In this document: piece after piece, positions 1 through 64,000 of the stretch | Layout: every line of letters starts with the position of its first letter | How positions within the stretch are numbered: position 1 is the first letter of the stretch | Assembly: GCA_036835125.1 (NCBI GenBank) | Contig: DAITMO010000001.1 | Span: 319,508 to 383,507, forward strand | Source: Patescibacteria group bacterium | GTDB lineage: Bacteria > Patescibacteriota > Microgenomatia > UBA8517 | Direction of reading: 5' to 3' | Length of the DNA stretch: 64,000 nt | The notes under the pieces: generated by a model | The model's database searches: none | What the model was told of the DNA's origin: nothing | The model's input: the letters and a program-made list of their open reading frames with translations, nothing else | Translations under genes and position numbers: made by a program

Positions 1-198
1 GGGTCAGTCACTGCAGGATTTGACATTGAAGTTCTTTTTATTGCAAGAAAGTTGGGTTTGAAGATTGTTGAAATTCCAGTTGAATGGTATGAATATGGGC
101 AAAGAAAAGCTGTTAATCCTATTAGTGACTCTATAGAAGGGTTAAGGGGGATACTTATGATTCGCCTCAATGCACTTAAAGGAAAATATAGAGTTTAG
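1..198 (+). CDS. 5'-truncated CDS; C-terminus of a GT2 polyprenyl-phosphate sugar synthase (DPM1/GtrB-like)
   Basis: Frame 1 translates to ...GSVTAGFDIEVLFIARKLGLKIVEIPVEWYEYGQRKAVNPISDSIEGLRGILMIRLNALKGKYRV*. The FDIEvl...kIvEiPv.w segment is typical of the DPM1/GtrB-like GT2 C-terminus. Stop is at 196-198. Confidence 0.5.
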   Translation, partial: GSVTAGFDIEVLFIARKLGLKIVEIPVEWYEYGQRKAVNPISDSIEGLRGILMIRLNALKGKYRV

Positions 199-209
199 AT
201 TATTTAAAA

Positions 210-1304
210 TTAAATATTTTTAAGTAGCTTCAACAATTTTGAGTTTACATATATTCTTTGTCTTGTGTGGATTCCAATATTATTAATTATTTTTTTACTT
301 GTTAACATCTTTAAATATCTTTCACAAGACGAACTTGGAATATTAAGTGCATTGCTCACAATGGCTCTGTTTAGGTATGGTGATTGGTAACTAAATTCCA
401 ACACTCTTAGCAAATTAATATTTGCGTTTTCTTTTTCTATTGTCTTTTTTGATTCATTGAATAAATTATCTATATCAAGGGCAATCTTCATAGAAAGTCT
501 TGCTTGTGTTTCCATTGCTTTTAAGAAATACATAAACCATGAATACCAGTCTTCTTTTGTATCAACTCTCGACAATGCGTTAATGTAGGAAGATTTATTT
601 TTTTCAAAATAACCACTAGGGTAAAGAATTGGGTAAGTTAACAATCTCTGACTTAATAAATACAATGAGATAACCAATCTTCCTGTTCTACCATTCCCAT
701 CTTCGAATGGATGGATGGCTTCTAATCGATGATGGATTATCCCGCAAGCAAGAAGTGGATGAACATCTCCTCTGCTGGCTATAAATTTTTGAAGTTGCCC
801 CATCAAAATTGGCACTTGTGAGGCATCTGGGGGGAGGTATCTAGCCTTTTCTTTTATTGTCCCTTCAGGTCCAATCCAAACATCTCCCTTTCTAAACTCA
901 CCAGGATGTTTACCTTGACCCCTAACACCTTTTAATAATGTTTTGTGAACCTCGCGAATTAATAGCTGCGTAAAACCATATTTTTCAATTATTTCAATAC
1001 CAGCAAACATGGCATTTTCATAATTTTTTATCTCTTGAGCCTCGTTTTTCTTTTCAGGTGTTTGATTTATAATGTCTATTTTATAAACGTCTTCAATTGA
1101 AGCTTGAGTTCCTTCAAGTTGAGAACTCGACTCAGCTTCTTTTGCAAGGATTGGATGCATAAGCAAATTGGGATTTTTAAGCAGTCTAGACATCTGATTT
1201 AAGCCTTCAATTGCACCAGTGGTATTAGCTAATTGATTAGACAAATCCTGATTGTAGATACTATTTAAATCTGGTGGAAAAACAGTTTCTATTAGTTTGT
1301 TCAT
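210..1304 (-). CDS. Fic family protein (putative AMP-transferase), class-II type with N-terminal inhibitory helix and C-terminal wHTH-like tail
   Basis: Canonical Fic motif HPFEDGNGRTGR (HPFx[DE]GNGRxxR). The N-terminal TGAIEG matches the inhibitory (S/T)xxxE(G/N) motif. The 364 aa length is typical of Fic. Confidence 0.85.
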   Translation of the reverse strand: MNKLIETVFPPDLNSIYNQDLSNQLANTTGAIEGLNQMSRLLKNPNLLMHPILAKEAESSSQLEGTQASIEDVYKIDIINQTPEKKNEAQEIKNYENAMFAGIEIIEKYGFTQLLIREVHKTLLKGVRGQGKHPGEFRKGDVWIGPEGTIKEKARYLPPDASQVPILMGQLQKFIASRGDVHPLLACGIIHHRLEAIHPFEDGNGRTGRLVISLYLLSQRLLTYPILYPSGYFEKNKSSYINALSRVDTKEDWYSWFMYFLKAMETQARLSMKIALDIDNLFNESKKTIEKENANINLLRVLEFSYQSPYLNRAIVSNALNIPSSSCERYLKMLTSKKIINNIGIHTRQRIYVNSKLLKLLKNI

Positions 1305-1520
1305 CTTCCCAATTTTGAACTATTTTGGGAAGATTGTCAAGTCATCTCCCCAAAGTTGGGAAGATCAAATACAAATTGGGAAATGCCTATATAGCAAAGG
1401 TGACTTTAAAGGTAGTTTTTGATATTAAATTTGATTCTGAAAAGTATTGGCGTGAGAATCTTGCTGGTAAAAAATACCCTTCATATTAATATCGAGCCCA
1501 GATAATGGTACAATCTAATC
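1305..1520. promoter_or_regulatory. Divergent intergenic control region with three direct repeats of TTGGGAAGAT-like sequence and an extended -10 (TGgTACAAT) immediately upstream of the 1521 ATG
   Basis: TTTGGGAAGATTGTCAAG, GTTGGGAAGATCAAATAC and ATTGGGAAATGCC lie within about 70 bp. TGGTACAAT ends about 8 nt before the ATG at 1521, with no Shine-Dalgarno, so the transcript may be leaderless. Confidence 0.3.
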
Positions 1521-2417
1521 ATGGCTAAATTGTCTATTGTTATAAATGCACAGAATGCAGAGAAAGACTTGTCTTGTGTACTTGCTTCCATCAAAAATCT
1601 CGCTGATGAAATTGTTGTGATTGATCAGGGTTCAACCGATAACACCTCCAAGATTGCTAAAGAGTTTGGGGCTAAAATCTATAAACATGAGTCAGTAAAA
1701 TATGTTGAACTTACCCGTAATTTTGCTATAGGGAAGGCTACGGGTGATTGGATTCTTATACTCGACCCTGATGAAGAGATTGGGAAGGAACTTGCTCTCG
1801 AAATAAAAAAAGTTATTAAGGAGAATAAAGCTGATTACTACCGGATTCCAAGAAAAAATATTATTTTTGGGAAATGGATTGCCAACACTCTCTGGTGGCC
1901 CGACTACCAAACAAGGCTTTTTAAGAAAGGGAAAGTCTCCTGGAGTGAGGTAATTCATTCGGTTCCAATAACAATGGATAAGGGGGGAGATTTTGTGGCT
2001 AACGAGAACTTGGCAATAATTCATCATAATTACAGGACAGTTGAAGAATATTTAGAAAAACTTAATCGCTATACATCGGTTCAGGCTGACATTTTAGTTA
2101 AAGATGGATATGTGTTTAACTGGAAAGATTTGATTGGAAAGCCTTTTAAAGAATTTATTGCTAGATATTTTACGGGTCAGGGTTATAAAGATGGAATTCA
2201 TGGACTTGCTCTTTCACTACTTCAAGCATTTTCAGAACTTGTTGTTTATATAAAAGTCTGGCAGGTAGATAAATTTAAAGAGAGTGAAGTTGGGGTAATA
2301 CCAGTTATTGATGAAATGAGAAACAAAGAAAAGGAACTTCATTATTGGCAGAGAGATGCCATTTATAAAAAAACAGGTAAATTTACCGATAGGATCAAAA
2401 GAAAACTTCGAATTTGA
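1521..2417 (+). CDS. GT2 glycosyltransferase (WaaE/KdtX-like)
   Basis: N-terminal GT-A signature IVVIDQGSTDNT and DxD-like ILDPDEE. RIPRKN...GKW...WWPDYQTRLFKKG is typical of the LPS-core WaaE/KdtX GT2 family. Confidence 0.8.
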   Translation: MAKLSIVINAQNAEKDLSCVLASIKNLADEIVVIDQGSTDNTSKIAKEFGAKIYKHESVKYVELTRNFAIGKATGDWILILDPDEEIGKELALEIKKVIKENKADYYRIPRKNIIFGKWIANTLWWPDYQTRLFKKGKVSWSEVIHSVPITMDKGGDFVANENLAIIHHNYRTVEEYLEKLNRYTSVQADILVKDGYVFNWKDLIGKPFKEFIARYFTGQGYKDGIHGLALSLLQAFSELVVYIKVWQVDKFKESEVGVIPVIDEMRNKEKELHYWQRDAIYKKTGKFTDRIKRKLRI

Positions 2418-2418
2418 T

Positions 2419-2796
2419 ATGGAGATAATAAATTTTAAACCAACTTATAAAACAGAAGAAAATCTTGTTGTAATAGATGAATCGAGTGTTCCGATTCCTG
2501 ATGGCTTTGTTGTTAAAGAACGAAGTGTTGTTGTTTTTCCTCCTGGTTCAAAAGGAGGAAATCACAAGCATCCGAGAAAAGAACTTTTTTATACCACTGG
2601 CGATTTAACATTGAAGTATCTTGAGGGCGATAAAAAGGAAGTTTCTATGGCGTCTGTTAATGGGGAGTATAAACTTTTTGTTATTGACCCAGATTTGCCT
2701 CATGTTGTAATAAACAATACCAATAAAGAGATATGTATGTTTGAATTTGCTGATGATGTTCAGCATGATGTAGAAAAAATAGATTTGCTTTCATGA
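2419..2796 (+). CDS. small cupin-like protein (possible sugar-nucleotide isomerase/epimerase-like fold)
   Basis: ATG at 2419 directly follows the upstream stop (TGAtATG). The protein is about 125 aa with a GNHKHP..ELFY...G....L motif resembling cupin metal/His motifs. The longer 2356 start would overlap the previous gene by 60 nt. Confidence 0.35.
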   Translation: MEIINFKPTYKTEENLVVIDESSVPIPDGFVVKERSVVVFPPGSKGGNHKHPRKELFYTTGDLTLKYLEGDKKEVSMASVNGEYKLFVIDPDLPHVVINNTNKEICMFEFADDVQHDVEKIDLLS

Positions 2797-3731
2797 AAAA
2801 CAATAAGCCAAAAGTTTCGATAATCATTCTTACTACAAATGCTCTTGCAATGACAAAAGAGCAATTAGAGGATATTAAAAAGGTTGAGGTAAAAGGAATT
2901 GATTGCGAGTGTTTGGTTGTTGATAATGCGTCGGGCGATGGAACAGAAGAAGCCTTGAGAAACTACAAACTTCCAAACATGGATTATAAATTTATTCAAA
3001 GTGGTGCAAACTTGGGTTTTGCAGGTGGAAATAATGTTGGAATAAAAGATGCTTTGAGGCGGGGTTTTGATTACATAATCCTCATGAACAATGATCTTAT
3101 TCTTCCAACAGATATTGTTACAAAGATGGTGAATTTTATGGAAGAGAATCCTGACGTTGGAGTGATGTCTCCAAAAATGTATTTTGCAAAAGGATATGAA
3201 TTCCACAAAGATAGGTATAAAGAATCTGAAAAAGGAAAGGTTATTTGGTATGCGGGTGGGGTGATTGATAGAAATAATGTTTATTCAGTTCATAGGGGGG
3301 TTGATGAAGTTGATCATGGGCAGTATGACAAAACCATTGATACAGATTTTGCCAATGGGGCTACTGTTATAATTAGGCGGAGTGTATTTAAAAAAGTTGG
3401 ACTTTTGGACGCTTCATACTTTTTATATTGGGAGGATGCTGATTTTAGTGAAAGAGTAAAACGTTTTGGCTTTAGAGTTGTTTACTATCCAGGTACTTAT
3501 ATGTGGCACAAAGTTTCGGCATCAACTGGAGGGAGTGGAAGTCCTACAAATGATTATTTTTTAATTAGAAATAGATATTTTTTTGCAATGAAGTATCTAA
3601 GGCTTCGAACTAAATTTGCAGTTTTTAGGGATACGGTGAGAGTTATTTTTACGGGACGCAAATGGCAAAAATTGGGGGCAATTGACGCACTTCTTGGAGT
3701 GAGAGGGATGGGAATGTGGAAAAATCGATGA
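2793..3731 (+). CDS. GT2 glycosyltransferase (rhamnosyltransferase/WcaA-like)
   Basis: VSIIILTTN...VVDNASGDGT...GFAGGNNVGI...ILMNNDLIL is a GT-A/GT2 signature. Start overlaps the upstream stop by ATGA. Confidence 0.8.
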   Translation: MKNNKPKVSIIILTTNALAMTKEQLEDIKKVEVKGIDCECLVVDNASGDGTEEALRNYKLPNMDYKFIQSGANLGFAGGNNVGIKDALRRGFDYIILMNNDLILPTDIVTKMVNFMEENPDVGVMSPKMYFAKGYEFHKDRYKESEKGKVIWYAGGVIDRNNVYSVHRGVDEVDHGQYDKTIDTDFANGATVIIRRSVFKKVGLLDASYFLYWEDADFSERVKRFGFRVVYYPGTYMWHKVSASTGGSGSPTNDYFLIRNRYFFAMKYLRLRTKFAVFRDTVRVIFTGRKWQKLGAIDALLGVRGMGMWKNR

Positions 3732-4459
3732 AAAATAATAGTATTTCCGCAATAGTGTTGGTTGGTGGAACTATTGATGAGAATTTATTTAAAAAATGTT
3801 TGTCTTCTATTTCTTGGTGTGATGAAATAATAAAAATTGAAACAAAAGACATTCCTGGAAGCTTTTCTGAGTGGAGAAATGAGGGAGCAAAGAAAGCTAC
3901 TAGTGAATGGCTACTATATATTGATACAGATGAAGAGATAAATGAAAAGTTGAGAGAGGAAATAAAAAATGTAGTTGATAGACAACCTACAACAAAATCT
4001 GCTTATGCAATTCCTCGTAAAAACACTCTTTTGGGACATACCATGCGTTGGGGTGGATGGTACCCCGATTATGTATTAAGACTTATAGAGAGGGATAAAC
4101 TAAAAGGTTGGTTTGGAGAACTTCATGAACAGCCTCTTATTGATGGTGAGGTAGGGAAACTCAAAAATCCATTATTGCATGATAGTCATAGAAAAATTTC
4201 CGGAATGATTGAGAAGACTAATAAATGGTCTGAAATTGAAGCAAAACTTTTATATGAATCAGGGCATCCGAAGATGAACTTTGTTAGGTTTTGTTCTGCG
4301 GGGTTTAGAGAATTTTGGTATAGGGCGATTAAAAAACTTGGTTTTTTGGATGGGAAAGCTGGAGTGGTTGAGATAATCTATCAGGTTTATAGCAGGCTTA
4401 TAACATATTCTAAACTTTGGGAATTGCAGATGAAAGAATCTAATAATAAAAATAAATGA
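3728..4459 (+). CDS. GT2 glycosyltransferase (WaaE/KdtX-like)
   Basis: LYIDTDEE, AIPRKNTLLG, WGGWYPDYVLRLIERD are the same family signatures as 1521..2417. ATG at 3728 overlaps the upstream stop (ATGA); the ORF track's 3716 start is a GTG. Confidence 0.75.
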   Translation: MKNNSISAIVLVGGTIDENLFKKCLSSISWCDEIIKIETKDIPGSFSEWRNEGAKKATSEWLLYIDTDEEINEKLREEIKNVVDRQPTTKSAYAIPRKNTLLGHTMRWGGWYPDYVLRLIERDKLKGWFGELHEQPLIDGEVGKLKNPLLHDSHRKISGMIEKTNKWSEIEAKLLYESGHPKMNFVRFCSAGFREFWYRAIKKLGFLDGKAGVVEIIYQVYSRLITYSKLWELQMKESNNKNK

Positions 4460-5484
4460 AAGCAGGAGTTTTTAATCCATATCTTGATACATTGGGGGGA
4501 GGGGAAAGATACACTCTTTCCTTTGCTAAGGTATTGCAAAACAAGGGATATGAAGTTGATGTTGAGTGGAAGGATGTTGGTATCAAAAAAATTCTTGAAG
4601 AGAGATTTGGAATTGATTTAAAAGAAATAAATATAGTCCCTGATATCAAAAAAGGGGAGGGATATGATCTTTGCTTTTGGGTGTCAGACGGGAGTATCCC
4701 TTTAATGCACGGAAGAAACAATATTCTTCATTTTCAAGTTCCATTTCATAAGGTAAATGGAAAAAGTCTAATGAATAAAATGAAGATGTTTCGAATAAAC
4801 CAGATTGTATGTAATTCAGAGTTTACAAAGAAAGTCATTGATAAAGAGTTTGGAGTAAATAGTGTTGTTGTTTATCCGCCGGTTGATACTGGCAAAATAA
4901 AATCAAAAAGAAAAGAGAACATAATTCTATATGTTGGAAGATTTTCTAAAGTACTTCAAAGTAAGGGGCAGGAGCATTTGGTGGATGCTTTTAAAATTTT
5001 ATGTGACGGAGGAATAAAAGATTGGAAATTAGTTTTGGCTGGGGGAAATGAAGTTGGGGCTGAAAGTTTTATTAAAGAATTGAAAGCTCAATCTGAAGGA
5101 TATCCAATAGAAATAATTGAGAGTCCTGATTATAAAACCTTAGTTGATTTGTATGGAAAATCAAAAATATTTTGGAGTGCTGCTGGATTTGGAAAGGATG
5201 AAAATGTTAGTCCTGAGGTTATGGAACATTTTGGTATAACAGTTGTAGAGGCAATGGCAGGAGGGAATGTCTCAATAATTTATAATGGAGGTGGTTATAA
5301 GGAGATTGTTGAGAATTATACTAATGGCTATCTTTGGAATAGTTTGGATGAGCTGGTTGAAAAAACAAAAGAGATAATAGCAAATCCAAAAAAATTAAAC
5401 GAATTAGCAAGTGCGGCAAAAACATCTGTTCAAAAATATGGCATTAAAACTTTTGAAGAAAAAGTTTTCGAAATTATTAAATAA
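4456..5484 (+). CDS. GT4 (GT-B) glycosyltransferase
   Basis: C-terminal GT4 motif ...FGITVVEAMAGG...GG..EIV plus the ILYVGRFS...KG donor-binding region. ATGA overlap with the upstream gene. Confidence 0.75.
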   Translation: MKAGVFNPYLDTLGGGERYTLSFAKVLQNKGYEVDVEWKDVGIKKILEERFGIDLKEINIVPDIKKGEGYDLCFWVSDGSIPLMHGRNNILHFQVPFHKVNGKSLMNKMKMFRINQIVCNSEFTKKVIDKEFGVNSVVVYPPVDTGKIKSKRKENIILYVGRFSKVLQSKGQEHLVDAFKILCDGGIKDWKLVLAGGNEVGAESFIKELKAQSEGYPIEIIESPDYKTLVDLYGKSKIFWSAAGFGKDENVSPEVMEHFGITVVEAMAGGNVSIIYNGGGYKEIVENYTNGYLWNSLDELVEKTKEIIANPKKLNELASAAKTSVQKYGIKTFEEKVFEIIK

Positions 5485-7825
5485 GATTTGGCCGATTCTT
5501 CTGATATTGTTTTTTGTTGCCGTGTTTTTCTATCCTGTTTTTTTGAAAAAGCAGTTTCCAATACCGGGCGACTTTGTTGCTGGAACATATTTTCCTTGGA
5601 TGGACTATAAATGGGGTTTCCCTGTGAGAGTTCCTGTTAAAAATCCTGTAACTTCAGATGTTGTTTCAATAATTTATCCTTTGAGAACTTATGCAGTAGA
5701 CTTTCTAAAATCTGGACACTTACCACTTTGGAATCCCCTAATGTTTACCGGCACTCCTCTTTTTGCCGATTTTCAGGTTGCACTTTTTTCTCCTACTATT
5801 TTTTTATATTTTTTACTTCCCAAGATATGGGCATGGACGGGACAAATAATTTTACAGCCATTTCTTGCAGCCGTTTTTTGCTATTTTCTTCTTAGGAATT
5901 TTAAATTGGGAAAGATTGCTTCAGTTTTTGGAGGAATTTTTTATGCTTTTAGTTCATTCAATATTATTTGGATGGAATGGAATACCAACACTCTAACAGC
6001 AGCTTTTATTCCTCTTGTTTTTTTGTTTCTTGATAAATTTATTAGCTCCAGTAAAGCTCACTGGGGGATACTTTTTTCGGTGTCAATTTGTATGCAAATT
6101 TTGAGCGGCTACCCGCAACTTGTAATATTTACCCTATTATTTGCAGTAATTTATGTTCTTTTCAAAATTAAGCAATTTAATTTAAAGAAGCTTATTTTAT
6201 TATTTGTATTTATTATCTTGGGCATTGGCCTTTCTTCAGTTTTTTCTGTGCCGGCATCTGAACTTGTACTGAATTCTCAAAGGAAGTTTGAGCTTTTAAG
6301 CAGGGATTTGGTTTATCTTCCATGGAAAAATCTGGTTACAATCTTAGCACCTGATTATTTTGGAAATTCTGCGACCTACAACTACTTTTCTGACGGCAAC
6401 TATACGATTAATACAATTTACTCCGGTATTGTTGTTTTGACTCTGGCGATTATTGGGGTTTCAAAGTGTTTCGGAAGGAAAGAAGTAAAATATTTCACCT
6501 CAGTATTTTTTATTTCTATCATCTTTGCACTACCAACTGTTTTTGGGAAAATACTTTTTAACTCCCATATTCCTGGAATCTCTGCATCATCAAACACAAG
6601 AATATTAGTTTTTGCAAATTTTGCATTAGCAATACTAGCAGGATTTGGAATAACCAAAATTTTGGAAAAGAAAAAGATAAAACTGAAAAGAATGTTTGTG
6701 GCGGCAATTCCTCTTATCTTGCTTATTTTTATATTTATCTTTACCTATTTTTGGGGGATAAATAAAAATGTTTCTATTAGAAATTTGATATTGCCGTTTG
6801 GTTTATCAGGGTTAACGGTTGCGGCACTGATATTCCGGGAAAAAATATATTCATATAGTTTCTTAAAAAAAATCATTGTTGTTTCAGTTTGTGCTTTGGC
6901 AGTTTTTGAGCTTTTCAGATATGGATGGAAATACACTCCATATTCAACTGCTGATTTAATTTTTCCAAACACTCCAATATTGGAATATTTACAAAAAGAC
7001 AAGAGCGTTCACAGGGTTTCCTTGGGAAATACTGTTCCTATGAACATGCTCGTCCCGTACGGAATGGAAACTGTTTCAGGGTATGACGCTTCATATCCTA
7101 TTTGGTGGGCAAGATTTTTATATGCAATTAAAGGGCAAGATCCTGATGAACCGGGATTCAGTTATTATGCAGAATTTGACAGCTACTTCAGTGATTGGTT
7201 TGATATTTTAAATAATAAATATCTATTAGTGTTGGACCCTGAGCAAACCCATGATATTACAAATTCAAATTTGATCTATCAGGTCGAAAAAGATCCAAGG
7301 TTTGAAAAAGTTTTTCAGGACAAGTCAGTGATTGTCTATGAAAATAAGGAAGTATTTCCACGCGCATTCTTTATGAGTGATTGGGAATATGTTCCTGAGA
7401 GTGACACCTTGAAAGTCTTAAAGGATCCCAAGTTTCCTCTTAAAAATAAAATCACAATAGATAAGTATATTGATTTGGAAAAGAGTAAAAACACAAAGGC
7501 AATCATCTCTTATAAAGAGTATTCTCCAGAAAGAAACGTTATAGAAGTTAGTTCAACTGGAAATGGATTCTTGGTTGTAACGGATTCCTGGTATCCGGGG
7601 TGGAAAGTAAAAGTTGATGGGATTGATTCTCAAATATATAGAGCAGATTACATCTTTAAGTCGGTTCCTATTGGCAATGGGAATCATGTAATTGAGTTTT
7701 ACTATGAACCACTGTCTTTAAAGATTGGGAAGATCATAACTTTGGCATCTGGATTTATTTTATTGCTTGTTATATTGCTTCACAGAACGGTTGAAAGATT
7801 AATCATTGTGAGAAAGCGGGACTAG
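5438..7825 (+). CDS. YfhO-like polytopic membrane glycosyltransferase (GT-C fold)
   Basis: About 795 aa with many predicted TM helices. The C-terminal soluble domain has WYPGWKVKVDG...YRADYIFKSV characteristic of the YfhO family. Start is uncertain: ATG at 5438 is preferred (positively charged N-terminus before the first TM helix), the ORF-track GTG is at 5411, and either overlaps the upstream gene. Confidence 0.6.
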   Translation: MALKLLKKKFSKLLNKIWPILLILFFVAVFFYPVFLKKQFPIPGDFVAGTYFPWMDYKWGFPVRVPVKNPVTSDVVSIIYPLRTYAVDFLKSGHLPLWNPLMFTGTPLFADFQVALFSPTIFLYFLLPKIWAWTGQIILQPFLAAVFCYFLLRNFKLGKIASVFGGIFYAFSSFNIIWMEWNTNTLTAAFIPLVFLFLDKFISSSKAHWGILFSVSICMQILSGYPQLVIFTLLFAVIYVLFKIKQFNLKKLILLFVFIILGIGLSSVFSVPASELVLNSQRKFELLSRDLVYLPWKNLVTILAPDYFGNSATYNYFSDGNYTINTIYSGIVVLTLAIIGVSKCFGRKEVKYFTSVFFISIIFALPTVFGKILFNSHIPGISASSNTRILVFANFALAILAGFGITKILEKKKIKLKRMFVAAIPLILLIFIFIFTYFWGINKNVSIRNLILPFGLSGLTVAALIFREKIYSYSFLKKIIVVSVCALAVFELFRYGWKYTPYSTADLIFPNTPILEYLQKDKSVHRVSLGNTVPMNMLVPYGMETVSGYDASYPIWWARFLYAIKGQDPDEPGFSYYAEFDSYFSDWFDILNNKYLLVLDPEQTHDITNSNLIYQVEKDPRFEKVFQDKSVIVYENKEVFPRAFFMSDWEYVPESDTLKVLKDPKFPLKNKITIDKYIDLEKSKNTKAIISYKEYSPERNVIEVSSTGNGFLVVTDSWYPGWKVKVDGIDSQIYRADYIFKSVPIGNGNHVIEFYYEPLSLKIGKIITLASGFILLLVILLHRTVERLIIVRKRD

Positions 7826-7849
7826 GATGTAAAATAGCAAAAGTAGAGT

Positions 7850-8746
7850 ATGAGTAAATTTTCTGTTTCTGTTGTTATACCAAATCTAAATGGGGAAAAG
7901 CTTCTTGAAAAGAACTTGCCGTTTCTTTTAAAGGCAAAAGATAATCCAAAAAACAATATCATCGAAATAATAATAGTTGATGATGGATCTTGGGATGGAA
8001 GTGTAAAACTCATTACCAAAAATTTTCCCCAGGTTAAACTTATTAAGCATAAAGTAAATAGGGGTTTTTCTGCTGGGGTAAATACTGGAACCAGGATGGC
8101 AAAGGGGGACTTGGTACTTTTAATAAACACGGATGTTATTCCCTCCATTAATTTTCTTGAACCGGTTTTTAAACACTTTGAGGATAAGAGGGTGTTTGCT
8201 GTATCTTTGCATGAGAAAGGATATGGATGGGCAAGAGGAAGCTTTGGAGAGGGTTATATTCAGCTTGGGATGGGAGAAGAAACAAAAACTTCCCACAGGA
8301 GTTTTTATGTAAGCGGGGGAAGTGGAGTATTTAGAAGAAGTATCTGGATGGAACTTGGCGGAATGGATGAAAAACTTCTATCTCCTTTTTATTGGGAAGA
8401 TATTGATATTTGTTATCGGGCTGAAAAGAGAGGATATATAAATCTTTGGGAGCCGGAAGGAAAGGTTGAACACCATCATGAGTCCACCATTAGTAAGTTT
8501 CCAAAGTCATATGTCCAAAGAGTAAAAGAGAGAAATCAGCTTTTGGTTATCTGGAAGAATATTCATAGTCCAAAGCTTATTAGGAACCATATTGTAGGGA
8601 TTTTAAAAAGAGCAATTACTCATCCTGGATACTTTAGGATTATTTTTATGGCGCTTTCTAGATTTGGAATTGCAATGAATCACAGAAAGAAAGAGATCAA
8701 ACTAAGTAAAGTGTCGGACGAGGCGGTATTCATGCAGTATAAATAA
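7850..8746 (+). CDS. GT2 glycosyltransferase
   Basis: VSVVIPNLNGEKLL...IIVDDGSWDGS...NRGFSAGVNTG...LLINTDV is a GT-A signature. Confidence 0.8.
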   Translation: MSKFSVSVVIPNLNGEKLLEKNLPFLLKAKDNPKNNIIEIIIVDDGSWDGSVKLITKNFPQVKLIKHKVNRGFSAGVNTGTRMAKGDLVLLINTDVIPSINFLEPVFKHFEDKRVFAVSLHEKGYGWARGSFGEGYIQLGMGEETKTSHRSFYVSGGSGVFRRSIWMELGGMDEKLLSPFYWEDIDICYRAEKRGYINLWEPEGKVEHHHESTISKFPKSYVQRVKERNQLLVIWKNIHSPKLIRNHIVGILKRAITHPGYFRIIFMALSRFGIAMNHRKKEIKLSKVSDEAVFMQYK

Positions 8747-8758
8747 AATAAAAACAAA

Positions 8759-9589
8759 ATGGGCATAACGCTATCTATCGTAATAGTTAATTTAAATACT
8801 AAGGATCTGACAGTGGGATGCATCAGGTCAATTGAGAAATGGGCAAAAGATTTATCTTTTGAAGTTCTTTTGACAGACAATGGCAGTAATGATGGTTCAG
8901 TTGAGGCTTTCAAGGGAATCAAAAAAGAGAAATATTGGAAAGATAGATTCACATTAATACTAAATGATAGTAATACTGGCTATGCAAAAGCGAATAATCA
9001 GGGAATTAAGAAAGCAAAGGGAAAATACATACTTCTTTTGAATAATGACACAGTTGTTCACAAGGATGCACTTCAAAAACTTGTAGAGTTTGCTGATATT
9101 ACACCTGATGCTGGTGTAGTTGGGAGCCGCCTTCTTAATATTGATGACACACTTCAAATGTCTTGCTATCACTTTCCTACAATTACGAACGCAATAAAGG
9201 AATATTGGTTTGGCAAGAAAGGACTGTTTGAAAAATTTGCTCCAAAGGGAGACACTCCTATCACAGTAGACTCTGTTGTTGGTGCAGCATTTCTTATAAC
9301 TCCCGAAGCAAAAAAGAAAGTTGGAATATTGGACGAGAGGTATTTTGCATATTTTGAGGATATAGACTACTGCAGGCAGACTTGGAAACAGGGGCTAAAA
9401 GTCTATTATCTTCCAGACTCTGTAATAACTCACTATCATGGGGCAACATTTAAAAAGTTGGCTAATGAGGCTGAGCGTTGGAAAAGGCTTATTCCTTCAA
9501 GCAAAGTCTATCACGGACTTTTTAAACACTATTTTATAAACGCTATTTTATGGTTAGGACAAAAAAAGAATAAGCTGTTACAAAAATAG
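8759..9589 (+). CDS. GT2 glycosyltransferase
   Basis: LSIVIVNLN...LLTDNGSNDGS...NTGYAKANNQGI...LLLNNDTVV is a GT-A signature. It is a paralog of 7850..8746. Confidence 0.8.
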   Translation: MGITLSIVIVNLNTKDLTVGCIRSIEKWAKDLSFEVLLTDNGSNDGSVEAFKGIKKEKYWKDRFTLILNDSNTGYAKANNQGIKKAKGKYILLLNNDTVVHKDALQKLVEFADITPDAGVVGSRLLNIDDTLQMSCYHFPTITNAIKEYWFGKKGLFEKFAPKGDTPITVDSVVGAAFLITPEAKKKVGILDERYFAYFEDIDYCRQTWKQGLKVYYLPDSVITHYHGATFKKLANEAERWKRLIPSSKVYHGLFKHYFINAILWLGQKKNKLLQK

Positions 9590-9600
9590 TTAAAATAATT

Positions 9601-11148
9601 ATGATTAAGATTTTAAAAAAGAATTGGAAATTTATTCTCATACTTTTTATTTTGTTGAGTTTAAGTGTGGGGATTAGACTTATCAATCTCACAAAGATTC
9701 CTGTATTTGCTGATGAAGCAATTTATGTCAGATGGTCTCAAGTGATGAGGGCGGAACAAACCTTGAGATTTTTGCCTTTAAGCGATGGAAAACAACCTTT
9801 ATATATGTGGCTTGTGATTCCGTTTTTCAAAGTATTTTCTGATCCACTTTTTGCAGGAAGATTTGTTTCTATAATGTCTGGAATTGGGACATTACTGGGA
9901 ATAATAACTCTTTCCTACTTACTCTTTAAAAACAAAACAGTTACAGTTGTTGCTGCATTATTTTATGCACTTTCTCCGTTTACATTTTTCTTTGACAGGA
10001 TGGCGCTTGCCGATTCACTTCTTTCAATGTTTGGGATTTGGACATTTATATTTGCATATTTGGCAGTTAGCAAACAAAGATTGGACTTTGCAATGCTTAC
10101 AGGGTTTGCTCTAGGGGGAGCTTGGCTTACAAAATCACCAGCACTTTTCTTTACCCTCATGCTTCCAGTTTTTTGGCTATTTGCTCCATGGAAGAAGGAA
10201 AAGAAAGAAAACTTATTGGTCTTAGGGAAAACTATTTTCTTTACACTTGTAGCAGCGGCAATCGGATACGGTTTTTATAACATTTTAAGACTTGGTCCAA
10301 ACTTTCACCTTATTTCCTCAAGGAATATGGATTATGTTTATCCAGTTAGTCACATATTTGAAAGACCTTTTGATCCTTTGAAGACTTTCATAATTGCAAG
10401 TTTCAAATGGTACTTTGTGATGGGACCTATTTCTTTATTGGTTCTTGGGGTAACTGGTACTATTTCTAACATTAAAAAATTTTGGAAAATAATTGCTATT
10501 CTTTTATTCTGGTTTTTGGTTCCTCTTGTTATCCAGTGTGAGTTTGCTAAAACCCTGACTGCAAGATACATTCTTTATCCTTTGCCTTATTTGATGATTT
10601 TGGCGGCATCTTTCTTTGTTACAAAAAAGAATTTGTTTAAAAAGATTGGATTTTTATTTGTAATTCTTTTCGTCGTTCAATCAAGTATTTTTGTTTACAA
10701 TTTAATAACCAATCCTGAGAGGGCAAATCTTCCAAGGGTTGAGAGATCAGGATACCTGGAGGAATGGACTGCAGGACAAGGAATAAAGGAAACTGCAGAC
10801 TATTTAATAAACGAAGAAAAGAATAATCCTAATGAGCAAATTGTGATTGGAACTGAAGGATATTTTGGAACGCTTCCTGACGGACTTCAAATGTATTTAA
10901 ATGATCATCCTAGAATTGTTGTGATTGGAGTGGGTTTGAATTTTGATAAACTCCCAAATTCTCTTTATGAATCCAAAAAAGCTGGAAACAAAACTTATTT
11001 ACTTGCAAATACATCAAGGTATTATGGAGATCCTGAGGAAAAAGGTTTAACTCTTATTGCTGAATATCCAAAAGCAGAAAAACCTAATGGAACATATGAA
11101 TCACTACTTCTTTTTGAGGTGACAAATGTTGAAAGTATTCAGAAATAA
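9601..11148 (+). CDS. GT39/PMT_2 (ArnT-like) polytopic membrane glycosyltransferase, GT-C fold
   Basis: First-loop DE motif (PVFADEAIYVRWSQ) after TM1, many TM helices, and a C-terminal soluble domain. Length 515 aa. Confidence 0.65.
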   Translation: MIKILKKNWKFILILFILLSLSVGIRLINLTKIPVFADEAIYVRWSQVMRAEQTLRFLPLSDGKQPLYMWLVIPFFKVFSDPLFAGRFVSIMSGIGTLLGIITLSYLLFKNKTVTVVAALFYALSPFTFFFDRMALADSLLSMFGIWTFIFAYLAVSKQRLDFAMLTGFALGGAWLTKSPALFFTLMLPVFWLFAPWKKEKKENLLVLGKTIFFTLVAAAIGYGFYNILRLGPNFHLISSRNMDYVYPVSHIFERPFDPLKTFIIASFKWYFVMGPISLLVLGVTGTISNIKKFWKIIAILLFWFLVPLVIQCEFAKTLTARYILYPLPYLMILAASFFVTKKNLFKKIGFLFVILFVVQSSIFVYNLITNPERANLPRVERSGYLEEWTAGQGIKETADYLINEEKNNPNEQIVIGTEGYFGTLPDGLQMYLNDHPRIVVIGVGLNFDKLPNSLYESKKAGNKTYLLANTSRYYGDPEEKGLTLIAEYPKAEKPNGTYESLLLFEVTNVESIQK

Positions 11149-12508
11149 ACTATTACCAATAATTAAAAAATATTTGCCAATTATTTTTATTGTACTATTG
11201 GCACTATTTTTGCGTACATATTTACTTCCAACTCGCGCTCTGTTTGATGCTGATCAGGAGGAAATTGCTTTTAAAGCAAAGGAAATTCTTTCTGGAAATC
11301 CTGTTCTTTTAGGACCCAAAACGAGTTTGGGTGGATTTTCAATCGGGCCAGGATTTAGTTATATTTGGGCATTTTTCTCTGTATTAACAAAAGGTCATCC
11401 TATTGCAGGAGCTTATGCCTCGATATTTTTAGGAATACTTACTATTGTGGGTATTTATTTTATATCAAGAAAAATTTTTTCAGAGAAAGTGGGACTAATT
11501 CTTTCTTTTATAATTGCTTTTTCAAACTCCTTCATAGCATGGGATCAAGGTCCTTGGGCACCTTCACTGTTTCATATTTCAGAGATAATTATTTTTTACG
11601 GACTCTATATTTCAAAGAAGAGCAAAATGGGAATACCTTTAATAGCATTAGGTTTAGTTATGGCATTTCAATCACATTTTGCGGTGTTTTTGTTGATCCT
11701 CCCAATTGTAATTTACTTACTTGTATATAAGCCGATGATTAGTAAAAAAACCTTTATTGTTACCTTGTTAATACTATTGATAGGTGTCATGCCTCTTTTG
11801 GTTTATGACATTCTTCATAATTTTGTGAATTTTAATCGTCTTATTTCTGTTTTTTCTTTAGGTGTTTCAGGAGTGCCACCTTCAAAATTAAAATTAATTT
11901 ATACTCTCATTCAAAACTCAGTAAGTGTAATAGTGGTGAGTTTGCCCATTTTTCTCAGGTACGCTATTTTTATTTTGTTAATGGGTATAACTGTTTTTGG
12001 AATATTTAAAGATAAAAAATATCGATCACTAATTCTATTATTTCTTCTTTTTATATTTGTTCCTTTAATTGAGTTTATGTTTTATAGTTCAAGCTTCTCC
12101 GAATATTATCTTATGACAGTAGTAACTCCCTTTGTGTTTATTTTAGGGTATTTGTTAAGCAAAATTAAAAACAATACTCTAATTATTATTGCCTTGATTT
12201 TGTTTTTGGTTCAAAACATGAGAGCTTTTATAAATTTTAAAAGGTCTATCAATCTTGGAGCAAAAGACAGAGTTGTTCAAAAAATAGTGGAAATGGAAGG
12301 GTTTTCAGGTTATGGAGTGTCTATTAGTACAGAACCTGGACAAAATTTCGGTTTTTCATATTTATTTGATTACTACAAAGCTACACCAAACATTCCTCCA
12401 AAAAGTGGAGAGGAAAAAATATTTACAATAATAGTTCCTCCTGGATTTGATGGTATTGAGCCAATTTTTGCTGTTGATGGAGTGGGACTTCGTTGGGAGG
12501 GGATATGA
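11126..12508 (+). CDS. polytopic membrane protein, GT-C-like (ArnT/PMT_2-related)
   Basis: N-terminal TM helix followed by an acidic loop (FDADQEEIAF) and about 12 TM helices. A strong RBS (GAGGTG) sits 5 nt upstream of the ATG. The ORF overlaps the upstream gene by 23 nt. Confidence 0.5.
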   Translation: MLKVFRNKLLPIIKKYLPIIFIVLLALFLRTYLLPTRALFDADQEEIAFKAKEILSGNPVLLGPKTSLGGFSIGPGFSYIWAFFSVLTKGHPIAGAYASIFLGILTIVGIYFISRKIFSEKVGLILSFIIAFSNSFIAWDQGPWAPSLFHISEIIIFYGLYISKKSKMGIPLIALGLVMAFQSHFAVFLLILPIVIYLLVYKPMISKKTFIVTLLILLIGVMPLLVYDILHNFVNFNRLISVFSLGVSGVPPSKLKLIYTLIQNSVSVIVVSLPIFLRYAIFILLMGITVFGIFKDKKYRSLILLFLLFIFVPLIEFMFYSSSFSEYYLMTVVTPFVFILGYLLSKIKNNTLIIIALILFLVQNMRAFINFKRSINLGAKDRVVQKIVEMEGFSGYGVSISTEPGQNFGFSYLFDYYKATPNIPPKSGEEKIFTIIVPPGFDGIEPIFAVDGVGLRWEGI

Positions 12509-12560
12509 ACGGAATTGCTTAAATTATAATCTGAAATTATAATTCTTGAAGAGATTATCT

Positions 12561-13802
12561 ATGAACAACAATCAAAAACGGATATCTACTAAGTTTTTTG
12601 TTTACAAAATACTCACAAACCTTTGGTTTTTAGGAGCCGTTTGGTTATATTTCTATAGAATCTATATAAATGACGCACAAATTGGGATTCTTGACAGTGT
12701 TGCATTTACAATTGGTCTTATAGCAGAAGTGCCTTCAGGTGTTTTGGCTGACAGATTTGGTAGAGATAAAATGGTAAGGCTTGGGCAATTTCTTGCAGGA
12801 AGTGGTCTTATCATCCAAGGGTTTGGTCATAGTCTAACCCAATTTATTTTTGGACAAGCAGTAATGATGATTGGTGTATCTTTTGTTTCTGGAGCAGATG
12901 AAGCTCTATTTTTTGATCAGCTTAAATTTAAAAAGGAATCACCTTTGTGGAGAAAACTAATAACAAGGGGGTCTCAAATAGCTCTTATAGGTACAACCAC
13001 TGCTACTATTCTTGGTGGTTGGATCTATGGTATCGATCCAAGAATACCATGGATAATATCTGGAATCTCTTTAATAGGATCTGTTGGCGTAATATGGTCT
13101 ATTAAAGATACAAGAGTAAAGAAAGGTGGCCAAAGAGTTTTTGATGAACTCAAAGAACAATTGATCAGTATTAAGACGGGTTTTGCAGAATTCTTTACAA
13201 CAAAACTCTTTTTGTATATTCCAATTATAATAACTGTTCAGGGAGTTTTTTATGCTGCAGGATGGGGCCTCTTAAAATTGGTGTTAATGAACAGATTTTA
13301 CTTCGATCCTTTTGCTGGATCAATAGTGATTGCGGCTTGTAGTTTAATTACAGTTGCCGTTTTGGGCTATATGCATAAACATGCTGAAAATCTTAGCGAA
13401 AAAAAAGTATTGACACTAATATCTTTTCTTGCCACTGCAAGTCTTTTATTGTCAGTAGCAAATATTGGATGGTGGGGATTCTTGGTTATTTTGACCTTAC
13501 ACGCAGGTGAGTATGTTTTGGTTCCTTTTATGAGTGAGGTTGTAAACTACCGTACTGGTGAAAATCAAAGAGCGACAGTTTTGTCTGTTGCTTCTTTTCT
13601 TAGGACTCTACCATATGTAGCTTTAGCACCCATAATTGGTAGCTTGAATACCCAAAATAAATTGGAATACTTCTTAGTTTTTTGGGCAATTTTGATAGTA
13701 TCTGCTGTTGTAATTTATTTAGTTTTCAAAAAGAAAGATGTCAAAATCAGTTTGATTAAAGAGAAAGTTGTAGAAGGACGTGTTCCAGAGATAAAGACTT
13801 AA
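12561..13802 (+). CDS. MFS transporter
   Basis: MFS signature GVLADRFGRDKMVRLG after TM2 and about 12 TM helices. The ATG at 12561 is preferred; the ORF track's upstream start is TTG. Confidence 0.7.
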   Translation: MNNNQKRISTKFFVYKILTNLWFLGAVWLYFYRIYINDAQIGILDSVAFTIGLIAEVPSGVLADRFGRDKMVRLGQFLAGSGLIIQGFGHSLTQFIFGQAVMMIGVSFVSGADEALFFDQLKFKKESPLWRKLITRGSQIALIGTTTATILGGWIYGIDPRIPWIISGISLIGSVGVIWSIKDTRVKKGGQRVFDELKEQLISIKTGFAEFFTTKLFLYIPIIITVQGVFYAAGWGLLKLVLMNRFYFDPFAGSIVIAACSLITVAVLGYMHKHAENLSEKKVLTLISFLATASLLLSVANIGWWGFLVILTLHAGEYVLVPFMSEVVNYRTGENQRATVLSVASFLRTLPYVALAPIIGSLNTQNKLEYFLVFWAILIVSAVVIYLVFKKKDVKISLIKEKVVEGRVPEIKT

Positions 13803-13858
13803 AAATAATGGTTCTTCTCATTCAGCATATGGGCACGCTTCGTGATAAAATTTAAGGT

Positions 13859-15352
13859 ATGAAGACAGATGGAGTCGAGCCAGGTTTGGATTCTACAGAC
13901 GAGATAAGTCTCGAGACTGTTAAGGCAAGAAGCATCAAAGGGGTTGTTGCTCTAACTGGAAGATATTTTGTTCTCTATGCAATTACCCTTGTTTCCCAGG
14001 GAATCTTGGGGGCACTTCTCACAACATCCCAATTTGGTATTTTTGGAGTAGTTTCTGCAATTGTTAACTTCTTAGTTTATTTTTCTGATATAGGGCTTGC
14101 TGCAGCATTAATTCAAAAGAAGGAGAAGATTGAAGCAGAAGACTTAAAAACTACTTTTACAGTTCAACAGATATTAGTTGCTGTTCTTCTTATTGGTACT
14201 TTTATGTTATCCCCCTGGATTAAAAGATTCTACGGACTTGATCAGAGTGCAATTTTTCTTCTTTATGCTTTGGGTGTTTCATTTTTGTTGTCTTCTTTAA
14301 AAACTATTCCTTCAGTTCTTTTGGAAAGGGGACTTAAATTTGAAAAACTTGCAATATCAAACATATTAGAGAGCATTGCATATAATATTTGTTTGGTTTT
14401 CTTTGCTTGGAAGGGTTTTGGAATAACAAGTTTTACAATAGCAGTATTGGTGCGGGGTGTTGTAGGGCTTGTTGTTCTTTATTTCTTCCAGCCATGGAAG
14501 CCTGCTTTGGCACTGTCTCGGAAATCTCTTTCAAAACTTCTTAAGTTTGGAATTCCATATCAGATAAATACTTTCATTGCGGTTCTTAAGGATGATGGAT
14601 TGACTTTGGTTCTTGGAAAAGTTATGGGTGTGTCAGCTCTTGGTATTTTAGTTTGGGCTCAGAAGTGGATACAAATTCCTTTAAGGGTCGTAATGGATAA
14701 TGTTACAAGGGTAATGTTTCCTGCTTTTTCCAGGATGCAGGATGATACAGAGAATTTAAAAAGAAGCGTTACCCGCTCAATTTTTTTTACAACAGTTTTG
14801 GTTTTTCCGGCAACCGTTGCAATAGTCCTCCTTTTTCCTGTTGTTACTAATATCATTCCGAAATATCAGCAGTGGTTACCCGCAATTCTTCCTTTAACAC
14901 TTCTATCTATTAATGTTCTATTTGCAGCGATTACTACACAGCTTACAAACCTTCTTAATGCAATTGGGAAAATTAAGATTACTTCAGCTCTTATGGTAAT
15001 GTGGACGGTCCTAACGTGGGTATTGGTCCCATATTTGGCAAAGAGGTTTGGTGCAACAGGCGCAGCAGCGGGTTATGCAGCCGTGGGAGCTTCATCCATA
15101 ATTGCAATATTTATTGTTAAAAAATATGTAAACTTCTCTCTAATTGATGGAGCCCTTAAACCCTTCTTTGCTTCTATTGTGATGGGGGTGACACTTTTGG
15201 TTTTAAGGCATTTCTTACCACAAAACCTAGCTTCTCTTGGAATATTGATTGTTATTGGCTTGACTACCTATGCTCTTTCTATCCTTGCCTTGGTTGGCGC
15301 CTCTTTAGTTGAAGATGTTAAAAAAGGACTTTCTGCAATCGTTAAAAAATAA
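13859..15352 (+). CDS. Wzx-like oligo/polysaccharide flippase (PST/MOP superfamily)
   Basis: About 497 aa and 12-14 TM helices. The overall pattern is typical of PST-family polysaccharide biosynthesis (Wzx) proteins. A good RBS (AAGGT) is present. Confidence 0.65.
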   Translation: MKTDGVEPGLDSTDEISLETVKARSIKGVVALTGRYFVLYAITLVSQGILGALLTTSQFGIFGVVSAIVNFLVYFSDIGLAAALIQKKEKIEAEDLKTTFTVQQILVAVLLIGTFMLSPWIKRFYGLDQSAIFLLYALGVSFLLSSLKTIPSVLLERGLKFEKLAISNILESIAYNICLVFFAWKGFGITSFTIAVLVRGVVGLVVLYFFQPWKPALALSRKSLSKLLKFGIPYQINTFIAVLKDDGLTLVLGKVMGVSALGILVWAQKWIQIPLRVVMDNVTRVMFPAFSRMQDDTENLKRSVTRSIFFTTVLVFPATVAIVLLFPVVTNIIPKYQQWLPAILPLTLLSINVLFAAITTQLTNLLNAIGKIKITSALMVMWTVLTWVLVPYLAKRFGATGAAAGYAAVGASSIIAIFIVKKYVNFSLIDGALKPFFASIVMGVTLLVLRHFLPQNLASLGILIVIGLTTYALSILALVGASLVEDVKKGLSAIVKK

Positions 15353-17042
15353 GTTTCTGCCAATTTTTATTATTTTGGTTGGGTCTGCCGTGTGGTCACT
15401 AACAATGGTCAGAAGCGGTCTTTGCTGGAATGAAGGATGTAGTGGCGGACTTGGATTTTGGGGAGCAAATGGACATGATGGCCTCTGGCACCTTTCTTTA
15501 ATTAACAATTTTGCAAACGGGAATTTTGGAAATCCAGTATTCGCAGGTTATCCTCTTCAAAATTATCACATTGGTTTTGATCTTTTGCTTTCTTGGGTTG
15601 TTAGATTAACTGGAGTTTCGGCAAGCGTTTTATATTTTCAAATTGTTCCACCGCTTTTGGCAGTGTTGGTAGGTGCTTTAGTTTATAAGTTTGTTTATCT
15701 TTGGAAGAAATCTAATTCTGCATCAGCTATTGCTATTTTCTTTGTTTATTTTGGTGGAAGTATGGGATGGATTGTTTCACTTTTAAGAAGTAGTACATGG
15801 GGAGGGGAGAGTATGTTTTGGTCGATGCAGTCAGTTTCCACATTAATCAACCCTCCTTTTGCTCTTTCTCTTGTTTTAATACTTCTTGGATTAATCTCTA
15901 TATTTAAATATCAGGAAAAGAAAAAGTTAATAAATATTATTCTTGCGATATTGTGTTTTGGGCTTTTAGCAGCAGTTAAAATATATGCGTCACTTCTTGT
16001 TCTTACAGCTCTTTTTGTTTCTGGGATTTATTCATTGGTTGTTAAGCGTAATCCGTTAATTAGCAGGGTGTTTATTGGAACTCTTATTGTCTCAATTTTG
16101 TTATATATTCCTTTGAATGGTTTTTCGGGAGGTAATCTTGTTACCTGGAAACCGTTCTGGTTTTTGGAATCAATGATGGCGCTTTCCGATAGGGTTGGCT
16201 GGCAAAAGTTTTATTCTGCAATGACCACTTATAGAATGGGAGGTGTTTGGGGAAAGGCAATAATTGCCTATACGGCAGCATTTCTGATATTTGTGATTGG
16301 CAACTTCGGAACAAGAATATTGGCTCTAAAATCTGTTTTTGGAAATGTTAGAAAAGTTTTTCAACTCACATGGCTGTCTGTTTTCCTAATGATTTTAATT
16401 TTGGCAGGAATTACTGTCCCAACATTTTTTGTTCAGAAAGGAACTGCTTGGAATACTATTCAATTTCTTTATTACTCTTTGTTCTTTACTGGAATTATTG
16501 CGGGGGTAGAAATAGAAGCTTTGATTAAGAGAAAAAGTGTTGTGATTAAATTGATTGTTGTAGGTTCTTTAATTTTGTTTACTATTCCGACAACTGTTGC
16601 AGCTCTTGAAAGCTATATGTCAATTGCCCCTCAATCTATACTTCCAGAGAAAGAAGCTGAAGCACTAAGTTTTCTTAACAAACAAGATAATGGAGTAGTG
16701 TTGACTTATCCATACATAAAAGGTGGCACATTGGAAAATGGGCCAACATCACTCTATCTTTATACAACCACAGCATATGTATCTGCATATTCAGGTAAGC
16801 CAGTATTTTTGGAAGATGAAATGAACTTGGGAATAATGCAGTATGATTTTGAAACGAGACGGGAATCTGTTGAGCAGTTTTTAGACACCTTAGATGAAAA
16901 AGAAGCCTATCAGTTTTTAAGAGACAACAATATAACCTATGTCTACTGGCTAAAGGACCAGCATGCAAGAGTCGGGGATAAACAGCTTGGACTTACCAAA
17001 ATATTTGATAATGGGGATGCTACAATTTATGTAGTAAATTGA
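15309..17042 (+). CDS. polytopic membrane protein, putative GT-C-like glycosyltransferase (inverted paralog of 25093..26955)
   Basis: Shares the motifs GANGHDGLWH...NP.FAG...Y...GGESMFW with the minus-strand gene at 25093..26955. Start is ambiguous (TTG at 15309, ATG at 15315) and overlaps the upstream flippase gene. Confidence 0.5.
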   Translation: MKMLKKDFLQSLKNKFLPIFIILVGSAVWSLTMVRSGLCWNEGCSGGLGFWGANGHDGLWHLSLINNFANGNFGNPVFAGYPLQNYHIGFDLLLSWVVRLTGVSASVLYFQIVPPLLAVLVGALVYKFVYLWKKSNSASAIAIFFVYFGGSMGWIVSLLRSSTWGGESMFWSMQSVSTLINPPFALSLVLILLGLISIFKYQEKKKLINIILAILCFGLLAAVKIYASLLVLTALFVSGIYSLVVKRNPLISRVFIGTLIVSILLYIPLNGFSGGNLVTWKPFWFLESMMALSDRVGWQKFYSAMTTYRMGGVWGKAIIAYTAAFLIFVIGNFGTRILALKSVFGNVRKVFQLTWLSVFLMILILAGITVPTFFVQKGTAWNTIQFLYYSLFFTGIIAGVEIEALIKRKSVVIKLIVVGSLILFTIPTTVAALESYMSIAPQSILPEKEAEALSFLNKQDNGVVLTYPYIKGGTLENGPTSLYLYTTTAYVSAYSGKPVFLEDEMNLGIMQYDFETRRESVEQFLDTLDEKEAYQFLRDNNITYVYWLKDQHARVGDKQLGLTKIFDNGDATIYVVN

Positions 17043-17075
17043 TATCTCTATTTAAAGGTAAATTAAGGTAAATTA

Positions 17076-18773
17076 ATGAAGAAACTTACTACATTATTTA
17101 AGAAAAAATGGGTTTGGGTTATACTGGTTATTGCTGCAACAATCCCCACTTTTACAAGTTTAATGAGACCAGGGTTTTTCCCGATGCAGGATGATCTTCA
17201 GGCTTTCAGAATTTACGAAATGGATAAATGCTTTTCCGATTTTCAAATTCCATGCCGTTGGGTACCTGATGCAGGATATAAGTATGGATATCCACAATTC
17301 AATTATTATCCTCCCAGTGTTTATTATCTCGGGGAGGCATTTCATAAACTAGGATTCCAATTTATAGATTCGGTAAAAATTGTTTTTGCATTAGGATACA
17401 TTCTATCTGCCTTAACAATGTTTCTTCTTGTGAGTGAAATATTTGGTAATTTCCCGGGATTTGTTTCAGGGGTTATTTATACATACGTTCCATATAAAGC
17501 AATGGAAGTTTATGTCAGGGGGGCTATGAGTGAGTTCTGGTCACTTGTTTTTTATCCTTTGATTTTTTGGGCAGTTTATAAACTTATTAAAACATTAAAG
17601 AAAAAGTATATTGCTGTGTTGGGAATATCCTTGGCGCTTCTTTTAACAACACACCTTCTTATGTCAATGATTTTTTCTTTGTCTGCAGTTGTATGGACCA
17701 TCTATTGGTTGGTCAAAGAGAAAAAGGTGAAAGAAATTGGTAAGGTGATTGCTGGGGTAATTCTTGGAATATGTTTGGCTGCATTCTTTGTACTGCCGGT
17801 TATATTTGAACAAAAATATGCCCATACGGAGACAATGACAATGGGATATTTTGGATATCTTCAGCATTTTGTAAATGTCTATAAAATGTTCTTATCCAGA
17901 GAATGGGGATTTGGTTCATCTGGTTTTCCAAATGAAGTATTAAATCTTTCAACTGGAATAATCCAGTGGATTTTTGGACTTATTACAGTCGGATTGGCAG
18001 GAATTCTTTTTATCAAGAGAAAAAAGAAAGAATATCTTTTCCTTACTTTGATACTGGGAGGACTGGAAATATTTACTCTTTTCATGATGCATGCAAAATC
18101 AACTTTTATTTGGAAATTGATACCAATTCTTGCTTGGCTGCAATTTCCCTGGAGATTTCTTACTGTTAGTATTTTCCTTTTGGCAATCTTGGCTGGTATC
18201 GGAATTTATTTAATTCCAAAGTTTAAAGTGTGGATTGGGATCATTGTTATGGTAATAGCAGTAGCACTTACAGGTTCATACTTCACTCCCAAAAGCTGGC
18301 TAGATATTAGCGATACCGATCATTTTTCGGGTGTGTCATGGCAGAAGAAATTAACTATTAGTATTTTTGATTATTTACCTATATATGCAAAACTTCCGCC
18401 AATTACAGAAGCACCAGACGTGCCAGAAGTATTAGATGGCATGGCAGTATTTATGGATTATAAAAAAGGAAGTAATTATCAGGTTGGAGATATTATTGCT
18501 CACGAAGACTCCACAATACGCCTGCCTCTTTTTGATTTCCCTGGAATGAAAGTTTTTGCAAATGGAGAAGTTATTGATCATTACAACAATGACTGCAGGG
18601 GTCAGGAGTTTTGTCTTGGTTTAATTACATTTAAATTGCCTGCTGGAACTTATCACCTGGAAACAAGGCTAACAGATACTCCAATTAGAGTTGTTGGTAA
18701 CTATTTATCTTTGTTTGGAGTAGTTACCGTGTGTTATCTTTTAATAAAGAAAGATGAAAAGAATTCTAAATAA
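17076..18773 (+). CDS. YfhO-like/PTPS-related polytopic membrane protein (GT-C-like), tandem paralog 1 of 3
   Basis: Conserved N-terminal block QDDLQAFRIYEMDKCFSDFQIPCRWVPDAGYKYGYPQFNYYPP and C-terminal beta-rich block (FDFPGMKVFANGEV). The protein is about 560 aa with many TM helices. Confidence 0.55.
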   Translation: MKKLTTLFKKKWVWVILVIAATIPTFTSLMRPGFFPMQDDLQAFRIYEMDKCFSDFQIPCRWVPDAGYKYGYPQFNYYPPSVYYLGEAFHKLGFQFIDSVKIVFALGYILSALTMFLLVSEIFGNFPGFVSGVIYTYVPYKAMEVYVRGAMSEFWSLVFYPLIFWAVYKLIKTLKKKYIAVLGISLALLLTTHLLMSMIFSLSAVVWTIYWLVKEKKVKEIGKVIAGVILGICLAAFFVLPVIFEQKYAHTETMTMGYFGYLQHFVNVYKMFLSREWGFGSSGFPNEVLNLSTGIIQWIFGLITVGLAGILFIKRKKKEYLFLTLILGGLEIFTLFMMHAKSTFIWKLIPILAWLQFPWRFLTVSIFLLAILAGIGIYLIPKFKVWIGIIVMVIAVALTGSYFTPKSWLDISDTDHFSGVSWQKKLTISIFDYLPIYAKLPPITEAPDVPEVLDGMAVFMDYKKGSNYQVGDIIAHEDSTIRLPLFDFPGMKVFANGEVIDHYNNDCRGQEFCLGLITFKLPAGTYHLETRLTDTPIRVVGNYLSLFGVVTVCYLLIKKDEKNSK

Positions 18774-20430
18774 ATATTGGCCTTTAATACTTGTATTTGC
18801 TTTAAGCTTCTTTGTTACATGGCCGCTTTTTAAGTATGGATATTTTTCTCACCAAGATAATTTGCAAGTTATTCGCATCTTTGAAATGAAAAAGTGTTTT
18901 TCTGATCTGCAGATTCCATGCCGCTGGGTTCCTGATATGGGGTGGGGAAACGGATTTCCACTGTTTAATTTTTATGGTGTCTCTCTTTATTATTTGGGTG
19001 CTTTATTTAGTTATATAGTAGGCTATATTGTGTCTTCAAAAATTATTTTCTTTTTGTCCCTGGTTTTGGGGAGCTTTGGAATATACCTATTGGCAAAAAG
19101 TCTTTGGGGAAAATATGCAGGTATGGCTTCAGCGATTCTATACATGTTTGCTCCCTATAAAGCATTGGATATCTATGTCAGGGGGGCGCTTGCAGAAAGC
19201 TTTGCCTTGGCTATCATTCCTTTTGTTTTTTACTTTGGCTACAAACTTATTGTTTCCCCAAAAAACAACAAGAAACAGAACAACAAATACGGGATATTGT
19301 TCTCGCTATCTTTATTTGTTTTTATGATAACCCACAATATTATGGTTTTGATATTTATTCCAATATTGGGACTTTGGATGCTTTATTGGTTGTATGTTGA
19401 GAAGTGGAAAAATATTAAAAATGTAGTTTTATATGTATTGTTTGGAATCGGAATGTCGTGCTTTTTTATACTTCCTGCATTTCTTGAGAAGGGGCTTGTA
19501 CAAACAGAATCTTTGCTCCGGTTTGAATTGGATTTCAGGGCTAACTACTTAAGAATTTATCAGTTGTTTTTTGACCGCGTCTGGGGTTATGGAACTTCTA
19601 TTCCGGGACCGGAAGGGGGAATGAACTTTCAAATTGGCTGGCCGCACTGGCTACTGGGACTAACTTCATTGGTGTTTATTTTTAATAAAAAAGTTACCAA
19701 AAAGATGAAAGTATTAATCTTGGGAATTATTGGAGCGTTTCTTTTCTCTATATTTATGACCCACAACAAATCTACATTTATTTGGGTTAATATTAGTCTT
19801 TTAAAGTATTTCCAGTTTCCCTGGAGGTTTTTATCCCTTTCGATATTTGCCGCCTCCCTTCTCGGAGGCTTCATAGTTTCAAACTTCAGGAGTAGGTGGC
19901 AGCTTTATCTTTCTGTTGTTGTTGTACTTCTATCTGTTTTGTTAAATTGGCAGTATTTTAAGCCTAAAGAATTCTACTCTATTAAAGACAGTGAACTACT
20001 TTCTGATGCATCATGGGATGAACAAAGGAAGGGAGCGCTTCTTGATTATCTGCCTAAAACTGCCTTGGAACCAAGAGAGGAAGCGCCAGTAGAGCCATTA
20101 ATAGTTTCTGGAAATGCAAAGACAGAGAGCTTTGTGAATAATTCCAACAAATGGAAATTGGACATTGAAGTTACCGAAAGTTCGGTCATTGAAGTACCTG
20201 TTTTTTATTTCCCAAATTGGCGGGTATATGTTGACGGGAATAAATATCCTTTTACCTATGACAACATCTTGGGAAGAATTTCGTTTACTTTGGAGCCTGG
20301 TAGGTATTCTATTGATGGAAAGTTTGAGAATACACCGGTAAGAACACTGGGAAACACCCTGTCGCTTATAAGTATCATTGGGCTTGCTGTTTATACAATT
20401 TATGGAAAAAATAAGAAAATATCTAAATAA
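18754..20430 (+). CDS. YfhO-like/PTPS-related polytopic membrane protein (GT-C-like), tandem paralog 2 of 3
   Basis: HQDNLQVIRIFEMKKCFSDLQIPCRWVPDMGWGNGFPLFNFY and C-terminal YFPNWRVYVDGNKYPF are homologous blocks to 17076. The start overlaps the upstream gene by 20 nt. Confidence 0.55.
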   Translation: MKRILNKYWPLILVFALSFFVTWPLFKYGYFSHQDNLQVIRIFEMKKCFSDLQIPCRWVPDMGWGNGFPLFNFYGVSLYYLGALFSYIVGYIVSSKIIFFLSLVLGSFGIYLLAKSLWGKYAGMASAILYMFAPYKALDIYVRGALAESFALAIIPFVFYFGYKLIVSPKNNKKQNNKYGILFSLSLFVFMITHNIMVLIFIPILGLWMLYWLYVEKWKNIKNVVLYVLFGIGMSCFFILPAFLEKGLVQTESLLRFELDFRANYLRIYQLFFDRVWGYGTSIPGPEGGMNFQIGWPHWLLGLTSLVFIFNKKVTKKMKVLILGIIGAFLFSIFMTHNKSTFIWVNISLLKYFQFPWRFLSLSIFAASLLGGFIVSNFRSRWQLYLSVVVVLLSVLLNWQYFKPKEFYSIKDSELLSDASWDEQRKGALLDYLPKTALEPREEAPVEPLIVSGNAKTESFVNNSNKWKLDIEVTESSVIEVPVFYFPNWRVYVDGNKYPFTYDNILGRISFTLEPGRYSIDGKFENTPVRTLGNTLSLISIIGLAVYTIYGKNKKISK

Positions 20431-22069
20431 ATACATATTTTTAATAATTCTTTTGCTGGCGATACCGGCAGTGCGGTATCTATTTGTTTATGGTTTTTTT
20501 GGAGTCTCGGATGATCTTCATATTGGCTGGCTTTATGAAATGGATAGGGTTATTAAGATGCTTCAACTTCCTCCAAGATATGTTCCTGATTTAAGTTTTG
20601 GATTTGGATATCCGCTATTCAATTTTGTCTATCCGCTTCCTTTTTATTTTGGTGAGGTATTTCATCTTTTGGGGTTTTCGTTGGTAAACAGCGTAAAAAT
20701 AGTCTTTGGATTGTCAATTCCTCTTTCAATGTTTTTTATGTACAAATTCTTAAAAGAGTTTTTGAATGAAGAGTTTTCACTTGCCGGATCTGTTTTATAC
20801 GTATATATGCCGTATAGGGCAACTGAGCTTTTTGTTAGAGGAACAATTGGGGAGATTGTTGCCTTTGTATTTCTGCCCTTAATTGCATTATCTATTGTCA
20901 ATTTAACAAAAGAGAAAATAGAAAATAAGTGGATTGGAATATTGGCATTATCGGTTGGAGGTTTGATTCTTTCTCACAACATAATGGCATATATGTTTGT
21001 GCCGTTTGTGCTGCTACTTCTAGTTTTGAGAATTGTATTTGTTGTTAAAAACAGAAAGGAATCTATTGTTAAAAGTATTAGTGGTTTAATATTAGGTTTG
21101 ATAGTATCTTCATACTTTTGGTTTCCTGCAATCAGTGAGAGTTTACTTGTGAAGTATGACACGGTATTTAATTTTTATGACCATTTCCCGACGCTTAAGC
21201 AATTCATAACTCCATTCTTTGGTTATGGTGCTTCAGTTCCCGGTCCATATGACACAATGTCTTTTTATGTTGGATTAACCGGGATCTTTGTAGTTGCTGC
21301 CGGGTCCCTTCTTTTTTTAATAAAGTTTAAGAAGTTTTCAAAAACCGAAAAGGTTTATATTACTTGGGGCATTACTATTCTTTTAATTAGTATGTTCATG
21401 ATGAACTTTAGATCTGCATTTCTTTGGAGAAATTTGCCACTTCTTCCTTACTTTCAATTCCCCTGGAGGTTTTTGTCAATGGTTGCTTTTGCTTCCCCAA
21501 TAATCCTACTAGGATTAACTAAAAATAAGTTTGGTAATGCTATTTCATTTGTGGTTCTTTTGACGGCGATTGTTTTAAACTTTAATTATTTTAAGACAAG
21601 TGAGTATTTGGGTAGAGGGGACTATTATTATATTAATAGGTATATACCGGTTCCCATGGCTTCAGAAGAATACAAAAAGACATCTGAGGAATATTTGCGT
21701 CTTCCTCTTGGCACTGAGGAAAGACCGGAATCTAATATGCCGAGGGCATATTCAGAGATACCAGGCATTGTTGAGGTGGTTGAGATAAATCCGCTTGATG
21801 CAAAGATTATTACAGATAGTAATGAGGGTTTCATTTTAAATTACAGCAAGTATTATTTTCCTGGATGGTTGGCTAAAATAGATGGTGAAAATACAGAAAT
21901 TAGTGCTGGAAAACCATATGGTCAGATTACAGTACAGGTTCCATCAGGCAGACACATGGTTGAAATTTTCTATCGTGAGACACCAAAAAGGTTAATATTT
22001 GATGCAATATCACTTGTGGGTATTGGAATATCTGTTTATTATATTTTCAGAAGAGAGAAAGAAAAGTAA
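20402..22069 (+). CDS. YfhO-like/PTPS-related polytopic membrane protein (GT-C-like), tandem paralog 3 of 3
   Basis: SDDLHIGWLYEMDRVIKMLQLPPRYVPDLSFGFGYPLFNFVYP and C-terminal YFPGWLAKIDGENTEI. The ATG at 20402 (MEKIRKYLNKYIF) is chosen by analogy with the N-terminus of paralog 2; the ORF extends to 20378. Confidence 0.5.
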   Translation: MEKIRKYLNKYIFLIILLLAIPAVRYLFVYGFFGVSDDLHIGWLYEMDRVIKMLQLPPRYVPDLSFGFGYPLFNFVYPLPFYFGEVFHLLGFSLVNSVKIVFGLSIPLSMFFMYKFLKEFLNEEFSLAGSVLYVYMPYRATELFVRGTIGEIVAFVFLPLIALSIVNLTKEKIENKWIGILALSVGGLILSHNIMAYMFVPFVLLLLVLRIVFVVKNRKESIVKSISGLILGLIVSSYFWFPAISESLLVKYDTVFNFYDHFPTLKQFITPFFGYGASVPGPYDTMSFYVGLTGIFVVAAGSLLFLIKFKKFSKTEKVYITWGITILLISMFMMNFRSAFLWRNLPLLPYFQFPWRFLSMVAFASPIILLGLTKNKFGNAISFVVLLTAIVLNFNYFKTSEYLGRGDYYYINRYIPVPMASEEYKKTSEEYLRLPLGTEERPESNMPRAYSEIPGIVEVVEINPLDAKIITDSNEGFILNYSKYYFPGWLAKIDGENTEISAGKPYGQITVQVPSGRHMVEIFYRETPKRLIFDAISLVGIGISVYYIFRREKEK

Positions 22070-22075
22070 AAAGAA

Positions 22076-23326
22076 ATGAAGAAAATTTTAGCAATAGTAC
22101 TAACAGTTGGGATACTCCTTCGGGTTTTCCTTTCAATGACTACATACCATGCAGATGTTGCGGCTTTAGGATTTGCAGGGAAAATAATATCGCAAGGAAA
22201 TATATCTAACTTTTATGACTTTTTAGGGAATTTGCCAGAGGATGATCCATATCTTGCAGTTTATCCAAAAGACCTTTTTATCTATCCTCCTACCATATAC
22301 TTTCTAAATGGATTGTTTGCTAAGTTGACTAATTGGATGATTTCTCCTGAAGTTCTTAATAATTTCACTCTTAATTTTACTTCTACATTAGGAAATTCTC
22401 AGCTAAATTTGTATCTATTGCTTCTGAAGCTACCCTATTTTGCATTTGATATTGCTTCAGTATTTGTTTTAATGGCGCTTTTTAAGGATGAAAAGAAAAA
22501 GATGTTAGCTTTTATTGTTTGGATTTTTAATCCAGTGAGTATTTATGCAACATATATGATGGGACAGTTTGATATTATTCCGACATTCTTTGTAATTCTT
22601 GCAATGTATCTGGCAATGAAGAGAGAAAAAATATACCTAGCCTCCTTAATGTTGGGGATTGGAATGTCTTTTAAGATTTATCCGCTACTATTCTTAATTC
22701 CTTTGGCTTTAACAAAAGATAAATGGATAGATAGAATCAAAGTGTTTGTTCTTGGTATCCTGCCCTATATTCTTTCAGTTCTTCCTTTCATTTTCTCAAA
22801 AGGGTTTAGGGCCTCAGCTCTTGTTGCCGGGCAAACTACAAAAAGTTTATATGCGATCTTACCGATTTCAGGCGGAGAATCGATAATGATATATTTGGCG
22901 GCAATAATTTTTGTATATATTGTGTTTCTATTCTCTGAAAATAAACTAGAAAACTTGTGGCAGAAATTTTTCATAATCTCATCATTGTTTTTCATTTTTA
23001 CTCATTATCATCCACAATGGTTTACCTGGATAACTTCGTTTATTATTATTGATTTGGTTAAAAATGGGGCTAAAAGATGGCCTATTATTCTGTTGGCGCT
23101 AGTTAGCTGGCTTGGTCTTGTTACATTTTTTGATCCTGGATTAACTACTTGGCTATTTGCTCCATTGGTACCGAATCTTTGGGGTAAACCTGGGCTCTGG
23201 GAACTTGTTGGAGTGAATCTTGATATCAATATTGCAAGAAGTTATTTGCAAACTGTTTTTGCAGCGGTAGGCTTTTATTATATCTACAACTATTTTCCCA
23301 GGAAAAACGAGAATATAGCAAAATGA
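22076..23326 (+). CDS. polytopic membrane protein, DUF2029/GT87-like (GT-C-like mannosyltransferase family), tandem paralog 1 of 2
   Basis: KLPYFAFDIASVFVLM...WIFNPVSIY...GMSFKIYPLLFLIPLAL matches the conserved pattern of the DUF2029/PimE-like family. About 10 TM helices. Confidence 0.45.
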   Translation: MKKILAIVLTVGILLRVFLSMTTYHADVAALGFAGKIISQGNISNFYDFLGNLPEDDPYLAVYPKDLFIYPPTIYFLNGLFAKLTNWMISPEVLNNFTLNFTSTLGNSQLNLYLLLLKLPYFAFDIASVFVLMALFKDEKKKMLAFIVWIFNPVSIYATYMMGQFDIIPTFFVILAMYLAMKREKIYLASLMLGIGMSFKIYPLLFLIPLALTKDKWIDRIKVFVLGILPYILSVLPFIFSKGFRASALVAGQTTKSLYAILPISGGESIMIYLAAIIFVYIVFLFSENKLENLWQKFFIISSLFFIFTHYHPQWFTWITSFIIIDLVKNGAKRWPIILLALVSWLGLVTFFDPGLTTWLFAPLVPNLWGKPGLWELVGVNLDINIARSYLQTVFAAVGFYYIYNYFPRKNENIAK

Positions 23327-24534
23327 AAAAACTAATTGTTACGGCAATAATTTTAAGGCTACTTATTTCAATGTTTATATTTCATCCAGATATTAAAACA
23401 TTCAATTTTCAAGCTTCATTTTTAAGGCATGGGGTTTTTAATATTTATTCCTATCTTATAGACAACAAGGAAACACTTCCTTTAAAGGAAAACTTTGTTT
23501 ATTTCCCTCTAACTTATCTTACGCTTGGGTCATACCAGGCAGTTGTTGCACCTTTAATGGGTAACGACTTTGATTCGTGGCTTTCCAATGCTGATTCGTT
23601 TGGAATTGTTACGGATTCGAATATTTTTAAATATATGCTTGCTTTAAAGCTTCCATATCTGGTTTTGGATATGGTGGTTGCTTTTATGCTTTTGAAGTAT
23701 TTTGAAGACAAAAAGGTAGGGAAGAGAGCATTTATCTTCTGGTTATTTAATCCTTTTACAATTTTTATTATCTATGCTTTTGCGAATGTAGACATATATC
23801 CAGTTGTGTTGGTTTTATCCTCCATTCTTTTGATGAAAAAAGGGAAGTCAGGGTTTGCGGCATTAATGCTTGGACTGGCGGCAGGCTTTAAAATTTATCC
23901 TCTGCTTTTTGTGCCGTTCCTTTTTGTATCAGGTAAGTCTTGGAAAGAAAAATTAAAACTGGCAACTATCCCTTTTGGAATATTTGTGGCAGTATCTCTT
24001 CCTTTTCTTTCATTAGCGTTTTTGGAATCAACTCTCATTTCAGGGCTTACTACAAGACTTTTTAATCCAGGGATAAATGTTGGTTTTGGAGAATCAATTA
24101 TTGTGGGATTGATGCTTCTTTCGGCTCTATTCTTTTATAGTCTTTTGGTTGATAAAAAACCAAATATGTTCAATTACTTTTTGACAACACTCCTTGTCAT
24201 ATTTGCATTCTCCCATTTCCATGTTGCATGGCTTTTGTGGATTGCTCCCTTTTTGGTAATTGTTGCAGCTAAAGAATCCAAGCTTTCAGGGATTGTCTTT
24301 ATGCTTAGTATTGCGGCAATTTTAATACCTCTTCTTTATCAGGATAGATCTATGTCTATCTCGCTTTTTAGAATTTATTCAACCTGGTTTGATTTGCTGC
24401 CGACTCCGTTTACTGCTATTCAGAAGTTCTTTGATCCTTATAGCTTACAGAGTATTTTGCATTCACTATTTGCGGGAGGAGCCGGAATATTGGTGTATAA
24501 ATTATTTAGGGAGAATAGTTTAGAAAAAAAATAA
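23323..24534 (+). CDS. polytopic membrane protein, DUF2029/GT87-like, tandem paralog 2 of 2
   Basis: KLPYLVLDMVVAFMLL...WLFNPFTIF...GFKIYPLLFVPFLFV. ATGA overlap with paralog 1. Confidence 0.45.
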   Translation: MKKLIVTAIILRLLISMFIFHPDIKTFNFQASFLRHGVFNIYSYLIDNKETLPLKENFVYFPLTYLTLGSYQAVVAPLMGNDFDSWLSNADSFGIVTDSNIFKYMLALKLPYLVLDMVVAFMLLKYFEDKKVGKRAFIFWLFNPFTIFIIYAFANVDIYPVVLVLSSILLMKKGKSGFAALMLGLAAGFKIYPLLFVPFLFVSGKSWKEKLKLATIPFGIFVAVSLPFLSLAFLESTLISGLTTRLFNPGINVGFGESIIVGLMLLSALFFYSLLVDKKPNMFNYFLTTLLVIFAFSHFHVAWLLWIAPFLVIVAAKESKLSGIVFMLSIAAILIPLLYQDRSMSISLFRIYSTWFDLLPTPFTAIQKFFDPYSLQSILHSLFAGGAGILVYKLFRENSLEKK

Positions 24535-24536
24535 AG

Positions 24537-25142
24537 ATGAAAAAAATGATTTGGCTGACAATAGTCTTTGTATTAGGACTGGTGTTTGTTGTTCCGGTTA
24601 TTCTCTCCATGGGTTTAAAAATGATTCCTATTAATACTCAACCTGGATTAAATTATGATGTAAGGCTTTCAATTTATAGAGACAGGTTGTTTCTCCAGAA
24701 ATTTACCGCCAAGGAAGACAATTTGACTGCAATTGGAATGTCTATCAGAAATCCCAATTTGAAAAATAAAGCGGAAATATATTTCAACTTGATGAACTTG
24801 GATGGAAGCATTATACGAAGCGTTGCTATAAGCGGCATGAATCTTGAAGATGGTTCTTTTACCAAGTTTGTTTTTGATCCGATTCCCGATTCATTTGGAA
24901 AGGAATATTTGTTCACCCTATCTTCTCCTGGGGCAGGACCGGAGGAAACAATAGAACTATTTATTATTGGAACTGATGATCCGTCTGGAATAACAGAATA
25001 TTCATACATGGGTGAATCTTTCTCTGGAGGAACTCCGATTGTTCAATATGTAAAGCCGATAAGCAAGGTAAATACAGTTAAAGAAGTTTATACTAATTTG
25101 ATTTCCAGACTTCTGCCGCATCATTCTCAAAAATCTTATTAA
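24537..25142 (+). CDS. hypothetical membrane-anchored extracytoplasmic protein
   Basis: N-terminal signal anchor (IWLTIVFVLGLVFVVPVIL) followed by a roughly 170 aa domain with no recognisable motif. Its 3' end overlaps the convergent gene 25093..26955 by 50 nt. Confidence 0.4.
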   Translation: MKKMIWLTIVFVLGLVFVVPVILSMGLKMIPINTQPGLNYDVRLSIYRDRLFLQKFTAKEDNLTAIGMSIRNPNLKNKAEIYFNLMNLDGSIIRSVAISGMNLEDGSFTKFVFDPIPDSFGKEYLFTLSSPGAGPEETIELFIIGTDDPSGITEYSYMGESFSGGTPIVQYVKPISKVNTVKEVYTNLISRLLPHHSQKSY

Positions 25143-26955
25143 GTCCATATTCTTCTGGAGTGACTGCTGGCGTTAGTTCTTTTGGATAATAAATAATATT
25201 TGCGTGAGTTTCTTCAAATGCTTTTTGGACAGTTTGTGTTTCACTTCCTTCAAAGATGGTCTTTTTAATAGTGTCTCTTTCGCGCCAGCTGTAGCCCATT
25301 ATGTCAGCTTGTTCATAGTCTTCAAAATATGTTCTTCGACTTGAGAAAGCTGCAACATATGAAGTATCAAACCAGTCCCAGATATTTGGTGTGACTTGTT
25401 TTAAATCTAGGTATTGATTGTAGGGTGGTGTAACAATAACAATATCTTTCGTGGTGTTTTTCTTGATATAGTTTAGAGCTCCAAGTTCACCTTCTGAAAT
25501 TCTTGCAAATGCAGGTCTTTTATAGAATTCATAGATAAGCCCTATCTGGGTTGGAATCATGATGGCGATAAGGGTAAGAGCAAATACTATTCGGATCGGG
25601 GTATGTTTTATTTTTGAAAGCAATTTAGAAACAGATATTCCTGCAAGTATTCCAAAGAACAATACAAAATACTGCAGAAACTGGCTGGTGTTGCTGGCAA
25701 CCCCTTTTTGGAGGAACAAAAGCGGTAGAACCAAGGAAATTACGATAGCTGATTTGATAAATACATTTGTCTTTATATATTCTTTAAGACCAATGAATCT
25801 TACTCCAAGATTTCCAAAGAAGAAGATAAGGAGTCCTATTCCCTCATACTCAAGAATTCTTAATATAGATTTAATTCCGCCGCGGTCAAGATAAAATTGA
25901 CGTCTCAACTCAAGGTCTATCCAATCAAGGCGGGAGTTTTCCACTATCATTGTTCGTATATACCACCAGGGTTGGAATATTAAAAATGCTGTAGATCCTG
26001 AAGTATTTGGAATGTAAAGGGCAGCAGCTAATATTCCACTAATGCCAGTGATTATAAGTGTGTCAATTTTCTTTTCTTTAATTAGTTGCCAAAGTCCTGC
26101 AATTCCAAGAGCTCCTAGGGCAACAACTCCTGCATATACTTTAAAGCTTGCCAGGGTGCCAAAAAGGACTACACAGATTACTGAATATATTATTTTTGCC
26201 TTCTTTTCTTTTTGTTCCCTAAATGAAAGATAGAAATAAAGGCCAGTAAGTATTAAGAAGTCTGAGGCAATCTGAGGAGGGTTGCCTGCAGCACTTTGCG
26301 GTTGTGTTGCCCAGAATATGCTTTCTCCTCCTATTGTTTTATTTTTGATAAAAGTGACAATATATCCAAAACTTCCTGCAAAATATGTAAATATTGTTGC
26401 CCAAATAGGTGCATATTGGTTTTTACTCAGTTTTTTAGTTAGATAGTAAGCAGATACTCCCAAGAATAGGGAACCTATAAATGGAAATACTCTGAAGTAC
26501 AGGGTTACATCGGACACTGGAAGATACTTACCAATCATTGCCGGCAGAATATCACTAAAGAAGTGGTAGTTGATGAGCCTTTCTCCAGCAAAGGATGGAT
26601 TTTGGAATGGCCACCCTCGTCTTATCTCGTCCATTAACGCAATGTGCCATGCTCCATCGTGTCCGTTTGCACTCCAGAAAAGCATATCTCCACTCTTTGA
26701 GAATATTCCACTTGGGGAAATGATTGCCATTTGTCCAACAATTCCAAGGATAAAGACAAGAAGTGTTATAGCTGTCCGCTTATTCCATTTGGTGTTTGTC
26801 TTTTCTATTGCTTTTGCAATTGGTTTTCCTGCAAAAAGCATTAGGACAAGAATTGTGGGGACGATTAAGACAGGAATTTTTAAGAGTATGAATATATAGG
26901 AAAGGAGTGTCAGGCAAGAAAAAGCAGCAATTGAGAACATTAGTATTCCTTCCAT
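25093..26955 (-). CDS. polytopic membrane protein, putative GT-C-like (inverted paralog of 15309..17042)
   Basis: SANGHDGAWHIAL...NPSFAGERLINYHFF...GGESIFWATQ blocks are shared with 15309..17042. It is 620 aa with many TM helices and is the only minus-strand gene between 15 kb and 43 kb. Confidence 0.5.
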   Translation of the reverse strand: MEGILMFSIAAFSCLTLLSYIFILLKIPVLIVPTILVLMLFAGKPIAKAIEKTNTKWNKRTAITLLVFILGIVGQMAIISPSGIFSKSGDMLFWSANGHDGAWHIALMDEIRRGWPFQNPSFAGERLINYHFFSDILPAMIGKYLPVSDVTLYFRVFPFIGSLFLGVSAYYLTKKLSKNQYAPIWATIFTYFAGSFGYIVTFIKNKTIGGESIFWATQPQSAAGNPPQIASDFLILTGLYFYLSFREQKEKKAKIIYSVICVVLFGTLASFKVYAGVVALGALGIAGLWQLIKEKKIDTLIITGISGILAAALYIPNTSGSTAFLIFQPWWYIRTMIVENSRLDWIDLELRRQFYLDRGGIKSILRILEYEGIGLLIFFFGNLGVRFIGLKEYIKTNVFIKSAIVISLVLPLLFLQKGVASNTSQFLQYFVLFFGILAGISVSKLLSKIKHTPIRIVFALTLIAIMIPTQIGLIYEFYKRPAFARISEGELGALNYIKKNTTKDIVIVTPPYNQYLDLKQVTPNIWDWFDTSYVAAFSSRRTYFEDYEQADIMGYSWRERDTIKKTIFEGSETQTVQKAFEETHANIIYYPKELTPAVTPEEYGLNKIFENDAAEVWKSN

Positions 26956-26982
26956 ACGTAGATTATATATAATAGTATAAGT

Positions 26983-28398
26983 ATGGGAAAGAAGACGTGG
27001 CTGATTCTGCTTGGAATTGTTCTTTTGGGGTTGGTTATCAGACTTATTAAAATTGGATCTCTTCCTCTTTACGGTGATGAGCTGACAATGGTATATGACA
27101 CCTACTCAATCAGCAAAACTGGAATGGATGCTACTGGAGAAAAGCTTCCTTTAACCTTTAAGATGGGAGCGGGTCGTCCTGGTGGATACATTTATTTTTC
27201 TGTTCCTTTTGTTGCCGCCTTTGGTCCTAATGTTTGGGGGGAGAGATCTCTGTCTCTTCTTTCGGGGGTTGGAATAATTATCCTCATATATTTCCTGGGA
27301 AAGAAATTGTTTGGTGAAAAGGTCGGGTTAACTGCAAGCATTCTTACTGCAATTTCTCCATGGGATATTTATTTAAGCAGGGGAGGATTTGAAGCACATT
27401 TTGCGCTGTTTCTGGCTCTTTTTGGGATAACAATGTTTTTTTACAGGAGATATATTTTTTGGGCAATTTTCTGGGGATTAGCACTTTTTACTTATCCGAC
27501 TTTCAAGTTAACTCTACCTATTATTTTTGTACTTTTAACTTTAGTACAGGGAGTCGCAAAATCATTAAAAGACAAAAAGTATATTGCAGGAACTTTACTT
27601 CTTTTGGTTTTTGGAGGAATTATCGCTACTCAAACTTTTACTGCGGGAAGCGAAGATAGATTTCTTTCCCAGAATGTTCTATCTGATGAAAAAACCAAAA
27701 ACAATCTGATTCAGGTGGTGAGTACAGAAAGAAATACCTCTATTCTTCCAAGTTTCTTAAAACCAGTTTTTATAAATAGAAAAATAGAATATGGAAAGAT
27801 TATACTTGATAATTATGTGGCCAATATCTCCCCACAGTTTCTCTTTTTGAGGGGGGACGGGAATCCCAGACATAATCCTGGAGAAATGGGAATGCTCTAT
27901 TTGGCAGAACTACCAATACTTTTAGTCTCCATTTTTCTTTTATGGAAGGAAGACAAGAAGAAGTTCACTATTCTTTTTGGTTGGATTTTGATAGTACCTC
28001 TTGCAACAATGTTAATGGGACAAACTCATGCTTTAAGAAATGGCTTTATGCTTCCTCCTTTAATTCTTTTGACTGCTTTTACACTTTCAAAGATGTCTAA
28101 AAAATATGTTAAGTTATTTGGTATTCTTGTTGGAATTCAGTTGGTTTATATTTTAGTGCGTCTTTATACAGTTGTTCCTGCTAAATTTGCAGACTTCTGG
28201 TCAGCTCCTGCAAAAGAGGCAGCTCTTATTGCAATAGAGGAGAGTAAGAATGGACAAAAAGTTACTTTGGATGTTACAAAAATAGACAATATTGAATATG
28301 CATATGAGGTATATGCAAAGGTTGACCCAAAAGAAGTTATTACCCAGAGCGGTAGTTTCCCCAAAGTTTATGGCAATGTCACAATCACTGATAAATAA
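26983..28398 (+). CDS. GT39/PMT_2 (ArnT-like) membrane glycosyltransferase
   Basis: DE loop motif LPLYGDELTMVYDTYSISKTG...LPLTF, polytopic, C-terminal soluble domain. Confidence 0.6.
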   Translation: MGKKTWLILLGIVLLGLVIRLIKIGSLPLYGDELTMVYDTYSISKTGMDATGEKLPLTFKMGAGRPGGYIYFSVPFVAAFGPNVWGERSLSLLSGVGIIILIYFLGKKLFGEKVGLTASILTAISPWDIYLSRGGFEAHFALFLALFGITMFFYRRYIFWAIFWGLALFTYPTFKLTLPIIFVLLTLVQGVAKSLKDKKYIAGTLLLLVFGGIIATQTFTAGSEDRFLSQNVLSDEKTKNNLIQVVSTERNTSILPSFLKPVFINRKIEYGKIILDNYVANISPQFLFLRGDGNPRHNPGEMGMLYLAELPILLVSIFLLWKEDKKKFTILFGWILIVPLATMLMGQTHALRNGFMLPPLILLTAFTLSKMSKKYVKLFGILVGIQLVYILVRLYTVVPAKFADFWSAPAKEAALIAIEESKNGQKVTLDVTKIDNIEYAYEVYAKVDPKEVITQSGSFPKVYGNVTITDK

Positions 28399-28408
28399 AT
28401 TCAAAGTC

Positions 28409-29878
28409 ATGACACATGGCAAGGCTTTTAAGATTATTTTATTTACTGTGGTTCTTATTTTTACGTTTATTTTAAGAGCTCATAACTATGAAAAAACTCC
28501 TACACCATCTCATTTAGACGAACAGCTCTATGCTCTTTCTGGAATTAACTTGATAGAAACAGGAGTTCCGGTTTCCTGGTCTACACTGGATTATCCGGAG
28601 AGTGCTGTTGTTTTTGATGGGAAAATCTCCTATAAAGGTGGAGAACCTTCTGCGTCGGTTAAGCTTTTTAAGCCGTGGCTTGATGAACCGCCTCTTTTCT
28701 CGTTACTGGTTGGAGAATCTGCACATTTATTTGGTGCAGACAGGAATGATTTTATTCCCTCTTCATTTATTAGATTCCCAATTGTGATAATTTCTACACT
28801 AACCTCAATTCTTATATTTCTTATTGCCAAAAAGGTTAGTGGTTACAGGATCGGAATTCTATCAATGCTTATTTATGGAACCGAACCGGTTATGGTTTTT
28901 GCGTCCCGCAGTGCAATGCCCGAGACTTTGATTACCTTTTTGTATTTGCTGGTAGTTTATTTATTAATTTATTTTATCAAATCCCCCAAATCTAGATACT
29001 TGATTCCAATCCCTATACTTGCTGGAATTGCAGGACTTGCGAAGCCAACCGGGTATTTTATTTTAGGAATTGCGGCTTACCTTGTTATTGCGAAATTGGT
29101 TGAAAATAAAACTAGTTGGAAGAAGATATCCATGACTGTTGGATATTTGATATTAGGAATTGTGCCTTTTGTTATTTTCTATATTTGGTATGGAAATCAT
29201 TTTGATCCAGAAATATTTAAAAGGATTATTTCTATTCAAGGTTTTAGGCCTGTGGGTTTTGAAAACTTGGCATGGTTTTTTATAACTCCAAGTTTTTCCA
29301 CTGTGGTTTTCAAAAGCAGTTGGTATGTGTTTTTGCTTCTTGCCAGTGCATTTTATATTTTCCAGCCAAAAGATAAATTGCAAAAAATTATTAGTTTGTC
29401 ATTTGTCTACTGGCTATGTGTGGTAATGGTTTCTTCAGGGGAGGTGGATCTTCTTTCCTGGTATAGATTTCCAGCACTTCCTTTTATGGCAATAATGGGT
29501 GCATGGGGAATAGAATATTTAGTTAAGAGGTCTGACTTTTTTGCCTCATTTTTAGCTGTTGGATTATTCTTAGGACCTCGTACACTTCTGGTTAATGCTT
29601 TTAGGCCAAACGTGATGCAGGGAACTTTTAGAGCAACAATACTAACACTTCTTGCACCATCTCTTCTCAATTCAGTTTTCAACAAAAAGGTATTCAAGGT
29701 TATCTCCAGAGCAGTCATTATTGGAGTGGTGGTGGTTGGGATGTGGTGGAATATCAAATACGTATACAATGCTTATGAAGTCGAATGCCAAAACAAAATT
29801 TGCCCGATGGTGCCAACAACTACCTTATCAAGTATTCACTTTCCTCTTGTCTGGAGGCTGTTTGTTCTTAGCGAGTAA
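28409..29878 (+). CDS. GT39/PMT_2-like membrane glycosyltransferase
   Basis: ATG at 28409 directly after the upstream stop. HLDEQLYALSGINLIETG DE-type loop and many TM helices. The ORF-track start at 28292 would overlap the upstream gene by about 100 nt. Confidence 0.5.
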   Translation: MTHGKAFKIILFTVVLIFTFILRAHNYEKTPTPSHLDEQLYALSGINLIETGVPVSWSTLDYPESAVVFDGKISYKGGEPSASVKLFKPWLDEPPLFSLLVGESAHLFGADRNDFIPSSFIRFPIVIISTLTSILIFLIAKKVSGYRIGILSMLIYGTEPVMVFASRSAMPETLITFLYLLVVYLLIYFIKSPKSRYLIPIPILAGIAGLAKPTGYFILGIAAYLVIAKLVENKTSWKKISMTVGYLILGIVPFVIFYIWYGNHFDPEIFKRIISIQGFRPVGFENLAWFFITPSFSTVVFKSSWYVFLLLASAFYIFQPKDKLQKIISLSFVYWLCVVMVSSGEVDLLSWYRFPALPFMAIMGAWGIEYLVKRSDFFASFLAVGLFLGPRTLLVNAFRPNVMQGTFRATILTLLAPSLLNSVFNKKVFKVISRAVIIGVVVVGMWWNIKYVYNAYEVECQNKICPMVPTTTLSSIHFPLVWRLFVLSE

Positions 29879-29897
29879 AGCTGGTAACATTTAGTAT

Positions 29898-31559
29898 ATG
29901 AAGAAGCTGATTTATCCAATACTTCTTGGTTTAATTGTTCTCCTTGCTTTCTTTTTGCGTTTCTATAAGGTTACTCAGTCTCCACCTTCTTTAAATTGGG
30001 ATGAGACTTCAATTGCCTATAATGCATACTCGATTTTAAAGACTGGTAAGGATGAATGGGGAGTAAAGTTTCCTCTGAACTTTAAGTCCTATGGTGAGTA
30101 TAAACTTCCGGCTCAAATTTATGCTTCAATTTCGGGAATTGCAATATTTGGACTTAACGGATTGGGAGTGAGAATTACTCCTGTTGTGTATGGTACTCTT
30201 ACAGTCCTTCTTTTATATTTTTTGGCAAACTTGCTGTTTAAGGACAAAAGGGTTGGACTTTTGTCTGCTTTTATTCTTGCAGTTTCTCCCTGGCATATAC
30301 AACTAACTAGGGCAAGTTTTGAATCAGGCTTTTCAGTATTTTGGGTTGTCTTGGGGGCAATATTATTTATTAAGGGTTTTGAAAAGAAAAAGTATTGGGC
30401 GCTTTCCATTATTCCTTTTGTAATTTCTATTTATACATATAATGCTGCCCGTGTTTTTACTCCTCTATTTATTTTTATGTTGTTTTTGATTTATAGAAAA
30501 GAACTTTTGAAAGACTTGAAAGTATTTTTAATTTCTTTTGGAATATTTGTTATCAGTGTTGTTCCCATCGGTTTATCATTCTTCAGTGGTGAAGCTTCAG
30601 CTAGGTTTAAGTTGGTGAGTATTATGGATGACCCCGGTTTTGTTCAGAGAGTTAATCAGGCAAGAGGAAAAACTGATCTGCCAGATCCACTGCCTAGATT
30701 GATACATAACAAAGTAACCCACTTTGCCTATGTGTTTGCTGGAAATTATTTGAGCCATTTTACTCCAGATTTTTTGTTTATGAATGGAGCAGGACATAAA
30801 CAGCATCATGTACAGGGAATTGGAGAACTTTTCTGGGTGCAAGCCCCTTTTATACTGGTGGGGATCTATTTCCTTTTCAAAAAGAAAGAAAAATGGAGAT
30901 TTTTCATAATTGCCTGGCTACTTTTGACATTCATTCCGGTTTCTATAACGGTGGACAGCATTCCTAATGCGTTAAGGACTATTCTTGCAGTTATTCCATA
31001 TTCGCTTCTCTCTGCTTATGGTTTTTGGCAGATTTTTGATATTTTTAAAGGTAAGAAAAAGGGGAGATTTTTTAATTTATCAATTATCCTAGTTTCAGCA
31101 GGTCTTTTCCTTTACCAATTTATTAATTTCCAAAATAATCTTTATAACATTTATCCAAAGCTGTATTCGCGCGACTGGCAGTATGGGTATAGGCAGGTCG
31201 TTACCTATATCAAAGATCATTACGATGAATATGATTTAATAGTATTCAGCCGTACATATGGTGAGCCACACATGTTTACCTTGTTCTTTATGAATTGGGA
31301 CCCCGCTAAGTATCAGAATGATCCAAATTTAGTTAGGTATGAATCAAATGATTGGGTTTGGGTCTTAAATTTTGATAAATTCTATTTCCCGGATTTGGGG
31401 GATGATGGAACAAAATACAAAGACATAGTTGATTTGAATCCTGGGAAGAAGATACTTTTTGTTGGACGATCACAGGACTTTTCTGATTCAGTTGAAAGGC
31501 TTTATACTGTTGATTTTCTTAATGGGAACAGGGCATTTGATATTGTTGAAAGCAAATGA
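29898..31559 (+). CDS. GT39/PMT_2-like membrane glycosyltransferase, tandem paralog 1 of 3
   Basis: PPSLNWDETSIAYNAYSILKTGKDEWGVKFPLNFKSYGEYKLP is a conserved block with the next two genes. Length 553 aa. Confidence 0.6.
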   Translation: MKKLIYPILLGLIVLLAFFLRFYKVTQSPPSLNWDETSIAYNAYSILKTGKDEWGVKFPLNFKSYGEYKLPAQIYASISGIAIFGLNGLGVRITPVVYGTLTVLLLYFLANLLFKDKRVGLLSAFILAVSPWHIQLTRASFESGFSVFWVVLGAILFIKGFEKKKYWALSIIPFVISIYTYNAARVFTPLFIFMLFLIYRKELLKDLKVFLISFGIFVISVVPIGLSFFSGEASARFKLVSIMDDPGFVQRVNQARGKTDLPDPLPRLIHNKVTHFAYVFAGNYLSHFTPDFLFMNGAGHKQHHVQGIGELFWVQAPFILVGIYFLFKKKEKWRFFIIAWLLLTFIPVSITVDSIPNALRTILAVIPYSLLSAYGFWQIFDIFKGKKKGRFFNLSIILVSAGLFLYQFINFQNNLYNIYPKLYSRDWQYGYRQVVTYIKDHYDEYDLIVFSRTYGEPHMFTLFFMNWDPAKYQNDPNLVRYESNDWVWVLNFDKFYFPDLGDDGTKYKDIVDLNPGKKILFVGRSQDFSDSVERLYTVDFLNGNRAFDIVESK

Positions 31560-32911
31560 AAATTGGAAAAAATAAAATCCTTCTTATCCTAGTATTTATT
31601 TTCTTCTTGATAACTAGGCTTTTTATGATCTCAGATATACCGGGATCTGTTTATTGGGATGAAGCATCAATTGGATATAATGCATATTCAATAGGAACTG
31701 ATCTGAAGGATGAATGGGGACAAACTCTACCTTTGCACTTTAGAGCTTTTGGAGAGTTTAAGCTTCCTGTCTATATTTATTCTGTTGTGCCATTTGTAAA
31801 AATATTAGGGCTTAATGCTTTTGCTGTAAGGCTTCCTGCAGTGCTTTATAGTTTGGGTTCAATATTCTTAGTTTATCTTTTAGTTAAAAAGATTACGAAC
31901 AAAGATTTGCTTGGTGTATTATCTGCCTTTTTGCTGAGTATCTCTCCCTGGTTATTTATTTTTTCAAGAACTGGATATGAGGCAACAGCGGGGCTCTTCT
32001 TTATACTAGCTGGTACATACTTAGTATTACTTTCGGAAAAAAAGAATTTTTATTATTTATTGGGAACTTTCTCTTTTATCTTGTCTTTTTATAGCTACAA
32101 TTCCTTCCGTATTATCGGGCCGGTTTTGTTAGCTTTTCTAACTTTGCATAAATTTAACAAAAAGAGAATTCCTATTATTGTTTTATCTTTTGTAATATTT
32201 GTGATTTCTTTAATCCCAGTTTATCGGCTCTATAAATTTGATAATGGCGCATCACGCTTCACTCAGGTTGGTGTGTCAAATGCTAGCCAGGTTGTCAAAA
32301 ACTACTTTGCAAATTTTTCACCACGATTCTTGTTTATAAATGGTGATACAAATCCTAGAAGCCAGGTTCCAGATCACGGAGAATTATTTTATCTTGACAT
32401 GGTCTTTACTGTCTTGGGACTCATTTATATTATTAAGGGTAAAAAACTAATTAATTATTTGCCGGTTTTGATGTTGGTACTTTCTCCAATTCCAGCAGCT
32501 CTTACAAAAGAGTCTCCTCATGCGCTTCGTGCAATTCTTGCCGCACCAAGCTTTGCAATGATTTCTGCTTTTGGCATCTTTTTCTTTATCGAAAAGTTTA
32601 AGAAATATTCAAAATATGTTTTGTCATTAATTGTTGCGGGGTACTTGGTACTTTTTGGCTTTTATTATTCTGACTTTATTAAGAACTACAACAACGAAAC
32701 GAGAAAGGCTTGGCAATATCAATACAAAGAGATATTTTTAAATAAGACTGCCGGGGTTGTTACTGATGAATATGCACAGCCCTATATTTTTGCACTGTTC
32801 TATCAAAAGTATTCACCTGAGAATTTTAGGAGTGAGGTAAAATACAACCCACCCGATAAATGGGGGTTCTCTCTTGTTTCCTCATTTAACGGGTTTGAAT
32901 TTAGAAAATGA
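31556..32911 (+). CDS. GT39/PMT_2-like membrane glycosyltransferase, tandem paralog 2 of 3
   Basis: IPGSVYWDEASIGYNAYSIGTDLKDEWGQTLPLHFRAFGEFKLP. ATGA overlap with the upstream gene. Confidence 0.6.
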   Translation: MKIGKNKILLILVFIFFLITRLFMISDIPGSVYWDEASIGYNAYSIGTDLKDEWGQTLPLHFRAFGEFKLPVYIYSVVPFVKILGLNAFAVRLPAVLYSLGSIFLVYLLVKKITNKDLLGVLSAFLLSISPWLFIFSRTGYEATAGLFFILAGTYLVLLSEKKNFYYLLGTFSFILSFYSYNSFRIIGPVLLAFLTLHKFNKKRIPIIVLSFVIFVISLIPVYRLYKFDNGASRFTQVGVSNASQVVKNYFANFSPRFLFINGDTNPRSQVPDHGELFYLDMVFTVLGLIYIIKGKKLINYLPVLMLVLSPIPAALTKESPHALRAILAAPSFAMISAFGIFFFIEKFKKYSKYVLSLIVAGYLVLFGFYYSDFIKNYNNETRKAWQYQYKEIFLNKTAGVVTDEYAQPYIFALFYQKYSPENFRSEVKYNPPDKWGFSLVSSFNGFEFRK

Positions 32912-34506
32912 GATATTTAAAGATTATTGTTCTTACATTGATAGTTTTGGCAGCCACTTTTTTAAGGTTGTATAAACTAACTGATGTTCCTCCATCTTTG
33001 AATTGGGATGAAACTGCAGCGGGTTATAACGCCTATACAATTGCTAATTGGGGAGCAGATGAATATGGGAACAAGTTTCCAATAACTTTCAGGTCTTTCG
33101 GAGATGATAAACATCCTGTACATATTTATATAACTGCACTTTTTGTAAAAGTGTTCGGTCTTAATGAGTTTGTCACAAGGTTTCCCAGTGCCTTATTTGG
33201 AATACTGACAGTCGTTGCTATTTATTTTCTAGTTAAGAAAATGTTTAAGAGTGAAGTTGCTGGAATTTTTGCTTCGCTGTTTTTAGCTGTTTCTCCCCAT
33301 CATTTGCAGCTTTCAAGAGGGCTTTGGGAGGCAAATTTTGCATTATCCTTCTATATTTTTGGCTTACTGTTTTTCTATAAATTTTTGGAAAAGAAAAAAT
33401 GGATGCTTCCTATCTCAATTCTTTGTTTTGGATTATCATTCTTTTCCTATCACTCTTCCAAAGTCCTTGTTCCACCAACACTTATTCTTCTTTTAGTTTT
33501 TTATTTCAAAAAGATTGTTAAAGATAGAAAAATATTAATCATTTCAGGATTGGTGTTCCTTCTTTTTGTTGGACTGACCATCAAGGATCCGAGAATCTTG
33601 GGTTTTGCCAGAGTTGAACAAAATAAATTCAGTAAAGATGACATAAAAAATACTTTTATCTATCAAAAAACAAATAGCCAAATTTTAGGAAAAGCTGAAA
33701 TAGTTTTTGACAGTTACAAAACATATTTCTATCCAAAGTATTTGTTTACCTCGGGAGACACTAACCCCAGAAACTCAGCTAATGCTTTTGGTCAGTTTTA
33801 CAAAATTGATGCGCTATTGATGGTGGTAGGAATCGTGGCACTTATTCTTTTAAGGTCAAAGGAGTCACTAACTATGGCAATGTGGCTTATCCTCGCACCT
33901 TTACCTGCTGCACTTGCTGGAGGGCCACAGAATGCGATTAGGGCATGTTTTATGATTGGAGTGGGGATTATTTTATCCGCGCTAGGGGCTGCAAAGATTG
34001 CTGCTATTTTTAAGAAAAAGGTTTGGTATGTGGCAATAAGCATTTTGGTACTCGCACCTCTTTTTTGGGAGTTTGGAAAATATATGAATTATTACTACAC
34101 GGTTTATGGGCAGAAGCATGCAATTGAGTGGCAGTATGGAATGAAAGGGATTGTGAGGTATCTAAAGAAGAATCCTGATAGAGTGCAAGTTTATATGGAT
34201 AAAATCAGGCAGCAGCCGTATATATTTTTCCTATATTATCTTAAGACTCCCTTGCCTGAACTGTTAGAGACGGTTAAATACGATCAGAGTGAATCTAAGA
34301 GCTACAATACAGTCGTATCATTCGATAAATATCAATTCGGTGGCAACTGGAATATAATTGATAGCATCCCGACCTGCGGGGTAACCTATATAATGACGCC
34401 TAGTTATCATTCAGGTTTGAGATATGCGGCGGATCTGGAGACAAAAGAAGTGATTGAGTATCCTGATGGCAGTGATGCATTTTATATAGTAGAAGGATGT
34501 AAATAA
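32908..34506 (+). CDS. GT39/PMT_2-like membrane glycosyltransferase, tandem paralog 3 of 3
   Basis: VPPSLNWDETAAGYNAYTIANWGADEYGNKFPITFRSFGDDKHP. ATGA overlap with the upstream gene. Confidence 0.6.
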   Translation: MRYLKIIVLTLIVLAATFLRLYKLTDVPPSLNWDETAAGYNAYTIANWGADEYGNKFPITFRSFGDDKHPVHIYITALFVKVFGLNEFVTRFPSALFGILTVVAIYFLVKKMFKSEVAGIFASLFLAVSPHHLQLSRGLWEANFALSFYIFGLLFFYKFLEKKKWMLPISILCFGLSFFSYHSSKVLVPPTLILLLVFYFKKIVKDRKILIISGLVFLLFVGLTIKDPRILGFARVEQNKFSKDDIKNTFIYQKTNSQILGKAEIVFDSYKTYFYPKYLFTSGDTNPRNSANAFGQFYKIDALLMVVGIVALILLRSKESLTMAMWLILAPLPAALAGGPQNAIRACFMIGVGIILSALGAAKIAAIFKKKVWYVAISILVLAPLFWEFGKYMNYYYTVYGQKHAIEWQYGMKGIVRYLKKNPDRVQVYMDKIRQQPYIFFLYYLKTPLPELLETVKYDQSESKSYNTVVSFDKYQFGGNWNIIDSIPTCGVTYIMTPSYHSGLRYAADLETKEVIEYPDGSDAFYIVEGCK

Positions 34507-34516
34507 TAAAAACAAT

Positions 34517-35359
34517 ATGAAACTTTCAGTTGTTTTGTCTACAAGAAATGAAGAAGAAAATATCGGCAGGTGTTTAACGTCTGTCAAAGATTTTGCTGAT
34601 GAAATGATTATTGTAGATGAACAGTCTTCAGATAGAACTCGAGAAATTGCAAGAGATTTGGGAGCAAAAGTATATATTGAACCACACGAAGAAATTTTCC
34701 ATATAACCAAGCAAAAGGCGATGGACAAAGCAAAAGGAGAGTGGATTCTTCAGATGGATGCTGATGAGGAAGTTAGTGAGGAATTGGCAAAAGAAATTGT
34801 CTCTGTAATTAACAGCGATGAACAAAAAATGACCCGCAATAGATTGTTTTTAAGGCATCAGAGATTGATTGAAGAAAGGGGTGGAAAGATTGGAAAAGAA
34901 AATGGGGATATAGTTGGATATTTTATTCCAAGAAGAAATATTTTTCTTGGGAAACCTCTTATTCATGCAGGAGTATATCCGGATGGGGTAATTAGGTTGG
35001 TTAAGAATGGATATGCAAAGTTTCCAATGAAATCTGTTCATGAACAGATAAGTTTGAATGGGAGAGTGTCCTGGTTAAATAATGACTTGCTGCATTATGA
35101 TTCACCAAATCTTTCAAAATATATTTGGAGATTAAATAGATATACAGATCTTTTTGCAAAGGAATTAAAAGAAAAGAATGTTCACAAAAATTTCTTTTCA
35201 TACATGAATTATGTTTGCATTAAACCAAAAATAATTTTTCTGAAACTGTTTTTCAGACATCTTGGATTTTTGGATGGAGCAAGGGGGTTTCTTTGGAGTT
35301 TTTTCTCAGCCTCTCATTACCCGATTGCCTATTTTAAATATATAACTAATAAGGTATAA
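34517..35359 (+). CDS. GT2 glycosyltransferase (WaaE/KdtX-like)
   Basis: LSVVLSTRNEEENI...MIIVDEQSSDRT...QMDADEE...IPRRNIFLGKPL...GVYPDGVIRLVKNG. Confidence 0.75.
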   Translation: MKLSVVLSTRNEEENIGRCLTSVKDFADEMIIVDEQSSDRTREIARDLGAKVYIEPHEEIFHITKQKAMDKAKGEWILQMDADEEVSEELAKEIVSVINSDEQKMTRNRLFLRHQRLIEERGGKIGKENGDIVGYFIPRRNIFLGKPLIHAGVYPDGVIRLVKNGYAKFPMKSVHEQISLNGRVSWLNNDLLHYDSPNLSKYIWRLNRYTDLFAKELKEKNVHKNFFSYMNYVCIKPKIIFLKLFFRHLGFLDGARGFLWSFFSASHYPIAYFKYITNKV

Positions 35360-35365
35360 AAAATT

Positions 35366-36073
35366 ATGATTTTAAAAGATAAAGTAGCTGTTGTAACTGG
35401 AGCAAGCGATGGATTGGGGCGTGAGGTTGCACTCAAACTTGCAAAAGAAGGGGCTCTCTTGGCATTGGTTGCAAGGGATGAGGAAAAACTTAATAAAGTT
35501 AAAGAAGAATGTGAGAAGCTTGGGTCTTCCAATGTAAAAATATATCCGTGTGACGTATCTGACAGATCTGCTGTTGAAAATATTGTCCGACAAATTGAAG
35601 TGGATTTTGGTGAAGTTCAAATTCTTCTTAATATTGCAGGTATATGGCAAAAGATGAACAACAGTGGCGACATACCAATGGATGAGATAGACAAAGTAAT
35701 AGACATTGATCTAAAAGGATTAGTTTATCTGACAAACTTAATGATGCCGATTCTCAAGAGGCAAGAAGAAGCAATAATAATCAATGATTCTTCAAAATCA
35801 GGAGTTACTGCTCAGCCTGGACAAAGTGTTTATTCTGCAGCTAAATGGGGGGTGACTGGTTTTACGGAAGTAATAAAAACAGAACTGAAGGGCACAAATG
35901 TTCGTGTAGCAGGGCTCTACCAGAGTGGAACAAATACCGGATTGTTTGATAAAGCTGGGGAACACTTGAATCAGGAAAAATTTATTAAACCTGAAGACTT
36001 GGCAGATGTAGTTATCTTCATGCTTTCCCGTCCTTCTCAAATCTGGCTTCATGATGTGAGGGTAGAGTATTAA
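35366..36073 (+). CDS. SDR-family oxidoreductase (short-chain dehydrogenase/reductase)
   Basis: KVAVVTGASDGLGREVA (TGxxxGxG Rossmann motif) and catalytic YSAAK (YxxxK). Confidence 0.8.
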   Translation: MILKDKVAVVTGASDGLGREVALKLAKEGALLALVARDEEKLNKVKEECEKLGSSNVKIYPCDVSDRSAVENIVRQIEVDFGEVQILLNIAGIWQKMNNSGDIPMDEIDKVIDIDLKGLVYLTNLMMPILKRQEEAIIINDSSKSGVTAQPGQSVYSAAKWGVTGFTEVIKTELKGTNVRVAGLYQSGTNTGLFDKAGEHLNQEKFIKPEDLADVVIFMLSRPSQIWLHDVRVEY

Positions 36074-36104
36074 ACCCGTCTCTGATTAAATGTATAATTA
36101 GTGT

Positions 36105-37096
36105 ATGTTCAAAATTGCAATTGATGTTGGTCCTCTTTCAACTGGGGATGCTATTCGTGGAATTGGTGTTTATACGAGGGAGCTTTTGAGTGCTTTAGAG
36201 TTACTACAAAAGGAAAAGAAAGATGAATTTGAAGTTTATCCAGTTGATTATTTTAATGCTCAAGGATCAACTCGTTACAATGTTGTTCACTTTACGCGGT
36301 TTAATCCTTTTCGTATTTCAGTTCCTTTTGAGAAACCAGCTGGGACTAAGTTTGTTTTGACTATTTATGATTTGATTCCCCTGATTTATCCCAAACACTA
36401 TCCACCTGGAATAAAAGGGTGGGTAAGGTGGCAGATAAATAAATATTTGATTAGAAAGAACATTGATAAAATAATTACGATTTCAGAGACTTCTAAAAAA
36501 GATATTTGCAGGTTTATAGGAGTTGATCCAAATAAAGTTGTTGTTACTTATCTTGCTCCAAGAAGTATTTTTAAGAAAGTACAAAATGCAAAAATAGAAA
36601 ATCTTCCAAAACATTTTGCACTGTACGTAGGAGATATCAACTACAACAAAAATATTCCAAATTTGGTTAAAGCTTGCAAGCTGGCGGGAGTCAAACTTGT
36701 TATTGCAGGTAAACAGGCGGCAGGACTTGATAAGGTTGATTTAGAACATCCAGAAAATAGGCATCTAAAAAACACCAGATGGGACGAAGTGGTAAGACTC
36801 GGATTTGTTGCGGATGAGGATTTGGTAAATATTTATAACTTGGCTGACGTTTACATCCAACCCTCCTATTATGAGGGTTTTGGATTACCTCTTTTGGAGA
36901 CTGAAGCTTGTGGAACTCCTATTGTTGCTTCTAAAAACCAATGCCATGTTGAGATATTGGGTTCTAGTTTTGACTATGTTGATCCAAAAGACCCCAACTC
37001 AATTGCAAAGGGTATTTTGAACCCGAATATAAATAAAAAATTACCAAGAGATTATTCTTGGGCAAAGACTGCAAAGGAAACTCTTGAAGTTTATAA

Positions 37097-37100
<4 letters not shown>
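36105..37100 (+). CDS. GT4 (GT-B) glycosyltransferase
   Basis: YIQPSYYEGFGLPLLETEACGTPIVAS is the classic GT4 EX7E region. Confidence 0.75.
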
Positions 37101-39208
<2,108 letters not shown>

Positions 39209-39209
<1 letters not shown>

Positions 39210-39865
39210 TGAATATAACAATAGTTGTCCCTTTCTATAACGAGAAAAAACATATAAAAGAAGTGGTTGATGGTCTTTCTTCTTACAGGCTTCCTGTTGT
39301 TGTGGTGGATGATGGGAGTAGTGATTCCTATGCATTAAAAAACAGTCCGAAAGTTACTCTTTTGAAGCACAAGATAAATTTGGGAAAGGGAGCTGCAATG
39401 AAAACTGGAACAGATTTTGCATTTAGTAACGGCGCAGATGCAGTTATCTTTATGGATGGAGATAATCAGCATAAGCCTGAGGATATTAAGAAATTTATTG
39501 AAGTTCTTCAAACCGGTAAGTACGATGCTGTGTTTGGAGCAAGGAACTTCAATTACAGTGTTCCCTTAATTAGGTATATGGGCAATAAAGTTGTTTCCAT
39601 GCTTCTTAGAATTCTTTTTGGAATATACGTATCTGACGTTCTTTGTGGATTTAAGGCGTTGACAAAGAAAGCGTATAAAGCGGTTTATTGGGAATCTACT
39701 GGGTATGGAGTTGAGACTGAAATGATTGCAAGGTTTGGTAAAAATAAACTGACATACAAAGAAGTTTCAATAGAAGCGATTTACCACGATAAAGTTAAGG
39801 GTGTCACAGTTTTGGATGCGTTTGGTATAATGGGACAGATAGTTAAGTGGAAGCTAACAATCTAG
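39209..39865 (+). CDS. GT2 polyprenyl-phosphate sugar synthase (DPM1/GtrB-like)
   Basis: ITIVVPFYNEKKHI...VVVVDDGSSD...GKGAAMKTG...IFMDGDNQHKPEDI is a DPM1-like GT2. It is short (218 aa) and single-domain. Confidence 0.7.
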
Positions 39866-39872
39866 AAATAAA

Positions 39873-40205
39873 ATGATAATTGGTTTACAAATAATTGCTT
39901 TAATATTTTCTTTCTCAATGGTTTATTTTGCCGTACTTCATTATAAACGTGGGGAACTCAGGAAAAGTGAGATTATTGCATGGGTGGGGATGTGGTCGGC
40001 TGCTGTTGTTGTAATAATATTTCCTGAGCTTTTAAGAACATTTGCAAGCACATTTTTGGTCACAAGAGTATTTGATCTCATGGTAATAGGTGGTTTCGTG
40101 TTGGTTATTTCTATGGTCAGTTCGGCTTATTTAAGAACAAAAAGGATAGAGAAAAAGCTTGAAGATATGGTACGACGCGATGCATTGAAGGATAAGAAAA
40201 AGTGA
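39873..40205 (+). CDS. small membrane protein, DUF2304-like partner of polyprenyl-P-sugar synthase
   Basis: 110 aa with three predicted TM helices and a charged C-terminal tail (KRIEKKLEDMVRRDALKDKKK). It lies immediately downstream of the DPM1-like GT2, which is the arrangement typical of DUF2304. Confidence 0.5.
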   Translation: MIIGLQIIALIFSFSMVYFAVLHYKRGELRKSEIIAWVGMWSAAVVVIIFPELLRTFASTFLVTRVFDLMVIGGFVLVISMVSSAYLRTKRIEKKLEDMVRRDALKDKKK

Positions 40206-40217
40206 TAAACCCTCTAT

Positions 40218-41000
40218 ATGACTATAAAAGTTCCTAAAATCTCAGTCATTATTCCTTCATTTAATAAAAAAGAGTTTATATCAAAAACATTAGATTCTGT
40301 AATTGCTCAAAATTATCCAAATCTTGAAATAATTATTATGGATGGGGAATCAACTGATGGAACTTTAAAAATAATTGAAGACTATGCAAAAAAATATCCT
40401 GAAATTGTTAAATACCAATCAAAGAAAGACAAAGGACAATGGGATGCTATAAATAAGGGGTTCAGAGTGGCTAAGGGAAAAATCTTAACATATATTAATG
40501 CAGATGATGAATATCTACCAGGAGCTTTTTCTGAAGTTTCCCGAATGTATCGGGCAAATGTTGATGCATTCTGGTTTGCAGGTCGTGGACGAGTGATTGA
40601 TAAAAGTGGTCTGAGAATTGCTAAATGGTCTACTTTTTACAAGAATTTGCTTCTTTTTCTGAATTCTAGATTACTACTTTTGATTACCAACTATTTGATG
40701 CAGCCATCTACCTTTATTACAAGAACTGCGTGGAAAAGATTTGGACCGTTTATTGGGTTTAGTAATTTTGTTTTGGAATATGATATGTGGCTTAAGATAT
40801 CAAAACAAAGAATGCCTGTAATTACTAATAGATATTTATCTAGTTTTAGAATAGAGCCTGGGACAATTTCAGCGAGTTTATCAAAAACTCTCCTTTCTCA
40901 AGATGAAAGAATTGTTAAGAAATATACACAGAATGCTTTGATTTTGTTAATTCATAAACTGCACAATCTTGGAAGACTTCTTGTTGTTAAGATTGTATGA
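40218..41000 (+). CDS. GT2 glycosyltransferase
   Basis: ISVIIPSFNKKEFI...IIIMDGESTDGT...DKGQWDAINKG...YINADDEY. Confidence 0.75.
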   Translation: MTIKVPKISVIIPSFNKKEFISKTLDSVIAQNYPNLEIIIMDGESTDGTLKIIEDYAKKYPEIVKYQSKKDKGQWDAINKGFRVAKGKILTYINADDEYLPGAFSEVSRMYRANVDAFWFAGRGRVIDKSGLRIAKWSTFYKNLLLFLNSRLLLLITNYLMQPSTFITRTAWKRFGPFIGFSNFVLEYDMWLKISKQRMPVITNRYLSSFRIEPGTISASLSKTLLSQDERIVKKYTQNALILLIHKLHNLGRLLVVKIV

Positions 41001-42433
41001 AAAATAAAATAATTATCTTTATCAAAAGAAATTGGTTGGTGATTGTTTCACTTTTGATATCTTTTTTGATGTTTTATCCTGCTCTTTCTTCATTTTTTAC
41101 ACATGATGATTTTTATTTCCTAAAGATTTCAAAAGCTCAGAACATTTCTGAATTTGCCAAGTTTTTTGATCCTTTGCATGACCCGGAACATATTGGGGTT
41201 TATAGGCCACTTCCTTTAAGGGCATATTATTTTTTGGGTACATCGGTTTTTAATCTTAATCCTTTGGGGCAGAGAGTAATCTCGTTCGTGACCTTTTTTA
41301 TCAATATTCTTTTGGTTGGATATCTAGTAAGGGTACTTACAAAAAAGGATAATATTGCCGGAATTTCGGAATTTTTATATGCAGTCAGTGTCACGCATTT
41401 TGGTCAGCTTTATTATATTGGGGCATATCAGGAACTTCTCATTACTCTTCTTACTCTTTTATCTGTAATATTTTTTGCAAAATCAAAAATACTACCATCA
41501 TTCATATTTTTTGTGATGGGACTCATGTGCAAGGAAACTGCTGTGGTTATTCCAGGACTTTTGGGGGCAGTCTATTTATTCCAAAACTGGGGAGGGAAAA
41601 GGAAACCGTCTTTTAAGAAGCTTTTATTATCATTGTTGCCGTTTGTTTTACTCACAGTTGTCTATTTATACTTACATTTCTTCCACCTTGGAACAATTGA
41701 GGGGGACTCATATGTCTGGAATTTTTCTCCAACGAAAGCTCTTAATACAACTCTCTGGTATTTTCTATGGTCTCTGAATCTTCCCGAAATGCTTGTAGAT
41801 TTTGTGGGACCGGGGATTCACTTGAATCCAAATTTAATGAAGTTCTGGTCACCTCAAATTATTCCAATATTTATATTGTTTGGGATAGAGGTTGTTATCG
41901 TTGTTTATTCGCTTGTTAAATCTATCAAATCAAAAGCAGAGAAAAATCTTAAGTTTGTAATTCTTTTTTCTGCATTCTGGTTTTTGGCGACAATCCTACC
42001 AGTAGTATTTCTTCCACTTCATAAGTTTACTTATTACTTAACACTCCCTCTTGTTGGGGTTGTTCTTATAATTTCTACACTAATTAGCATGAATACAAAG
42101 AAAGCTGTTGTTTTTGGTATTGTTTGGCTTACTCTTTCATTATTTAGTCTGAAATTAACAATAAACACCAACTGGATAACGCAGGGAGTGGGAATTTCAG
42201 AAAGAGTGTTTGAGTACTTCAAGGAATACCAAAGTGAAATGGATGGAAAAACAATTGTTTTTATCGATACAAAAGAAGATGAAGATCTTCCCTGGTCACC
42301 GACAGAAACAGTAAAAACAGTTATATCAGGTAAAAACTTTTTTGATTTGTTTTTCCCAAATCTTTCAGACAAAATATCATATGGAGGAGAGGGAGAAATT
42401 AAGATACAGTCCAGACAGTTTTTAGGATACTAA
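40997..42433 (+). CDS. polytopic membrane protein, putative GT-C-like
   Basis: 478 aa with N-terminal TM, FFTHDDFYF...HIGVYRPLPLRAYYF and about 10 further TM helices. The YRPLP/GRFRPI loop resembles 47667..49238. Confidence 0.4.
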   Translation: MKNKIIIFIKRNWLVIVSLLISFLMFYPALSSFFTHDDFYFLKISKAQNISEFAKFFDPLHDPEHIGVYRPLPLRAYYFLGTSVFNLNPLGQRVISFVTFFINILLVGYLVRVLTKKDNIAGISEFLYAVSVTHFGQLYYIGAYQELLITLLTLLSVIFFAKSKILPSFIFFVMGLMCKETAVVIPGLLGAVYLFQNWGGKRKPSFKKLLLSLLPFVLLTVVYLYLHFFHLGTIEGDSYVWNFSPTKALNTTLWYFLWSLNLPEMLVDFVGPGIHLNPNLMKFWSPQIIPIFILFGIEVVIVVYSLVKSIKSKAEKNLKFVILFSAFWFLATILPVVFLPLHKFTYYLTLPLVGVVLIISTLISMNTKKAVVFGIVWLTLSLFSLKLTINTNWITQGVGISERVFEYFKEYQSEMDGKTIVFIDTKEDEDLPWSPTETVKTVISGKNFFDLFFPNLSDKISYGGEGEIKIQSRQFLGY

Positions 42434-42435
42434 CA

Positions 42436-43095
42436 ATGAAAACTATTGTAGAAAAACATTTTGATGAAGTTGCAGACACCTATGATACTGGCAAGAAGCG
42501 ATATTCATATTATTATTCAAGTTTAAAAAAGCTTCTAAGTAATTTAATTGGTAAAAACAAAAAAGTGTTTGAGTTTGGTTGTGGAACAGGGGACTTACTT
42601 GTCTCACTTAATCCGAAGTTGGGATTTGGAATGGACATTAGTAAGAAGATGATTGAAACTGCAAAGAAAAAACATTCAAGTAAAAAGAATGTTGTGTTTT
42701 CGACTTCAATGCCAAAGGGGAAATTTGACTACATTTTTTTGAGTGACGTGGTAGAACACTTGAGTGATCACAAAAATACTTTTAAAGACTTAAAAAGAGT
42801 AATGAATGGTGATGCAAAGATAATTGTTACAATGGCTAATCCTATCTGGGAACCTCTATTAATGTTATGGGAGACACTTGGCTTAAAAATGAAGGAAGGG
42901 AAACACAAAAGGGTGGGATATAGGGAATTGAAACATATATTGGAGAATCTTCACTTAAGGGTTGTCAAACATGACTACAAACTTCTTATCCCAATTGAAG
43001 TTCCTTTTATAACTAACTTTGCAAATAAATACTTAGAAAGATCATTGAAAAAGCTTTGTTTCATTGAGTATTTTGTCGTGGAGCGTGAACACTAG
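42436..43095 (+). CDS. class I SAM-dependent methyltransferase
   Basis: Motif I VFEFGCGTGDLLVSL and motif post-I FLSDVVEHL. Confidence 0.75.
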   Translation: MKTIVEKHFDEVADTYDTGKKRYSYYYSSLKKLLSNLIGKNKKVFEFGCGTGDLLVSLNPKLGFGMDISKKMIETAKKKHSSKKNVVFSTSMPKGKFDYIFLSDVVEHLSDHKNTFKDLKRVMNGDAKIIVTMANPIWEPLLMLWETLGLKMKEGKHKRVGYRELKHILENLHLRVVKHDYKLLIPIEVPFITNFANKYLERSLKKLCFIEYFVVEREH

Positions 43096-43098
43096 TTT

Positions 43099-44304
43099 CT
43101 AAAGCTTGAATTCTTTTAGTCCAATCCAGGCAAGCTTAAAAAGAAGAAGTCCGTGATAGAATCTTCTTATGTTTGTTGATCCGTATTCTCTTTCTTTGTA
43201 ACGGATGGGAACTTCAATCACTTTTAAGTTATGTTTTATAGCAGAGAAAATTAGAGCAAAATCTCCAAATGGATCGATTTTTAGGTATTTAAGGTAATCT
43301 TTTTTCATTTTTTCGAAATCTTTTTTCCAGAAGACCTTTGTTCCACAGAGCGTATCTTTAAAATGTTGCCCTAATATCCAGGTAAAAACAAAACCGAAGA
43401 ATTGGTTACCCATTTTATTTAGTGTCTGCATTGCCTGGTCTTCCATTGGGTAGACCAATCTACTACCGTTAGCAAAATCACCAAGTCCATTAGCTAGTAC
43501 GTTGTAGAATTTTGGAAGGTCAGAGGCGGGGACTGTTCTATCTGCATCATAGATCATAAATATATCGTTTGTTGCTTTTTCAAAACCAAGTTTTACTGCG
43601 TCAGCCTTCCCTTTACCTTTTTGTTTGAAAGATTTTATTCTAATGAATTTGTTGTTTTTATATTTTTCTACTTGTTTGCCTATTACCTCCCATGTTTTAT
43701 CTTTAGAACCACCTTCGATGAAAACTATTTCCTGGTTTTTACCGAATTTTGGTATGGATTTAACAATTTTTTCAATGTTTCCTTCTTCGTTTCTTGCAGG
43801 AACAATGATTGAAACAGAATAATCATTGTTTTTGGATCTAAGATTGTTGGTTTTTTGTTTGGCTATTGTTATTGCTGTTATTCCAAAGAACCTTTTTTGA
43901 ATACTAATAACTTCAAATCCACTAAGGTTTAAGATATTTGCTAAATCATCCTGGTCAAGCCAGTTTTGATTTTTTATTTTCTTTCTAAGACCCAAAAATG
44001 AGGCGAAATTCAATACTGGCTCCCAAATGGGATTGTGATATGAGATTAGTACTCTTGTTTCTTTATCTATGTTTTTCTTTAATTCCTCAAAATATTTTTG
44101 GATGTCTGGAATGTCTCCAATAACATTATCAAGAATGATTTCCCCACCGATGGTGGAAAAATCTTTATCAGCAAGCGACCCTAGCTGTGAAGCTTTACTG
44201 AGAAGATAGCACTGTTTCTGGCGTGAAGCTTCATAAACTCTATTTAAGTCACTATGATAGGCTTTTTGGAAAATATTTTGTGGCATTGTATGTCGTTGTG
44301 CCAT
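43099..44304 (-). CDS. two-domain protein: N-terminal methyltransferase-like domain (degenerate SAM motif) fused to a C-terminal GT2 domain
   Basis: N-terminal region ...ISYHNPIWEPVLNFASFLGLRKK is homologous to the C-terminal half of the MT at 42436..43095 (NPIWEPLLMLWETLGLKMK), but its glycine motif is degenerate. The C-terminal half YSVSIIVPARNEEGNIEKIV...FIEGGSKDKT...YDADRTV is GT2. Confidence 0.6.
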   Translation of the reverse strand: MAQRHTMPQNIFQKAYHSDLNRVYEASRQKQCYLLSKASQLGSLADKDFSTIGGEIILDNVIGDIPDIQKYFEELKKNIDKETRVLISYHNPIWEPVLNFASFLGLRKKIKNQNWLDQDDLANILNLSGFEVISIQKRFFGITAITIAKQKTNNLRSKNNDYSVSIIVPARNEEGNIEKIVKSIPKFGKNQEIVFIEGGSKDKTWEVIGKQVEKYKNNKFIRIKSFKQKGKGKADAVKLGFEKATNDIFMIYDADRTVPASDLPKFYNVLANGLGDFANGSRLVYPMEDQAMQTLNKMGNQFFGFVFTWILGQHFKDTLCGTKVFWKKDFEKMKKDYLKYLKIDPFGDFALIFSAIKHNLKVIEVPIRYKEREYGSTNIRRFYHGLLLFKLAWIGLKEFKL

Positions 44305-44316
44305 TATAACTATTAT

Positions 44317-45294
44317 TTATTTTTTGATAAGCATTAATATTAATCCAATTATCTTTTCTTTATCTTTTGGATTGCTCTCAGCCACTAACAAGGTTAAAGC
44401 AGTTAATGCCTCAGGGGAAATTTTTGAAACATTTAAAATATTGGCTTTCTTTAGAAACCAAATAAATGCAAAAGCTCCACTTCTTTTGTTTCCATCGACA
44501 AATGGATGTCCTTTTGCAATAAAGTAAAGCAAATGTGCAGCCTTTTCTTCCAAAGTTGGATATAAATCCTTTTTTCCATATGATTGAAGAATATTTCTAA
44601 CAATAGAATCTATTTCTTCACCTTGTTTTCCTTGACCAAAAAGATTAGTGGCGTTACCCAGATCAATAAGGTTTGTTTTTAGATCAAACAATGCCCTTGT
44701 CAATTCATCAGAAGTTATATCTATTTGTCTTTTAGTACTGCCTTTTGTTGGTAATCCTGACTTGTCATACGTATCAAGAGATAGCCAAGTTGAAGCAAAC
44801 AGTTTTACTAAATCTAGAACATCGGATGTTCTTAGTTCATTGTTTTCAGGAAGATACTTTTTAACATTATCTACAGCTTGCAAAAATGATTGATAATTTT
44901 TAGTTAAACGTTTTTTATTGATAGTATAACCTTGCAAGATGTGTTGTCTTAGTGTTTTGGTGGCCCACTGGCGAAATTTTGTAGCTTTTTTAGAATTGAC
45001 GCGATATCCTATAGATAAAATTAGGTCTAAATTATAGTATTCTATTTTTCTTTTTACCCATCTACCACCCTCATTTTGAACTGTTTCCATTTTGGAAACA
45101 GTTGAACTTCTATCAAGCTCTCTTGTTGCAAATATATTATTGACGTGTTTGGATATTGCTGCTTTTTGAACATCAAAGAGTTTGCCAATTTGAGGTTGTG
45201 TTAAAAATATGTTTTTCCTGGTTTCATCAAACCTGACTTCAACAGCTCCATCGCTGCCTTGATAAACGATTATTTTATTATTTCCATTTGCCAT
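44317..45294 (-). CDS. RhuM-like N-terminal domain fused to Fic/Doc-family domain (Doc-like motif)
   Basis: N-terminal KIIVYQGSDGAVEVRFDETRKNIFLTQPQIGKLFDVQKAAISKHVNNIF matches the RhuM virulence-protein family. C-terminal HPFVDGNKRSGAF is a Doc-type motif (HxFx[DN]GNKR) that lacks the second Arg of the AMPylating Fic motif. Confidence 0.75.
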   Translation of the reverse strand: MANGNNKIIVYQGSDGAVEVRFDETRKNIFLTQPQIGKLFDVQKAAISKHVNNIFATRELDRSSTVSKMETVQNEGGRWVKRKIEYYNLDLILSIGYRVNSKKATKFRQWATKTLRQHILQGYTINKKRLTKNYQSFLQAVDNVKKYLPENNELRTSDVLDLVKLFASTWLSLDTYDKSGLPTKGSTKRQIDITSDELTRALFDLKTNLIDLGNATNLFGQGKQGEEIDSIVRNILQSYGKKDLYPTLEEKAAHLLYFIAKGHPFVDGNKRSGAFAFIWFLKKANILNVSKISPEALTALTLLVAESNPKDKEKIIGLILMLIKK

Positions 45295-45340
45295 ATTTTA
45301 TTTTCTCACACTGTAAAGTTTAGGACCATATTAGTAATTT

Positions 45341-46333
45341 ATGTTTAGTCATATTATACTTGAAGCTATGCGTGAGGTTAAAGTACTTATAAAAAAACCT
45401 TTTGTTCAGTATTTTTTATTTTTTCTCATAGTAGCCACTTATGGAGTTCTCTTTTTGGAAGTAATTAAGTATCCTGGATTCTTCAAAAACTATTTTTTTG
45501 TTGATGCAAAGATCATATTTGCTGCTTCAATATTTCTTTTGACTTTTCTTAACACAAAAACAAAACTGATGCCTCTAGTGTTTAAGATTAACAATATTTT
45601 ATTAGTTGTTCTTACTGCATTATATTTGGGTCTATATCTGCTTGAAGGAGCAAACTATACGAATTATGTTCTTTCAAAATTTGGATTTCATTTAGATGGA
45701 CTAATTCTTCCTGTTCTTTTTGGATTTTTTATTTTTCTTGTTCAAAAGTTTAAAGACGAAGTAGTTAATTTTGGAAAGAAAAGTAAAGTATATCCAGTAT
45801 TTGTACTTTTGATAGTCTATTTTGTGGTTAGAAATTTGAGCTACTCTTTGGAAATGGGAGTTTCCAGGACTTCTTATATTCTTTTCCATTTAGGGAACAC
45901 TTATGACGAAAAGATGACATACCAGTGGGGAGTTTTTTATGACTTTATGTCATTTATCAAAAATAATACTCCGTTAGACTCAACAATTATTATTCCTCCA
46001 GAAGAAGGAGCTTGGCTTATGGGGACAGGGGAACCAAATTTTGTTAGAGCATTCCTTTATCCAAGAACAATTGTTCCAGAAACTCTAATTATTTCTGATG
46101 AGAAAATAGAATCTTATAATGATAATACTTACATTTTAATTTCTTGGGGGCAAGAAGCGTGTCGTCCAGATCCAGATTGTCATGGTTGGCCAAAACAAAA
46201 AATTAAAACTTTTGAAATAATTTATAAAAAACCTGATTCAAGTGACGTAGCTGAAATCAAAAAAGATACTATTTATGATCCTGATAGTAAAACGTATGTA
46301 TATGGTTTGATTAAACCGTTAGTAACTAATTAA
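45341..46333 (+). CDS. hypothetical polytopic membrane protein (cassette copy A, gene 1)
   Basis: N-terminal half has about 6 TM helices. C-terminal soluble domain YDEKMTYQWGVFYDFMSFIKNNTPLDSTIIIPP...AFLYPRTIV is homologous to 49228..50136. Confidence 0.45.
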   Translation: MFSHIILEAMREVKVLIKKPFVQYFLFFLIVATYGVLFLEVIKYPGFFKNYFFVDAKIIFAASIFLLTFLNTKTKLMPLVFKINNILLVVLTALYLGLYLLEGANYTNYVLSKFGFHLDGLILPVLFGFFIFLVQKFKDEVVNFGKKSKVYPVFVLLIVYFVVRNLSYSLEMGVSRTSYILFHLGNTYDEKMTYQWGVFYDFMSFIKNNTPLDSTIIIPPEEGAWLMGTGEPNFVRAFLYPRTIVPETLIISDEKIESYNDNTYILISWGQEACRPDPDCHGWPKQKIKTFEIIYKKPDSSDVAEIKKDTIYDPDSKTYVYGLIKPLVTN

Positions 46334-46336
46334 ATT

Positions 46337-47674
46337 ATGTTCCTATCTATTTTATTTATACTACTTATAACTTTTGGAATTGGTTTACCATTGGTTTTGT
46401 TGATTGCACCAAAGGCTAACACTTTTATAAAACTTGGACTTTCTTTTCCGATTGGGATTGGGATTTTTACACTTCTAATGTTTGGGGCAAACCTTTTAGG
46501 GTTAAGGTTCACATTACTAAATGAATTACTTCTTCTGTTGGTAATTTCTACCCCTTTGGTTTTGATTCAATTGAAAAAAATAAAGTTGTTGTTTAAGGAA
46601 ATAAAAAAGAGAATTAAAAACTCAAAGTTTGATTTGGCAGAAAAGATTATATTGGGAATATCGGCCTTTCTTATCGTTGTAAGTTTTATTAATACTTTTT
46701 ATTGGCCTGTTTACATGTGGGATTCTGTTGTTCTTTATGATTTTAGAGGACACGTGTTTGCTTCAACTGGTTTTATGAAAGATGTTTTTATTAATCCGTA
46801 TTATTATAGTTACCCGCTTTTAACTTCACTCACCCATACAATAGTTTATCTCTGTGGTGGAAAATATCCTCAGTTTATTTATTCGATCTTTTACTTGTCA
46901 CTAGGGATTTCTTTTTATGGGCTTTTGAGAGAATTTGTTTCTAGAAAAACGGGACTTATTTTTACATTGCTACTTTTAATGACTGGACCACTTTTTTATC
47001 ACTCACTATATTCCTACACAAACCTTACTTATACAGTTTATTTAAGTCTTGGAGCAATTCTAATATACCTTTGGGACAAAAAGGGGAATATTGGATACCT
47101 GATTTTGTCAGCTCTTATGGTAGGTCTCTCAACGTGGGTTAGGGCAACTGAGCCGTTTTGGTTGGCATCAATATTGATTGTTGTTGTGATATCAATTTTA
47201 AGAAAAAAGATATTAGGATTATTTATATATCCTTTAATTGTGGTCTTAATCCATGAAGTTTGGAGAAATTATCGAATCTTTTTGGCGAGTACTAGTAAAT
47301 CAACTGTAGCGGAAGTTGCTTCGTACACAGGAATATTGCCTTCAATATTTGATTTGGAAAGATGGAGACAAATAATTGTTTATTTATATAAATATACAAT
47401 TATTCCATGGGGATCCATATTCATTGCCTTTATTTTAGCCTTGGTTGTTATCATTTTTCAAAAGAAACTTAAAAAATTCTGGTTGGTATTTACTATTACA
47501 ATAGTTTTCTTAGCTGTCGTTGTTTTAGGGACACTATATTATAGTTTGACTTTTATTGACTGGTATCGAATTGGAGATGCAGTTGAACGTCTCTCTATGA
47601 TTTTTTATCCGTTGTTTGTTTATTCTTCGTTCTTGGTACTGTATGATTTAGGCAGTAAAGAAAAACATGATTAA
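46337..47674 (+). CDS. polytopic membrane protein, putative GT-C-like (cassette copy A, gene 2)
   Basis: YWPVYMWDSVVLYDFRGHVF...YPLLTSLTHTIVYLCGG..PQFIYSIFYLSLGISFYGL is homologous to 50138..51454. Confidence 0.45.
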   Translation: MFLSILFILLITFGIGLPLVLLIAPKANTFIKLGLSFPIGIGIFTLLMFGANLLGLRFTLLNELLLLLVISTPLVLIQLKKIKLLFKEIKKRIKNSKFDLAEKIILGISAFLIVVSFINTFYWPVYMWDSVVLYDFRGHVFASTGFMKDVFINPYYYSYPLLTSLTHTIVYLCGGKYPQFIYSIFYLSLGISFYGLLREFVSRKTGLIFTLLLLMTGPLFYHSLYSYTNLTYTVYLSLGAILIYLWDKKGNIGYLILSALMVGLSTWVRATEPFWLASILIVVVISILRKKILGLFIYPLIVVLIHEVWRNYRIFLASTSKSTVAEVASYTGILPSIFDLERWRQIIVYLYKYTIIPWGSIFIAFILALVVIIFQKKLKKFWLVFTITIVFLAVVVLGTLYYSLTFIDWYRIGDAVERLSMIFYPLFVYSSFLVLYDLGSKEKHD

Positions 47675-49238
47675 GTTTCTGAAAAATAAATGGCCCATTC
47701 TGACTATTGTTGCTTTCTGGTTACCGATAACCTTTTATAATACCAAGATTTATTGGATGTTGGTTGATGATGGTGGTGATGTTGTTTTTGCGAGAACATT
47801 ATTTGAAAAGTTTTCTCATCTCTATATTGGACAATTTATATCACAACTCCTTGAAACAGGGGGAAGGTTTCGCCCTATATATTGGTTTTATCACACTTGG
47901 GTGTGGCTGATCGGGGGTAACAGTTTTCAATTTCAACATTTTGCACACATGATTGTTATAGGAATAACAGTTCTTTTTATATATTTAATTGTACATGAAA
48001 TATCTAAATCAAAAGTGTTGGCACTTTTTGCATCATTTTTTTATTTTTTTGTTCCACTCAATACAGAAAATATAATGAGGCTTGGTCCTCAGGAACCCCT
48101 CATGGCTATGTTTTTTGCGATTTTTTTCTACCTTGTTATTAAAACCAAAAAAATATTTTTATCGTCTCTGATGCTTGCCTTGGCTGTATTTACCAAAGAA
48201 ACTGCATTAGCTATTTTGCCGATTATATTTATTTATTATCTATATGAAAAGAAAAACTCTTCCAATAAAGATCTAAAAATTAGTTTCAGGTTGTTGTTCA
48301 CAGTTGGAACATCTGCGTTGATCATGATACTCATTACCTTCTTAAGAAGGAGCGGTTACAGCACAAATTATTCTTTTGATGCACAGATGATTATGAAAAA
48401 TATAATTGTCTACTTTAGAGAATTAACAATTGGCACTTCTGGTATATTTCCGTTTGTTCCATCACTTTATCTGCTTAGGAACGTAAGAAAAATAATTAGA
48501 AAACAGCAATTTTTTGAAACAAGAATTGATTTATTCGAATTTTTATTTTTTGGAGCCTTCTTGTGTTTCTTGGTAATTCAGCTTCCATGGGCCTACGCCC
48601 TTACGCGTTATCTAATGCCCGCAATTTTATTCCTTACATTATTTATGTTTTTAGAAATATATCAGAATATTCTAATTCTGCGTAAGTTTAATTTTGTCAA
48701 AAAACATTCAAAATCTTTTACAATATTATCAATACTATTGGTTTTTTACACAATGTCATTATGGTGGTTGGATGTTGTTTTAAAAGAAAGTTCATCAGCA
48801 TCTTACCAAAATGTCTATCAGGAAATATCAAAAGTTCCACAAAATACAGTTATATTGATGAATATGGCAGAAGGTGAATCTACAATGGAATTGGTATATG
48901 AAATACAAGTCATTTTGAATGAATTCTGGGATAGAAGAGATATAAGGTCAGAATATCTGGACATGGATAATTTACCAGATGAGAAATACATAATAATAGA
49001 CTCAGCACAGTTTCTTAGAAAATATCCAAAAGAAGAATTGATAAGAGTTTTCGGAAAAGAGTTCTATTCTACTGAAAATGTTTCCAGAAGATTAGTGTTA
49101 ACAACACCCCTCGAGTTAATAAAACAATCGCTTAAAAAAGTAATTAATGCAATTTTATATAAAAAAGAATTCAGTCCAGAAGGTATTTATACATATTATC
49201 AAAGTTACAGTAATTGGTATTTTTTCAATGAAAAATAA
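47667..49238 (+). CDS. polytopic membrane protein, putative GT-C-like
   Basis: 523 aa with MLVDDGGDV acidic loop, GGRFRPIYWFYH, and FAVFTKETALAILPI typical of the ArnT/PMT-like core. C-terminal soluble domain. Confidence 0.4.
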   Translation: MIKFLKNKWPILTIVAFWLPITFYNTKIYWMLVDDGGDVVFARTLFEKFSHLYIGQFISQLLETGGRFRPIYWFYHTWVWLIGGNSFQFQHFAHMIVIGITVLFIYLIVHEISKSKVLALFASFFYFFVPLNTENIMRLGPQEPLMAMFFAIFFYLVIKTKKIFLSSLMLALAVFTKETALAILPIIFIYYLYEKKNSSNKDLKISFRLLFTVGTSALIMILITFLRRSGYSTNYSFDAQMIMKNIIVYFRELTIGTSGIFPFVPSLYLLRNVRKIIRKQQFFETRIDLFEFLFFGAFLCFLVIQLPWAYALTRYLMPAILFLTLFMFLEIYQNILILRKFNFVKKHSKSFTILSILLVFYTMSLWWLDVVLKESSSASYQNVYQEISKVPQNTVILMNMAEGESTMELVYEIQVILNEFWDRRDIRSEYLDMDNLPDEKYIIIDSAQFLRKYPKEELIRVFGKEFYSTENVSRRLVLTTPLELIKQSLKKVINAILYKKEFSPEGIYTYYQSYSNWYFFNEK

Positions 49239-50136
49239 AATTTTATTCAATTTAATAAATGCATTATTATTAACGCTTCTAGCAAGTTCATTGGTTGAGG
49301 CGTTTACTTATTCAGGGTTTTTGATAAAACATTTTGGTTTGGGAATTGGTTTAGCGCTTCTTTCTATATTTGCACTATCGTTTTATCTTTTTAGAAAAAT
49401 TTATAAAAATTCAATTATCATGAAAATGCTTGTTATGGCGACATATTTGATGACTATTCTTTACCTTATTTTTAGTACTTTAGAAAAGATTAATTATTCA
49501 AATTATGTTTTTAGCCACTTTCACCTTCATCCGTATTTGTTTTTGTTATCAACAATATTAATGTCCTTATTATTTCTGATAAACGACAAAACGACAAAAG
49601 TAAATATATACATCTATGTAGTTTTGTTTATTGTTTCGTTGCAATATCTAATTAATGGTGCGACAGAAATAAGTAGGTCACACATCGGCTTCATGTTTAA
49701 AAATATAAATGCAAATTATAATGAGAAAATGGAAGTTTTGGTAGAAAAAATTCCTTATGATTTCGCGATGTTTATCAAAAACAATACACCTGAGAATTCA
49801 ACAATATTAATTCCACCTCAATCCTATCCTTGGGACAAAACAAGCAATGTTGGATATTTGAGATATTTCTTGTATCCAAGGAATCTCATCAATGGTGGTG
49901 AAAAAAATTCTGCTGTAGATTTAAGTACGATTGATTTTGTATTAATTGATTATGGAGAGACAAATATTTCAGAAAATGGTTTTACAAATGTTTGGCCAAA
50001 GTTTGACGTAAAAGGAAATAGTATACTTTATTGGAATCCTGAGACAGGAGAGACGATAGAAGACAAAACAGGAATTTATAAATATAACGAGAATGACAGG
50101 TCTGAAAAATGGGGAATAATAAGGATTAAGCATTAA
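49228..50136 (+). CDS. hypothetical polytopic membrane protein (cassette copy B, gene 1)
   Basis: YNEKMEVLVEKIPYDFAMFIKNNTPENSTILIPP...YFLYPRNLI is paralogous to 45341..46333. The ATG at 49228 overlaps the upstream stop by 11 nt; the ORF extends to 49147. Confidence 0.4.
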   Translation: MKNKILFNLINALLLTLLASSLVEAFTYSGFLIKHFGLGIGLALLSIFALSFYLFRKIYKNSIIMKMLVMATYLMTILYLIFSTLEKINYSNYVFSHFHLHPYLFLLSTILMSLLFLINDKTTKVNIYIYVVLFIVSLQYLINGATEISRSHIGFMFKNINANYNEKMEVLVEKIPYDFAMFIKNNTPENSTILIPPQSYPWDKTSNVGYLRYFLYPRNLINGGEKNSAVDLSTIDFVLIDYGETNISENGFTNVWPKFDVKGNSILYWNPETGETIEDKTGIYKYNENDRSEKWGIIRIKH

Positions 50137-50137
50137 T

Positions 50138-51454
50138 ATGTTGATAATACCTTTTCTTTTGTTGTTACTTTTTTTGGGTTTACTTATAACAATTACCCTG
50201 AAGATTAAGGTTGGGTTGGTCGAAAGACTTTCTCTTTCTTATCTTTCAGGAATCGGGATTTCTACTTTCTTTGTTTTTGCTTTTGACATCATTTTTAATA
50301 TCAATTACAGTATTAATAATACTTTCTCCATTCTAATATGTCTTTGTGTGATTCTTTTTGCAATTAAATACAAGGACACAGTTGAATTTTTAAGAACTGT
50401 TAGATTTGTTAAAAAACCTTTGAAATGGCAGACTGTTTTATTTTGGTCATTTGTTTTATTGTTTTTTACTTACACACTTTTAAAGAACGCTTACTGGCCA
50501 ATTTCTGATTGGGATGCTTTAGCAATGTACGATTTCAGAGCAAAAGTTCTATTAGTTAATTCGAATTTGGTACAAGCCGCTCTAACTAACGGCTATTTTA
50601 TTGGATATCCACTTCTCACCTCTTTGGGCCACCTTTTTGTCTATCAGATTGGACTGAATAATCCAAAATTTATATATAGTTTGTTTTATCTTTCTTTTGT
50701 TTGTATATTTTACTATTCGCTTAAAAGAAACATTAGTGAAAATAAAGCAATGTTCTATTCTCTCTTGCTTTCCATGATTCCGGAAATATTTTCCCATGCC
50801 ACAATGGCATATACTAATCTGCCCTATACAATTTATTTGTGTTCAGGAGTTTTTTATTTGTATGAGTGGATTAGAAGTAAGAAACTTTCCTGGTTATTGA
50901 TATCTGCCGTAATGGTAAGTTTGTCTATCTGGGTGAGATTTTCTGAGCCTTTTTGGTTTGTTCCAGTTCTAGTCGTAATTACAGTTTCCTTCAAACAAAG
51001 AAAATGGCTGTCAATTATTTATTATTTATTTTTTATTTTGATTTCTTGGGGTTTTTGGAATTATTTCACAGTTTTTATGAACACAATGATCCAACCTAGT
51101 TTGAAAGCCTCAATTCCCAGTGTAGTTTCCGTTGGAAAAATGACGATTTTAACCAGGACTTTGATGGTATCAGATTTTCTTTATAAATACGTCTTTTCTA
51201 CATGGGGTTTGGTGTTCTTACTATATATTTTGGCAACTTTTAGGGCATTTACGGATAAATACAAGTATATCTTATATATAAATTTACTCTTCTTTGTAAT
51301 TCTATTTGTTGGGACATTTAGTTTTGCTAACGCCTACCCACGTTGGCAAGACATTCCTGATTCAGCTAGAAGAATGAGTATATTTTTCTTACCATTAATG
51401 ATCTTTTCAACAGCCATCTATATGGAAACACGTTCAAAACGATCAATTCAATGA
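50138..51454 (+). CDS. polytopic membrane protein, putative GT-C-like (cassette copy B, gene 2)
   Basis: YWPISDWDALAMYDFRAKVL...YPLLTSLGHLFVYQIG..PKFIYSLFYLSFVCIFYYSL is paralogous to 46337..47674. Confidence 0.45.
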   Translation: MLIIPFLLLLLFLGLLITITLKIKVGLVERLSLSYLSGIGISTFFVFAFDIIFNINYSINNTFSILICLCVILFAIKYKDTVEFLRTVRFVKKPLKWQTVLFWSFVLLFFTYTLLKNAYWPISDWDALAMYDFRAKVLLVNSNLVQAALTNGYFIGYPLLTSLGHLFVYQIGLNNPKFIYSLFYLSFVCIFYYSLKRNISENKAMFYSLLLSMIPEIFSHATMAYTNLPYTIYLCSGVFYLYEWIRSKKLSWLLISAVMVSLSIWVRFSEPFWFVPVLVVITVSFKQRKWLSIIYYLFFILISWGFWNYFTVFMNTMIQPSLKASIPSVVSVGKMTILTRTLMVSDFLYKYVFSTWGLVFLLYILATFRAFTDKYKYILYINLLFFVILFVGTFSFANAYPRWQDIPDSARRMSIFFLPLMIFSTAIYMETRSKRSIQ

Positions 51455-52227
51455 AACATCATCCATTTTTTACTATAGTTACATGTACAAAAAACTCAGG
51501 AAAATTCTTGAGAAAAAATTTAAAATCTGTGGCATCACAGACGTTTAAGGATTATGAACAAATAATTATTGATGGAAGTTCTATAGACAAAACAGTAGAA
51601 ATATCAAAAATTTTTATAAACAAAGATCAAAATGTCAAATTATTTATATATCCACCAAAAGGTATCAGTAATGCATTCAATTTGGGTATTAAAAAATCAC
51701 TTGGTAAGTATCTATTTTTTTTAAATAGTGATGATTATTTGTATGATAATGATGTCTTAAAAAATGTAAGTATATTTTTAAGTAAAAATCCAGACTTGGA
51801 TTGGATGTATGGTAGAATAAATGTAATTAGAGAAAACGGCAAAAAAATTGGAGAATTCCCCAAATGGAAAATATTCCAATTTCCACATAAATACCTTTTA
51901 AAATATATCAATTTTATTCCCCACCAAGGAGTTTTTATGAAGAGAAGTGTTATTAAAAGATTTGGTGGTTTTAATGAAAACTTGAAGGCAAATATGGATT
52001 ATGACCTTTGGTTACGTATTGCACAAAAGACAAAATGGAATTTTTACGATAGGTTAATATCAAATTACACCGTTAGAGAGGGTTCTGTTTCATCTAGTTA
52101 TGACAACAGGAATTCTGTACTAAATGAGTTTGAAAACATCCAAGGAAAACATTTAAATATATTTGAAGCTAAGATTGCAGAAAAATTAAATATTTTGTTG
52201 ATAAAAATCAATAAAATATATCGTTAA
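51451..52227 (+). CDS. GT2 glycosyltransferase
   Basis: FTIVTCTKNSGKFL...IIIDGSSIDKT...LNSDDY. ATGA overlap with the upstream gene. Confidence 0.7.
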   Translation: MKHHPFFTIVTCTKNSGKFLRKNLKSVASQTFKDYEQIIIDGSSIDKTVEISKIFINKDQNVKLFIYPPKGISNAFNLGIKKSLGKYLFFLNSDDYLYDNDVLKNVSIFLSKNPDLDWMYGRINVIRENGKKIGEFPKWKIFQFPHKYLLKYINFIPHQGVFMKRSVIKRFGGFNENLKANMDYDLWLRIAQKTKWNFYDRLISNYTVREGSVSSSYDNRNSVLNEFENIQGKHLNIFEAKIAEKLNILLIKINKIYR

Positions 52228-52239
52228 GATTTTTAGAAT

Positions 52240-53175
52240 ATGTCTAACAAAACACCCATATTATTAATTATTTTCAATAGACCTGAAACAACACAAAGAG
52301 TGTTTGATATTGTAAAAGAATACAAGCCTAAAATGTTGTTTATTGCTGCAGATGGACCAAGGAAAAGTAAAATTGGTGAAGATGTAAAATGTAATGAAGC
52401 TAGAAAGATTACAGAAAATATTGATTGGCCCTGTAAGGTCAAAAGGTTGTATCAAAGAAACAATTTAGGTTGCGGGGTTGGTCCTTATAAGGCAATATCG
52501 TGGTTTTTTAAAAATGTCAAAGAAGGAATTATCTTGGAAGATGATTGTTTACCTGATATAAGTTTTTTTCAATTTTGTAGTGAAATGCTTGCCAAATATA
52601 GGAATATAGAAAGAATTATGCATATTGGTGGTAATAATTTTCAAAAACCATATCAACAAAATGCATACACATATTATTTCTCAAAGTATCCTCAAAGCTG
52701 GGGGTGGGCTACTTGGAGAAGGGCTTGGGAACATTATGATTTTGAGATGAAAGATTGGCCGATTGTCAAAAAGTTGAAAAAATTTGACATTGTTTTTAAT
52801 TCATATATGGAGAAAAAATATTGGCATACCATTTTTGATTTCAATTTCTATTTTAAAAATAAAGATATATGGGACTATCAATGGGTTTATGCGATTTGGA
52901 AAAATAGTGGAATGGCTATAATTCCAGATATAAATCTTGTTAAGAACATAGGTTTTAATAGTAACGCTACACATACAACAAATATATTGGCTATAGCAAA
53001 GAACCTGACTTTAAATAAAATGAGATTTCCACTAAAACACCCCAAGTCAATTTCAGTAGATAAGCTTAAAGATGCCTATTTATTCAAAAATGGTTATAAT
53101 AATAAATTAATCACAATGGTTTATATTTTCGTTGCACGCCATTATAAAATATGGCAATCTAGAAATCTTTTATGA
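52240..53175 (+). CDS. GT-A glycosyltransferase resembling GnT-I (GT13-like), EDD motif
   Basis: ILLIIFNRPETTQRVFDIV...LFIAADGPR and GIILEDDCLPDISFFQF align with the GnT-I (MGAT1) VVEDDLEVAPDFFEYF catalytic EDD region. Confidence 0.5.
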   Translation: MSNKTPILLIIFNRPETTQRVFDIVKEYKPKMLFIAADGPRKSKIGEDVKCNEARKITENIDWPCKVKRLYQRNNLGCGVGPYKAISWFFKNVKEGIILEDDCLPDISFFQFCSEMLAKYRNIERIMHIGGNNFQKPYQQNAYTYYFSKYPQSWGWATWRRAWEHYDFEMKDWPIVKKLKKFDIVFNSYMEKKYWHTIFDFNFYFKNKDIWDYQWVYAIWKNSGMAIIPDINLVKNIGFNSNATHTTNILAIAKNLTLNKMRFPLKHPKSISVDKLKDAYLFKNGYNNKLITMVYIFVARHYKIWQSRNLL

Positions 53176-53846
53176 TAAAAACAATAAAATTAAAATTTAT
53201 ATTTGCTAAACATAAGATTTATAAGATATTAAATAATTTGCACAGGATTATGGTGAACCCTGAAAAACAGGAACTGAGTTTATATTGGGATAAGGAGTTT
53301 GCAAAGATCCTTGATACATGGGGAGAGGATAATGTTTGGTTGGAAATTCAACTTCTTTTAATAAATTGCAAAGGTACAGTTTTAGATGTTGCATGTGGTA
53401 CTGGACGAACAATGGAAATATTGAACAAATATAAAAATATAAATGTCCATGGATTTGATATTTCTGAATTTTTAATTGAAAAAGCTAAAGAAAGGGGTAT
53501 AGACAAGAAAAAACTGAAAATTTGTGATGCCACAAAAACAAATTATCCAAATAACTTTTTTGACTACTCGTATTCAATAGGTTCTCTTGAACATTTTACA
53601 AAAAAAGGAATTTCTGGATTCCTAAATGAATGTAGCAGATATACTAAAATTGGTAGTTTCCACATGATTCCTGTTTCAAGAAGTGGAAAGAACGAAGGTT
53701 GGTTAAAAACAAAACAAAGTTTTTTTAATAATTCAGAAAATTGGTGGTTAAAATATTTCTCTTCAAATTTCAAAAATGTATATGTTATAAATTCGAAGTG
53801 GGAAGATGGCATTTCTATTGGTAAATGGTTTTTGTGTTATAAATGA
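53172..53846 (+). CDS. class I SAM-dependent methyltransferase
   Basis: Motif I VLDVACGTGRTMEIL. ATGA overlap with the upstream gene. Confidence 0.7.
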   Translation: MIKTIKLKFIFAKHKIYKILNNLHRIMVNPEKQELSLYWDKEFAKILDTWGEDNVWLEIQLLLINCKGTVLDVACGTGRTMEILNKYKNINVHGFDISEFLIEKAKERGIDKKKLKICDATKTNYPNNFFDYSYSIGSLEHFTKKGISGFLNECSRYTKIGSFHMIPVSRSGKNEGWLKTKQSFFNNSENWWLKYFSSNFKNVYVINSKWEDGISIGKWFLCYK

Positions 53847-53871
53847 AAATATAGTTAATTAATTTAAACTA

Positions 53872-54447
53872 ATGTTATTTAAATTACTAAAAAAAATAAT
53901 TATTAAGATAATTGGATATGTTAATTTAAGACAGATTGACAGAATTGGAACGAATTCCGTGGTAAATGGCACTCTCGATAAAAGGAATAGCAAGTCTAAA
54001 ATAGAAATAGGTAAAGATTGTTTGATTTCTGGTACCTTAGTTTGTGAGACGAAGAATTCTAGGATAATCATAGGAAACAATGTCTTTGTTGGTGGCGGAG
54101 CATTATTGGACTCTGCTATTAGAATTGAAATTCAGGATGATGTATTGGTTTCATATCAATGTCTGTTACAAGACAGCGACAATCACAACTTGGATTTTGA
54201 AATTCGTAAGAATGACTTGCGTGACTGGAGAAATAACAATAAACATAATTGGGATACAACTCCTATGAAGCCAATATTGATAAAAAGGGGAGCGTGGATT
54301 GGTGCGCGGGCAATAATATTAAAAGGTGTGACCATTGGTGAATGTGCTGTTGTGGGTGCAGGAAGTGTGGTGACGAAAGATGTGGAATCTTATACAGTAG
54401 TGGCTGGAAACCCAGCAAGATTTATCAAGAATATTAAACACACATGA
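53872..54447 (+). CDS. hexapeptide-repeat (LbH) acyl/acetyltransferase, likely sugar O/N-acetyltransferase
   Basis: Repeated [LIV]G...... hexapeptides (IIIGNNVFVGGGALLDSAIRIEIQDDVLV; IKRGAWIGARAIILKGVTIGECAVVGAGSVVTKDV) and VAGNPARFIK at the C-terminus. Confidence 0.75.
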   Translation: MLFKLLKKIIIKIIGYVNLRQIDRIGTNSVVNGTLDKRNSKSKIEIGKDCLISGTLVCETKNSRIIIGNNVFVGGGALLDSAIRIEIQDDVLVSYQCLLQDSDNHNLDFEIRKNDLRDWRNNNKHNWDTTPMKPILIKRGAWIGARAIILKGVTIGECAVVGAGSVVTKDVESYTVVAGNPARFIKNIKHT

Positions 54448-55193
54448 ATTGGGAAGAAACAATAGTTTGGCTTAGAGATCAAAAAAGCAAAAGAGATCTG
54501 GTTAAAGATTGTTTCTATGATGATCCAATAGTGTCAGCCGCTGATCGTTATTGGAAAAGCAGCGAATGGGATGCTGTTAAAAAATTTTTACCGAGGAAAA
54601 AAGGAAACATTTTAGATATTGGAGCAGGAAGGGGAATTACTTCATATGCTTTCGCCAAAGATGGCTGGAAAGTAACTGCAGTTGAACCTAATCCTGGAAA
54701 GATTGTTGGAATTGGTGCTATCAAAGAACTGTCAAAAAGCTCTGGTATCTCTATAACAGTGTGTAATAAGTGGGGAGAAAAATTACCTTTTGAAGATTTA
54801 TCATTTGATGTTGTTTTTGTTCGCGAAGTTCTCCACCACGCAAAGGATCTTGATAAGTTTTGTAAGGAAATGTGTAGGGTTCTCAAAAAGGGAGGGACAT
54901 TCATTGCAATAAGAGAACATGTTGTTAACAACGAAGCTGATCTCAGAATTTTTTTAAAAAAACATCCATTACATAAATTATATGGTGGTGAGAATGCTTA
55001 TAAGTTGAATGTTTATATTGATGCAATTGAAAAAGCAGGAGTAAGATTAACGAGTATATTGAACCCTCTTGAATCAGACATAAATTTATATCCTAGAAAA
55101 AATTCATTTATACCTGTGACAATAATGTCATTTATAGGCAGCCTAATAAACTATCCAGGTAGACTTTATTCGTTTATTGGTAGAAAAAAATGA
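54444..55193 (+). CDS. class I SAM-dependent methyltransferase
   Basis: Motif I ILDIGAGRGITSYAFAKDGWKVTAVEP and motif II/III VVFVREVLHH. Confidence 0.7.
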   Translation: MNWEETIVWLRDQKSKRDLVKDCFYDDPIVSAADRYWKSSEWDAVKKFLPRKKGNILDIGAGRGITSYAFAKDGWKVTAVEPNPGKIVGIGAIKELSKSSGISITVCNKWGEKLPFEDLSFDVVFVREVLHHAKDLDKFCKEMCRVLKKGGTFIAIREHVVNNEADLRIFLKKHPLHKLYGGENAYKLNVYIDAIEKAGVRLTSILNPLESDINLYPRKNSFIPVTIMSFIGSLINYPGRLYSFIGRKK

Positions 55194-56113
55194 TGGAAAA
55201 AACAATTATTGTGACTGGTGCTGCGGGTTTTTTGGGAAGGAACGTATCGAAATATTTTTCGAGTATGGGATGGAAAGTGTATGGAGTTGGCTTGGGTGAT
55301 TGGAGCTATACTTCTTATTCTGATTGGGGGTTGGAAAAGTGGGTAAAAACAGAAGTTAGTCTTGAAGTACTCAATTCACTGCAAATTGAACCAGATGTAA
55401 TTGTTCATTGTGCAGGCAAGGGGTCAGTTGGTTTTTCAGTCACAAACCCAGAAGAAGATTATAAAGCTAATGTTGATAGTCTTTTGCCTGCATTGGAATT
55501 TGTTAGAACAAAAAAACTAAAGACAAGAATCATTTATCCTTCAAGCGCTGCAGTTTATGGAGAAAAGGAAAACAAACCAATTAATGAAAGTGATATTCTT
55601 TCTCCAATCTCTCCCTATGGTTTTCATAAAAAGATGGCAGAAGAATTGTGTTACTCTTACTCAACTAATTTTGGTTTAAATATATCAGTCATAAGGTTTT
55701 TTTCACTATACGGTATAGGACTTCGTAAACAGCTTCTGTGGGAGGCATGTAAAAAAGTAGACATTGAAAAAGGTGACAAAGTGCAATTTTTTGGAACAGG
55801 AAAAGAAGTTAGGGATTGGCTAAACATTGAAGACGCCTCACGTTTAATATATGAGTTGTCAAAATCAAGAAATACTTTTGAGGTTGTTAATGGGGCAAGT
55901 GGAAAAGCAGTTAGAAACGAAGACATAATACAAATGCTTATAGATAGTTTTGGCAAGAAAATGTCTGTTGAGTTTAATGGCATGAATAGAAATGGAGATC
56001 CTAAAAACTACTGGGCTGATATATCCAAGGCGTTAGCTCTTGATTGGAAACCAAATATCGATTTAAGTGAAGGGATTAATGAATATGTTAAATACTATAA
56101 ATCCATAAAATGA
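55190..56113 (+). CDS. NAD-dependent epimerase/dehydratase (extended SDR), sugar-nucleotide modifying
   Basis: TIIVTGAAGFLGRNV glycine motif; catalytic SPYGFHKKMAEEL (YxxxK); 307 aa. Confidence 0.7.
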   Translation: MMEKTIIVTGAAGFLGRNVSKYFSSMGWKVYGVGLGDWSYTSYSDWGLEKWVKTEVSLEVLNSLQIEPDVIVHCAGKGSVGFSVTNPEEDYKANVDSLLPALEFVRTKKLKTRIIYPSSAAVYGEKENKPINESDILSPISPYGFHKKMAEELCYSYSTNFGLNISVIRFFSLYGIGLRKQLLWEACKKVDIEKGDKVQFFGTGKEVRDWLNIEDASRLIYELSKSRNTFEVVNGASGKAVRNEDIIQMLIDSFGKKMSVEFNGMNRNGDPKNYWADISKALALDWKPNIDLSEGINEYVKYYKSIK

Positions 56114-57273
56114 AAAGAGTAGGCTTTGTAGTCTTAACATCAAACAACTGGCTAGGAGGAATAAATTACTTCAAAAACCTTCTTTATGCAATTTCTAAAT
56201 TGAAGGACAAAAAGATCCAACCTGTGTTATTTTTTGGAACGAAAGAAAACAAAAATACCATAAAATATTTTAGTTCCTATGGAGTAATTGTCCAAAGTAG
56301 AATTCTAGATAGAGATAATCTATGGGGTTTAGTCAACGTTGCTTTAATGAGACTTTTAAATTGGAGTTTTTTATTAGAAAAACTCTTTACAGAAAATAAC
56401 ATAGATGTAGTTTCCCATTCTAGGTTTATTACAGGCAACAAAAAGATTAAAACAATCAATTGGATAGTAGATTTTCAGCACATTTATCTTCCCGAAATGT
56501 TTTCTGTAATTGAGAGAATGTACAGGAATATATTATTTGCTAGATATGCAAAGTATAGTGACATAGTAATTTTAAGTAGCAATAGTGCATATAAAGATTT
56601 CAAAAAAATCTATCCGAAATATGCAGATAAGGGTAAAATTCTGCATTTTGTATCCCAGATCTCGGAAAATATACACAAATGCAATGACATTGCCAAAGTA
56701 AAAAGGAAATATGGTTTTGAAAGAAAATACTTTTTTCTACCAAATCAATTATGGAGACATAAGAACCATATGGTAGTTTTAGAAGCAATAAATTTTTTAA
56801 AACAACAAGGAAAGGAAGTGTTGGTTGTTTGTACTGGCAATATGAATGATTATAGAAATTCGAAATATGTGAATCAAATTAAGGATTATATAAAAAGACA
56901 CAATCTACAAAACAATATTCTTTTTCTGGGATTAGTGGATAATAACGAATTTCTAACATTATTCAGACATTCTTTGGCAGTAATAAATCCTTCATTGTTT
57001 GAGGGTTGGAGTACAACAGTAGAAGAAGCAAAAAGTATGAATAAAGATATAATCCTTTCTGACATAGAAGTTCACAAAGAGCAAAATCCTTCAAATTCCA
57101 CATATTTTGACCCGAATAATGGAGAAGAACTTGCCGAAAAACTTTGGAACAAATGGCAAAAGAGTAAAGATAAAACCTATTACAAACTTGAAAAATTTGT
57201 TTTGAGAGACATTGCGCTTAAAATAGCCGATTTTGGGAAAAAATATCAAGAAATAATTCTTGATATAATGTAG
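56110..57273 (+). CDS. GT4 (GT-B) glycosyltransferase
   Basis: VINPSLFEGWSTTVEEAKSMNKDIILSD is the GT4 EX7E region. About 390 aa. Confidence 0.65.
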   Translation: MKRVGFVVLTSNNWLGGINYFKNLLYAISKLKDKKIQPVLFFGTKENKNTIKYFSSYGVIVQSRILDRDNLWGLVNVALMRLLNWSFLLEKLFTENNIDVVSHSRFITGNKKIKTINWIVDFQHIYLPEMFSVIERMYRNILFARYAKYSDIVILSSNSAYKDFKKIYPKYADKGKILHFVSQISENIHKCNDIAKVKRKYGFERKYFFLPNQLWRHKNHMVVLEAINFLKQQGKEVLVVCTGNMNDYRNSKYVNQIKDYIKRHNLQNNILFLGLVDNNEFLTLFRHSLAVINPSLFEGWSTTVEEAKSMNKDIILSDIEVHKEQNPSNSTYFDPNNGEELAEKLWNKWQKSKDKTYYKLEKFVLRDIALKIADFGKKYQEIILDIM

Positions 57274-57328
57274 ACATGAACGGCGTTTCTATTAAACAAA
57301 TACGAATCAAACCGTTGATTAAATCGTA

Positions 57329-58546
57329 ATGCTAAAAATTAAACGCAGTTCCATTATTGTAGTTGATCACCCTTCACAATTGTTGCTTGCCTGTAATCTT
57401 AGTACTTTCCTATCTAATGAATATGGATACAGGAGTAAGCTGCTGATATTCAAACATGAATATTGGAAATATTTCCATATAGGAAAATATAAAAAATTCT
57501 TTTCAAAAATATATTGGTTTGATAGATGCTGGTACCCTCCGCCTCATATGAATATTTTCAAACAACTTGTTTCATCTATTTTATTGCTACCACAGTTGTT
57601 TTATATAAAAATTAAATTGATTTCTATTGGTGTGAAAAAAAGAGACATAATTTTTGGATTATCTAATTGTACTTTTTTAGAAGATTTGGTTATTAGTACT
57701 TTCAGAGATTCGAAAAAAATTGCAATGATGTTTTCCTTGGATTATAACTTTTGGTTAAACAGACCGAATAGCGATAAATTTGGAACGAATTTATCAATAG
57801 AAATTACACAATTGATAAGACACTTATTTGGTTTGCCAAAAACACTTTTTCTATATAATAAAAAAGTAAGTAAGCTTGGAGACGGTGATTATTATTTTGG
57901 ATATGATGACAAAATAAACAAAATATTTGACGCGCTTCTGTTGATATATGATGGTCATAAGATTACCAATAAAAATCTTCAAGACAAAAATGTGTATACG
58001 GCCACCTTTCCACATTTAATCAATATGAATTTTTCTGAATCGACTAAAAAGAAAATAATTTTCTTAGGCTCTGATTTTTTAATAGGCAACAACGCTGATC
58101 AAAAAGTATTTATTTATGAAATTAACCAATATTTGGATTATCTGAGGCGTTTGTATTCAAATAAGTATATATTGGTTTACAAACCACATCCAAGAGAAAC
58201 TCTAGAAAGCACTTTGTTGAACTTAAAAGGTTTTGTGAAAATAAATGATAAAAGACCAGCGGAAATATTTTTTATAGAAAATAAGAAAAATATTAAATCA
58301 GTTTTTTCAGTGGTGTCGACTGCTATTTTATCTTCATATAGTATTGGGATTGATGGTTATTTATTTCTTAATCTATTTCCATTTGATGAAGTCCGATCAT
58401 CTATTTACAATAAATTGTTTTCAAACTTGCCGCGGTCCTGTTTTATAGATAATCTGGAGGCACCTCCCAAACCTGTTATAAAGAAGAATGGCTCAAATAT
58501 ACCTAGTTTTAGCGAATCACTGCATAAATTGCTTAAAAACATATGA
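57329..58546 (+). CDS. hypothetical GT-B-like transferase with HP motif (sialyl-/Kdo-transferase-like or capsule-synthesis family)
   Basis: It has no GT2/GT4 signature. ILVYKPHPRE contains the His-Pro dyad conserved in CMP-sugar-utilising sialyl/Kdo transferases. It lies directly upstream of a CMP-sugar synthetase-like gene. Length 405 aa. Confidence 0.3.
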   Translation: MLKIKRSSIIVVDHPSQLLLACNLSTFLSNEYGYRSKLLIFKHEYWKYFHIGKYKKFFSKIYWFDRCWYPPPHMNIFKQLVSSILLLPQLFYIKIKLISIGVKKRDIIFGLSNCTFLEDLVISTFRDSKKIAMMFSLDYNFWLNRPNSDKFGTNLSIEITQLIRHLFGLPKTLFLYNKKVSKLGDGDYYFGYDDKINKIFDALLLIYDGHKITNKNLQDKNVYTATFPHLINMNFSESTKKKIIFLGSDFLIGNNADQKVFIYEINQYLDYLRRLYSNKYILVYKPHPRETLESTLLNLKGFVKINDKRPAEIFFIENKKNIKSVFSVVSTAILSSYSIGIDGYLFLNLFPFDEVRSSIYNKLFSNLPRSCFIDNLEAPPKPVIKKNGSNIPSFSESLHKLLKNI

Positions 58547-59421
58547 AACAGACAAACAAAAATAAAATAGAAGAAACACTTTTTAAGTTGTCAATTTGTA
58601 GCCCGAGAACAATATATGAATATTATCCCAGGACTCGAGATAGGAGTGATGTTAAAGTGATGAGATGTAAGCGTTGTGGTGTAATCTTTCTTTCCCGCAC
58701 AGATCATATATCAGGTAAGCATTATGAACGGATGAAAAAAAATGACTATTGGTCGATCGCCGAGAAAAAACAAATGGATTTAGATGACAAAATACGGGCA
58801 ACAAGATATAAGTCTGTGATTTTTGGAAAAAAATGGCTTGATGTTGGGACTGGAATGGGAGGCATTATGAATCTGTTAAGAGGTGTTTCAAGAGAAGTGA
58901 CTGGAGTAGAACCCCAAAATGATATTCGCAGAGATCTAAGAAAAAAAGGTTTTGAGGTGTTTGCAGGAATAGATGAAGTAAAGGAAAATAACTTTGACAT
59001 AGTAACCATGTTCCATGTTCTTGAACATTTAGATGATCCTATCTCCTTTATTCAAAAAGTCCATAGAAAAATTGTCAAAAATGGAAAATTGGTTATTGAA
59101 GTACCGCATGCAAATGATTTTTTGATAAAAACTCTTAATTTAAAATCATTTAAAAACTTCACTTTTTGGAGCGAACACCTAATTTTACATACAAGACAAA
59201 GTCTAACGCTTTTCTTAAAAAAAGCTGGTTTCAAAAAAGTTAAGGTTTATGGTTTCCAGAGATATGGTTTGATGAATCATGTCTATTGGTTGGTCAAAGG
59301 GAAACCAGGGGGTCAAATTTTCTGGAGTAAATATAATTCAAAATTTATTGATAAAATATATTCGTATTTACTTGACAAAATTGACCGTACAGATACACTA
59401 GTTGCTATCGCAGAAAAATAA
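58543..59421 (+). CDS. class I SAM-dependent methyltransferase with N-terminal zinc-ribbon-like Cys pair
   Basis: MRCKRCGVIFLS (CxxC) followed by motif I WLDVGTGMGGIMNLL and motif II IVTMFHVLEHL. Confidence 0.7.
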   Translation: MKQTNKNKIEETLFKLSICSPRTIYEYYPRTRDRSDVKVMRCKRCGVIFLSRTDHISGKHYERMKKNDYWSIAEKKQMDLDDKIRATRYKSVIFGKKWLDVGTGMGGIMNLLRGVSREVTGVEPQNDIRRDLRKKGFEVFAGIDEVKENNFDIVTMFHVLEHLDDPISFIQKVHRKIVKNGKLVIEVPHANDFLIKTLNLKSFKNFTFWSEHLILHTRQSLTLFLKKAGFKKVKVYGFQRYGLMNHVYWLVKGKPGGQIFWSKYNSKFIDKIYSYLLDKIDRTDTLVAIAEK

Positions 59422-59432
59422 CCAATAGATTT

Positions 59433-60218
59433 ATGAGAAAAAAAAGTGCAATCTTTATTACTGTTAGAACCACATCTTCTCGACTACCCCAAAAAGCATT
59501 GCTTAAGATACGTAATCAGAGAGTGATTGAACATGTAATTGATCGGGCCAAACTTTGTAAAAATGCTAATCTGGTAGTTCTTTGTACAACAACAAATAAA
59601 GAAGATGATGTTCTAGTAGATATTGCAAAGAGAAAGAAAATAAAGTCATTTCGTGGATCAGAGAAAGATAAACTTGTTAGATGGCGGGATGCTGCACGAG
59701 AATTTAAGATTGACTATTTTGCAACATTTGACGGCGATGATTTTTTTTGTTCTCCAATTTTAGTCGATTTATCAATTCTTCAAATGTCCAAAAATCCTTG
59801 TGATATTATTCAGGCCCCACAGGGATTGATTTGTGGTTCTTTTACGTTCTGCATCTCTGTTAAAGCGCTTGAAAAAGTATGTGAAATAAAAGATTCCAAT
59901 GAAACAGAAATGATGTGGGGATATTTTACAGAAACTGGATTATTTAGTGTAAATAATCTACAAGTTAGAAACCCTCTTTATTTTAATTCTAAAATTAGAA
60001 TGACATTGGATTATGCTGAAGATTTTGCATTCTTCTATAGAATTTATGACCGGATGCATATGAAAAAAAACAACGTGGATTTAATAAAAATTATAAAAAT
60101 GCTAAATAAAAATCCAGATATTCCAAAAATAAATATTTTTCGTCAAACGCAGTTCTTGCAAAACCAAAAGAATAAGACTAATATTTTGCTTAAGAAGAAT
60201 ATAAATTATGAAAATTGA
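59433..60218 (+). CDS. cytidylyltransferase of the CMP-ulosonic acid synthetase / SpsF family (CTP_transf_3)
   Basis: AIFITVRTTSSRLPQKALLKI matches the I.AR..S.RLP.K.L N-terminal signature of SpsF/NeuA/KdsB-type cytidylyltransferases. Length 261 aa. Confidence 0.6.
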   Translation: MRKKSAIFITVRTTSSRLPQKALLKIRNQRVIEHVIDRAKLCKNANLVVLCTTTNKEDDVLVDIAKRKKIKSFRGSEKDKLVRWRDAAREFKIDYFATFDGDDFFCSPILVDLSILQMSKNPCDIIQAPQGLICGSFTFCISVKALEKVCEIKDSNETEMMWGYFTETGLFSVNNLQVRNPLYFNSKIRMTLDYAEDFAFFYRIYDRMHMKKNNVDLIKIIKMLNKNPDIPKINIFRQTQFLQNQKNKTNILLKKNINYEN

Positions 60219-61443
60219 TAAAGGATGGCGCTTCAGAGGGAACGAGTTGAAGTATATAAAACAAGTGTTGGACGCAGGGATGGGTAGTGGAACGACTGGG
60301 AGTTTCAATATGAGAGTCGAACAGGCGTTTGCTAAGAAGTTTGGAGTTAAATATGCCATTACTTCAAATTCAGGCACTTCAACTTTACATCAAGCATTAA
60401 TGGCGTTTGGAGTTTGTCCAGGTGATGAAGTTTTAGTTCCTGCTTTAAGTCCAATAATGTGCGGTATTGCTCCCGTCTTTGCAGGTGCTAAACCTGTTTT
60501 TGTTGATGTTGATAAAGATACGTTTTTAATGGATCCAAAAGATATTGAAAAGAAGATTACTAAGAAAACAAAAGTAATTATGGCAGTTAATTTATATGGA
60601 CAGATGTGCGATATGAGTTCAATAATGGCAATTGCGCGAAAATATAATTTGTATGTTCTTGAGGATTGTGCAGAGTGTTATTTGGCGAGGGATAATAAGG
60701 GACGATTAGCTGGCACAGTCGGACATATTGGTAGTTTCAGTATGCAAACTACAAAGCATATTACTTCAGGTGACGGTGGAATACTTGTTACAAACAATGA
60801 AAAATTGGCTGAAAGAATGAGGAAATTTGGTGGTTTGGGATTCAAACACCTTCGTGCAGATAGAACTAAAATTAAAAAGAATAGGGATCTATTTCAAGAT
60901 CCAAATTATCAAAGACATGATAATTTGGGGTGGAATTATAGATTATCAGAATTAGGAGCCTCTGTAGCGCTTGCACAAATAGAAAAACTAGATTGGTTAA
61001 TAAACAAAAGGCAACAAATGGCAAGGAAGTACTTAGAAGCATTAGATGGCTGTAGTTGGATTACGCCGCAATTTCTACCCAAGGATTATATTCATTCTTA
61101 CTATACTTTTGTTGCCCGATATGATGGATTAGAAAAAAGGGGTGTAAGTTGGTTTGATTTTAGAAAGAAATATATTGAGTTTGGTGGAGATGGAATTTAT
61201 TCTGCTTGGGTTCTAATTTACAATGAACCAATAATGAAGTTGATGAGTGAAGAAGGACGTTTCTCTAAAGATATAGATGGACAAGCTACTGCTTATAAGG
61301 GTTTCTTGAAAAATAATTGTCACTGTCCAAATGCTGAATTGTTACAACCTAAAATTTTGCAATTTACAACAAACCAGAACACCATAACAGAAATGAACAA
61401 ACAAAGGGACGTTCTAGGAAAAACAATAAAATATTTTGATTAG
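60208..61443 (+). CDS. DegT/DnrJ/EryC1/StrS-family PLP-dependent sugar aminotransferase
   Basis: FGVKYAITSNSGTSTLHQALMAFGV...; the lysine region SFSMQTTKHITSGDGG matches the SF...K.i..GeGG PLP-lysine motif. Confidence 0.8.
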   Translation: MKIDKGWRFRGNELKYIKQVLDAGMGSGTTGSFNMRVEQAFAKKFGVKYAITSNSGTSTLHQALMAFGVCPGDEVLVPALSPIMCGIAPVFAGAKPVFVDVDKDTFLMDPKDIEKKITKKTKVIMAVNLYGQMCDMSSIMAIARKYNLYVLEDCAECYLARDNKGRLAGTVGHIGSFSMQTTKHITSGDGGILVTNNEKLAERMRKFGGLGFKHLRADRTKIKKNRDLFQDPNYQRHDNLGWNYRLSELGASVALAQIEKLDWLINKRQQMARKYLEALDGCSWITPQFLPKDYIHSYYTFVARYDGLEKRGVSWFDFRKKYIEFGGDGIYSAWVLIYNEPIMKLMSEEGRFSKDIDGQATAYKGFLKNNCHCPNAELLQPKILQFTTNQNTITEMNKQRDVLGKTIKYFD

Positions 61444-61460
61444 CTTCCATTACTTTTTCA

Positions 61461-62543
61461 ATGTCCAATAATAGTAATTCCGAAAATCTGTTTTTGCCAA
61501 ATAATCATAGTAATTATAAGACCAAGTGGAGAAATGTATCACCTTCGGTTTGGCGAAAGGTTGAACAAATATCATCCAAATATTATGACCTCGGATATAT
61601 AAAGGATATCAAACAAAATGATGAATGGGAGAAAATGAGTAATAACTTTAAAATATCTTCAATAAAGGATGGGATACTTATTAGTAGTTTGTTAAGAAAG
61701 AATATTAATATTAAGAATATAAGAAAAATTAATTCAATTGAGAAGATATCTTCATTCTTAAGATTAAAGGGTGTTGTCACACCCAAGATAAAACCAACAA
61801 AAACAGGAGAAAATTGTTGTCATTCAGATAGTCATTACTGGCAGTTGTTTGAATTCATTCCTGGAGATCATTATCGTGGAACCGAATCTCAACTAAAGAA
61901 TGTTGCCATGGAAATTTCTAAAATGCATACGGTGTTTTCTGAAATTCCTTTTGAGGTAGAAAAAAAAGCAAAGATAGCATGGAAAAAAAACGAATGGGAA
62001 GACATGTTCGAAAGATCTAAGTTTGGAGGAACAGAATTGGATAATAAAATTTATAAAGAAAAAGAATACATTACTGATACTATTAATTGGGTTGGCAATA
62101 ATTATGAACCGACTATCCAAACTTTTCAGGCAATACATGGAGATTTGCATCCCCAAAATACACTGTACCAAGGAAACAAGCTTGTTGGCATTCTTGATTT
62201 CGATGACACAAAAGTAAGTGAGCGCATTAGAGATTTTGGAAATGCCCTTCATCGTTTTGTAAGACAATACGTAGTTTTTCAAAACAAACCCTGGAAAGAA
62301 GAACTGCCCAAAGGAATATTTATGTTTATAAATTCTTATTCTAAGATAATAAATATTAATGAAAAGGAGTTACGTACAACTGAGGTTTTGATGAAGGATG
62401 AGTTATTGCGAAAATTATTTGTTGGTTTAAAGCAGTACTATGTAGATGGAGATGACAGGCATATTTCTCATGGGGAATTTGAAAAAAAGATAAACCTACT
62501 GAAAGAAACGAGGTTTTTTGGTAAAATTTTAAAATCATACTAA
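61461..62543 (+). CDS. protein-kinase-like fold phosphotransferase (APH/choline-kinase family)
   Basis: Brenner motif IHGDLHPQNTL and the downstream ILDFDD metal-binding Asp. Confidence 0.65.
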   Translation: MSNNSNSENLFLPNNHSNYKTKWRNVSPSVWRKVEQISSKYYDLGYIKDIKQNDEWEKMSNNFKISSIKDGILISSLLRKNINIKNIRKINSIEKISSFLRLKGVVTPKIKPTKTGENCCHSDSHYWQLFEFIPGDHYRGTESQLKNVAMEISKMHTVFSEIPFEVEKKAKIAWKKNEWEDMFERSKFGGTELDNKIYKEKEYITDTINWVGNNYEPTIQTFQAIHGDLHPQNTLYQGNKLVGILDFDDTKVSERIRDFGNALHRFVRQYVVFQNKPWKEELPKGIFMFINSYSKIININEKELRTTEVLMKDELLRKLFVGLKQYYVDGDDRHISHGEFEKKINLLKETRFFGKILKSY

Positions 62544-62601
62544 TTAATAGAAAATATGAGGTTGTGTTACAGTGTTAAAGATGTAAACTAACGGAGATAA
62601 T

Positions 62602-63153
62602 ATGATAAATAAAAAATTGCCTCTAAATGAACGATTGAAAAAAATTCGATTGATTGCCTCTGACGTGGATGGAGTGCTAACAGATGGAAAAATAAGATTG
62701 GTTGGTGAGGAGGAAATGAAGGTATTTAATGGTAAAGAGGCTATGAAGATAGATATGATAATCAGAAGTGGAATTCCTGTAGTTTGGATTACTGGACGTA
62801 AATGTGCTGCTGTTATAAAAAGAGGAAAAGAATTGAATATTCGTTTAATTTTCAAAAAAGAATTACAAGCAAAAAAATTATTATTGAATGAAGATTTTGA
62901 AAAAAATTACAAAGTTTCCCCCGAACAAGTTTTATATGTTGGTGATGATTTCAACGACTTGTTTTTAATGTCATATTTTGGTGTGTCTGCAACTCCACAT
63001 GATGGATCTGCTCAAAATATCAAGATTGCTGATATTGTAACCAATAAAAATGGCGGCGATGGAGTATTAGCTGAAGTCATTGAAATGGTCATGAAGGCTC
63101 AGGGAACATGGAATAAATATCTTAAGGAATATACTGATCACTTTCTTGAATAA
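62602..63153 (+). CDS. HAD-IIIA phosphatase of the KdsC family (ulosonic-acid phosphate phosphatase-like)
   Basis: DVDGVLTDGKI (DxDGVxTDG motif I), VLYVGDDFNDL (motif III) and 183 aa length match KdsC and Neu5Ac/KDN-9-P phosphatases. Confidence 0.7.
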   Translation: MINKKLPLNERLKKIRLIASDVDGVLTDGKIRLVGEEEMKVFNGKEAMKIDMIIRSGIPVVWITGRKCAAVIKRGKELNIRLIFKKELQAKKLLLNEDFEKNYKVSPEQVLYVGDDFNDLFLMSYFGVSATPHDGSAQNIKIADIVTNKNGGDGVLAEVIEMVMKAQGTWNKYLKEYTDHFLE

Positions 63154-63156
63154 AAA

Positions 63157-63996
63157 ATGAAAACAAAAAATAATAGTTATTTGTTTGATCTTTTTAATCT
63201 CAAAAACCAGGTTGTTATACTAACTGGGGGATTGGGAAAATTGGGCACCCAATACGCTGAAGCTCTAATAAAAGCAAATGCTCGTGTTGCAATTTTTGAT
63301 GTTTCAGATGAAATAAATGAACGACTTCGTTCACTGGCAAAAGATTTTCCTCTGATGTTCTTGAAAGTTGATGTTACCAACGAAAAAGAAGTTAAAAAAG
63401 CATTAGAGAAAGTTATCAGTAGGTGGCAGGTTCCGACCATATTGATTAACAATGCCGGATGGAAAGCATCTCCAAGTGTTTCTTTAGGTGCCGGTTTGCC
63501 CTTTGAGGACTATTCAGTTGCCTTGTGGAATGAGGTGTTTGATAAGAATTTAACCTCAGCGATGATTTGTTCGAAAGTTTTTGGAGCTAGAATTATTAAG
63601 GAAAATAAAAAAGGTGTGATTGTCAATATTGCTTCGGTGTATGCTCTTGTCTCTCCTGACCAAAGAATTTATAAATACAGAGAAAAAAGCGGTATGGGTA
63701 AGTTTGTTAAAGATGCCTCTTATAGCGCTTCAAAAGCGGCTTTAATAGCATTAACTAGAGATTTGAGTGTCCAATGGGCAGACAAAGGAATCCGTGTCAA
63801 TGCTATCGCTCCAGGGGGAGTATTAAGCATAAACGGTGATAAACAATTTATAAAAGCATATAAAAACAGGGTGCCGTTGAATAGAATGGCTAATGTCGAT
63901 GAGATGAACGGTGCAGTGATCTTTCTTGCCTCAACCGCCTCATCTTATATGACAGGTACGACTTTGGTTGTGGATGGAGGTCTAGTTGCCTGGTAA
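63157..63996 (+). CDS. SDR-family oxidoreductase
   Basis: [16 protein letters not shown] glycine motif; YSASKAAL catalytic YxxxK; 279 aa. Confidence 0.75.
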
Positions 63997-64000
63997 TATT

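What the first reader, a model, noticed from the sequence alone, without database searches (positions are those of the whole stretch)
5438..51454. Hyper-expanded arsenal of about 22 GT-C-like polytopic membrane glycosyltransferases in one locus
About 22 predicted polytopic membrane proteins of 390-800 aa lie within 46 kb. They include YfhO-like proteins, GT39/PMT_2 proteins with a DE loop, DUF2029/PIG-V-like proteins and several unclassified families. Interleaved with them are polyprenyl-P-sugar-synthase-like GT2 genes (1..198 and 39209..39865), a Wzx flippase and an MFS transporter. Typical bacteria carry 1-3 GT-C enzymes. This density implies a large lipid-linked-sugar-dependent extracytoplasmic glycosylation system, possibly protein O-glycosylation or decoration of an S-layer or cell-wall polymer. 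Each paralog could carry a different acceptor or donor specificity. Family assignments rest on short motifs only.
Basis: partly seen in the sequence, partly recalled or inferred. Interest (0 to 1): 0.8.

Follow-up and report, generated by a model that had tools for sequence, protein, structure and literature searches.

The report
Twenty membrane glycosyltransferases in one locus
A tiny-genome Woesebacteria-like bacterium of the Candidate Phyla Radiation (CPR, also called Patescibacteria) devotes about 4-5% of its known sequence to one conserved row of 20 different membrane-embedded sugar-transferring enzymes, which most likely build a complex surface glycan outside the cell; one of the 20 resembles the enzyme that attaches N-glycans to proteins in archaea and eukaryotes.

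Summary
Window 5438-51454 contains 24 polytopic membrane proteins. Twenty are GT-C-type glycosyltransferases. Fifteen are shown directly, by Pfam hits above the curated cut-off (YfhO, PMT_2, PTPS_related, GT87/PIG-M, PIG-V) or by structure search. Five are shown by paralogy or profile comparison. Two (45341, 49147) belong to an unknown family and were not shown to be GT-C. One is an MFS transporter and one is a Wzx flippase.

Three GT2 genes look like polyprenyl-phosphate-sugar synthases, one of them paired with a DUF2304 protein. Ordinary GT2/GT4 enzymes and sugar-nucleotide genes fill the rest.

The host is a Woesebacteria-like CPR bacterium. This is not a recent or strain-variable expansion. 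Paralogs share only 26-37% identity, while each has its own ortholog (mostly 50-80%) in the same order in 13 related genomes.

The best reading is a multi-step extracytoplasmic glycan assembly pathway, inferred rather than shown. A Pfam-less family (25093, 15309) has a GT-C fold closest to the oligosaccharyltransferases STT3/AglB/PglB.

My literature searches found no description of such arrays. The components are known kinds of enzyme. The scale, the conservation and the oligosaccharyltransferase-like member are the new elements.

The parts
1..198 (+). 3' end of a 249-aa GT2 that resembles polyprenyl-/dolichyl-phosphate sugar synthases. A further PMT_2 gene (495 aa) lies just upstream, outside the window.
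   Evidence: The full gene is seen in L023:3579-4328. Best NCBIfam hits are PgfS 6e-19, Dol-P-hexose transferase 6e-13 and ArnC 1e-12, all below the equivalog cut-offs.
1521..5484 (+). Cytoplasmic Leloir glycosyltransferases: GT2 at 1521-2417, 2793-3731 and 3716-4459 (weak); GT4 at 4456-5484.
   Evidence: Pfam.
5438..7825 (+). YfhO-type GT-C (795 aa, about 12 TM).
   Evidence: Pfam YfhO 3.9e-19, 69 bits. C-terminus matches PgfM1/PgfM2 at 4e-7. hhalign to the PTPS_related group 97%.
7850..9589 (+). Two cytoplasmic GT2 enzymes (7850-8746 and 8759-9589).
   Evidence: Pfam Glycos_transf_2 at 3e-23 and 1e-26. NCBIfam best hits are MftF-like and rhamnosyltransferase-like.
9601..12508 (+). Two PMT_2 (ArnT/Pmt-like) GT-C enzymes: 9601-11148 (ADE motif) and 11126-12508.
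   Evidence: Pfam PMT_2 50.1 and 31.2 bits against a cut-off of 26.1. hhalign 98% to the main PMT_2 group.
12546..13802 (+). MFS transporter. It is not a GT-C. It could be a carrier or flippase; this is speculative.
   Evidence: Pfam MFS_1 3.8e-21. hhalign to every GT-C group is 1.5% or less.
13859..15352 (+). Wzx-type flippase for lipid-linked oligosaccharide (13 TM).
   Evidence: Pfam Polysacc_synt_3 1.1e-56.
15309..17042 (+). GT-C of the Pfam-less 25093 family, directly downstream of Wzx.
   Evidence: 31% identity, E 3e-76, to 25093. The Wzx link recurs elsewhere: P0336 is a Wzx + spacer + 15309-like fusion.
17076..22069 (+). Three paralogous PTPS_related-type GT-C enzymes (17076-18773, 18754-20430, 20378-22069), with QDD, QDN and SDD motifs after TM1.
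   Evidence: Pfam PTPS_related 36.4 and 30.8 bits; PMT_2 24.8 bits for the third. Paralogy E 1e-64 to 1e-109. hhalign 95-97% to the PMT_2 and YfhO groups.
22076..24534 (+). Two GT87/PIG-M-like GT-C enzymes (22076-23326 and 23323-24534).
   Evidence: Pfam GT87 30.7 and 29.6 bits (cut-off 25); Mannosyl_trans 31.1 bits.
24537..25142 (+). Conserved 201-aa protein with one TM segment, function unknown. Its 3' end overlaps that of 25093(-) by 50 bp.
   Evidence: No Pfam hit. An ortholog sits beside the 25093 ortholog in 9 of the 13 related loci (the other four start downstream of that position or lack a 25093 ortholog).
25093..26955 (-). GT-C of a Pfam-less family with an oligosaccharyltransferase-like fold (615-620 aa). 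It is the only GT-C on the minus strand.
26983..34506 (+). Five consecutive PMT_2 GT-C enzymes (26983-28398, 28370-29878, 29898-31559, 31556-32911, 32908-34506), each with a DE motif after TM1.
   Evidence: Pfam PMT_2 30-80 bits. The profile hits ArnT 5ezm at 3.4e-4. Orthologs are syntenic in L006-L018.
34517..37100 (+). GT2 (34517-35359), SDR (35366-36073) and GT4 (36105-37100).
   Evidence: Pfam. Conserved in the related loci.
37097..38269 (+). PIG-V-like (GT76-type) GT-C.
   Evidence: Pfam Mannosyl_trans2 3.9e-11, 43.4 bits against a cut-off of 22.4.
38274..39209 (+). NAD-dependent sugar-nucleotide epimerase/dehydratase.
   Evidence: Pfam Epimerase 1.3e-52.
39209..40205 (+). Polyprenyl-phosphate-sugar-synthase-like GT2 (218 aa, 39209-39865) plus a DUF2304 small membrane protein (39873-40205).
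   Evidence: NCBIfam AglJ 1.5e-28 and PpgS 3.4e-26. Pfam DUF2304 7e-19. The pair is also present in L019-L021.
40218..41000 (+). Cytoplasmic GT2.
   Evidence: Pfam 6.8e-30.
40997..42433 (+). Divergent PMT_2-type GT-C (HDD motif after TM1).
   Evidence: No Pfam hit itself, but homologs at 45-50% identity carry PF13231 and are named GT39. hhalign 82% to the PMT_2 group.
42436..44304 (.). Methyltransferase (42436-43095, +) and a GT2 on the minus strand (43099-44304). The C-terminal half of the GT2 resembles a Dol-P-hexose synthase.
   Evidence: Pfam. NCBIfam AglJ 3.9e-29 and Dol-P-hexose transferase 2e-16.
45341..46333 (+). Accessory membrane protein of an unknown family: 5-6 TM plus a C-terminal alpha/beta domain. 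The true start is probably 45368. First copy.
46337..47674 (+). Probable GT-C (weaker evidence), the partner of 45341. WD...YD motif after the fourth TM.
   Evidence: Paralog of 50138, E 1e-59. Pfam PMT_2 only 17.2 bits.
47667..49238 (+). Probable PMT_2-like GT-C (VDDGGD motif after TM1).
   Evidence: hhalign 93%, E 3.6e-7, to the PMT_2 core, but only 60% in the reverse run. A weak EpsG hit lies below the cut-off.
49147..50136 (+). Second copy of the accessory membrane protein.
   Evidence: 29% identity, E 1.5e-25, to 45341.
50138..51454 (+). Probable GT-C, the partner of 49147.
   Evidence: Pfam PMT_2 28.6 bits against a cut-off of 26.1.
51451..63996 (+). Sugar-precursor and Leloir-GT module: GT2, methyltransferases, acetyltransferase, epimerase, GT4, polysialyltransferase-like protein, CMP-sugar synthetase-like protein, DegT aminotransferase, kinase, HAD, SDR. 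It continues outside the window with NeuB, three more GT-C-like genes and a second Wzx.
   Evidence: Pfam. Downstream genes are in L024.

Best explanation
The locus is the core of a glycan-biosynthesis island more than 80 kb long, in a Woesebacteria-like CPR bacterium (Patescibacteria, Microgenomates). It encodes 20 distinct, non-redundant GT-C membrane glycosyltransferases.

Proposed mechanism (inferred, not shown):
1. Cytoplasmic enzymes make activated sugars.
2. Soluble GT2/GT4 enzymes build a lipid-linked primer, which Wzx flips across the membrane.
3. Three DPM1/AglJ/PpgS-like GT2 enzymes (one with a DUF2304 partner) load single sugars onto polyprenyl phosphate.
4. On the outer face of the membrane, the GT-C enzymes each add a particular sugar in a particular linkage. 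This extends and branches one or a few complex surface glycoconjugates.
5. The 25093/15309-type enzymes, whose fold is closest to oligosaccharyltransferases, handle the flipped oligosaccharide by transferring or ligating it to its final acceptor.

The logic matches the lumenal half of eukaryotic N-glycan assembly and mycobacterial arabinogalactan/lipoarabinomannan synthesis.

Shown: the protein families, the fold of one family, the gene order and its conservation. Inferred: donors, order of action and acceptor.
For: - Donor supply: 39209, 43099(-) and the GT2 ending at position 198 score best against AglJ, PpgS, PgfS, Dol-P-hexose and ArnC models. A DUF2304 partner follows 39209, like Rv3632, which stabilises PpgS (PMC6487176).
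- Lipid-linked oligosaccharide branch: Wzx is directly followed by 15309, and a Wzx-15309-like fusion exists elsewhere.
- Non-redundancy: paralogs share 26-37% identity. Each has its own ortholog (mostly 50-80%, as low as 36% for 37097) in the same order in 13 related genomes.
- Stability: the locus is at least 99.97% identical, with no indels, in assemblies from several samples.
- Cost: 30.8 kb of GT-C coding sequence, about 4-5% of the 643-778 kb contigs.
Against: - No biochemical or expression data exist. Donors, acceptors and order of action are unknown.
- No priming phosphoglycosyltransferase (WecA/WbaP type) and no GtrA-type flippase is present in the window (Pfam scans of all ORFs of 150 aa or more).
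- No candidate acceptor (S-layer protein, pilin) is encoded nearby.
- All hits to polyprenyl-P-sugar synthase models are far below the equivalog cut-offs.
- A GT-C fold does not guarantee catalysis: PIG-U is an inactive member (PMC7801869).
- Evidence for 46337/50138 and 47667 is weak.
- Many parallel acceptors rather than one sequential pathway would fit the data equally well.
Confidence: 0.6

Rival explanations
1. Parallel battery. The GT-C enzymes do not act in sequence on one glycan. Each starts glycosylation on a different class of secreted or surface protein, or a different polymer, as Pmt/PMT-type protein O-mannosyltransferases and the Pgf/YfhO systems do. The array would be a set of independent 'first-sugar' transferases.
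For: Eleven members are PMT_2-like, and four of them also match the PMT model at or above its cut-off. The YfhO C-terminus matches PgfM1/PgfM2, which glycosylate adhesins (their function is from my own knowledge). Only three candidate donor synthases serve 20 transferases.
Against: Five structurally different GT-C families are present, including PIG-V, PIG-M/GT87 and OST-like types. In known systems these extend glycans or transfer them en bloc rather than start them. The many cytoplasmic GTs, the two Wzx flippases and the nonulosonic-acid genes indicate complex oligosaccharides. No MIR or TPR acceptor-binding domains were detected.
Confidence: 0.2
2. Variable surface-coat arsenal. The array would be a diversifying, horizontally shuffled set that changes the cell surface between strains, for phage or host evasion.
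For: Fic/RhuM and (in relatives) AbiEii toxin genes sit inside the island. GC drops to 28-30% at 48-58 kb. The regions downstream of 37097 differ among related genomes.
Against: The core (17076-37097) keeps its gene order with one-to-one orthologs across 13 species-level relatives. There are no recent duplicates; the highest paralog identity is 37%. There are no indels among samples of the same population.
Confidence: 0.1
3. Not glycosyltransferases. Most would be transporters or structural membrane proteins that only resemble GT-C.
For: Five had no Pfam hit. PIG-U shows that an inactive GT-C fold exists.
Against: together with the conserved acidic first-loop motifs. Only the MFS and Wzx proteins are transporters.
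Confidence: 0.05

Closest known systems
Mycobacterial arabinogalactan/lipomannan/LAM assembly (Emb, Aft, PimE, Mpt GT-C enzymes using polyprenyl-P-arabinose/-mannose; PpgS-Rv3632-Rv3779 for GalN)
   Same: Many different GT-C enzymes extend a cell-envelope glycan outside the membrane, using polyprenyl-phosphate monosaccharides made by small GT2 synthases (PMC3485146 abstract). The window has a GT2 plus small membrane partner, like PpgS/Rv3632. AftA, AftB, AftD, EmbA and PimE all appear among the structural matches.
   Different: In mycobacteria the genes are scattered over a 4.4-Mb genome (my own knowledge). Here 20 sit in one 46-kb co-directional array in a genome probably under 1 Mb. The families differ: there are no Pfam Arabinose_trans (Emb-type) or AftA_N hits. 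The product is unknown.
Eukaryotic ER N-glycan pathway (ALG Leloir GTs, RFT1, DPM1/ALG5, lumenal ALG3/9/12/6/8/10, STT3) and GPI mannosyltransferases PIG-M/PIG-V
   Same: The division of labour is the same: soluble GTs, a Wzx/RFT1-class flippase, Dol-P-sugar synthase-like GT2 enzymes, a series of GT-C enzymes, and an STT3-like fold. ALG12, ALG9, STT3 and GPI-MT-I are among the top structural matches. PIG-M and PIG-V Pfam hits are present.
   Different: This is a resemblance in logic and fold only. There is no orthology, no STT3 Pfam hit, a bacterial host and an unknown acceptor.
Three-component Gtr / CsbB-GtcA-YfhO / PgfS-PgfM systems
   Same: A GT2 polyprenyl-P-sugar synthase works with an extracytoplasmic GT-C (YfhO type) that decorates teichoic acids, O-antigen or adhesins. 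The window has a YfhO and PgfS-like GT2 enzymes.
   Different: Those systems have one GT-C each plus a GtrA-type flippase. No GtrA family hit was found here, and there are 20 GT-C enzymes.
Oligosaccharyltransferases PglB / AglB / STT3 (GT66)
ArnT / bacterial Pmt (GT83/GT39, Pfam PMT_2)
   Same: Eleven members are PMT_2-like, with the DE/DD first-loop motif. The group profile hits ArnT 5ezm at 3.4e-4.
   Different: ArnT modifies lipid A, which CPR bacteria are not known to make (my own knowledge). Bacteria usually have a single Pmt, whereas here there are eleven divergent ones.

Membership tests
GT-C glycosyltransferase superfamily (Pfam clan CL0111) | Significant match to a member family of the clan. 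| tested here: met
   Fourteen proteins score above the Pfam cut-offs (YfhO, PMT_2, PTPS_related, GT87, Mannosyl_trans, Mannosyl_trans2). Clan membership of most of these families is stated in PMC7801869. Five more are linked by paralogy, transitive homology or hhalign.
GT-C glycosyltransferase superfamily (Pfam clan CL0111) | Polytopic topology: TM1, a long first extracytoplasmic loop carrying an acidic catalytic motif, then TM2 onward. | tested here: met
   There are 6-12 predicted TM segments. TM1 lies near residues 4-20 and TM2 near residues 88-114 in most of the proteins. DE/DD/HD/WD motifs follow TM1 in all 20. In 46337/50138 the motif follows the fourth TM.
GT-C glycosyltransferase superfamily (Pfam clan CL0111) | GT-C three-dimensional fold. 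| tested here: met
GT-C glycosyltransferase superfamily (Pfam clan CL0111) | Use of lipid-phosphate-linked sugar donors on the extracytoplasmic face. | not testable with these tools
   The only evidence is contextual: three polyprenyl-P-sugar-synthase-like GT2 genes and Wzx lie in the locus.
Oligosaccharyltransferase STT3/AglB/PglB (GT66), for 25093-26955(-) | Sequence match to the STT3 family. | tested here: not met
   No Pfam hit even at E up to 5. No PDB sequence hit with the family profile.
Oligosaccharyltransferase STT3/AglB/PglB (GT66), for 25093-26955(-) | Fold closest to the OST catalytic subunit, including the C-terminal globular domain. | tested here: inconclusive
Oligosaccharyltransferase STT3/AglB/PglB (GT66), for 25093-26955(-) | The WWDYG motif in the C-terminal domain and the TIXE/SVSE motif in loop EL5 (motif definitions are from my own knowledge). 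| tested here: inconclusive
   W526-D-W-F-D530 and T335-M-I-V-E339 are nearly invariant in orthologs. They are similar to the OST motifs but not identical, and they are absent from the paralog 15309.
Gtr-type three-component glycosylation system | GtrB-like GT2, GtrA-like flippase and one GT-C. | tested here: not met
   GtrB-like GT2 enzymes and GT-C enzymes are present, but no GtrA-family hit was found among the ORFs scanned. The scale also differs (20 GT-C enzymes).
Wzx/Wzy-dependent polysaccharide pathway | Wzx flippase, Wzy polymerase, priming phosphoglycosyltransferase and chain-length regulator. | tested here: inconclusive
   Wzx is present (1e-56). The only Wzy-like signal is a sub-threshold EpsG hit on 47667 (25.7 bits against a cut-off of 30.1), and that protein aligns better to PMT_2. 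No primer transferase or Wzz is present in the window.
PpgS/Rv3632-type polyprenyl-P-sugar synthase pair | Short GT2 without TM helices plus an adjacent DUF2304 small membrane protein. | tested here: inconclusive
   39209 is 218 aa and scores 92 bits on the PpgS model, whose equivalog cut-off is 370. DUF2304 matches at 7e-19. That Rv3632 is a DUF2304 protein is from my own memory. Its role in stabilising PpgS is in PMC6487176.

The most novel reading that the evidence does not exclude
CPR bacteria of the Woesebacteria/Microgenomates group may carry a previously unrecognised, sequence-divergent oligosaccharyltransferase: the 25093 family, which has no Pfam model and comprises 1674 clusters at 50% identity. 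The whole array would then be a bacterial counterpart of the ER lipid-linked-oligosaccharide assembly line. Cytoplasmic GTs would build a primer, Wzx would flip it, a long series of GT-C enzymes fed by polyprenyl-P-sugars would extend it outside the cell, and the product would be transferred en bloc to surface proteins. The 45341+46337 gene pairs would be two-subunit GT-C enzymes.
Probability: 0.2. Interest if true: 0.85.

Novelty: new variant of a known kind. Interest (0 to 1): 0.62.

Why it matters
CPR bacteria have tiny genomes and lack most biosynthetic pathways. Those that have been cultivated live attached to other microbes. Their envelope chemistry is almost unknown.

An organism with a genome probably under 1 Mb keeps about 31 kb of GT-C genes, plus tens of kb of supporting glycan genes. 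It keeps them gene for gene across related species. This argues that an elaborate surface glycoconjugate is central to its biology, for example in attachment, host recognition or protection.

The locus provides:
- a concrete list of enzymes to look for in metatranscriptomes and glycoproteomes;
- two uncharacterised protein families worth defining, the 25093/15309 GT-C family and the 45341 accessory family;
- a possible new lineage of oligosaccharyltransferase-like enzymes, relevant to the evolutionary history of N-glycosylation machinery.

Tried and rejected
1. Transporter hypothesis. Rejected for all but the MFS and Wzx proteins.
2. Recent tandem amplification. Rejected: the highest paralog identity is 37%.
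3. Strain variability. Rejected for the core.
4. 47667 as a Wzy/EpsG polymerase. The EpsG hit is below the cut-off and the protein aligns to the PMT_2 core with a DD motif. I keep this only as a minor possibility.
6. PDB searches by sequence. The 25093-family profile, 47667 and the 46337 group found nothing.
7. The AFDB50 fold library was unavailable.
8. Literature searches for GT-C, mannosyltransferase or oligosaccharyltransferase together with CPR, Patescibacteria, Microgenomates or Woesebacteria returned nothing relevant. The one pilus paper only predicts pilin O-glycosylation in Saccharibacteria.
Full report
ORIGIN AND SETTING

The window is 34% GC and almost all genes lie on the + strand. 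An exact protein look-up places it on a 643-kb contig of the metagenome-assembled genome GCA_964443015.1 (CAYUBF010000001.1). The same locus occurs in several other assemblies (SRR3330210, ERZ724081/83/84) at 99.97% nucleotide identity or more, without indels. Other proteins from the window are on a 778-kb contig.

Thirteen species-level relatives of the PMT_2 protein 32908-34506 (51-65% identity) were found in the GTDB genome collection. They are titled Candidatus Woesebacteria, Microgenomates group or Patescibacteria group. Five carry the title 'uncultured Gammaproteobacteria', which is evidently a placeholder. The host is therefore a Woesebacteria-like CPR bacterium.

CHECK OF THE OBSERVATION

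A hydropathy scan finds 24 polytopic ORFs between 5411 and 51454. Every ORF of 150 aa or more in the window was scanned against Pfam.

Direct hits above the curated cut-offs:
- YfhO: 5438-7825.
- PMT_2: 9601, 11126, 26983, 28370, 29898, 31556, 32908, 50138.
- PTPS_related: 17076, 18754.
- GT87 and/or PIG-M: 22076, 23323.
- PIG-V: 37097.

These families belong to Pfam's GT-C clan (PMC7801869).

The remaining candidates were resolved as follows:
- 20378 is a full-length paralog of 17076 and 18754 (E 1e-64).
- 46337 is a paralog of 50138 (1e-59).
- 15309 is a paralog of 25093 (3e-76) (all).
- 40997 has no Pfam hit, but homologs at 45-50% identity carry PF13231 and are named 'glycosyltransferase family 39'.
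- 47667 aligns to the PMT_2 core of the main paralog group with 93% probability.

I built shallow profiles from the window paralogs plus their orthologs and compared them all against all. This gives one connected network:
- the two PMT_2 groups, 98%;
- PMT_2 to PTPS_related, 95-96%;
- PTPS_related to YfhO, 97%;
- PMT_2 to 40997, 82%;
- PMT_2 to the 25093 family, 74%.

The Wzx and MFS controls never exceed 1.5% to any GT-C group.

All 20 candidates have an acidic motif immediately after TM1 (DE, DD, HD, WD and similar). This is the position of the catalytic first-loop motif in GT-C enzymes.

THE PFAM-LESS FAMILY 25093/15309

The word-indexed search found 617 homologs. The listed top 120 carry no Pfam domain, and every one that has a source name is called 'hypothetical'. 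An exhaustive profile search found 1674 clusters at 50% identity, 869 of them below 1e-30.

An AlphaFold2 model built on a 43-sequence alignment is confident (pLDDT 86, pTM 0.87).
- The top 13 Foldseek hits are all oligosaccharyltransferase catalytic subunits (E 1.4e-9 to 3.2e-7). DPY19 and AftA follow, and PMTs appear only near E 0.05.

The 25093 orthologs conserve H99-D100 in the first loop, T335-M-I-V-E339 in a flexible loop, and W526-D-W-F-D530 in the C-terminal domain. The last two recall the TIXE/SVSE and WWDYG motifs of oligosaccharyltransferases (motif definitions are from my own knowledge). The paralog 15309 lacks them.

No sequence-level STT3 match exists. 'Oligosaccharyltransferase-like' is therefore a structural resemblance, not demonstrated membership.

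15309 lies directly after Wzx. In another genome a Wzx ortholog (51% identity), a spacer and a 15309-like protein are fused into one 1639-aa product. This suggests that the 15309 type acts on the flipped lipid-linked oligosaccharide.

PROTEINS THAT ARE NOT GT-C

12546 is an MFS transporter and 13859 is a Wzx flippase.

Each is followed by a 46337-type GT-C, and the same pair occurs in an aquifer OP11-type genome (L019-L021). I treat them as accessory subunits of unknown function.

The tally is 20 GT-C-like enzymes, 2 accessory proteins, 1 MFS transporter and 1 Wzx flippase.

SUPPORTING GENES

Three GT2 genes score best against polyprenyl-/dolichyl-phosphate sugar synthase models:
- 39209: AglJ 1.5e-28, PpgS 3.4e-26.
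- The C-terminal half of 43099(-): AglJ 3.9e-29, Dol-P-hexose transferase 2e-16.
- The gene ending at window position 198: PgfS 6e-19, ArnC 1e-12.

All are far below the equivalog cut-offs.

39209 is followed by a 110-aa DUF2304 protein. This recalls M. tuberculosis PpgS (Rv3631) and its stabilising partner Rv3632 (PMC6487176).

The other GT2/GT4 genes look like ordinary nucleotide-sugar-dependent enzymes. The right part of the window encodes methyltransferases, an acetyltransferase, epimerases, a DegT aminotransferase, a CMP-sugar-synthetase-like protein and a polysialyltransferase-like protein.

The island extends beyond both ends of the window:
- Upstream: one more PMT_2 gene and then a DHH-family gene.
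- Downstream: a NeuB fusion, two PMT_2 genes, a DUF8201 membrane protein and a second Wzx.

No priming phosphoglycosyltransferase and no GtrA-type flippase was found in the window.

OLD AND CONSERVED, NOT A VARIABLE ARSENAL

Paralog pairs share only 26-37% identity.

In the 13 related genomes, each paralog has its own ortholog (mostly 50-80% identity, down to 36% for 37097) in the same order: 17076, 18754, 20378, 22076, 23323, 24537, 25093(-), 26983, (28292), 29898, 31556, 32908, GT2, SDR, GT4, 37097.

Regions downstream of 37097 vary among species. GC falls to 28-30% at 48-58 kb. Toxin-type genes (Fic, RhuM-Fic; AbiEii in a relative) sit inside the island. The picture is a fixed core with more plastic flanks.

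The GT-C genes amount to 30.8 kb. That is 67% of the flagged interval and about 4-5% of the 643-778 kb contigs.

MECHANISM

The best-supported reading is a multi-step extracytoplasmic glycan assembly pathway:
1. Cytoplasmic sugar activation and primer synthesis.
2. Flipping of the primer by Wzx.
3. Supply of polyprenyl-P-monosaccharides by three small GT2 synthases.
4. Stepwise extension and branching by many linkage-specific GT-C enzymes.
5. Transfer or ligation to the final acceptor by the oligosaccharyltransferase-like members.

Family identities, one fold, gene order and conservation are shown. Donors, order of action and acceptor are inferred.

The main rival is a parallel battery of initiating protein O-glycosyltransferases. 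It cannot be excluded. It fits less well with the mixture of five GT-C families and the extensive oligosaccharide-building genes.

COMPARISON WITH KNOWN SYSTEMS AND NOVELTY

The closest functional analogues are:
- mycobacterial arabinogalactan/LAM synthesis, in which many GT-C enzymes are fed by polyprenyl-P-sugars (PMC3485146);
- the lumenal half of the ER N-glycan and GPI pathways;
- on a small scale, the Gtr, CsbB/YfhO and Pgf systems.

The enzymes are members of known superfamilies. Three things appear undescribed in the literature I could search:
- the array's size and density and its gene-for-gene conservation in an ultra-small genome;
- the large Pfam-less, OST-like GT-C family;
- the paired accessory family.

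I rate the finding a new variant of a known kind. Interest is moderate to high. It would be higher if the oligosaccharyltransferase reading proved correct.

Noticed in passing
window 210-1304 (-) and 44317-45294 (-); L019 4942-5601; L013 2102-3109: Toxin or defence-type genes are embedded in the glycan island: Fic with Fic_N at 210-1304, and a RhuM+Fic fusion at 44317-45294. A relative has AbiEii at the position equivalent to 44317. Another relative has a RhuM/Fic-like gene between the 24537 and 25093 orthologs. This points to repeated insertion of such genes into the array.
   Followed up: partly
window 24537-25142 (+): A 201-aa protein with one N-terminal TM segment and no family hit. It is conserved next to the oligosaccharyltransferase-like gene in 9 of the 13 related loci (the other four start downstream of that position or lack a 25093 ortholog). 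The 3' ends of the two convergent genes overlap by 50 bp. It could be a partner or substrate-handling protein.
   Followed up: partly
window 48000-58000: GC content drops to 28-30%, against 33-37% in the rest of the window. The low-GC stretch covers the second 49147/50138 module and part of the sugar-modification genes. This suggests a separately acquired or faster-evolving segment.
   Followed up: no
window 51451-63996 and L024 5095-7706: A nonulosonic-acid-type module in a CPR genome: CMP-sugar-synthetase-like protein (59433), DegT aminotransferase (60208), hexapeptide acetyltransferase (53872), a polysialyltransferase-like protein (57329, PF07388 3.6e-10), and, just outside the window, a 638-aa NeuB fusion with an AP_endonuc_2 domain.
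   Followed up: partly
proteins P0309, P0314, P0317 and others; P0336 (one search hits): About 30 of the top 150 relatives of the 25093/15309 family are 950-1170 aa long. In the five I examined, a ~450-540-aa N-terminal region without predicted TM segments (beyond one at the extreme N-terminus) and without Pfam hits precedes the 15309-like GT-C. One 1639-aa protein fuses Wzx, a spacer and the GT-C.
   Followed up: partly
window 43099-44304 (-): A GT2 resembling a Dol-P-hexose synthase carries an N-terminal fragment of a class I methyltransferase (residues 56-134 match only the C-terminal half of Methyltransf_23). This may be a fusion or a domain remnant.
   Followed up: no
L006, L007, L008, L017, L018 (record titles): Five public metagenome-assembled genomes that carry this clearly Woesebacteria-type locus are titled 'uncultured Gammaproteobacteria bacterium'. 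These are probably placeholder or wrong taxonomic labels in the source records.
   Followed up: no
window 45341-51454: The two-gene module (accessory ~310-aa protein plus ~440-aa GT-C) occurs twice, with 47667 between the copies. The copies share only 29-31% identity, so this is an old duplication. The relative L019 has a single module.
   Followed up: partly

Follow-up and report, generated by a model that had tools for sequence, protein, structure and literature searches.

Oppositely oriented GT-C-fold paralogs in a patescibacterial glycan-assembly island: probable anciently diverged members of an unnamed family

Two genes lying on opposite strands of the window (the whole 64-kb stretch of DNA analyzed), designated A and B, are true full-length paralogs. 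Taken as a whole, the data are probably best explained by two anciently diverged members of a GT-C family found almost only in Patescibacteria, which lie here in a glycan-assembly island. CPR/Patescibacteria rely on host-cell contact, and to our knowledge almost nothing is known about how they build their cell surface. The family offers a specific candidate for the step at which these organisms use lipid-linked glycans once they have been flipped. It is also a candidate for a new CAZy GT family, with no entry in Pfam or NCBIfam. The positions of both genes and their neighbors are given in Table 1.

Table 1. Genes A and B and the features surrounding them (positions within the window)
Feature	Position	Strand	Details
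Wzx-like MOP-superfamily flippase (Polysacc_synt_3)	13859..15352	+	PF13440, E 1e-56
Gene A	15309..17042	+	577 aa (575 aa from ATG at 15315); GT-C-fold membrane protein (predicted), unnamed family; 11 TM helices predicted; extracytoplasmic alpha/beta domain at the C-terminus
Signature GANGHDGLWH	15462..15491	+	Extracytoplasmic loop 1 of A; from translation
Three tandem YfhO/PTPS_related-like GT-C paralogs	17076..22069	+	565, 558 and 563 aa; PF10131 and PF13231, weak to moderate
Two tandem GT87/PIG-M-like GT-C paralogs	22076..24534	+	416 and 403 aa; PF09594 and PF05007
Gene S	24537..25142	+	201 aa; N-terminal TM helix; no family match
Convergent 3'-3' overlap of S and B	25093..25142		50 nt; from ORF coordinates
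Gene B	25093..26955	-	620 aa (615 aa from ATG at 26940); paralog of A; 13 predicted TM helices, two N-terminal ones extra relative to A
Signature SANGHDGAWH	26644..26673	-	Loop 1 of B; from translation
AT-rich spacer separating B from the next PMT_2 gene (divergent starts)	26956..26982		27 nt
P1, at the head of the downstream PMT_2-type GT-C array	26983..28398	+	PF13231; array 26983..34506

A BLASTP comparison of A with B aligned 545 residues, of which 31% were identical and 51% positive (E 9e-78). Residues 45–577 of A were covered, among them the extracytoplasmic loops and the soluble C-terminal domain (about 140 aa). The similarity is therefore not confined to the TM helices; such a confinement had been named in the earlier note as a refuting result. 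According to tblastn, A and B are the only copies of the family within the window. B is also the sole minus-strand ORF between 1521 and 43095 that reaches 120 aa and is not nested, in agreement with its previous description as the only minus-strand gene of this stretch.

The sequence blocks previously listed as common to the two proteins were largely recovered. NPVFAG in A corresponds to NPSFAG in B, and GGESMFW to GGESIFW, while the loop 1 signatures agree except for the first residue (G in A, S in B). The INYH.F block was exact only in B (INYHFF); A has QNYHIGF, which leaves NYH as the common part. The signature set of the family reads [GS]ANGHDGxWH, NYH, GGES and QKGxxxNTxQF. Within the signature of A, H56 and D57 are invariant, D57 across 53 sequences, and within the B family the invariant residues are G98, H99, D100, W103 and H104. 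The invariant polar residues H56, D57, H61, N85, H87, E167, R295, Q376 and N382 are all located in extracytoplasmic loops, and 31 of 54 invariant residues fall either in these loops or in the C-terminal domain. D57 itself lies in loop 38–104, predicted to be outside by the positive-inside rule, and is a candidate catalytic or metal-binding carboxylate.

When clustered at 50% identity, the family forms about 1,800 clusters, almost all of patescibacterial origin (Microgenomates group), and has two or three conserved paralogs per genome. No Pfam match was obtained for A at E ≤ 0.1, and neither protein exceeded a curated threshold in Pfam or NCBIfam, including those of the PMT_2, YfhO, GT87, DUF6798 and DUF6077 HMMs. 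For B, only a faint match to DUF6077 was observed in Pfam (E 0.007, 15.7 bits versus a cutoff of 27). Among 53 family members, faint matches to DUF6798 occurred in 19 (best E 0.0018) and to PMT_2 in one. Searches of the PDB by phmmer and with profiles returned no sequence match for the family, and no relevant paper was found in the literature on CPR/Woesebacteria GT-C enzymes, OSTs or DUF6798. The earlier statement that the family could not be assigned to any named GT family was thereby borne out.

Profile–profile comparison with hhalign yielded scores of 48.0 for the P3/PMT_2 profile (probability 67%), 41.1 for PglB (28%; profile of 62 full-length PglB sequences) and 34.5 for Y2, compared with 17.5 for the flippase and 19–29 for reversed profiles as negative controls. 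Fragments of the PglB C-terminus reached probabilities of 3% and 0.25%, and global hhalign of the family profile found nothing. Since the score against PglB was below that against the PMT_2 type, the profile signal, which exceeds the negative controls, is considered generic to GT-C proteins. Sequence-level homology to any characterized GT-C family was not significant by standard criteria (hhalign probabilities of 3–67%). A specific relationship to OSTs at the sequence level was ruled out by these controls.

AF2 models were obtained for both proteins, with pLDDT 87.7 and pTM 0.90 for A and pLDDT 77 and pTM 0.81 for B, the low-confidence parts of the latter being residues 194–225 and 317–378. 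Foldseek searches against the PDB at E < 1e-3 returned GT-C enzymes exclusively (19 matches for A and 22 for B; TM-score 0.47–0.56, probability 1.0). The top matches were STT3, AglB, PglB and DPY19 for A and STT3A, AglB, STT3 and PglB for B. E-values for STT3, AglB and PglB ranged from 7.5e-10 to 3e-5, followed by DPY19, AftA, AftD and ArnT. The cytoplasmic loops contain 16 K/R against 1 D/E, which fits the positive-inside rule with the N-terminus inside. Further GT-C features are present, namely a polytopic helical module, a long first extracytoplasmic loop and an outward-facing acidic residue at the start of loop 1. As judged from the models, A and B are clearly GT-C proteins with an OST-like architecture. 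The structure search proposed in the earlier note could thus name a fold class, but not a family.

In the scheme of Alexander and Locher, as quoted in PMC10920833, ArnT/PMT_2-type enzymes and A/B share the fold class GT-C_A. The PMT_2 type (GT83/GT39-like) gave the top profile–profile score, occurs in the same gene island, and has loop 1 and loop 2 acidic residues that align with those of the family (GHD57G with TGkDE, at low confidence, and GGE167S with SFES). However, neither A nor B showed BLAST similarity to the PMT_2 genes of the window at E ≤ 1e-3, the PMT_2 match in Pfam was limited to the single faint case, and ArnT ranked far lower in the structure search (E 1e-4 with B; absent from the matches at E ≤ 1e-3 for A). 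The DPY19 C-mannosyltransferase (7zlh/7zli/7zlg) was the second-best structural neighbor (E 2e-7 to 7e-6, TMq 0.39–0.54), but shares neither sequence similarity nor a motif with A and B. DPY19 is eukaryotic and acts on Trp in thrombospondin repeats.

The genes around A and B make up a glycan-assembly island that fills the window, extends over more than 60 kb and contains about 18 GT-C genes (A, B and about 16 others). The gene content of the window includes approximately 12 GT2, 3 GT4, about 8 PMT_2, 4 YfhO-like and 2 GT87 genes, a PIG-V-like gene and sugar-modifying enzymes. The tandem YfhO-like and DUF2029-like arrays previously placed between A and B were confirmed as three YfhO-like and two GT87-like genes. 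The three YfhO-like paralogs, present in 2–3 copies in relatives, are 29–37% identical to one another and the two GT87-like genes 30%; all paralog sets of the island are comparably diverged, at 29–37% identity. Pfam scans of the window revealed no initiating phosphoglycosyltransferase.

Upstream, the 3' end of the flippase gene overlaps the start of A. In a protein of 1639 aa (P0280), an A-like domain is fused to a flippase and a soluble domain. The N-terminal soluble domain of such fusion proteins is absent from the 64-kb window and shows only a faint match to DUF3863/PDB 3lm3. The order of flippase followed by A is kept in two candidate phyla (Woesebacteria-type and Daviesbacteria-type loci).

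From these observations we infer that A and B would each act as an integral membrane glycosyltransferase with the N-terminus inside. The putative conserved extracytoplasmic active site would be composed of loop 1 ([GS]ANGHDGxWH, NYH), loop 2 (GGES), later loops (R295, QKGxxxNTxQF) and the C-terminal alpha/beta domain. A may act on whatever the adjoining Wzx-like flippase exports, a coupling suggested by the overlap of the two genes, the order kept in two candidate phyla and the P0280 fusion. B may partner the small membrane-anchored protein S. Since both orthologous groups are kept side by side across the lineage, A and B would represent non-redundant steps.

The donor may be a polyprenyl-phosphate- or polyprenyl-diphosphate-linked sugar, as the genomic context (the adjacent flippase and the many GT2 genes) suggests. 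Flippase adjacency does not separate PP-oligosaccharide from P-monosaccharide donors, and a MATE/MOP flippase is described as serving a P-monosaccharide GT-C system (PMC11127046). In three-component extracytoplasmic glycosylation systems (GtrA/B/C; PPPRS, MATE flippase and GT136, PMC11127046), a lipid-linked donor produced in the cytoplasm is flipped and then used by a GT-C enzyme with a C-terminal extracytoplasmic domain. The logic here would be the same, with a MOP/MATE-superfamily flippase adjoining a GT-C gene. In contrast to those systems, the flippase belongs to Polysacc_synt_3 (Wzx-like), the GT-C protein to another, unnamed family, and neither A nor B could be matched with a dedicated donor synthase.

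A more specific reading is that A, B or both are of the OST type, as a divergent sister of GT66 transferring a Wzx-flipped polyprenyl-PP-oligosaccharide en bloc to a protein or cell-wall acceptor. This is considered unlikely. In its favor, STT3, AglB and PglB (CAZy GT66) were the best structural matches of both models, with E-values 4–5 orders of magnitude better than for ArnT (B model) and far better than for PMT (both models). Like GT66 enzymes, the two proteins combine the predicted GT-C fold, an inside N-terminus and 11–13 TM helices (a 13-TM core in B, as in OSTs, and 11 in A) with an invariant Asp in a long first external loop. Their C-terminal extracytoplasmic alpha/beta domain, when searched on its own, matched the AglB-S2 globular domain (3vu0; probability 0.99–1.0). 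The overlap of A with the flippase gene and the fusion in P0280 would also suit such an enzyme, as would the absence of any Pfam-confident Wzy or WaaL from the window, where the sole candidate is an EpsG-like match at 47667..49238 that remained below threshold (E 8e-6, 25.7 bits versus a cutoff of 30.1). In addition, hhalign aligned, at low confidence, NGHD57G with the N-x-N-D-G-Y of PglB, and 'VVLT' with the 'YVLT' located just before WWDYG in PglB.

At that very position, however, the family shows a gap ('VVLT-----YPY' versus 'YVLTWWDYGYP' in PglB), and WWDYG or WWD was found in 0 of 114 family members compared with 62 of 62 PglB sequences. The STT3-family HMM (PF02516 with the associated PglB/AglB domains) gave no match to A or B at E ≤ 0.1, nor to any of the 53 members at E ≤ 1. 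Structural alignments with STT3, AglB and PglB (TMq 0.49–0.56) contained only 10–14% identical residues, the C-terminal domain of A and B is much smaller than that of GT66 enzymes, and no TIxE-like glutamate is conserved across both A and B. The family has its own signature set, and its profile score to PglB is no better than to the PMT_2 type. The missing phosphoglycosyltransferase and the ability of MOP flippases to serve P-monosaccharide donors likewise weigh against this reading.

An extended form of this proposal, also regarded as unlikely, is that the [GS]ANGHDGxWH family is a Patescibacteria-specific OST sister in which the WWDYG sequon clamp was lost or never present. Its A-type members would receive lipid-PP-oligosaccharide from the partner Wzx-like flippase, to which they are sometimes fused, and pass it en bloc to non-sequon acceptors, for instance the cell wall, a pilin or an S-layer protein, helped in many lineages by the N-terminal DUF3863-like carbohydrate-active domain. 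If true, this would amount to a new class of bacterial en-bloc glycan transferase/ligase in organisms for which Pfam gave no confident Wzy or WaaL, but only the EpsG-like match below threshold.

A role of A and B as transporters or as structural membrane proteins, rather than as enzymes, is very unlikely. Both are polytopic membrane proteins that carry no family annotation, which would suit such a role, and transporter identity had been named in the earlier note as a possible refutation. The transporter reading was rejected on the Foldseek fold scores, as matches to ClC, MFS and ABC proteins reached a TM-score of at most 0.15 and a probability of at most 0.35, far below the values for GT-C enzymes. 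Moreover, the invariant polar residues are placed in extracytoplasmic loops and not along a transmembrane path, and both genes are embedded among the other GT-C genes of the island.

The arrangement of A and B had also been thought to permit inversion. In this reading, the two genes would be arms of homologous recombination that flip the 8-kb YfhO/GT87 segment and give a phase-variable surface glycan. The geometry fits, as inverted homologous genes flank a segment, and phase variation classically affects loci for surface glycans. The suggested dot-plot comparison, carried out by blastn, exact-word and inverted-repeat scans, revealed no near-identical DNA that could act as a recombination substrate. 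The best DNA match between A and B was 62% over 286 nt (blastn, word size 7), the longest common exact word was 10 nt, within the 9–13 nt given by shuffled sequences, and the scan for inverted repeats (18 nt or longer) linked the two genes by nothing more than short matches at the level of chance. No recombinase or invertase gene was detected in the Pfam scans of the window, and recombination would yield chimeric A/B genes from proteins only 31% identical.

Inversion polymorphism was likewise sought in metagenome contigs and about 60 related genomes, and a single orientation was observed throughout. In none of 60 species-level loci or the further metagenome contigs was the interior inverted relative to its flanks, and contigs from two samples were collinear with the window over 15093–26977 at 97.2% nucleotide identity; assembled contigs report the majority orientation only, and a rare inversion within a population may escape them. 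The resemblance to invertible segments such as shufflons or the Bacteroides capsule promoter inversions is one of geometry only; near-identical inverted repeats, a recombinase and an alternative orientation in related genomes are all missing here. A functioning switch is accordingly extremely improbable. The reading of A and B as inverted arms is effectively refuted, their divergence being far too great for the intervening DNA to be flipped, and the outcome for the original claim is a clean negative.

The probability that a recent segmental inverted duplication in the source genome produced the pair is practically nil: the inverted orientation and a spacing of less than 10 kb agree with it, but the copies combine 31% protein identity with no DNA similarity, the orthologues of each are conserved (55–92% identical in dozens of other genomes), and A falls in a clade separate from B/B', Daviesbacteria included.

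The duplication that gave rise to the anciently diverged paralogs is, judging from sequence comparison, ancient, because orthologues within each group are far more alike (47–77% identical for A and 56–92% for B across many MAGs; 55–90% for each across Woesebacteria) than A is to B (about 30%). In the neighbor-joining tree, the A clade stood apart from a clade of B and B', with Daviesbacteria on both sides. In all of the roughly 45 Woesebacteria-type loci, B alone was reversed, and the interior genes were co-directional with both outer flanks; B orthologues (43–92% identical) were always opposite in strand to their neighbors. In Daviesbacteria, A-like and B-like copies follow the same flippase in tandem on one strand. 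Synteny and the tree together suggest a single gene placed on the opposite strand, a state fixed across Woesebacteria. From the earlier idea of an ancient inverted duplication, the age of the duplication is thus upheld by the orthologue identities and the tree, but not the inverted duplication of a segment.

The reversed orientation of B is probably a fixed, lineage-wide trait of gene order and not the arm of an invertible element. The adjacency of B and P1 is kept as well, divergent in Woesebacteria and co-directional in Daviesbacteria. The orientation probably gives B its own promoter. The gap between B and P1 holds the best minus-strand promoter-like match (TTCCCA-16-TATAAT, 26989->26962, 10 of 12 matches), which is a consensus match only; the promoter/terminator scan was not counted as evidence, because promoter-like sites were fewer than in shuffled sequences.

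A further observation concerns gene S, which also lies between A and B and was absent from the earlier note. Its product had no Pfam match even at E ≤ 1. S is convergent with B in nearly all of the approximately 45 Woesebacteria-type loci; the overlap of the two genes measured 44–50 nt in 28 related loci and was shorter or absent in more distant ones.

Genes A and B, listed in the table below with their neighbours, aligned in BLASTP with 31% identity and 51% positives over 545 residues (E 9e-78), which confirmed them as paralogs. The alignment spans loop 1 to the final residue, so the similarity is not limited to transmembrane helices, the outcome that the earlier note had named as refuting. 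In the window, A and B were the only copies of the family found by tblastn. Among the motif blocks described as shared, NP.FAG and GGES.FW were recovered in both proteins, but INYH.F is exact in B alone, A having just NYH in common, and the signature opens with G in A and with S in B.

Main features of the window referred to in the text
Feature	Coordinates	Strand	Length	Source
Gene A	15309..17042	+	577 aa	ORF map
Gene B	25093..26955	-	620 aa	ORF map
Signature GANGHDGLWH of A	15462..15491	+		translation
Signature SANGHDGAWH of B	26644..26673	-		translation
Wzx-like flippase (Polysacc_synt_3)	13859..15352	+		
Gene S	24537..25142	+	201 aa	
Fic/DOC-domain gene	210..1304	-		
Fic/DOC-domain gene with RhuM domain	44317..45294	-		
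Polysialyltransferase-like (PF07388), CMP-sugar cytidylyltransferase (CTP_transf_3), DegT-type aminotransferase and APH-like kinase genes	57329..62543			

The ORF map also bore out B as the sole reversed gene of the stretch: among minus-strand ORFs of 120 aa or more within 1521..43095, it alone is not nested. The interval from A to B holds three YfhO/PTPS_related-like paralogs (Y1-3), two GT87-like paralogs (G1-2) and S. The start of A is ambiguous, as the ORF begins at TTG 15309 while P0001, an identical database protein, has its start at an ATG two codons on (15315). Likewise, the ORF at 28292..29878 (TTG start) has a 107-nt overlap with the preceding gene, and its true start is probably further downstream.

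The fold was addressed with confident AlphaFold2 models of A (pLDDT 87.7, pTM 0.90) and B (pLDDT 77, pTM 0.81). Every Foldseek PDB match to these models at E<1e-3 was a GT-C glycosyltransferase. The top matches were yeast and human STT3, archaeal AglB and bacterial PglB (E 7.5e-10 to 3e-5, TMq 0.49-0.56), followed by DPY19, AftA and AftD, and by ArnT for B. The C-terminal domain alone matched the C-terminal globular domain of AglB-S2 with a probability of 0.99-1.0. A transporter identity, the other refuting outcome named beforehand, can be dismissed, transporters reaching a TM of at most 0.15 against either model.

Eleven transmembrane helices were counted in A and 13 in B, which carries two extra at its N-terminus. 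The topology derived from the model helices fits the positive-inside rule, with 16 K/R versus 1 D/E in cytoplasmic loops; of the 54 invariant residues, it assigns 31 to extracytoplasmic loops or to the C-terminal domain, among them H56, D57, H61, N85, H87, E167, R295 and Q376. In B proper, the C-terminal domain holds an invariant W-x-W-x-D (residues 526-530 of the window's B, IWDWFD). WDW[FY]D was present in 37 of 69 B-labelled sequences, and the A clade reads LYLYT at this position; judged from these sequences, the motif may be a subfamily-specific acceptor-binding feature.

By sequence search, neither A nor B reached a curated Pfam or NCBIfam threshold. A had no match at E<=0.1, and B gave a faint match to DUF6077 (15.7 bits versus a cutoff of 27). 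When 53 aligned members were scanned individually, 19 matched DUF6798 faintly and none matched STT3, and PDB sequences, searched with single sequences and with profiles, gave no match for the family. The earlier statement that the family cannot be assigned to any named GT family was therefore upheld; the proposed searches placed it in the GT-C fold class by structure, but in no named family by HMM.

An exhaustive profile search yielded 1,797 representatives (50% clusters) at E<=1e-3, 989 of them at E<=1e-30. Named sources were Woesebacteria, Daviesbacteria, Microgenomates, Patescibacteria and a few Parcubacteria/Paceibacterota. The Woesebacteria/Microgenomates-type locus was also found in many MAGs titled 'uncultured Gammaproteobacteria bacterium' (binchicken or SRP co-assemblies) and in one titled 'Clostridia bacterium'; these titles (loci L009, L011, L013, L016, L017 and others) are apparently placeholders or taxonomic mislabels.

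Whether the family belongs to the oligosaccharyltransferases (OSTs; STT3/AglB/PglB, GT66) was examined with a PglB set of C-terminal fragments and of 62 genes taken in full length from metagenome loci. WWDYG was present in all 62 PglB proteins, whereas not even WWD was found in any of 114 family members. In hhalign, the match to the C-terminal half of PglB was insignificant (probability 3% and 0.25%) and paired 'VVLT-YPY' of the family with 'YVLT-WWDYG-YP' of PglB, the motif falling in a gap. A permissive local alignment with full-length PglB was collinear over 503 columns (score 41.1, P 6e-4, probability 28%), placing NGHD57G on N-x-N-D-G-Y and GGE167 beside YYDTDML. The controls scored 48.0 for the PMT_2-type proteins of the window, 28-35 for other GT-C families, 17.5 for the flippase and 19-29 for reversed profiles, and PglB itself scored 34-52 against PMT_2-type families by the same procedure.

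As the family scored higher to the PMT_2-type proteins than to PglB, the sequence signal is generic to GT-C and not OST-specific, and a specific OST relationship by sequence was rejected. Aligned with PMT_2, the family again had D57 and E167 on conserved acidic positions. The family thus resembles the GT66 OSTs as a GT-C with OST-like architecture, but departs from them in two defining tests, the family HMM and WWDYG. It is unlikely to be a true en-bloc transferase lineage; going by its models, it is an unnamed, Patescibacteria-centred GT-C family with an OST-like fold.

The proposal that the inverted homologs permit inversion of the enclosed segment was examined at the DNA level. The best match between A and the reverse complement of B was 62% identity over 286 nt (sensitive blastn), the longest exact word in common was 10 nt (9-13 nt in 50 shuffles), and an inverted-repeat scan found none of note joining the two genes; near-identical DNA that could serve as a recombination substrate was thus not detected. 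Sixty species-level genome loci retrieved with the B-family profile, as well as orthologue-carrying contigs, were annotated by BLAST against the window proteins. In all of the ~45 Woesebacteria/Microgenomates-type loci, B (43-66% identical) was the sole reversed gene and in almost every case converged on S, and genes of the interior shared the orientation of both outer flanks. Contigs of two different samples matched window positions 15093-26977 at 97.2% identity in one collinear alignment of 11,885 nt, and Pfam scans found no recombinase gene anywhere in the window. With no DNA-level repeat, a single orientation in relatives and no recombinase, the pair is not a recombination switch; the inversion reading is refuted as far as assemblies, which show the majority orientation only, allow. 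The invertible-bracket idea is itself an ordinary one, and the A/B family is a reasonable target for CPR glycobiology.

The alternative offered in the same note, an ancient duplication, was supported. Orthologues form a large, well-conserved group for each gene (47-77% identical for A, among those listed; 56-92% for B), whereas A versus B stays near 30%. A simple neighbour-joining distance tree of the 114 members from fetched loci, from which this history is inferred, separated the A clade from B together with B', the B-like copies of Daviesbacteria-type loci. A-clade genes are almost always directly downstream of the Wzx-like flippase, and B proper lies on the opposite strand, convergent with S and adjoining the first PMT_2 gene. 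Daviesbacteria-type loci carry flippase, A-like gene, B' and PMT_2 gene in this order on one strand, and a few genomes hold A-like, B' and B genes together. In other Woesebacteria the A-clade gene lies between the pair of GT87 genes or is missing from the surrounding 10 kb, so the bracket seen in the window is specific to a sub-lineage; the conserved features are the flippase-A adjacency, the convergent S-B pair and the B-PMT_2 adjacency.

Members of the paralog sets of the island (A/B, Y1-3, G1-2 and the PMT_2-type P1-5) are 26-37% identical within sets, and from these identities the whole island would be the product of old duplications. Among close relatives (L001, L002, L007, L010-L016, L069), the arrays enclosed by A and B vary between two and three YfhO-like and one and two GT87-like copies with A and B themselves fixed; the strain-level relative L069 has the 3+2 arrangement of the window.

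S and B overlap at their 3' ends by 50 nt (25093..25142). Across the related loci L001-L048, 28 show an overlap of 44-50 nt, and with greater distance it shrinks to 0-29 nt. The conserved tail of S (...SRLLxxxSQKSx) appears, from the sequences, to be the antisense reading of the conserved C-terminus of B (...IFENxEVEVWK), so the last ~10 residues of S may be a by-product. On the other side, B and the next PMT_2 gene start divergently from either end of a gap of only 27 nt (26956..26982), which contains the near-palindromic stretch TATATATAAT; with the ATG of its 615-aa orthologues as the B start, the gap would be 42 nt. Because B breaks the plus-strand operon with 1.9 kb of antisense sequence, read-through would yield antisense RNA to B.

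A is linked to the flippase by the overlap of the flippase stop with the A start, by a flippase-then-A order kept in two candidate phyla, and by P0280 (1639 aa), a fusion of a flippase (51% identical to that of the window), a soluble domain and an A-like domain. A would consume the lipid-linked glycan or sugar that the flippase exports, and B, with S, would catalyse a distinct step at the outer membrane face. The donor could be a PP-oligosaccharide (OST-like, en bloc) or a P-monosaccharide; PMC11127046 shows a P-monosaccharide GT-C system served by a MATE/MOP flippase, and donor use by GT-C family is summarised in PMC10920833.

Most A-clade proteins outside the sub-lineage of the window are longer, at 1000-1160 aa (P0242, P0246, P0258, P0263 and others; loci L039-L067, e.g. 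L050 6411-7553), with an N-terminal signal peptide followed by a conserved soluble domain of ~400-550 aa. This domain, which is also the soluble part of P0280 and of which the window has no copy, carries the motifs NPVRG, ATWLLR, FFEVTP, YYPKSVGAWWID and VADQYSTD, and its only match was a faint one to DUF3863 / PDB 3lm3.

All 64 kb of the window form a glycan-assembly island. It encodes ~12 GT2 and three GT4 enzymes, GT-C proteins (~8 PMT_2-type, four YfhO-like, two GT87-like and one PIG-V-like), the flippase, an MFS transporter and a weak EpsG-like protein, together with epimerases, methyltransferases and an acetyltransferase-like protein. Neither type of initiating phosphoglycosyltransferase, Bac_transf or Glycos_transf_4, turned up in the window. 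From 1521 to 43095, ~40 consecutive genes, essentially all glycan-related, run on the plus strand with tiny or negative intergenic gaps, B being the sole exception.

A low-GC stretch at ~44-53 kb (0.28-0.32 versus ~0.35 elsewhere), with the second Fic/DOC gene at its start, contains several genes without a Pfam match and the EpsG-like membrane protein (47667..49238); this part of the window may be variable or acquired. The cytidylyltransferase, aminotransferase and polysialyltransferase-like genes at the island's 3' end are of nonulosonic-acid type and, with the kinase gene, suggest a pathway for a nonulosonic acid or a similar unusual sugar.

Follow-up and report, generated by a model that had tools for sequence, protein, structure and literature searches.

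A tandem array of three GT-C-fold paralogues, putative glycosyltransferases, in a surface-glycan island of a Patescibacteria genome

Three consecutive genes (g1, g2 and g3; Table 1) in a 64-kb window, the whole stretch of DNA that was analyzed (64,000 nucleotides, from an uncultured Microgenomates member of the Patescibacteria), encode paralogous membrane proteins related to GT-C enzymes. The trio is an inherited operon and not a local triplication in the present genome. The preferred reading, to which a probability of about 0.55 may be attached, is that the three products are non-redundant, co-translated GT-C glycosyltransferases elaborating one surface glycan outside the membrane. Within this reading we infer glycosyltransferase activity, a lipid-phosphate donor, serial action on one glycan and physical association of the trio.

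All three open reading frames, and the amino acid motifs quoted for them in the preliminary description, are present on the forward strand, and the starts agree with those in public gene annotations made independently on identical contigs. Read from a TTG, the g3 open reading frame (20378/20402-22069) would give 563 aa; read from ATG 20402 it gives 555 aa, and this ATG is favoured by paralogue alignment and the public gene calls. Pairwise BLASTP alignments are colinear and full length, with E values of 1e-110 for g1-g2 and 2e-66 for both g1-g3 and g2-g3; g3 is the most divergent copy. The similarity extends beyond the quoted blocks and beyond low-complexity transmembrane segments. In the order g1, g2, g3, the N-terminal block contains MQDDL, HQDNL and VSDDL, then EMDK, EMKK and EMDR, then QIPCRWVPD (g1 and g2) or QLPPRYVPD (g3), and finally GYPQFNYY, GFPLFNFY and GYPLFNFV. 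The C-terminal block reads FPGMKVFANGE, FPNWRVYVDGN and FPGWLAKIDGE. No long DNA repeats were found between g1, g2 and g3.

Table 1. Features of the array and its surroundings (positions in the 64-kb window)
Feature	Position	Strand	Description
YfhO-family GT-C	5411..7825	+	Pfam YfhO 69 bits; distant full-length relative of the trio
GT2, cytoplasmic, rhamnosyltransferase-like	8759..9589	+	Pfam and NCBIfam
Wzx/MOP-type flippase	13859..15352	+	Polysacc_synt_3 192.7 bits; NCBIfam MOP flippase
577-aa polytopic membrane protein	15309..17042	+	No Pfam match; hhalign to trio profile 84%, E 8e-7
g1	17076..18773	+	565 aa; GT-C-fold membrane protein, PTPS_related (PF10131); ORF and Pfam
g2	18754..20430	+	558 aa; paralogue of g1 (37% identity); ORF, PF10131 30.8 bits
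g3	20402..22069	+	555 aa; 30% identity to g1, 29% to g2
g1/g2 junction	18754..18773	+	20-nt out-of-frame overlap
g2/g3 junction	20402..20430	+	29-nt out-of-frame overlap, homologous position
Candidate donor-synthase pair	39209..40205	+	GT2 39209-39865, then DUF2304 protein 39873-40205

At the family level, g1 (36.4 bits) and g2 exceed the gathering threshold (26.4 bits) of PF10131, which belongs to the Pfam GT-C clan CL0111. The g3 of the window has no PF10131 match at E <= 0.01, its only Pfam matches being the sub-threshold PMT_2 (24.9 bits) and DUF6541 (15.8 bits); it is a full-length homologue of g1, and many of its orthologues carry precomputed PF10131 matches. PF10131 has no member with demonstrated activity, and the one paper on record as discussing it gives its function as unknown. 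The name "PTPS-related" is a historical misnomer: Pfam and NCBIfam scans detected no 6-pyruvoyl-tetrahydropterin synthase domain in any of the three proteins, and the AF2 model fills the whole length of g1 with a membrane core and a beta-sandwich. YfhO PF09586 (threshold 28.5 bits) gave no match at E <= 0.01 in g1, g2 or g3, and by sequence profile the trio is a set of relatives of that family rather than members of it. A GT39/PMT identity (PF02366, PF13231) was rejected, with scores under the thresholds of 22.7 and 26.1 bits; PMT_2 scored 19.8 bits in g1 and 24.9 bits in g3 and had no match in g2, and PF02366 had none. Some database records label homologues "glycosyltransferase family 39 protein". 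Membership of Emb/GT53 was likewise rejected, no Arabinose_trans match being found by Pfam and the likeness to EmbA/B/C being at the fold level only.

The AF2 model of g1 (pLDDT 93.1, pTM 0.93) has 12 membrane-length helices, in line with the 8-13 or more that typify the GT-C superfamily, with both termini predicted to be cytoplasmic; Lys and Arg number 18 per 36 residues in the predicted cytoplasmic loops versus 4 per 34 in the short outside loops. An extracytoplasmic beta-sandwich (residues about 403-535) lies ahead of the last transmembrane helix in the model. In a Foldseek search of the PDB with this model, all 38 meaningful matches were GT-C enzymes (AglB/STT3/PglB, AftD/AftA, EmbA/B/C, ArnT, Pmt, ALG9/12 and DPY19), including every one of the 11 matches at E <= 1e-3 (AglB, AftD, STT3 and AftA); TM-scores against GT-C enzymes ranged from 0.37 to 0.46 at 9-14% identity. 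For the beta-domain, no structural match reached significance (best E 0.013), so an acceptor-binding role for it is a guess.

GT-C enzymes typically have a conserved acidic motif (DD, DxD or ExD) in the first extracytoplasmic loop, EL1, and the DD motif there is described as their active site (PMC7801869). EL1 of g1 carries D39-D40 right after TM1, and these residues occur in 147/147 and 144/147 sequences, respectively, from the g1, g2 and g3 orthogroups. R61, K101, R148, E153, H193, E245, W346 and Q356-F-P-W-R360 are also found in 147/147; in all, the Asp-Asp and about 50 further residues are conserved across the three orthogroups. A Cys pair in EL1 is shared by g1 and g2 only, g3 being without it, and the beta-domain of g1 has its own Cys-containing insertion. 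These conserved residues speak for catalytic competence of all three putative glycosyltransferases.

The nearest relatives by sequence are of the YfhO type, and one YfhO-family gene lies in the window. Comparison of the trio with this gene by hhalign gave a full-length match (99.7% probability, E 6e-26). The membrane-core profile of the trio matches its residues 116-430 (E 2e-7), and the C-terminal-domain profile matches residues 716-789 (E 8e-8). The gene shares the C-terminal beta-domain and terminal transmembrane helix of the trio (its C-terminal sequence is SWYPGWKVKVDG), and the earlier observation of a Y.PGW...VDG motif at this end holds. The preliminary assignment of the trio as YfhO-like/PTPS-related GT-C proteins is consequently borne out by the PF10131 scores, the full-length kinship with YfhO and the GT-C fold. 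YfhO proteins (PF09586), like the trio, consist of a polytopic GT-C core, then an extracytoplasmic domain rich in beta structure and lastly one more transmembrane helix, with the common Y-x-P-G-W...D-G motif. Examples are known from B. subtilis and S. aureus, where GlcNAc is added to lipoteichoic acid, and from L. monocytogenes, where it is added to wall teichoic acid. These systems begin with a GT-A enzyme that synthesizes a C55-P-sugar; after export by a flippase, the sugar is transferred outside by a GT-C (PMC8035078); by analogy, the trio is expected to follow the same logic. Unlike YfhO (about 800 aa or more), however, the trio consists of proteins of about 560 aa, forms an ordered set of three PF10131 paralogues and falls below the YfhO Pfam threshold.

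Orthologues of g1 were found in all 80 related loci, and the ordered array g1-g2-g3 occurs in 50 of 79 related loci of Woese-, Davies- and Shapirobacteria, the order never being permuted. Each copy has one-to-one orthologues in these lineages at 45-72% identity, whereas the copies within the window are 29-37% identical. The difference, together with the unpermuted order, indicates that the triplication is older than the lineage split and has been inherited as an operon. The "ancient duplication" suggested previously is thus strongly supported and was, if anything, understated. The orthogroups form clades with moderate bootstrap values (63/72/77) in a neighbour-joining tree, in which the g2 orthogroup has 59 members. 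Copy-number variants also exist, with genomes carrying g1-g3, g1-g2 or g1-g2-g3-g4; g2 is absent in 13 and g3 in 5 of the 58 loci with enough flanking sequence. The presence or absence of g2, g3 and g4 showed no correlation with neighbouring genes beyond phylogeny. Genomes with two, three or four copies fit a set of separable steps.

Each copy is under purifying selection: omega is about 0.09-0.16 overall, and dN/dS is 0.09, 0.11 and 0.13 for the three copies in the least saturated orthologue pair. Thirty-three sites are conserved within orthogroups and different between them. These sites concentrate on the extracytoplasmic side (28/33, p = 7e-5); 12 of the 33 lie in EL1, beside the catalytic-type Asp (p = 2e-4), and the beta-sandwich also has group-specific residues (positions 416-450, 516 and 532). 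The sub-functionalisation of acceptor or donor specificity proposed earlier thereby gains indirect support, from the retained catalytic residues, the purifying selection and the extracytoplasmic group-specific sites.

Both stop/start overlaps were confirmed in the sequence and are conserved among genomes. The g1 stop (TAA) falls in the codons for Asn-Lys in LNKYW, a motif at the N-terminus of g2; likewise, the g2 stop falls in the Asn-Lys codons of YLNKY in g3. Both junctions contain the DNA string TCTAAATAAATA. Orthologous g1/g2 junctions overlap by 20 nt in 16/58 cases and by 14-32 nt in most of the rest; orthologous g2/g3 junctions overlap by 29 nt in 28/50 and by 22 nt in 6. Judging from these conserved overlaps, the three genes are probably translationally coupled. 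Gene overlaps, like the absence of Shine-Dalgarno sequences, are frequent throughout the 64-kb window, so the two junctions are no special evidence of regulation.

Some genomes carry fused versions of these genes. In-frame GT2-g1 fusions occur at 7 loci as ORFs of about 810 aa, the N-terminal 270 aa of which are 47-58% identical to the window GT2 at 8759..9589, and further such fusions are present among database proteins. A g2-g3 fusion, in frame and with a short basic cytoplasmic linker, is represented by three distinct 1,093-aa sequences from independent assemblies. Other GT-C-GT-C fusions, of two or multiple units and up to 3,329 aa, were observed in other lineages. Such fusions are uncommon, with a handful in the 6,931 strong family clusters. 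The fused sequences suggest that trio members may lie side by side in the membrane. They support a stable complex equally with the preferred reading.

Most of the 64-kb window is devoted to glycan synthesis, with about 15-18 GT-C-like genes and many GT2 and GT4 genes. This island contains at least five sets of paralogues, the trio among them, and g1-g2-g3 is one of its most widely conserved parts; the Wzx/MOP flippase, conserved beside the array, is present in 56/80 related loci. The GT2 of the candidate donor-synthase pair resembles PpgS, AglJ and DPM (NCBIfam AglJ 100 bits, PpgS 92 bits, both under their cut-offs), and its 110-aa membrane partner scores 68.5 bits for DUF2304 against a threshold of 25.5. 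The same GT2 plus DUF2304 arrangement is seen in PpgS/Rv3632 and GacI/GacJ; GacJ is the DUF2304 protein and stimulates GacI (bioRxiv 10.1101/180810). The pair lies 17 kb from the trio, with about 15 other GT-C genes also in the island. The components of the island match the scheme of multi-component transmembrane glycosylation (review PMC8035078).

On the preferred reading, g1-g2-g3 would have been duplicated before the split of Woese-, Davies- and Shapirobacteria and kept since then as one co-transcribed unit. In the cytoplasm, GT2 and GT4 enzymes encoded in the island would build a lipid-linked glycan, which the Wzx-type flippase would export, and the GacI/GacJ-like pair would make polyprenyl-phosphate-monosaccharide donors. 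On the external face of the membrane, each GT-C would transfer a sugar from the donor, via the EL1 Asp-Asp, to the same growing glycan; the group-specific residues in EL1 and the beta-sandwich would give each enzyme a specificity of its own for linkage or acceptor. The overlapping stop/start junctions may keep g1, g2 and g3 made together.

The trio may instead be an obligate hetero-oligomer that works only together, with coupling enforcing equal stoichiometry and differences in specificity being secondary. This possibility, somewhat unlikely in our judgement, is not mutually exclusive with the preferred reading, and it accords with the fixed gene order and conserved long overlaps, the g2-g3 fusion with its basic linker in independent assemblies, and the two- and multi-unit fusions of other lineages. 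The modelled N-in/C-in topology would permit head-to-tail association, and solved GT-C heterodimers, EmbA-EmbB (7bvc) and Pmt1-Pmt2 (6p25), are among the structural neighbours (PMC7305291). However, the losses of g2 and g3 and the occasional fourth copy argue against a universal three-way stoichiometry, no copy looks like a pure scaffold since all three keep the complete set of catalytic-type residues, and the fusions are rare. A broader and more doubtful conjecture is that the 2-4 paralogues form a hetero-oligomeric GT-C "assembly line" joined to the cytoplasmic GT2, coupling inner- and outer-face steps in the synthesis of a Microgenomates-specific envelope glycan; the overlaps would set stoichiometry, and the GT2-g1, g2-g3 and multi-unit chains would be its frozen snapshots.

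We consider it improbable that the paralogues act in parallel, each decorating a different acceptor (wall polymers, lipids or proteins) and clustered for shared donors or regulation. In Firmicutes, YfhO, GtlB and CsdB/D/F do serve a distinct polymer each, among LTA, WTA and rhamnan (PMC8035078); group-specific residues in the beta-sandwich could recognize different acceptors, and genomes vary in copy number in a modular way. The strictly conserved order and overlaps and the inter-copy fusions, however, are easier to understand with one substrate, and no separate acceptor pathways are attributable to individual copies. That the trio comprises polytopic envelope enzymes of another kind with a GT-C-like fold, for instance oligosaccharyl- or polysaccharide-transferases or ligases acting on lipid-diphosphate-linked glycans, or polymerases, rather than users of lipid-monophosphate sugars, appears highly improbable. 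The best Foldseek matches are indeed oligosaccharyltransferases (AglB at E 7.5e-6, along with STT3 and PglB), and domain searches of the island genes found a Wzx flippase and no recognizable Wzy or ligase. Wzx flippases normally export lipid-PP-linked repeat units. Nevertheless, the TM-scores of the oligosaccharyltransferases are no better than those of AftD, ArnT and ALG enzymes (0.37-0.46). By sequence the trio is nearest to YfhO, and the YfhO members that have been studied use C55-P-sugars (PMC8035078). Three successive ligases would also be unusual.

The uncultured bacteria of the candidate phyla radiation, Microgenomates included, have very small genomes, and attachment to other cells is the lifestyle generally assumed for them. 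Surface display is therefore central to their biology. PF10131 is also large, comprising some 6,900 clusters at 50% identity (E <= 1e-30). The trio offers a natural experiment, with a common catalytic core and 33 specificity-candidate positions, and the fused natural versions might ease expression or structure solution. If action in series or as a complex is true, the logic of embCAB and ALG3/9/12 would reach into a deep bacterial lineage; otherwise, the result is the correct annotation of an ordinary, crowded surface-glycan locus.

Set against known bacterial machinery for surface glycans, the arrangement of the trio is a rather ordinary variant. The mycobacterial embC-embA-embB genes (GT53 arabinofuranosyltransferases) are also three tandem GT-C paralogues on one strand in one operon. 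All three Emb proteins are catalytic and, using a polyprenyl-phosphate sugar, play different parts in building a single class of wall glycan on the outside of the membrane; EmbA-EmbB is a heterodimer and EmbC a homodimer (PMC7305291). Emb proteins come from a different family and are longer (about 1,100 aa, against about 560 aa in the trio), with large carbohydrate-binding domains in the periplasm, their relation to g1 being at the fold level (about 10% identity, TM-score 0.34-0.38, E 1e-3 to 5e-2). Emb is restricted to Actinobacteria; the trio has overlapping genes and a variable copy number (2-4). In eukaryotes, ALG3/ALG9/ALG12 and PIG-M/V/B/Z are related GT-Cs that act in succession on one lipid-linked glycan with their own linkages (PMC13503287). 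The structural matches to g1 include ALG9 and ALG12; the ALG/PIG genes, however, are dispersed, belong to GT22/GT58/GT50/GT76 and had no detectable sequence-level relationship to the trio. Each component type of the GacI/GacJ/GacK/GacL systems (GT2 plus DUF2304, Wzx-type flippase and GT-Cs) is present in the island, but known Gac-type systems have one GT-A per GT-C, whereas here the many GT-C-like genes stand together. Immediately upstream of g1, the 577-aa protein at 15309..17042 is a paralogue of that encoded at 25093-26955 on the reverse strand (31% identity, E 1.5e-76); it is present in 52/80 loci and, from its sequence, is probably another GT-C.

The three neighbouring genes g1, g2 and g3 are arranged head to tail and encode membrane proteins of GT-C fold. 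Their protein alignments are colinear from end to end, with 37% identity between g1 and g2 (E 1e-110), 30% between g1 and g3 (E 2e-66) and 29% between g2 and g3 (E 2e-66). Colinearity over the whole length shows true paralogy rather than likeness of hydrophobic segments. All motifs quoted in the preliminary description were found in the three proteins, and the shared blocks are more than low-complexity transmembrane similarity. At the DNA level, blastn between the genes detected only the physical overlaps and short patches of conserved motif (54 nt at 81% and 36 nt at 86%), which excludes recent duplication or gene conversion.

Features of the trio, its fusions and the surrounding glycan island
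Feature	Position or members	Strand	Remarks
g1	17076-18773	+	ORF, 565 aa
g2	18754-20430	+	ORF, 558 aa
g3	20402-22069	+	ORF from ATG, 555 aa
YfhO-family gene	5411-7825		C-terminus carries SWYPGWKVKVDG
PpgS/AglJ/DPM-like GT2	39209-39865
DUF2304 membrane protein	39873-40205		110 aa; 68.5 bits; directly after the PpgS/AglJ-like GT2
Paralogue set (genes by start)	15309, 25093
Paralogue set (genes by start)	22076, 23323
Paralogue set (genes by start)	26983, 29898, 31556, 32908
Paralogue set (genes by start)	46337, 50138
GT2-g1 fusion (related loci)	L014, L016, L018, L020, L023, L040, L079		ORF length ~790-830 aa; ORF ends lie close to locus position 11640
g2-g3 fusion (related locus)	L021, 11658-14942		one 1,094-aa ORF (1,093-aa protein), 12-residue linker RKRVEKINIDKR
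Head-to-tail GT-C fusions (database proteins)	P0361, P0510, P0511, P0362, P0386, P0368, P0415, P0491		in addition to the L021 locus

Homologues of g1 number in the thousands and carry source names that refer to Microgenomates, Woesebacteria or Patescibacteria; both g2 and g3 have an orthologue series of their own, with up to 70-80% identity. In contigs of one genome per species, 453 loci encode a relative, and the best 80 of these were used. Their long ORFs were assigned by BLAST and by neighbour joining of 220 proteins of the family, a tree in which three clades were recovered (bootstrap 63/72/77). Among the best 80 of 453 loci, the architecture g1-g2-g3 occurs in 41, g1-g2-g3 with a fourth paralogue in 9, g1-g3 in 11, g1-g2 in 8, g1-g3 with a fourth copy in 4 and g1 alone in 5; the order is permuted in none of them. 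One-to-one orthologues share 45-72% identity with the proteins of the window, against 29-37% among the paralogues. The duplications are thus older than the split between Woese-, Davies- and Shapirobacteria, which strongly supports the ancient duplication proposed earlier, and the 'triplication' is an inherited operon. The presence of g2, g3 or the fourth copy in the related loci showed no association with particular neighbouring genes beyond lineage effects. The titles of many related MAG records (L001, L003, L006, L007, L013 and others) read 'uncultured Gammaproteobacteria bacterium' or 'Pseudomonadales', with 'Clostridia' in one case; these records bear the same Microgenomates-type locus at 45-70% identity, and the titles look like placeholder or wrong taxonomy.

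The overlapping stop and start codons reported for both junctions are present in the sequence: g2 begins 20 nt ahead of the g1 stop (18754-18773) and g3 begins 29 nt ahead of the g2 stop (20402-20430). Both starts are identical in public gene calls on identical contigs. For g3, an alternative TTG start at 20378 would lengthen the protein by 8 residues to which nothing in the paralogues corresponds. The string TCTAAATAAATA is common to the two junctions, and in each the upstream TAA stop falls within the codons for Asn and Lys in the N-terminal motif (I)LNKY(W) of the downstream protein; these features show that the junctions are homologous. The 9-nt difference between the overlaps comes from three additional residues at the g3 N-terminus, and the overlapped DNA codes for Lys-rich cytoplasmic tails of both proteins. 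Given the homologous junctions, a chimeric g2 produced by unequal crossing-over was considered and set aside as unlikely; the group-specific site patterns contain no switch between N-terminal and C-terminal parts. In the related loci, 28 of 50 g2/g3 junctions overlap by exactly 29 nt; of 58 g1/g2 junctions, 16 overlap by 20 nt and most others by 14-32 nt. The overlaps, too, are inherited.

A Shine-Dalgarno sequence is unrecognisable within 20 nt upstream of most genes in the window, and 4-nt overlaps (ATGA) are very frequent between adjacent genes; the absence of such a sequence was therefore rejected as a sign of translational coupling in the trio. Overlaps of 16-29 nt are found chiefly where membrane glycosyltransferase genes adjoin one another, at 3716, 11126, 18754 and 20402. 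Two antisense ORFs, 20098-20436 (-; 112 aa) opposite g2 and 38430-39038 (-; 202 aa) opposite an epimerase gene, are unsupported and probably chance ORFs in AT-rich sequence.

In Pfam, g1 and g2 pass the threshold for PTPS_related (PF10131), a member of the GT-C clan, and g3 has only sub-threshold matches to GT-C families; the NCBIfam scan gave no model for any of the three. The pterin-synthase domain is absent from all of them, so 'PTPS-related' is a misnomer. PF10131 is listed as 'function unknown' in the single paper found to discuss the family (PMC7801869), and the literature on PF10131 and on Microgenomates with GT-C yielded neither a functional study nor a description of the array. Public databases already contain the trio genes, with names that give little information.

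An AlphaFold2 model of g1, built from an alignment (A2) of 147 g1, g2 and g3 orthologues, reached a mean pLDDT of 93.1 and a pTM of 0.93. The model contains twelve membrane-length helices, positively charged loops on one side, cytoplasmic N- and C-termini, a long first extracytoplasmic loop (EL1, residues ~31-95) and, ahead of the last helix, an inserted beta-sandwich (~403-535). Meaningful Foldseek matches in the PDB were exclusively GT-C enzymes: AglB (E 7.5e-6), AftD, STT3, AftA, EmbA/B/C, ArnT, PglB, Pmt4, ALG9/12 and DPY19, with 9-14% identity and TM-scores of 0.37-0.46. When PDB sequences were searched with the 147-sequence family profile, there was no meaningful match (best E = 2, sortases); no sequence-level relative has been solved. 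The isolated beta-domain was modelled with a pLDDT of 74 (core 83-95), and its structure search returned no match at E <= 1e-3. Because the top matches were weak and mostly accessory beta-sandwiches of glycoside hydrolases, the domain was not called a carbohydrate-binding module.

A C-terminal motif had been noted as common to the trio and the YfhO-like gene, and profile searches agree. The trio C-terminal-domain profile matches the YfhO-family protein at E 8e-8 and the membrane-core profile at E 2e-7; hhalign gave 99.7% probability over the full length, against 0.1% for the Wzx flippase used as negative control. These results indicate that the trio is a shorter sister lineage of YfhO, outside the YfhO Pfam family.

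The Asp-Asp motif of EL1 is strongly conserved, D39 in 147 and D40 in 144 of the 147 sequences (g1 numbering), and R61, K101, R148, E153, H193, E245, W346 and Q356-FPWR360 are invariant across all three orthogroups. With these putative catalytic-type residues retained, no member of the trio looks like a dead copy. Synonymous sites are saturated between paralogues at 29-37% protein identity, so dN/dS (Nei-Gojobori) was computed on orthologue pairs. The closest pair, L006/L070, the only one with unsaturated dS (0.14-0.24), gave 0.09 for g1, 0.11 for g2 and 0.13 for g3; more distant pairs, in which dS is saturated, gave 0.09-0.20. Such long-term purifying selection on each orthogroup makes simple redundancy unlikely.

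Group-specific positions, at least 90% conserved inside each orthogroup and different between orthogroups, number 33. On the predicted topology, 28 of them lie in extracytoplasmic segments, to which 52% of the protein belongs (binomial p = 7e-5), and 12 lie in EL1, which makes up 11.5% (p = 2e-4); universal positions are enriched outside too (39/52). A Cys52/Cys60 pair in EL1 is common to g1 and g2 and absent from g3, and the beta-sandwich of g1 alone contains an insertion of six residues, two of them cysteines. This pattern is as expected for an outward-facing shared catalytic core with a diverged entrance, and is indirect evidence, short of proof, of different specificities. The sub-functionalisation proposed at the outset is thus supported indirectly, by the retained residues, the purifying selection and the outward enrichment of group-specific sites.

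Natural fusions provide further information. Seven related loci encode full-length orthologues of the 8759-9589 GT2 (47-58% identity) joined in frame to the g1 N-terminus, and similar proteins of ~810-830 aa are common in databases (P0054, P0363 and P0369 among them). The GT2-g1 polypeptide would carry catalytic domains on both membrane faces. A role of this GT2 as polyprenyl-phosphate-sugar synthase was rejected; it resembles a generic rhamnosyltransferase-type GT2, the PpgS/AglJ-like enzyme of the window being a separate gene. The g2-g3 fusion is represented by three different sequences of 1,093 aa in NCBI, Logan and ENA assemblies; this excludes an assembly accident. An exhaustive profile search for the trio family (20,148 clusters at E <= 1e-3; 6,931 at E <= 1e-30) found two- and multi-unit proteins in other lineages, among them a two-unit protein of high-GC origin and one of 1,670 aa that includes at least 2 full units, and g1-like units joined to PMT_2-like domains. 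YfhO, PTPS_related and PMT_2 units are combined in a 3,329-aa protein, for which a single high-GC contig is the source and which may be an artefact of gene calling. Head-to-tail fusion is topologically possible, since the helices are even in number and both termini are inside.

These fusions argue that the fused enzymes serve a common pathway, probably side by side. The explanation preferred here, with a probability of about 0.55, is that g1, g2 and g3 are non-redundant GT-C transferases, which would be produced together from a single transcript and would elaborate one exported glycan at the outer face of the membrane with lipid-phosphate sugars as donors. Precedents exist both for operons of GT-C paralogues (embCAB) and for GT-C enzymes acting in series (ALG3/9/12). 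An obligate hetero-oligomer, compatible with this explanation, is a tentative alternative: the fusions and the precedents of EmbA-EmbB (PMC7305291) and Pmt1-Pmt2 favour it, and the genomes without g2 or g3 weaken it. The fusions themselves fit serial action and a stable complex alike. Parallel action of the three enzymes on different acceptors seems rather improbable beside the common pathway for which the fusions argue, and a ligase- or oligosaccharyltransferase-like role, despite AglB, STT3 and PglB among the structural matches, is very improbable. As an example the trio is sound, well conserved and amenable to experiment, and it would not surprise a specialist.

The window is almost wholly a glycan-synthesis island on a single strand, with several GT2 and GT4 enzymes, the YfhO gene, a Wzx/MOP flippase and sugar-modifying enzymes. 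It contains ten PMT_2-type GT-C genes (eight above the Pfam threshold; 46337 and 50138 weak or near-threshold), two GT87-like genes and one PIG-V-like gene. The PpgS/AglJ-like GT2 and the DUF2304 gene repeat the arrangement of GacI/GacJ and PpgS/Rv3632, by which polyprenyl-phosphate sugars are made (bioRxiv 10.1101/180810). Among the best 80 of 453 loci, the conserved neighbours of the array are PMT_2 gene 9601 (in 58), Wzx (56) and the unannotated gene 15309 (52); 25093 is found in 28.

The trio is not the sole duplicated set, since the window contains at least four further sets of paralogues with identities of ~30%. Genes 15309-17042 (+) and 25093-26955 (-), on either side of the trio, encode large polytopic membrane proteins without a Pfam family, which are mutual paralogues (31% identity over 545 aa, E 1.5e-76); a weak profile-profile link of the 15309 protein to the trio (hhalign 84%, E 8e-7) suggests that it may be a further unrecognised GT-C-like family. 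Five consecutive PMT_2-type genes at 26983-34506 form a second, larger tandem GT-C array, four of them (26983, 29898, 31556 and 32908) being clear paralogues with 26-32% identity. Other adjacent pairs are 9601/11126 (PMT_2) and 22076/23323 (GT87-like, 30%).

A stretch of lower GC at ~44000-58000 (0.28-0.32 vs ~0.35) holds a second glycan cluster, with a cytidylyltransferase, a DegT aminotransferase, the polysialyltransferase-like 57329, methyltransferases, an acetyltransferase, the EpsG-like 47667 and the paralogous weak PMT_2-like 46337 and 50138. It is almost without counterpart among the best 80 of 453 related loci, and a serotype-like region that varies or was acquired is one possible reading. 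This cluster is preceded by a RhuM/Fic gene at 44317-45294 on the opposite strand, and a Fic/DOC-family gene with a Fic_N domain (210-1304, -), also on the opposite strand, lies at the left edge of the island.
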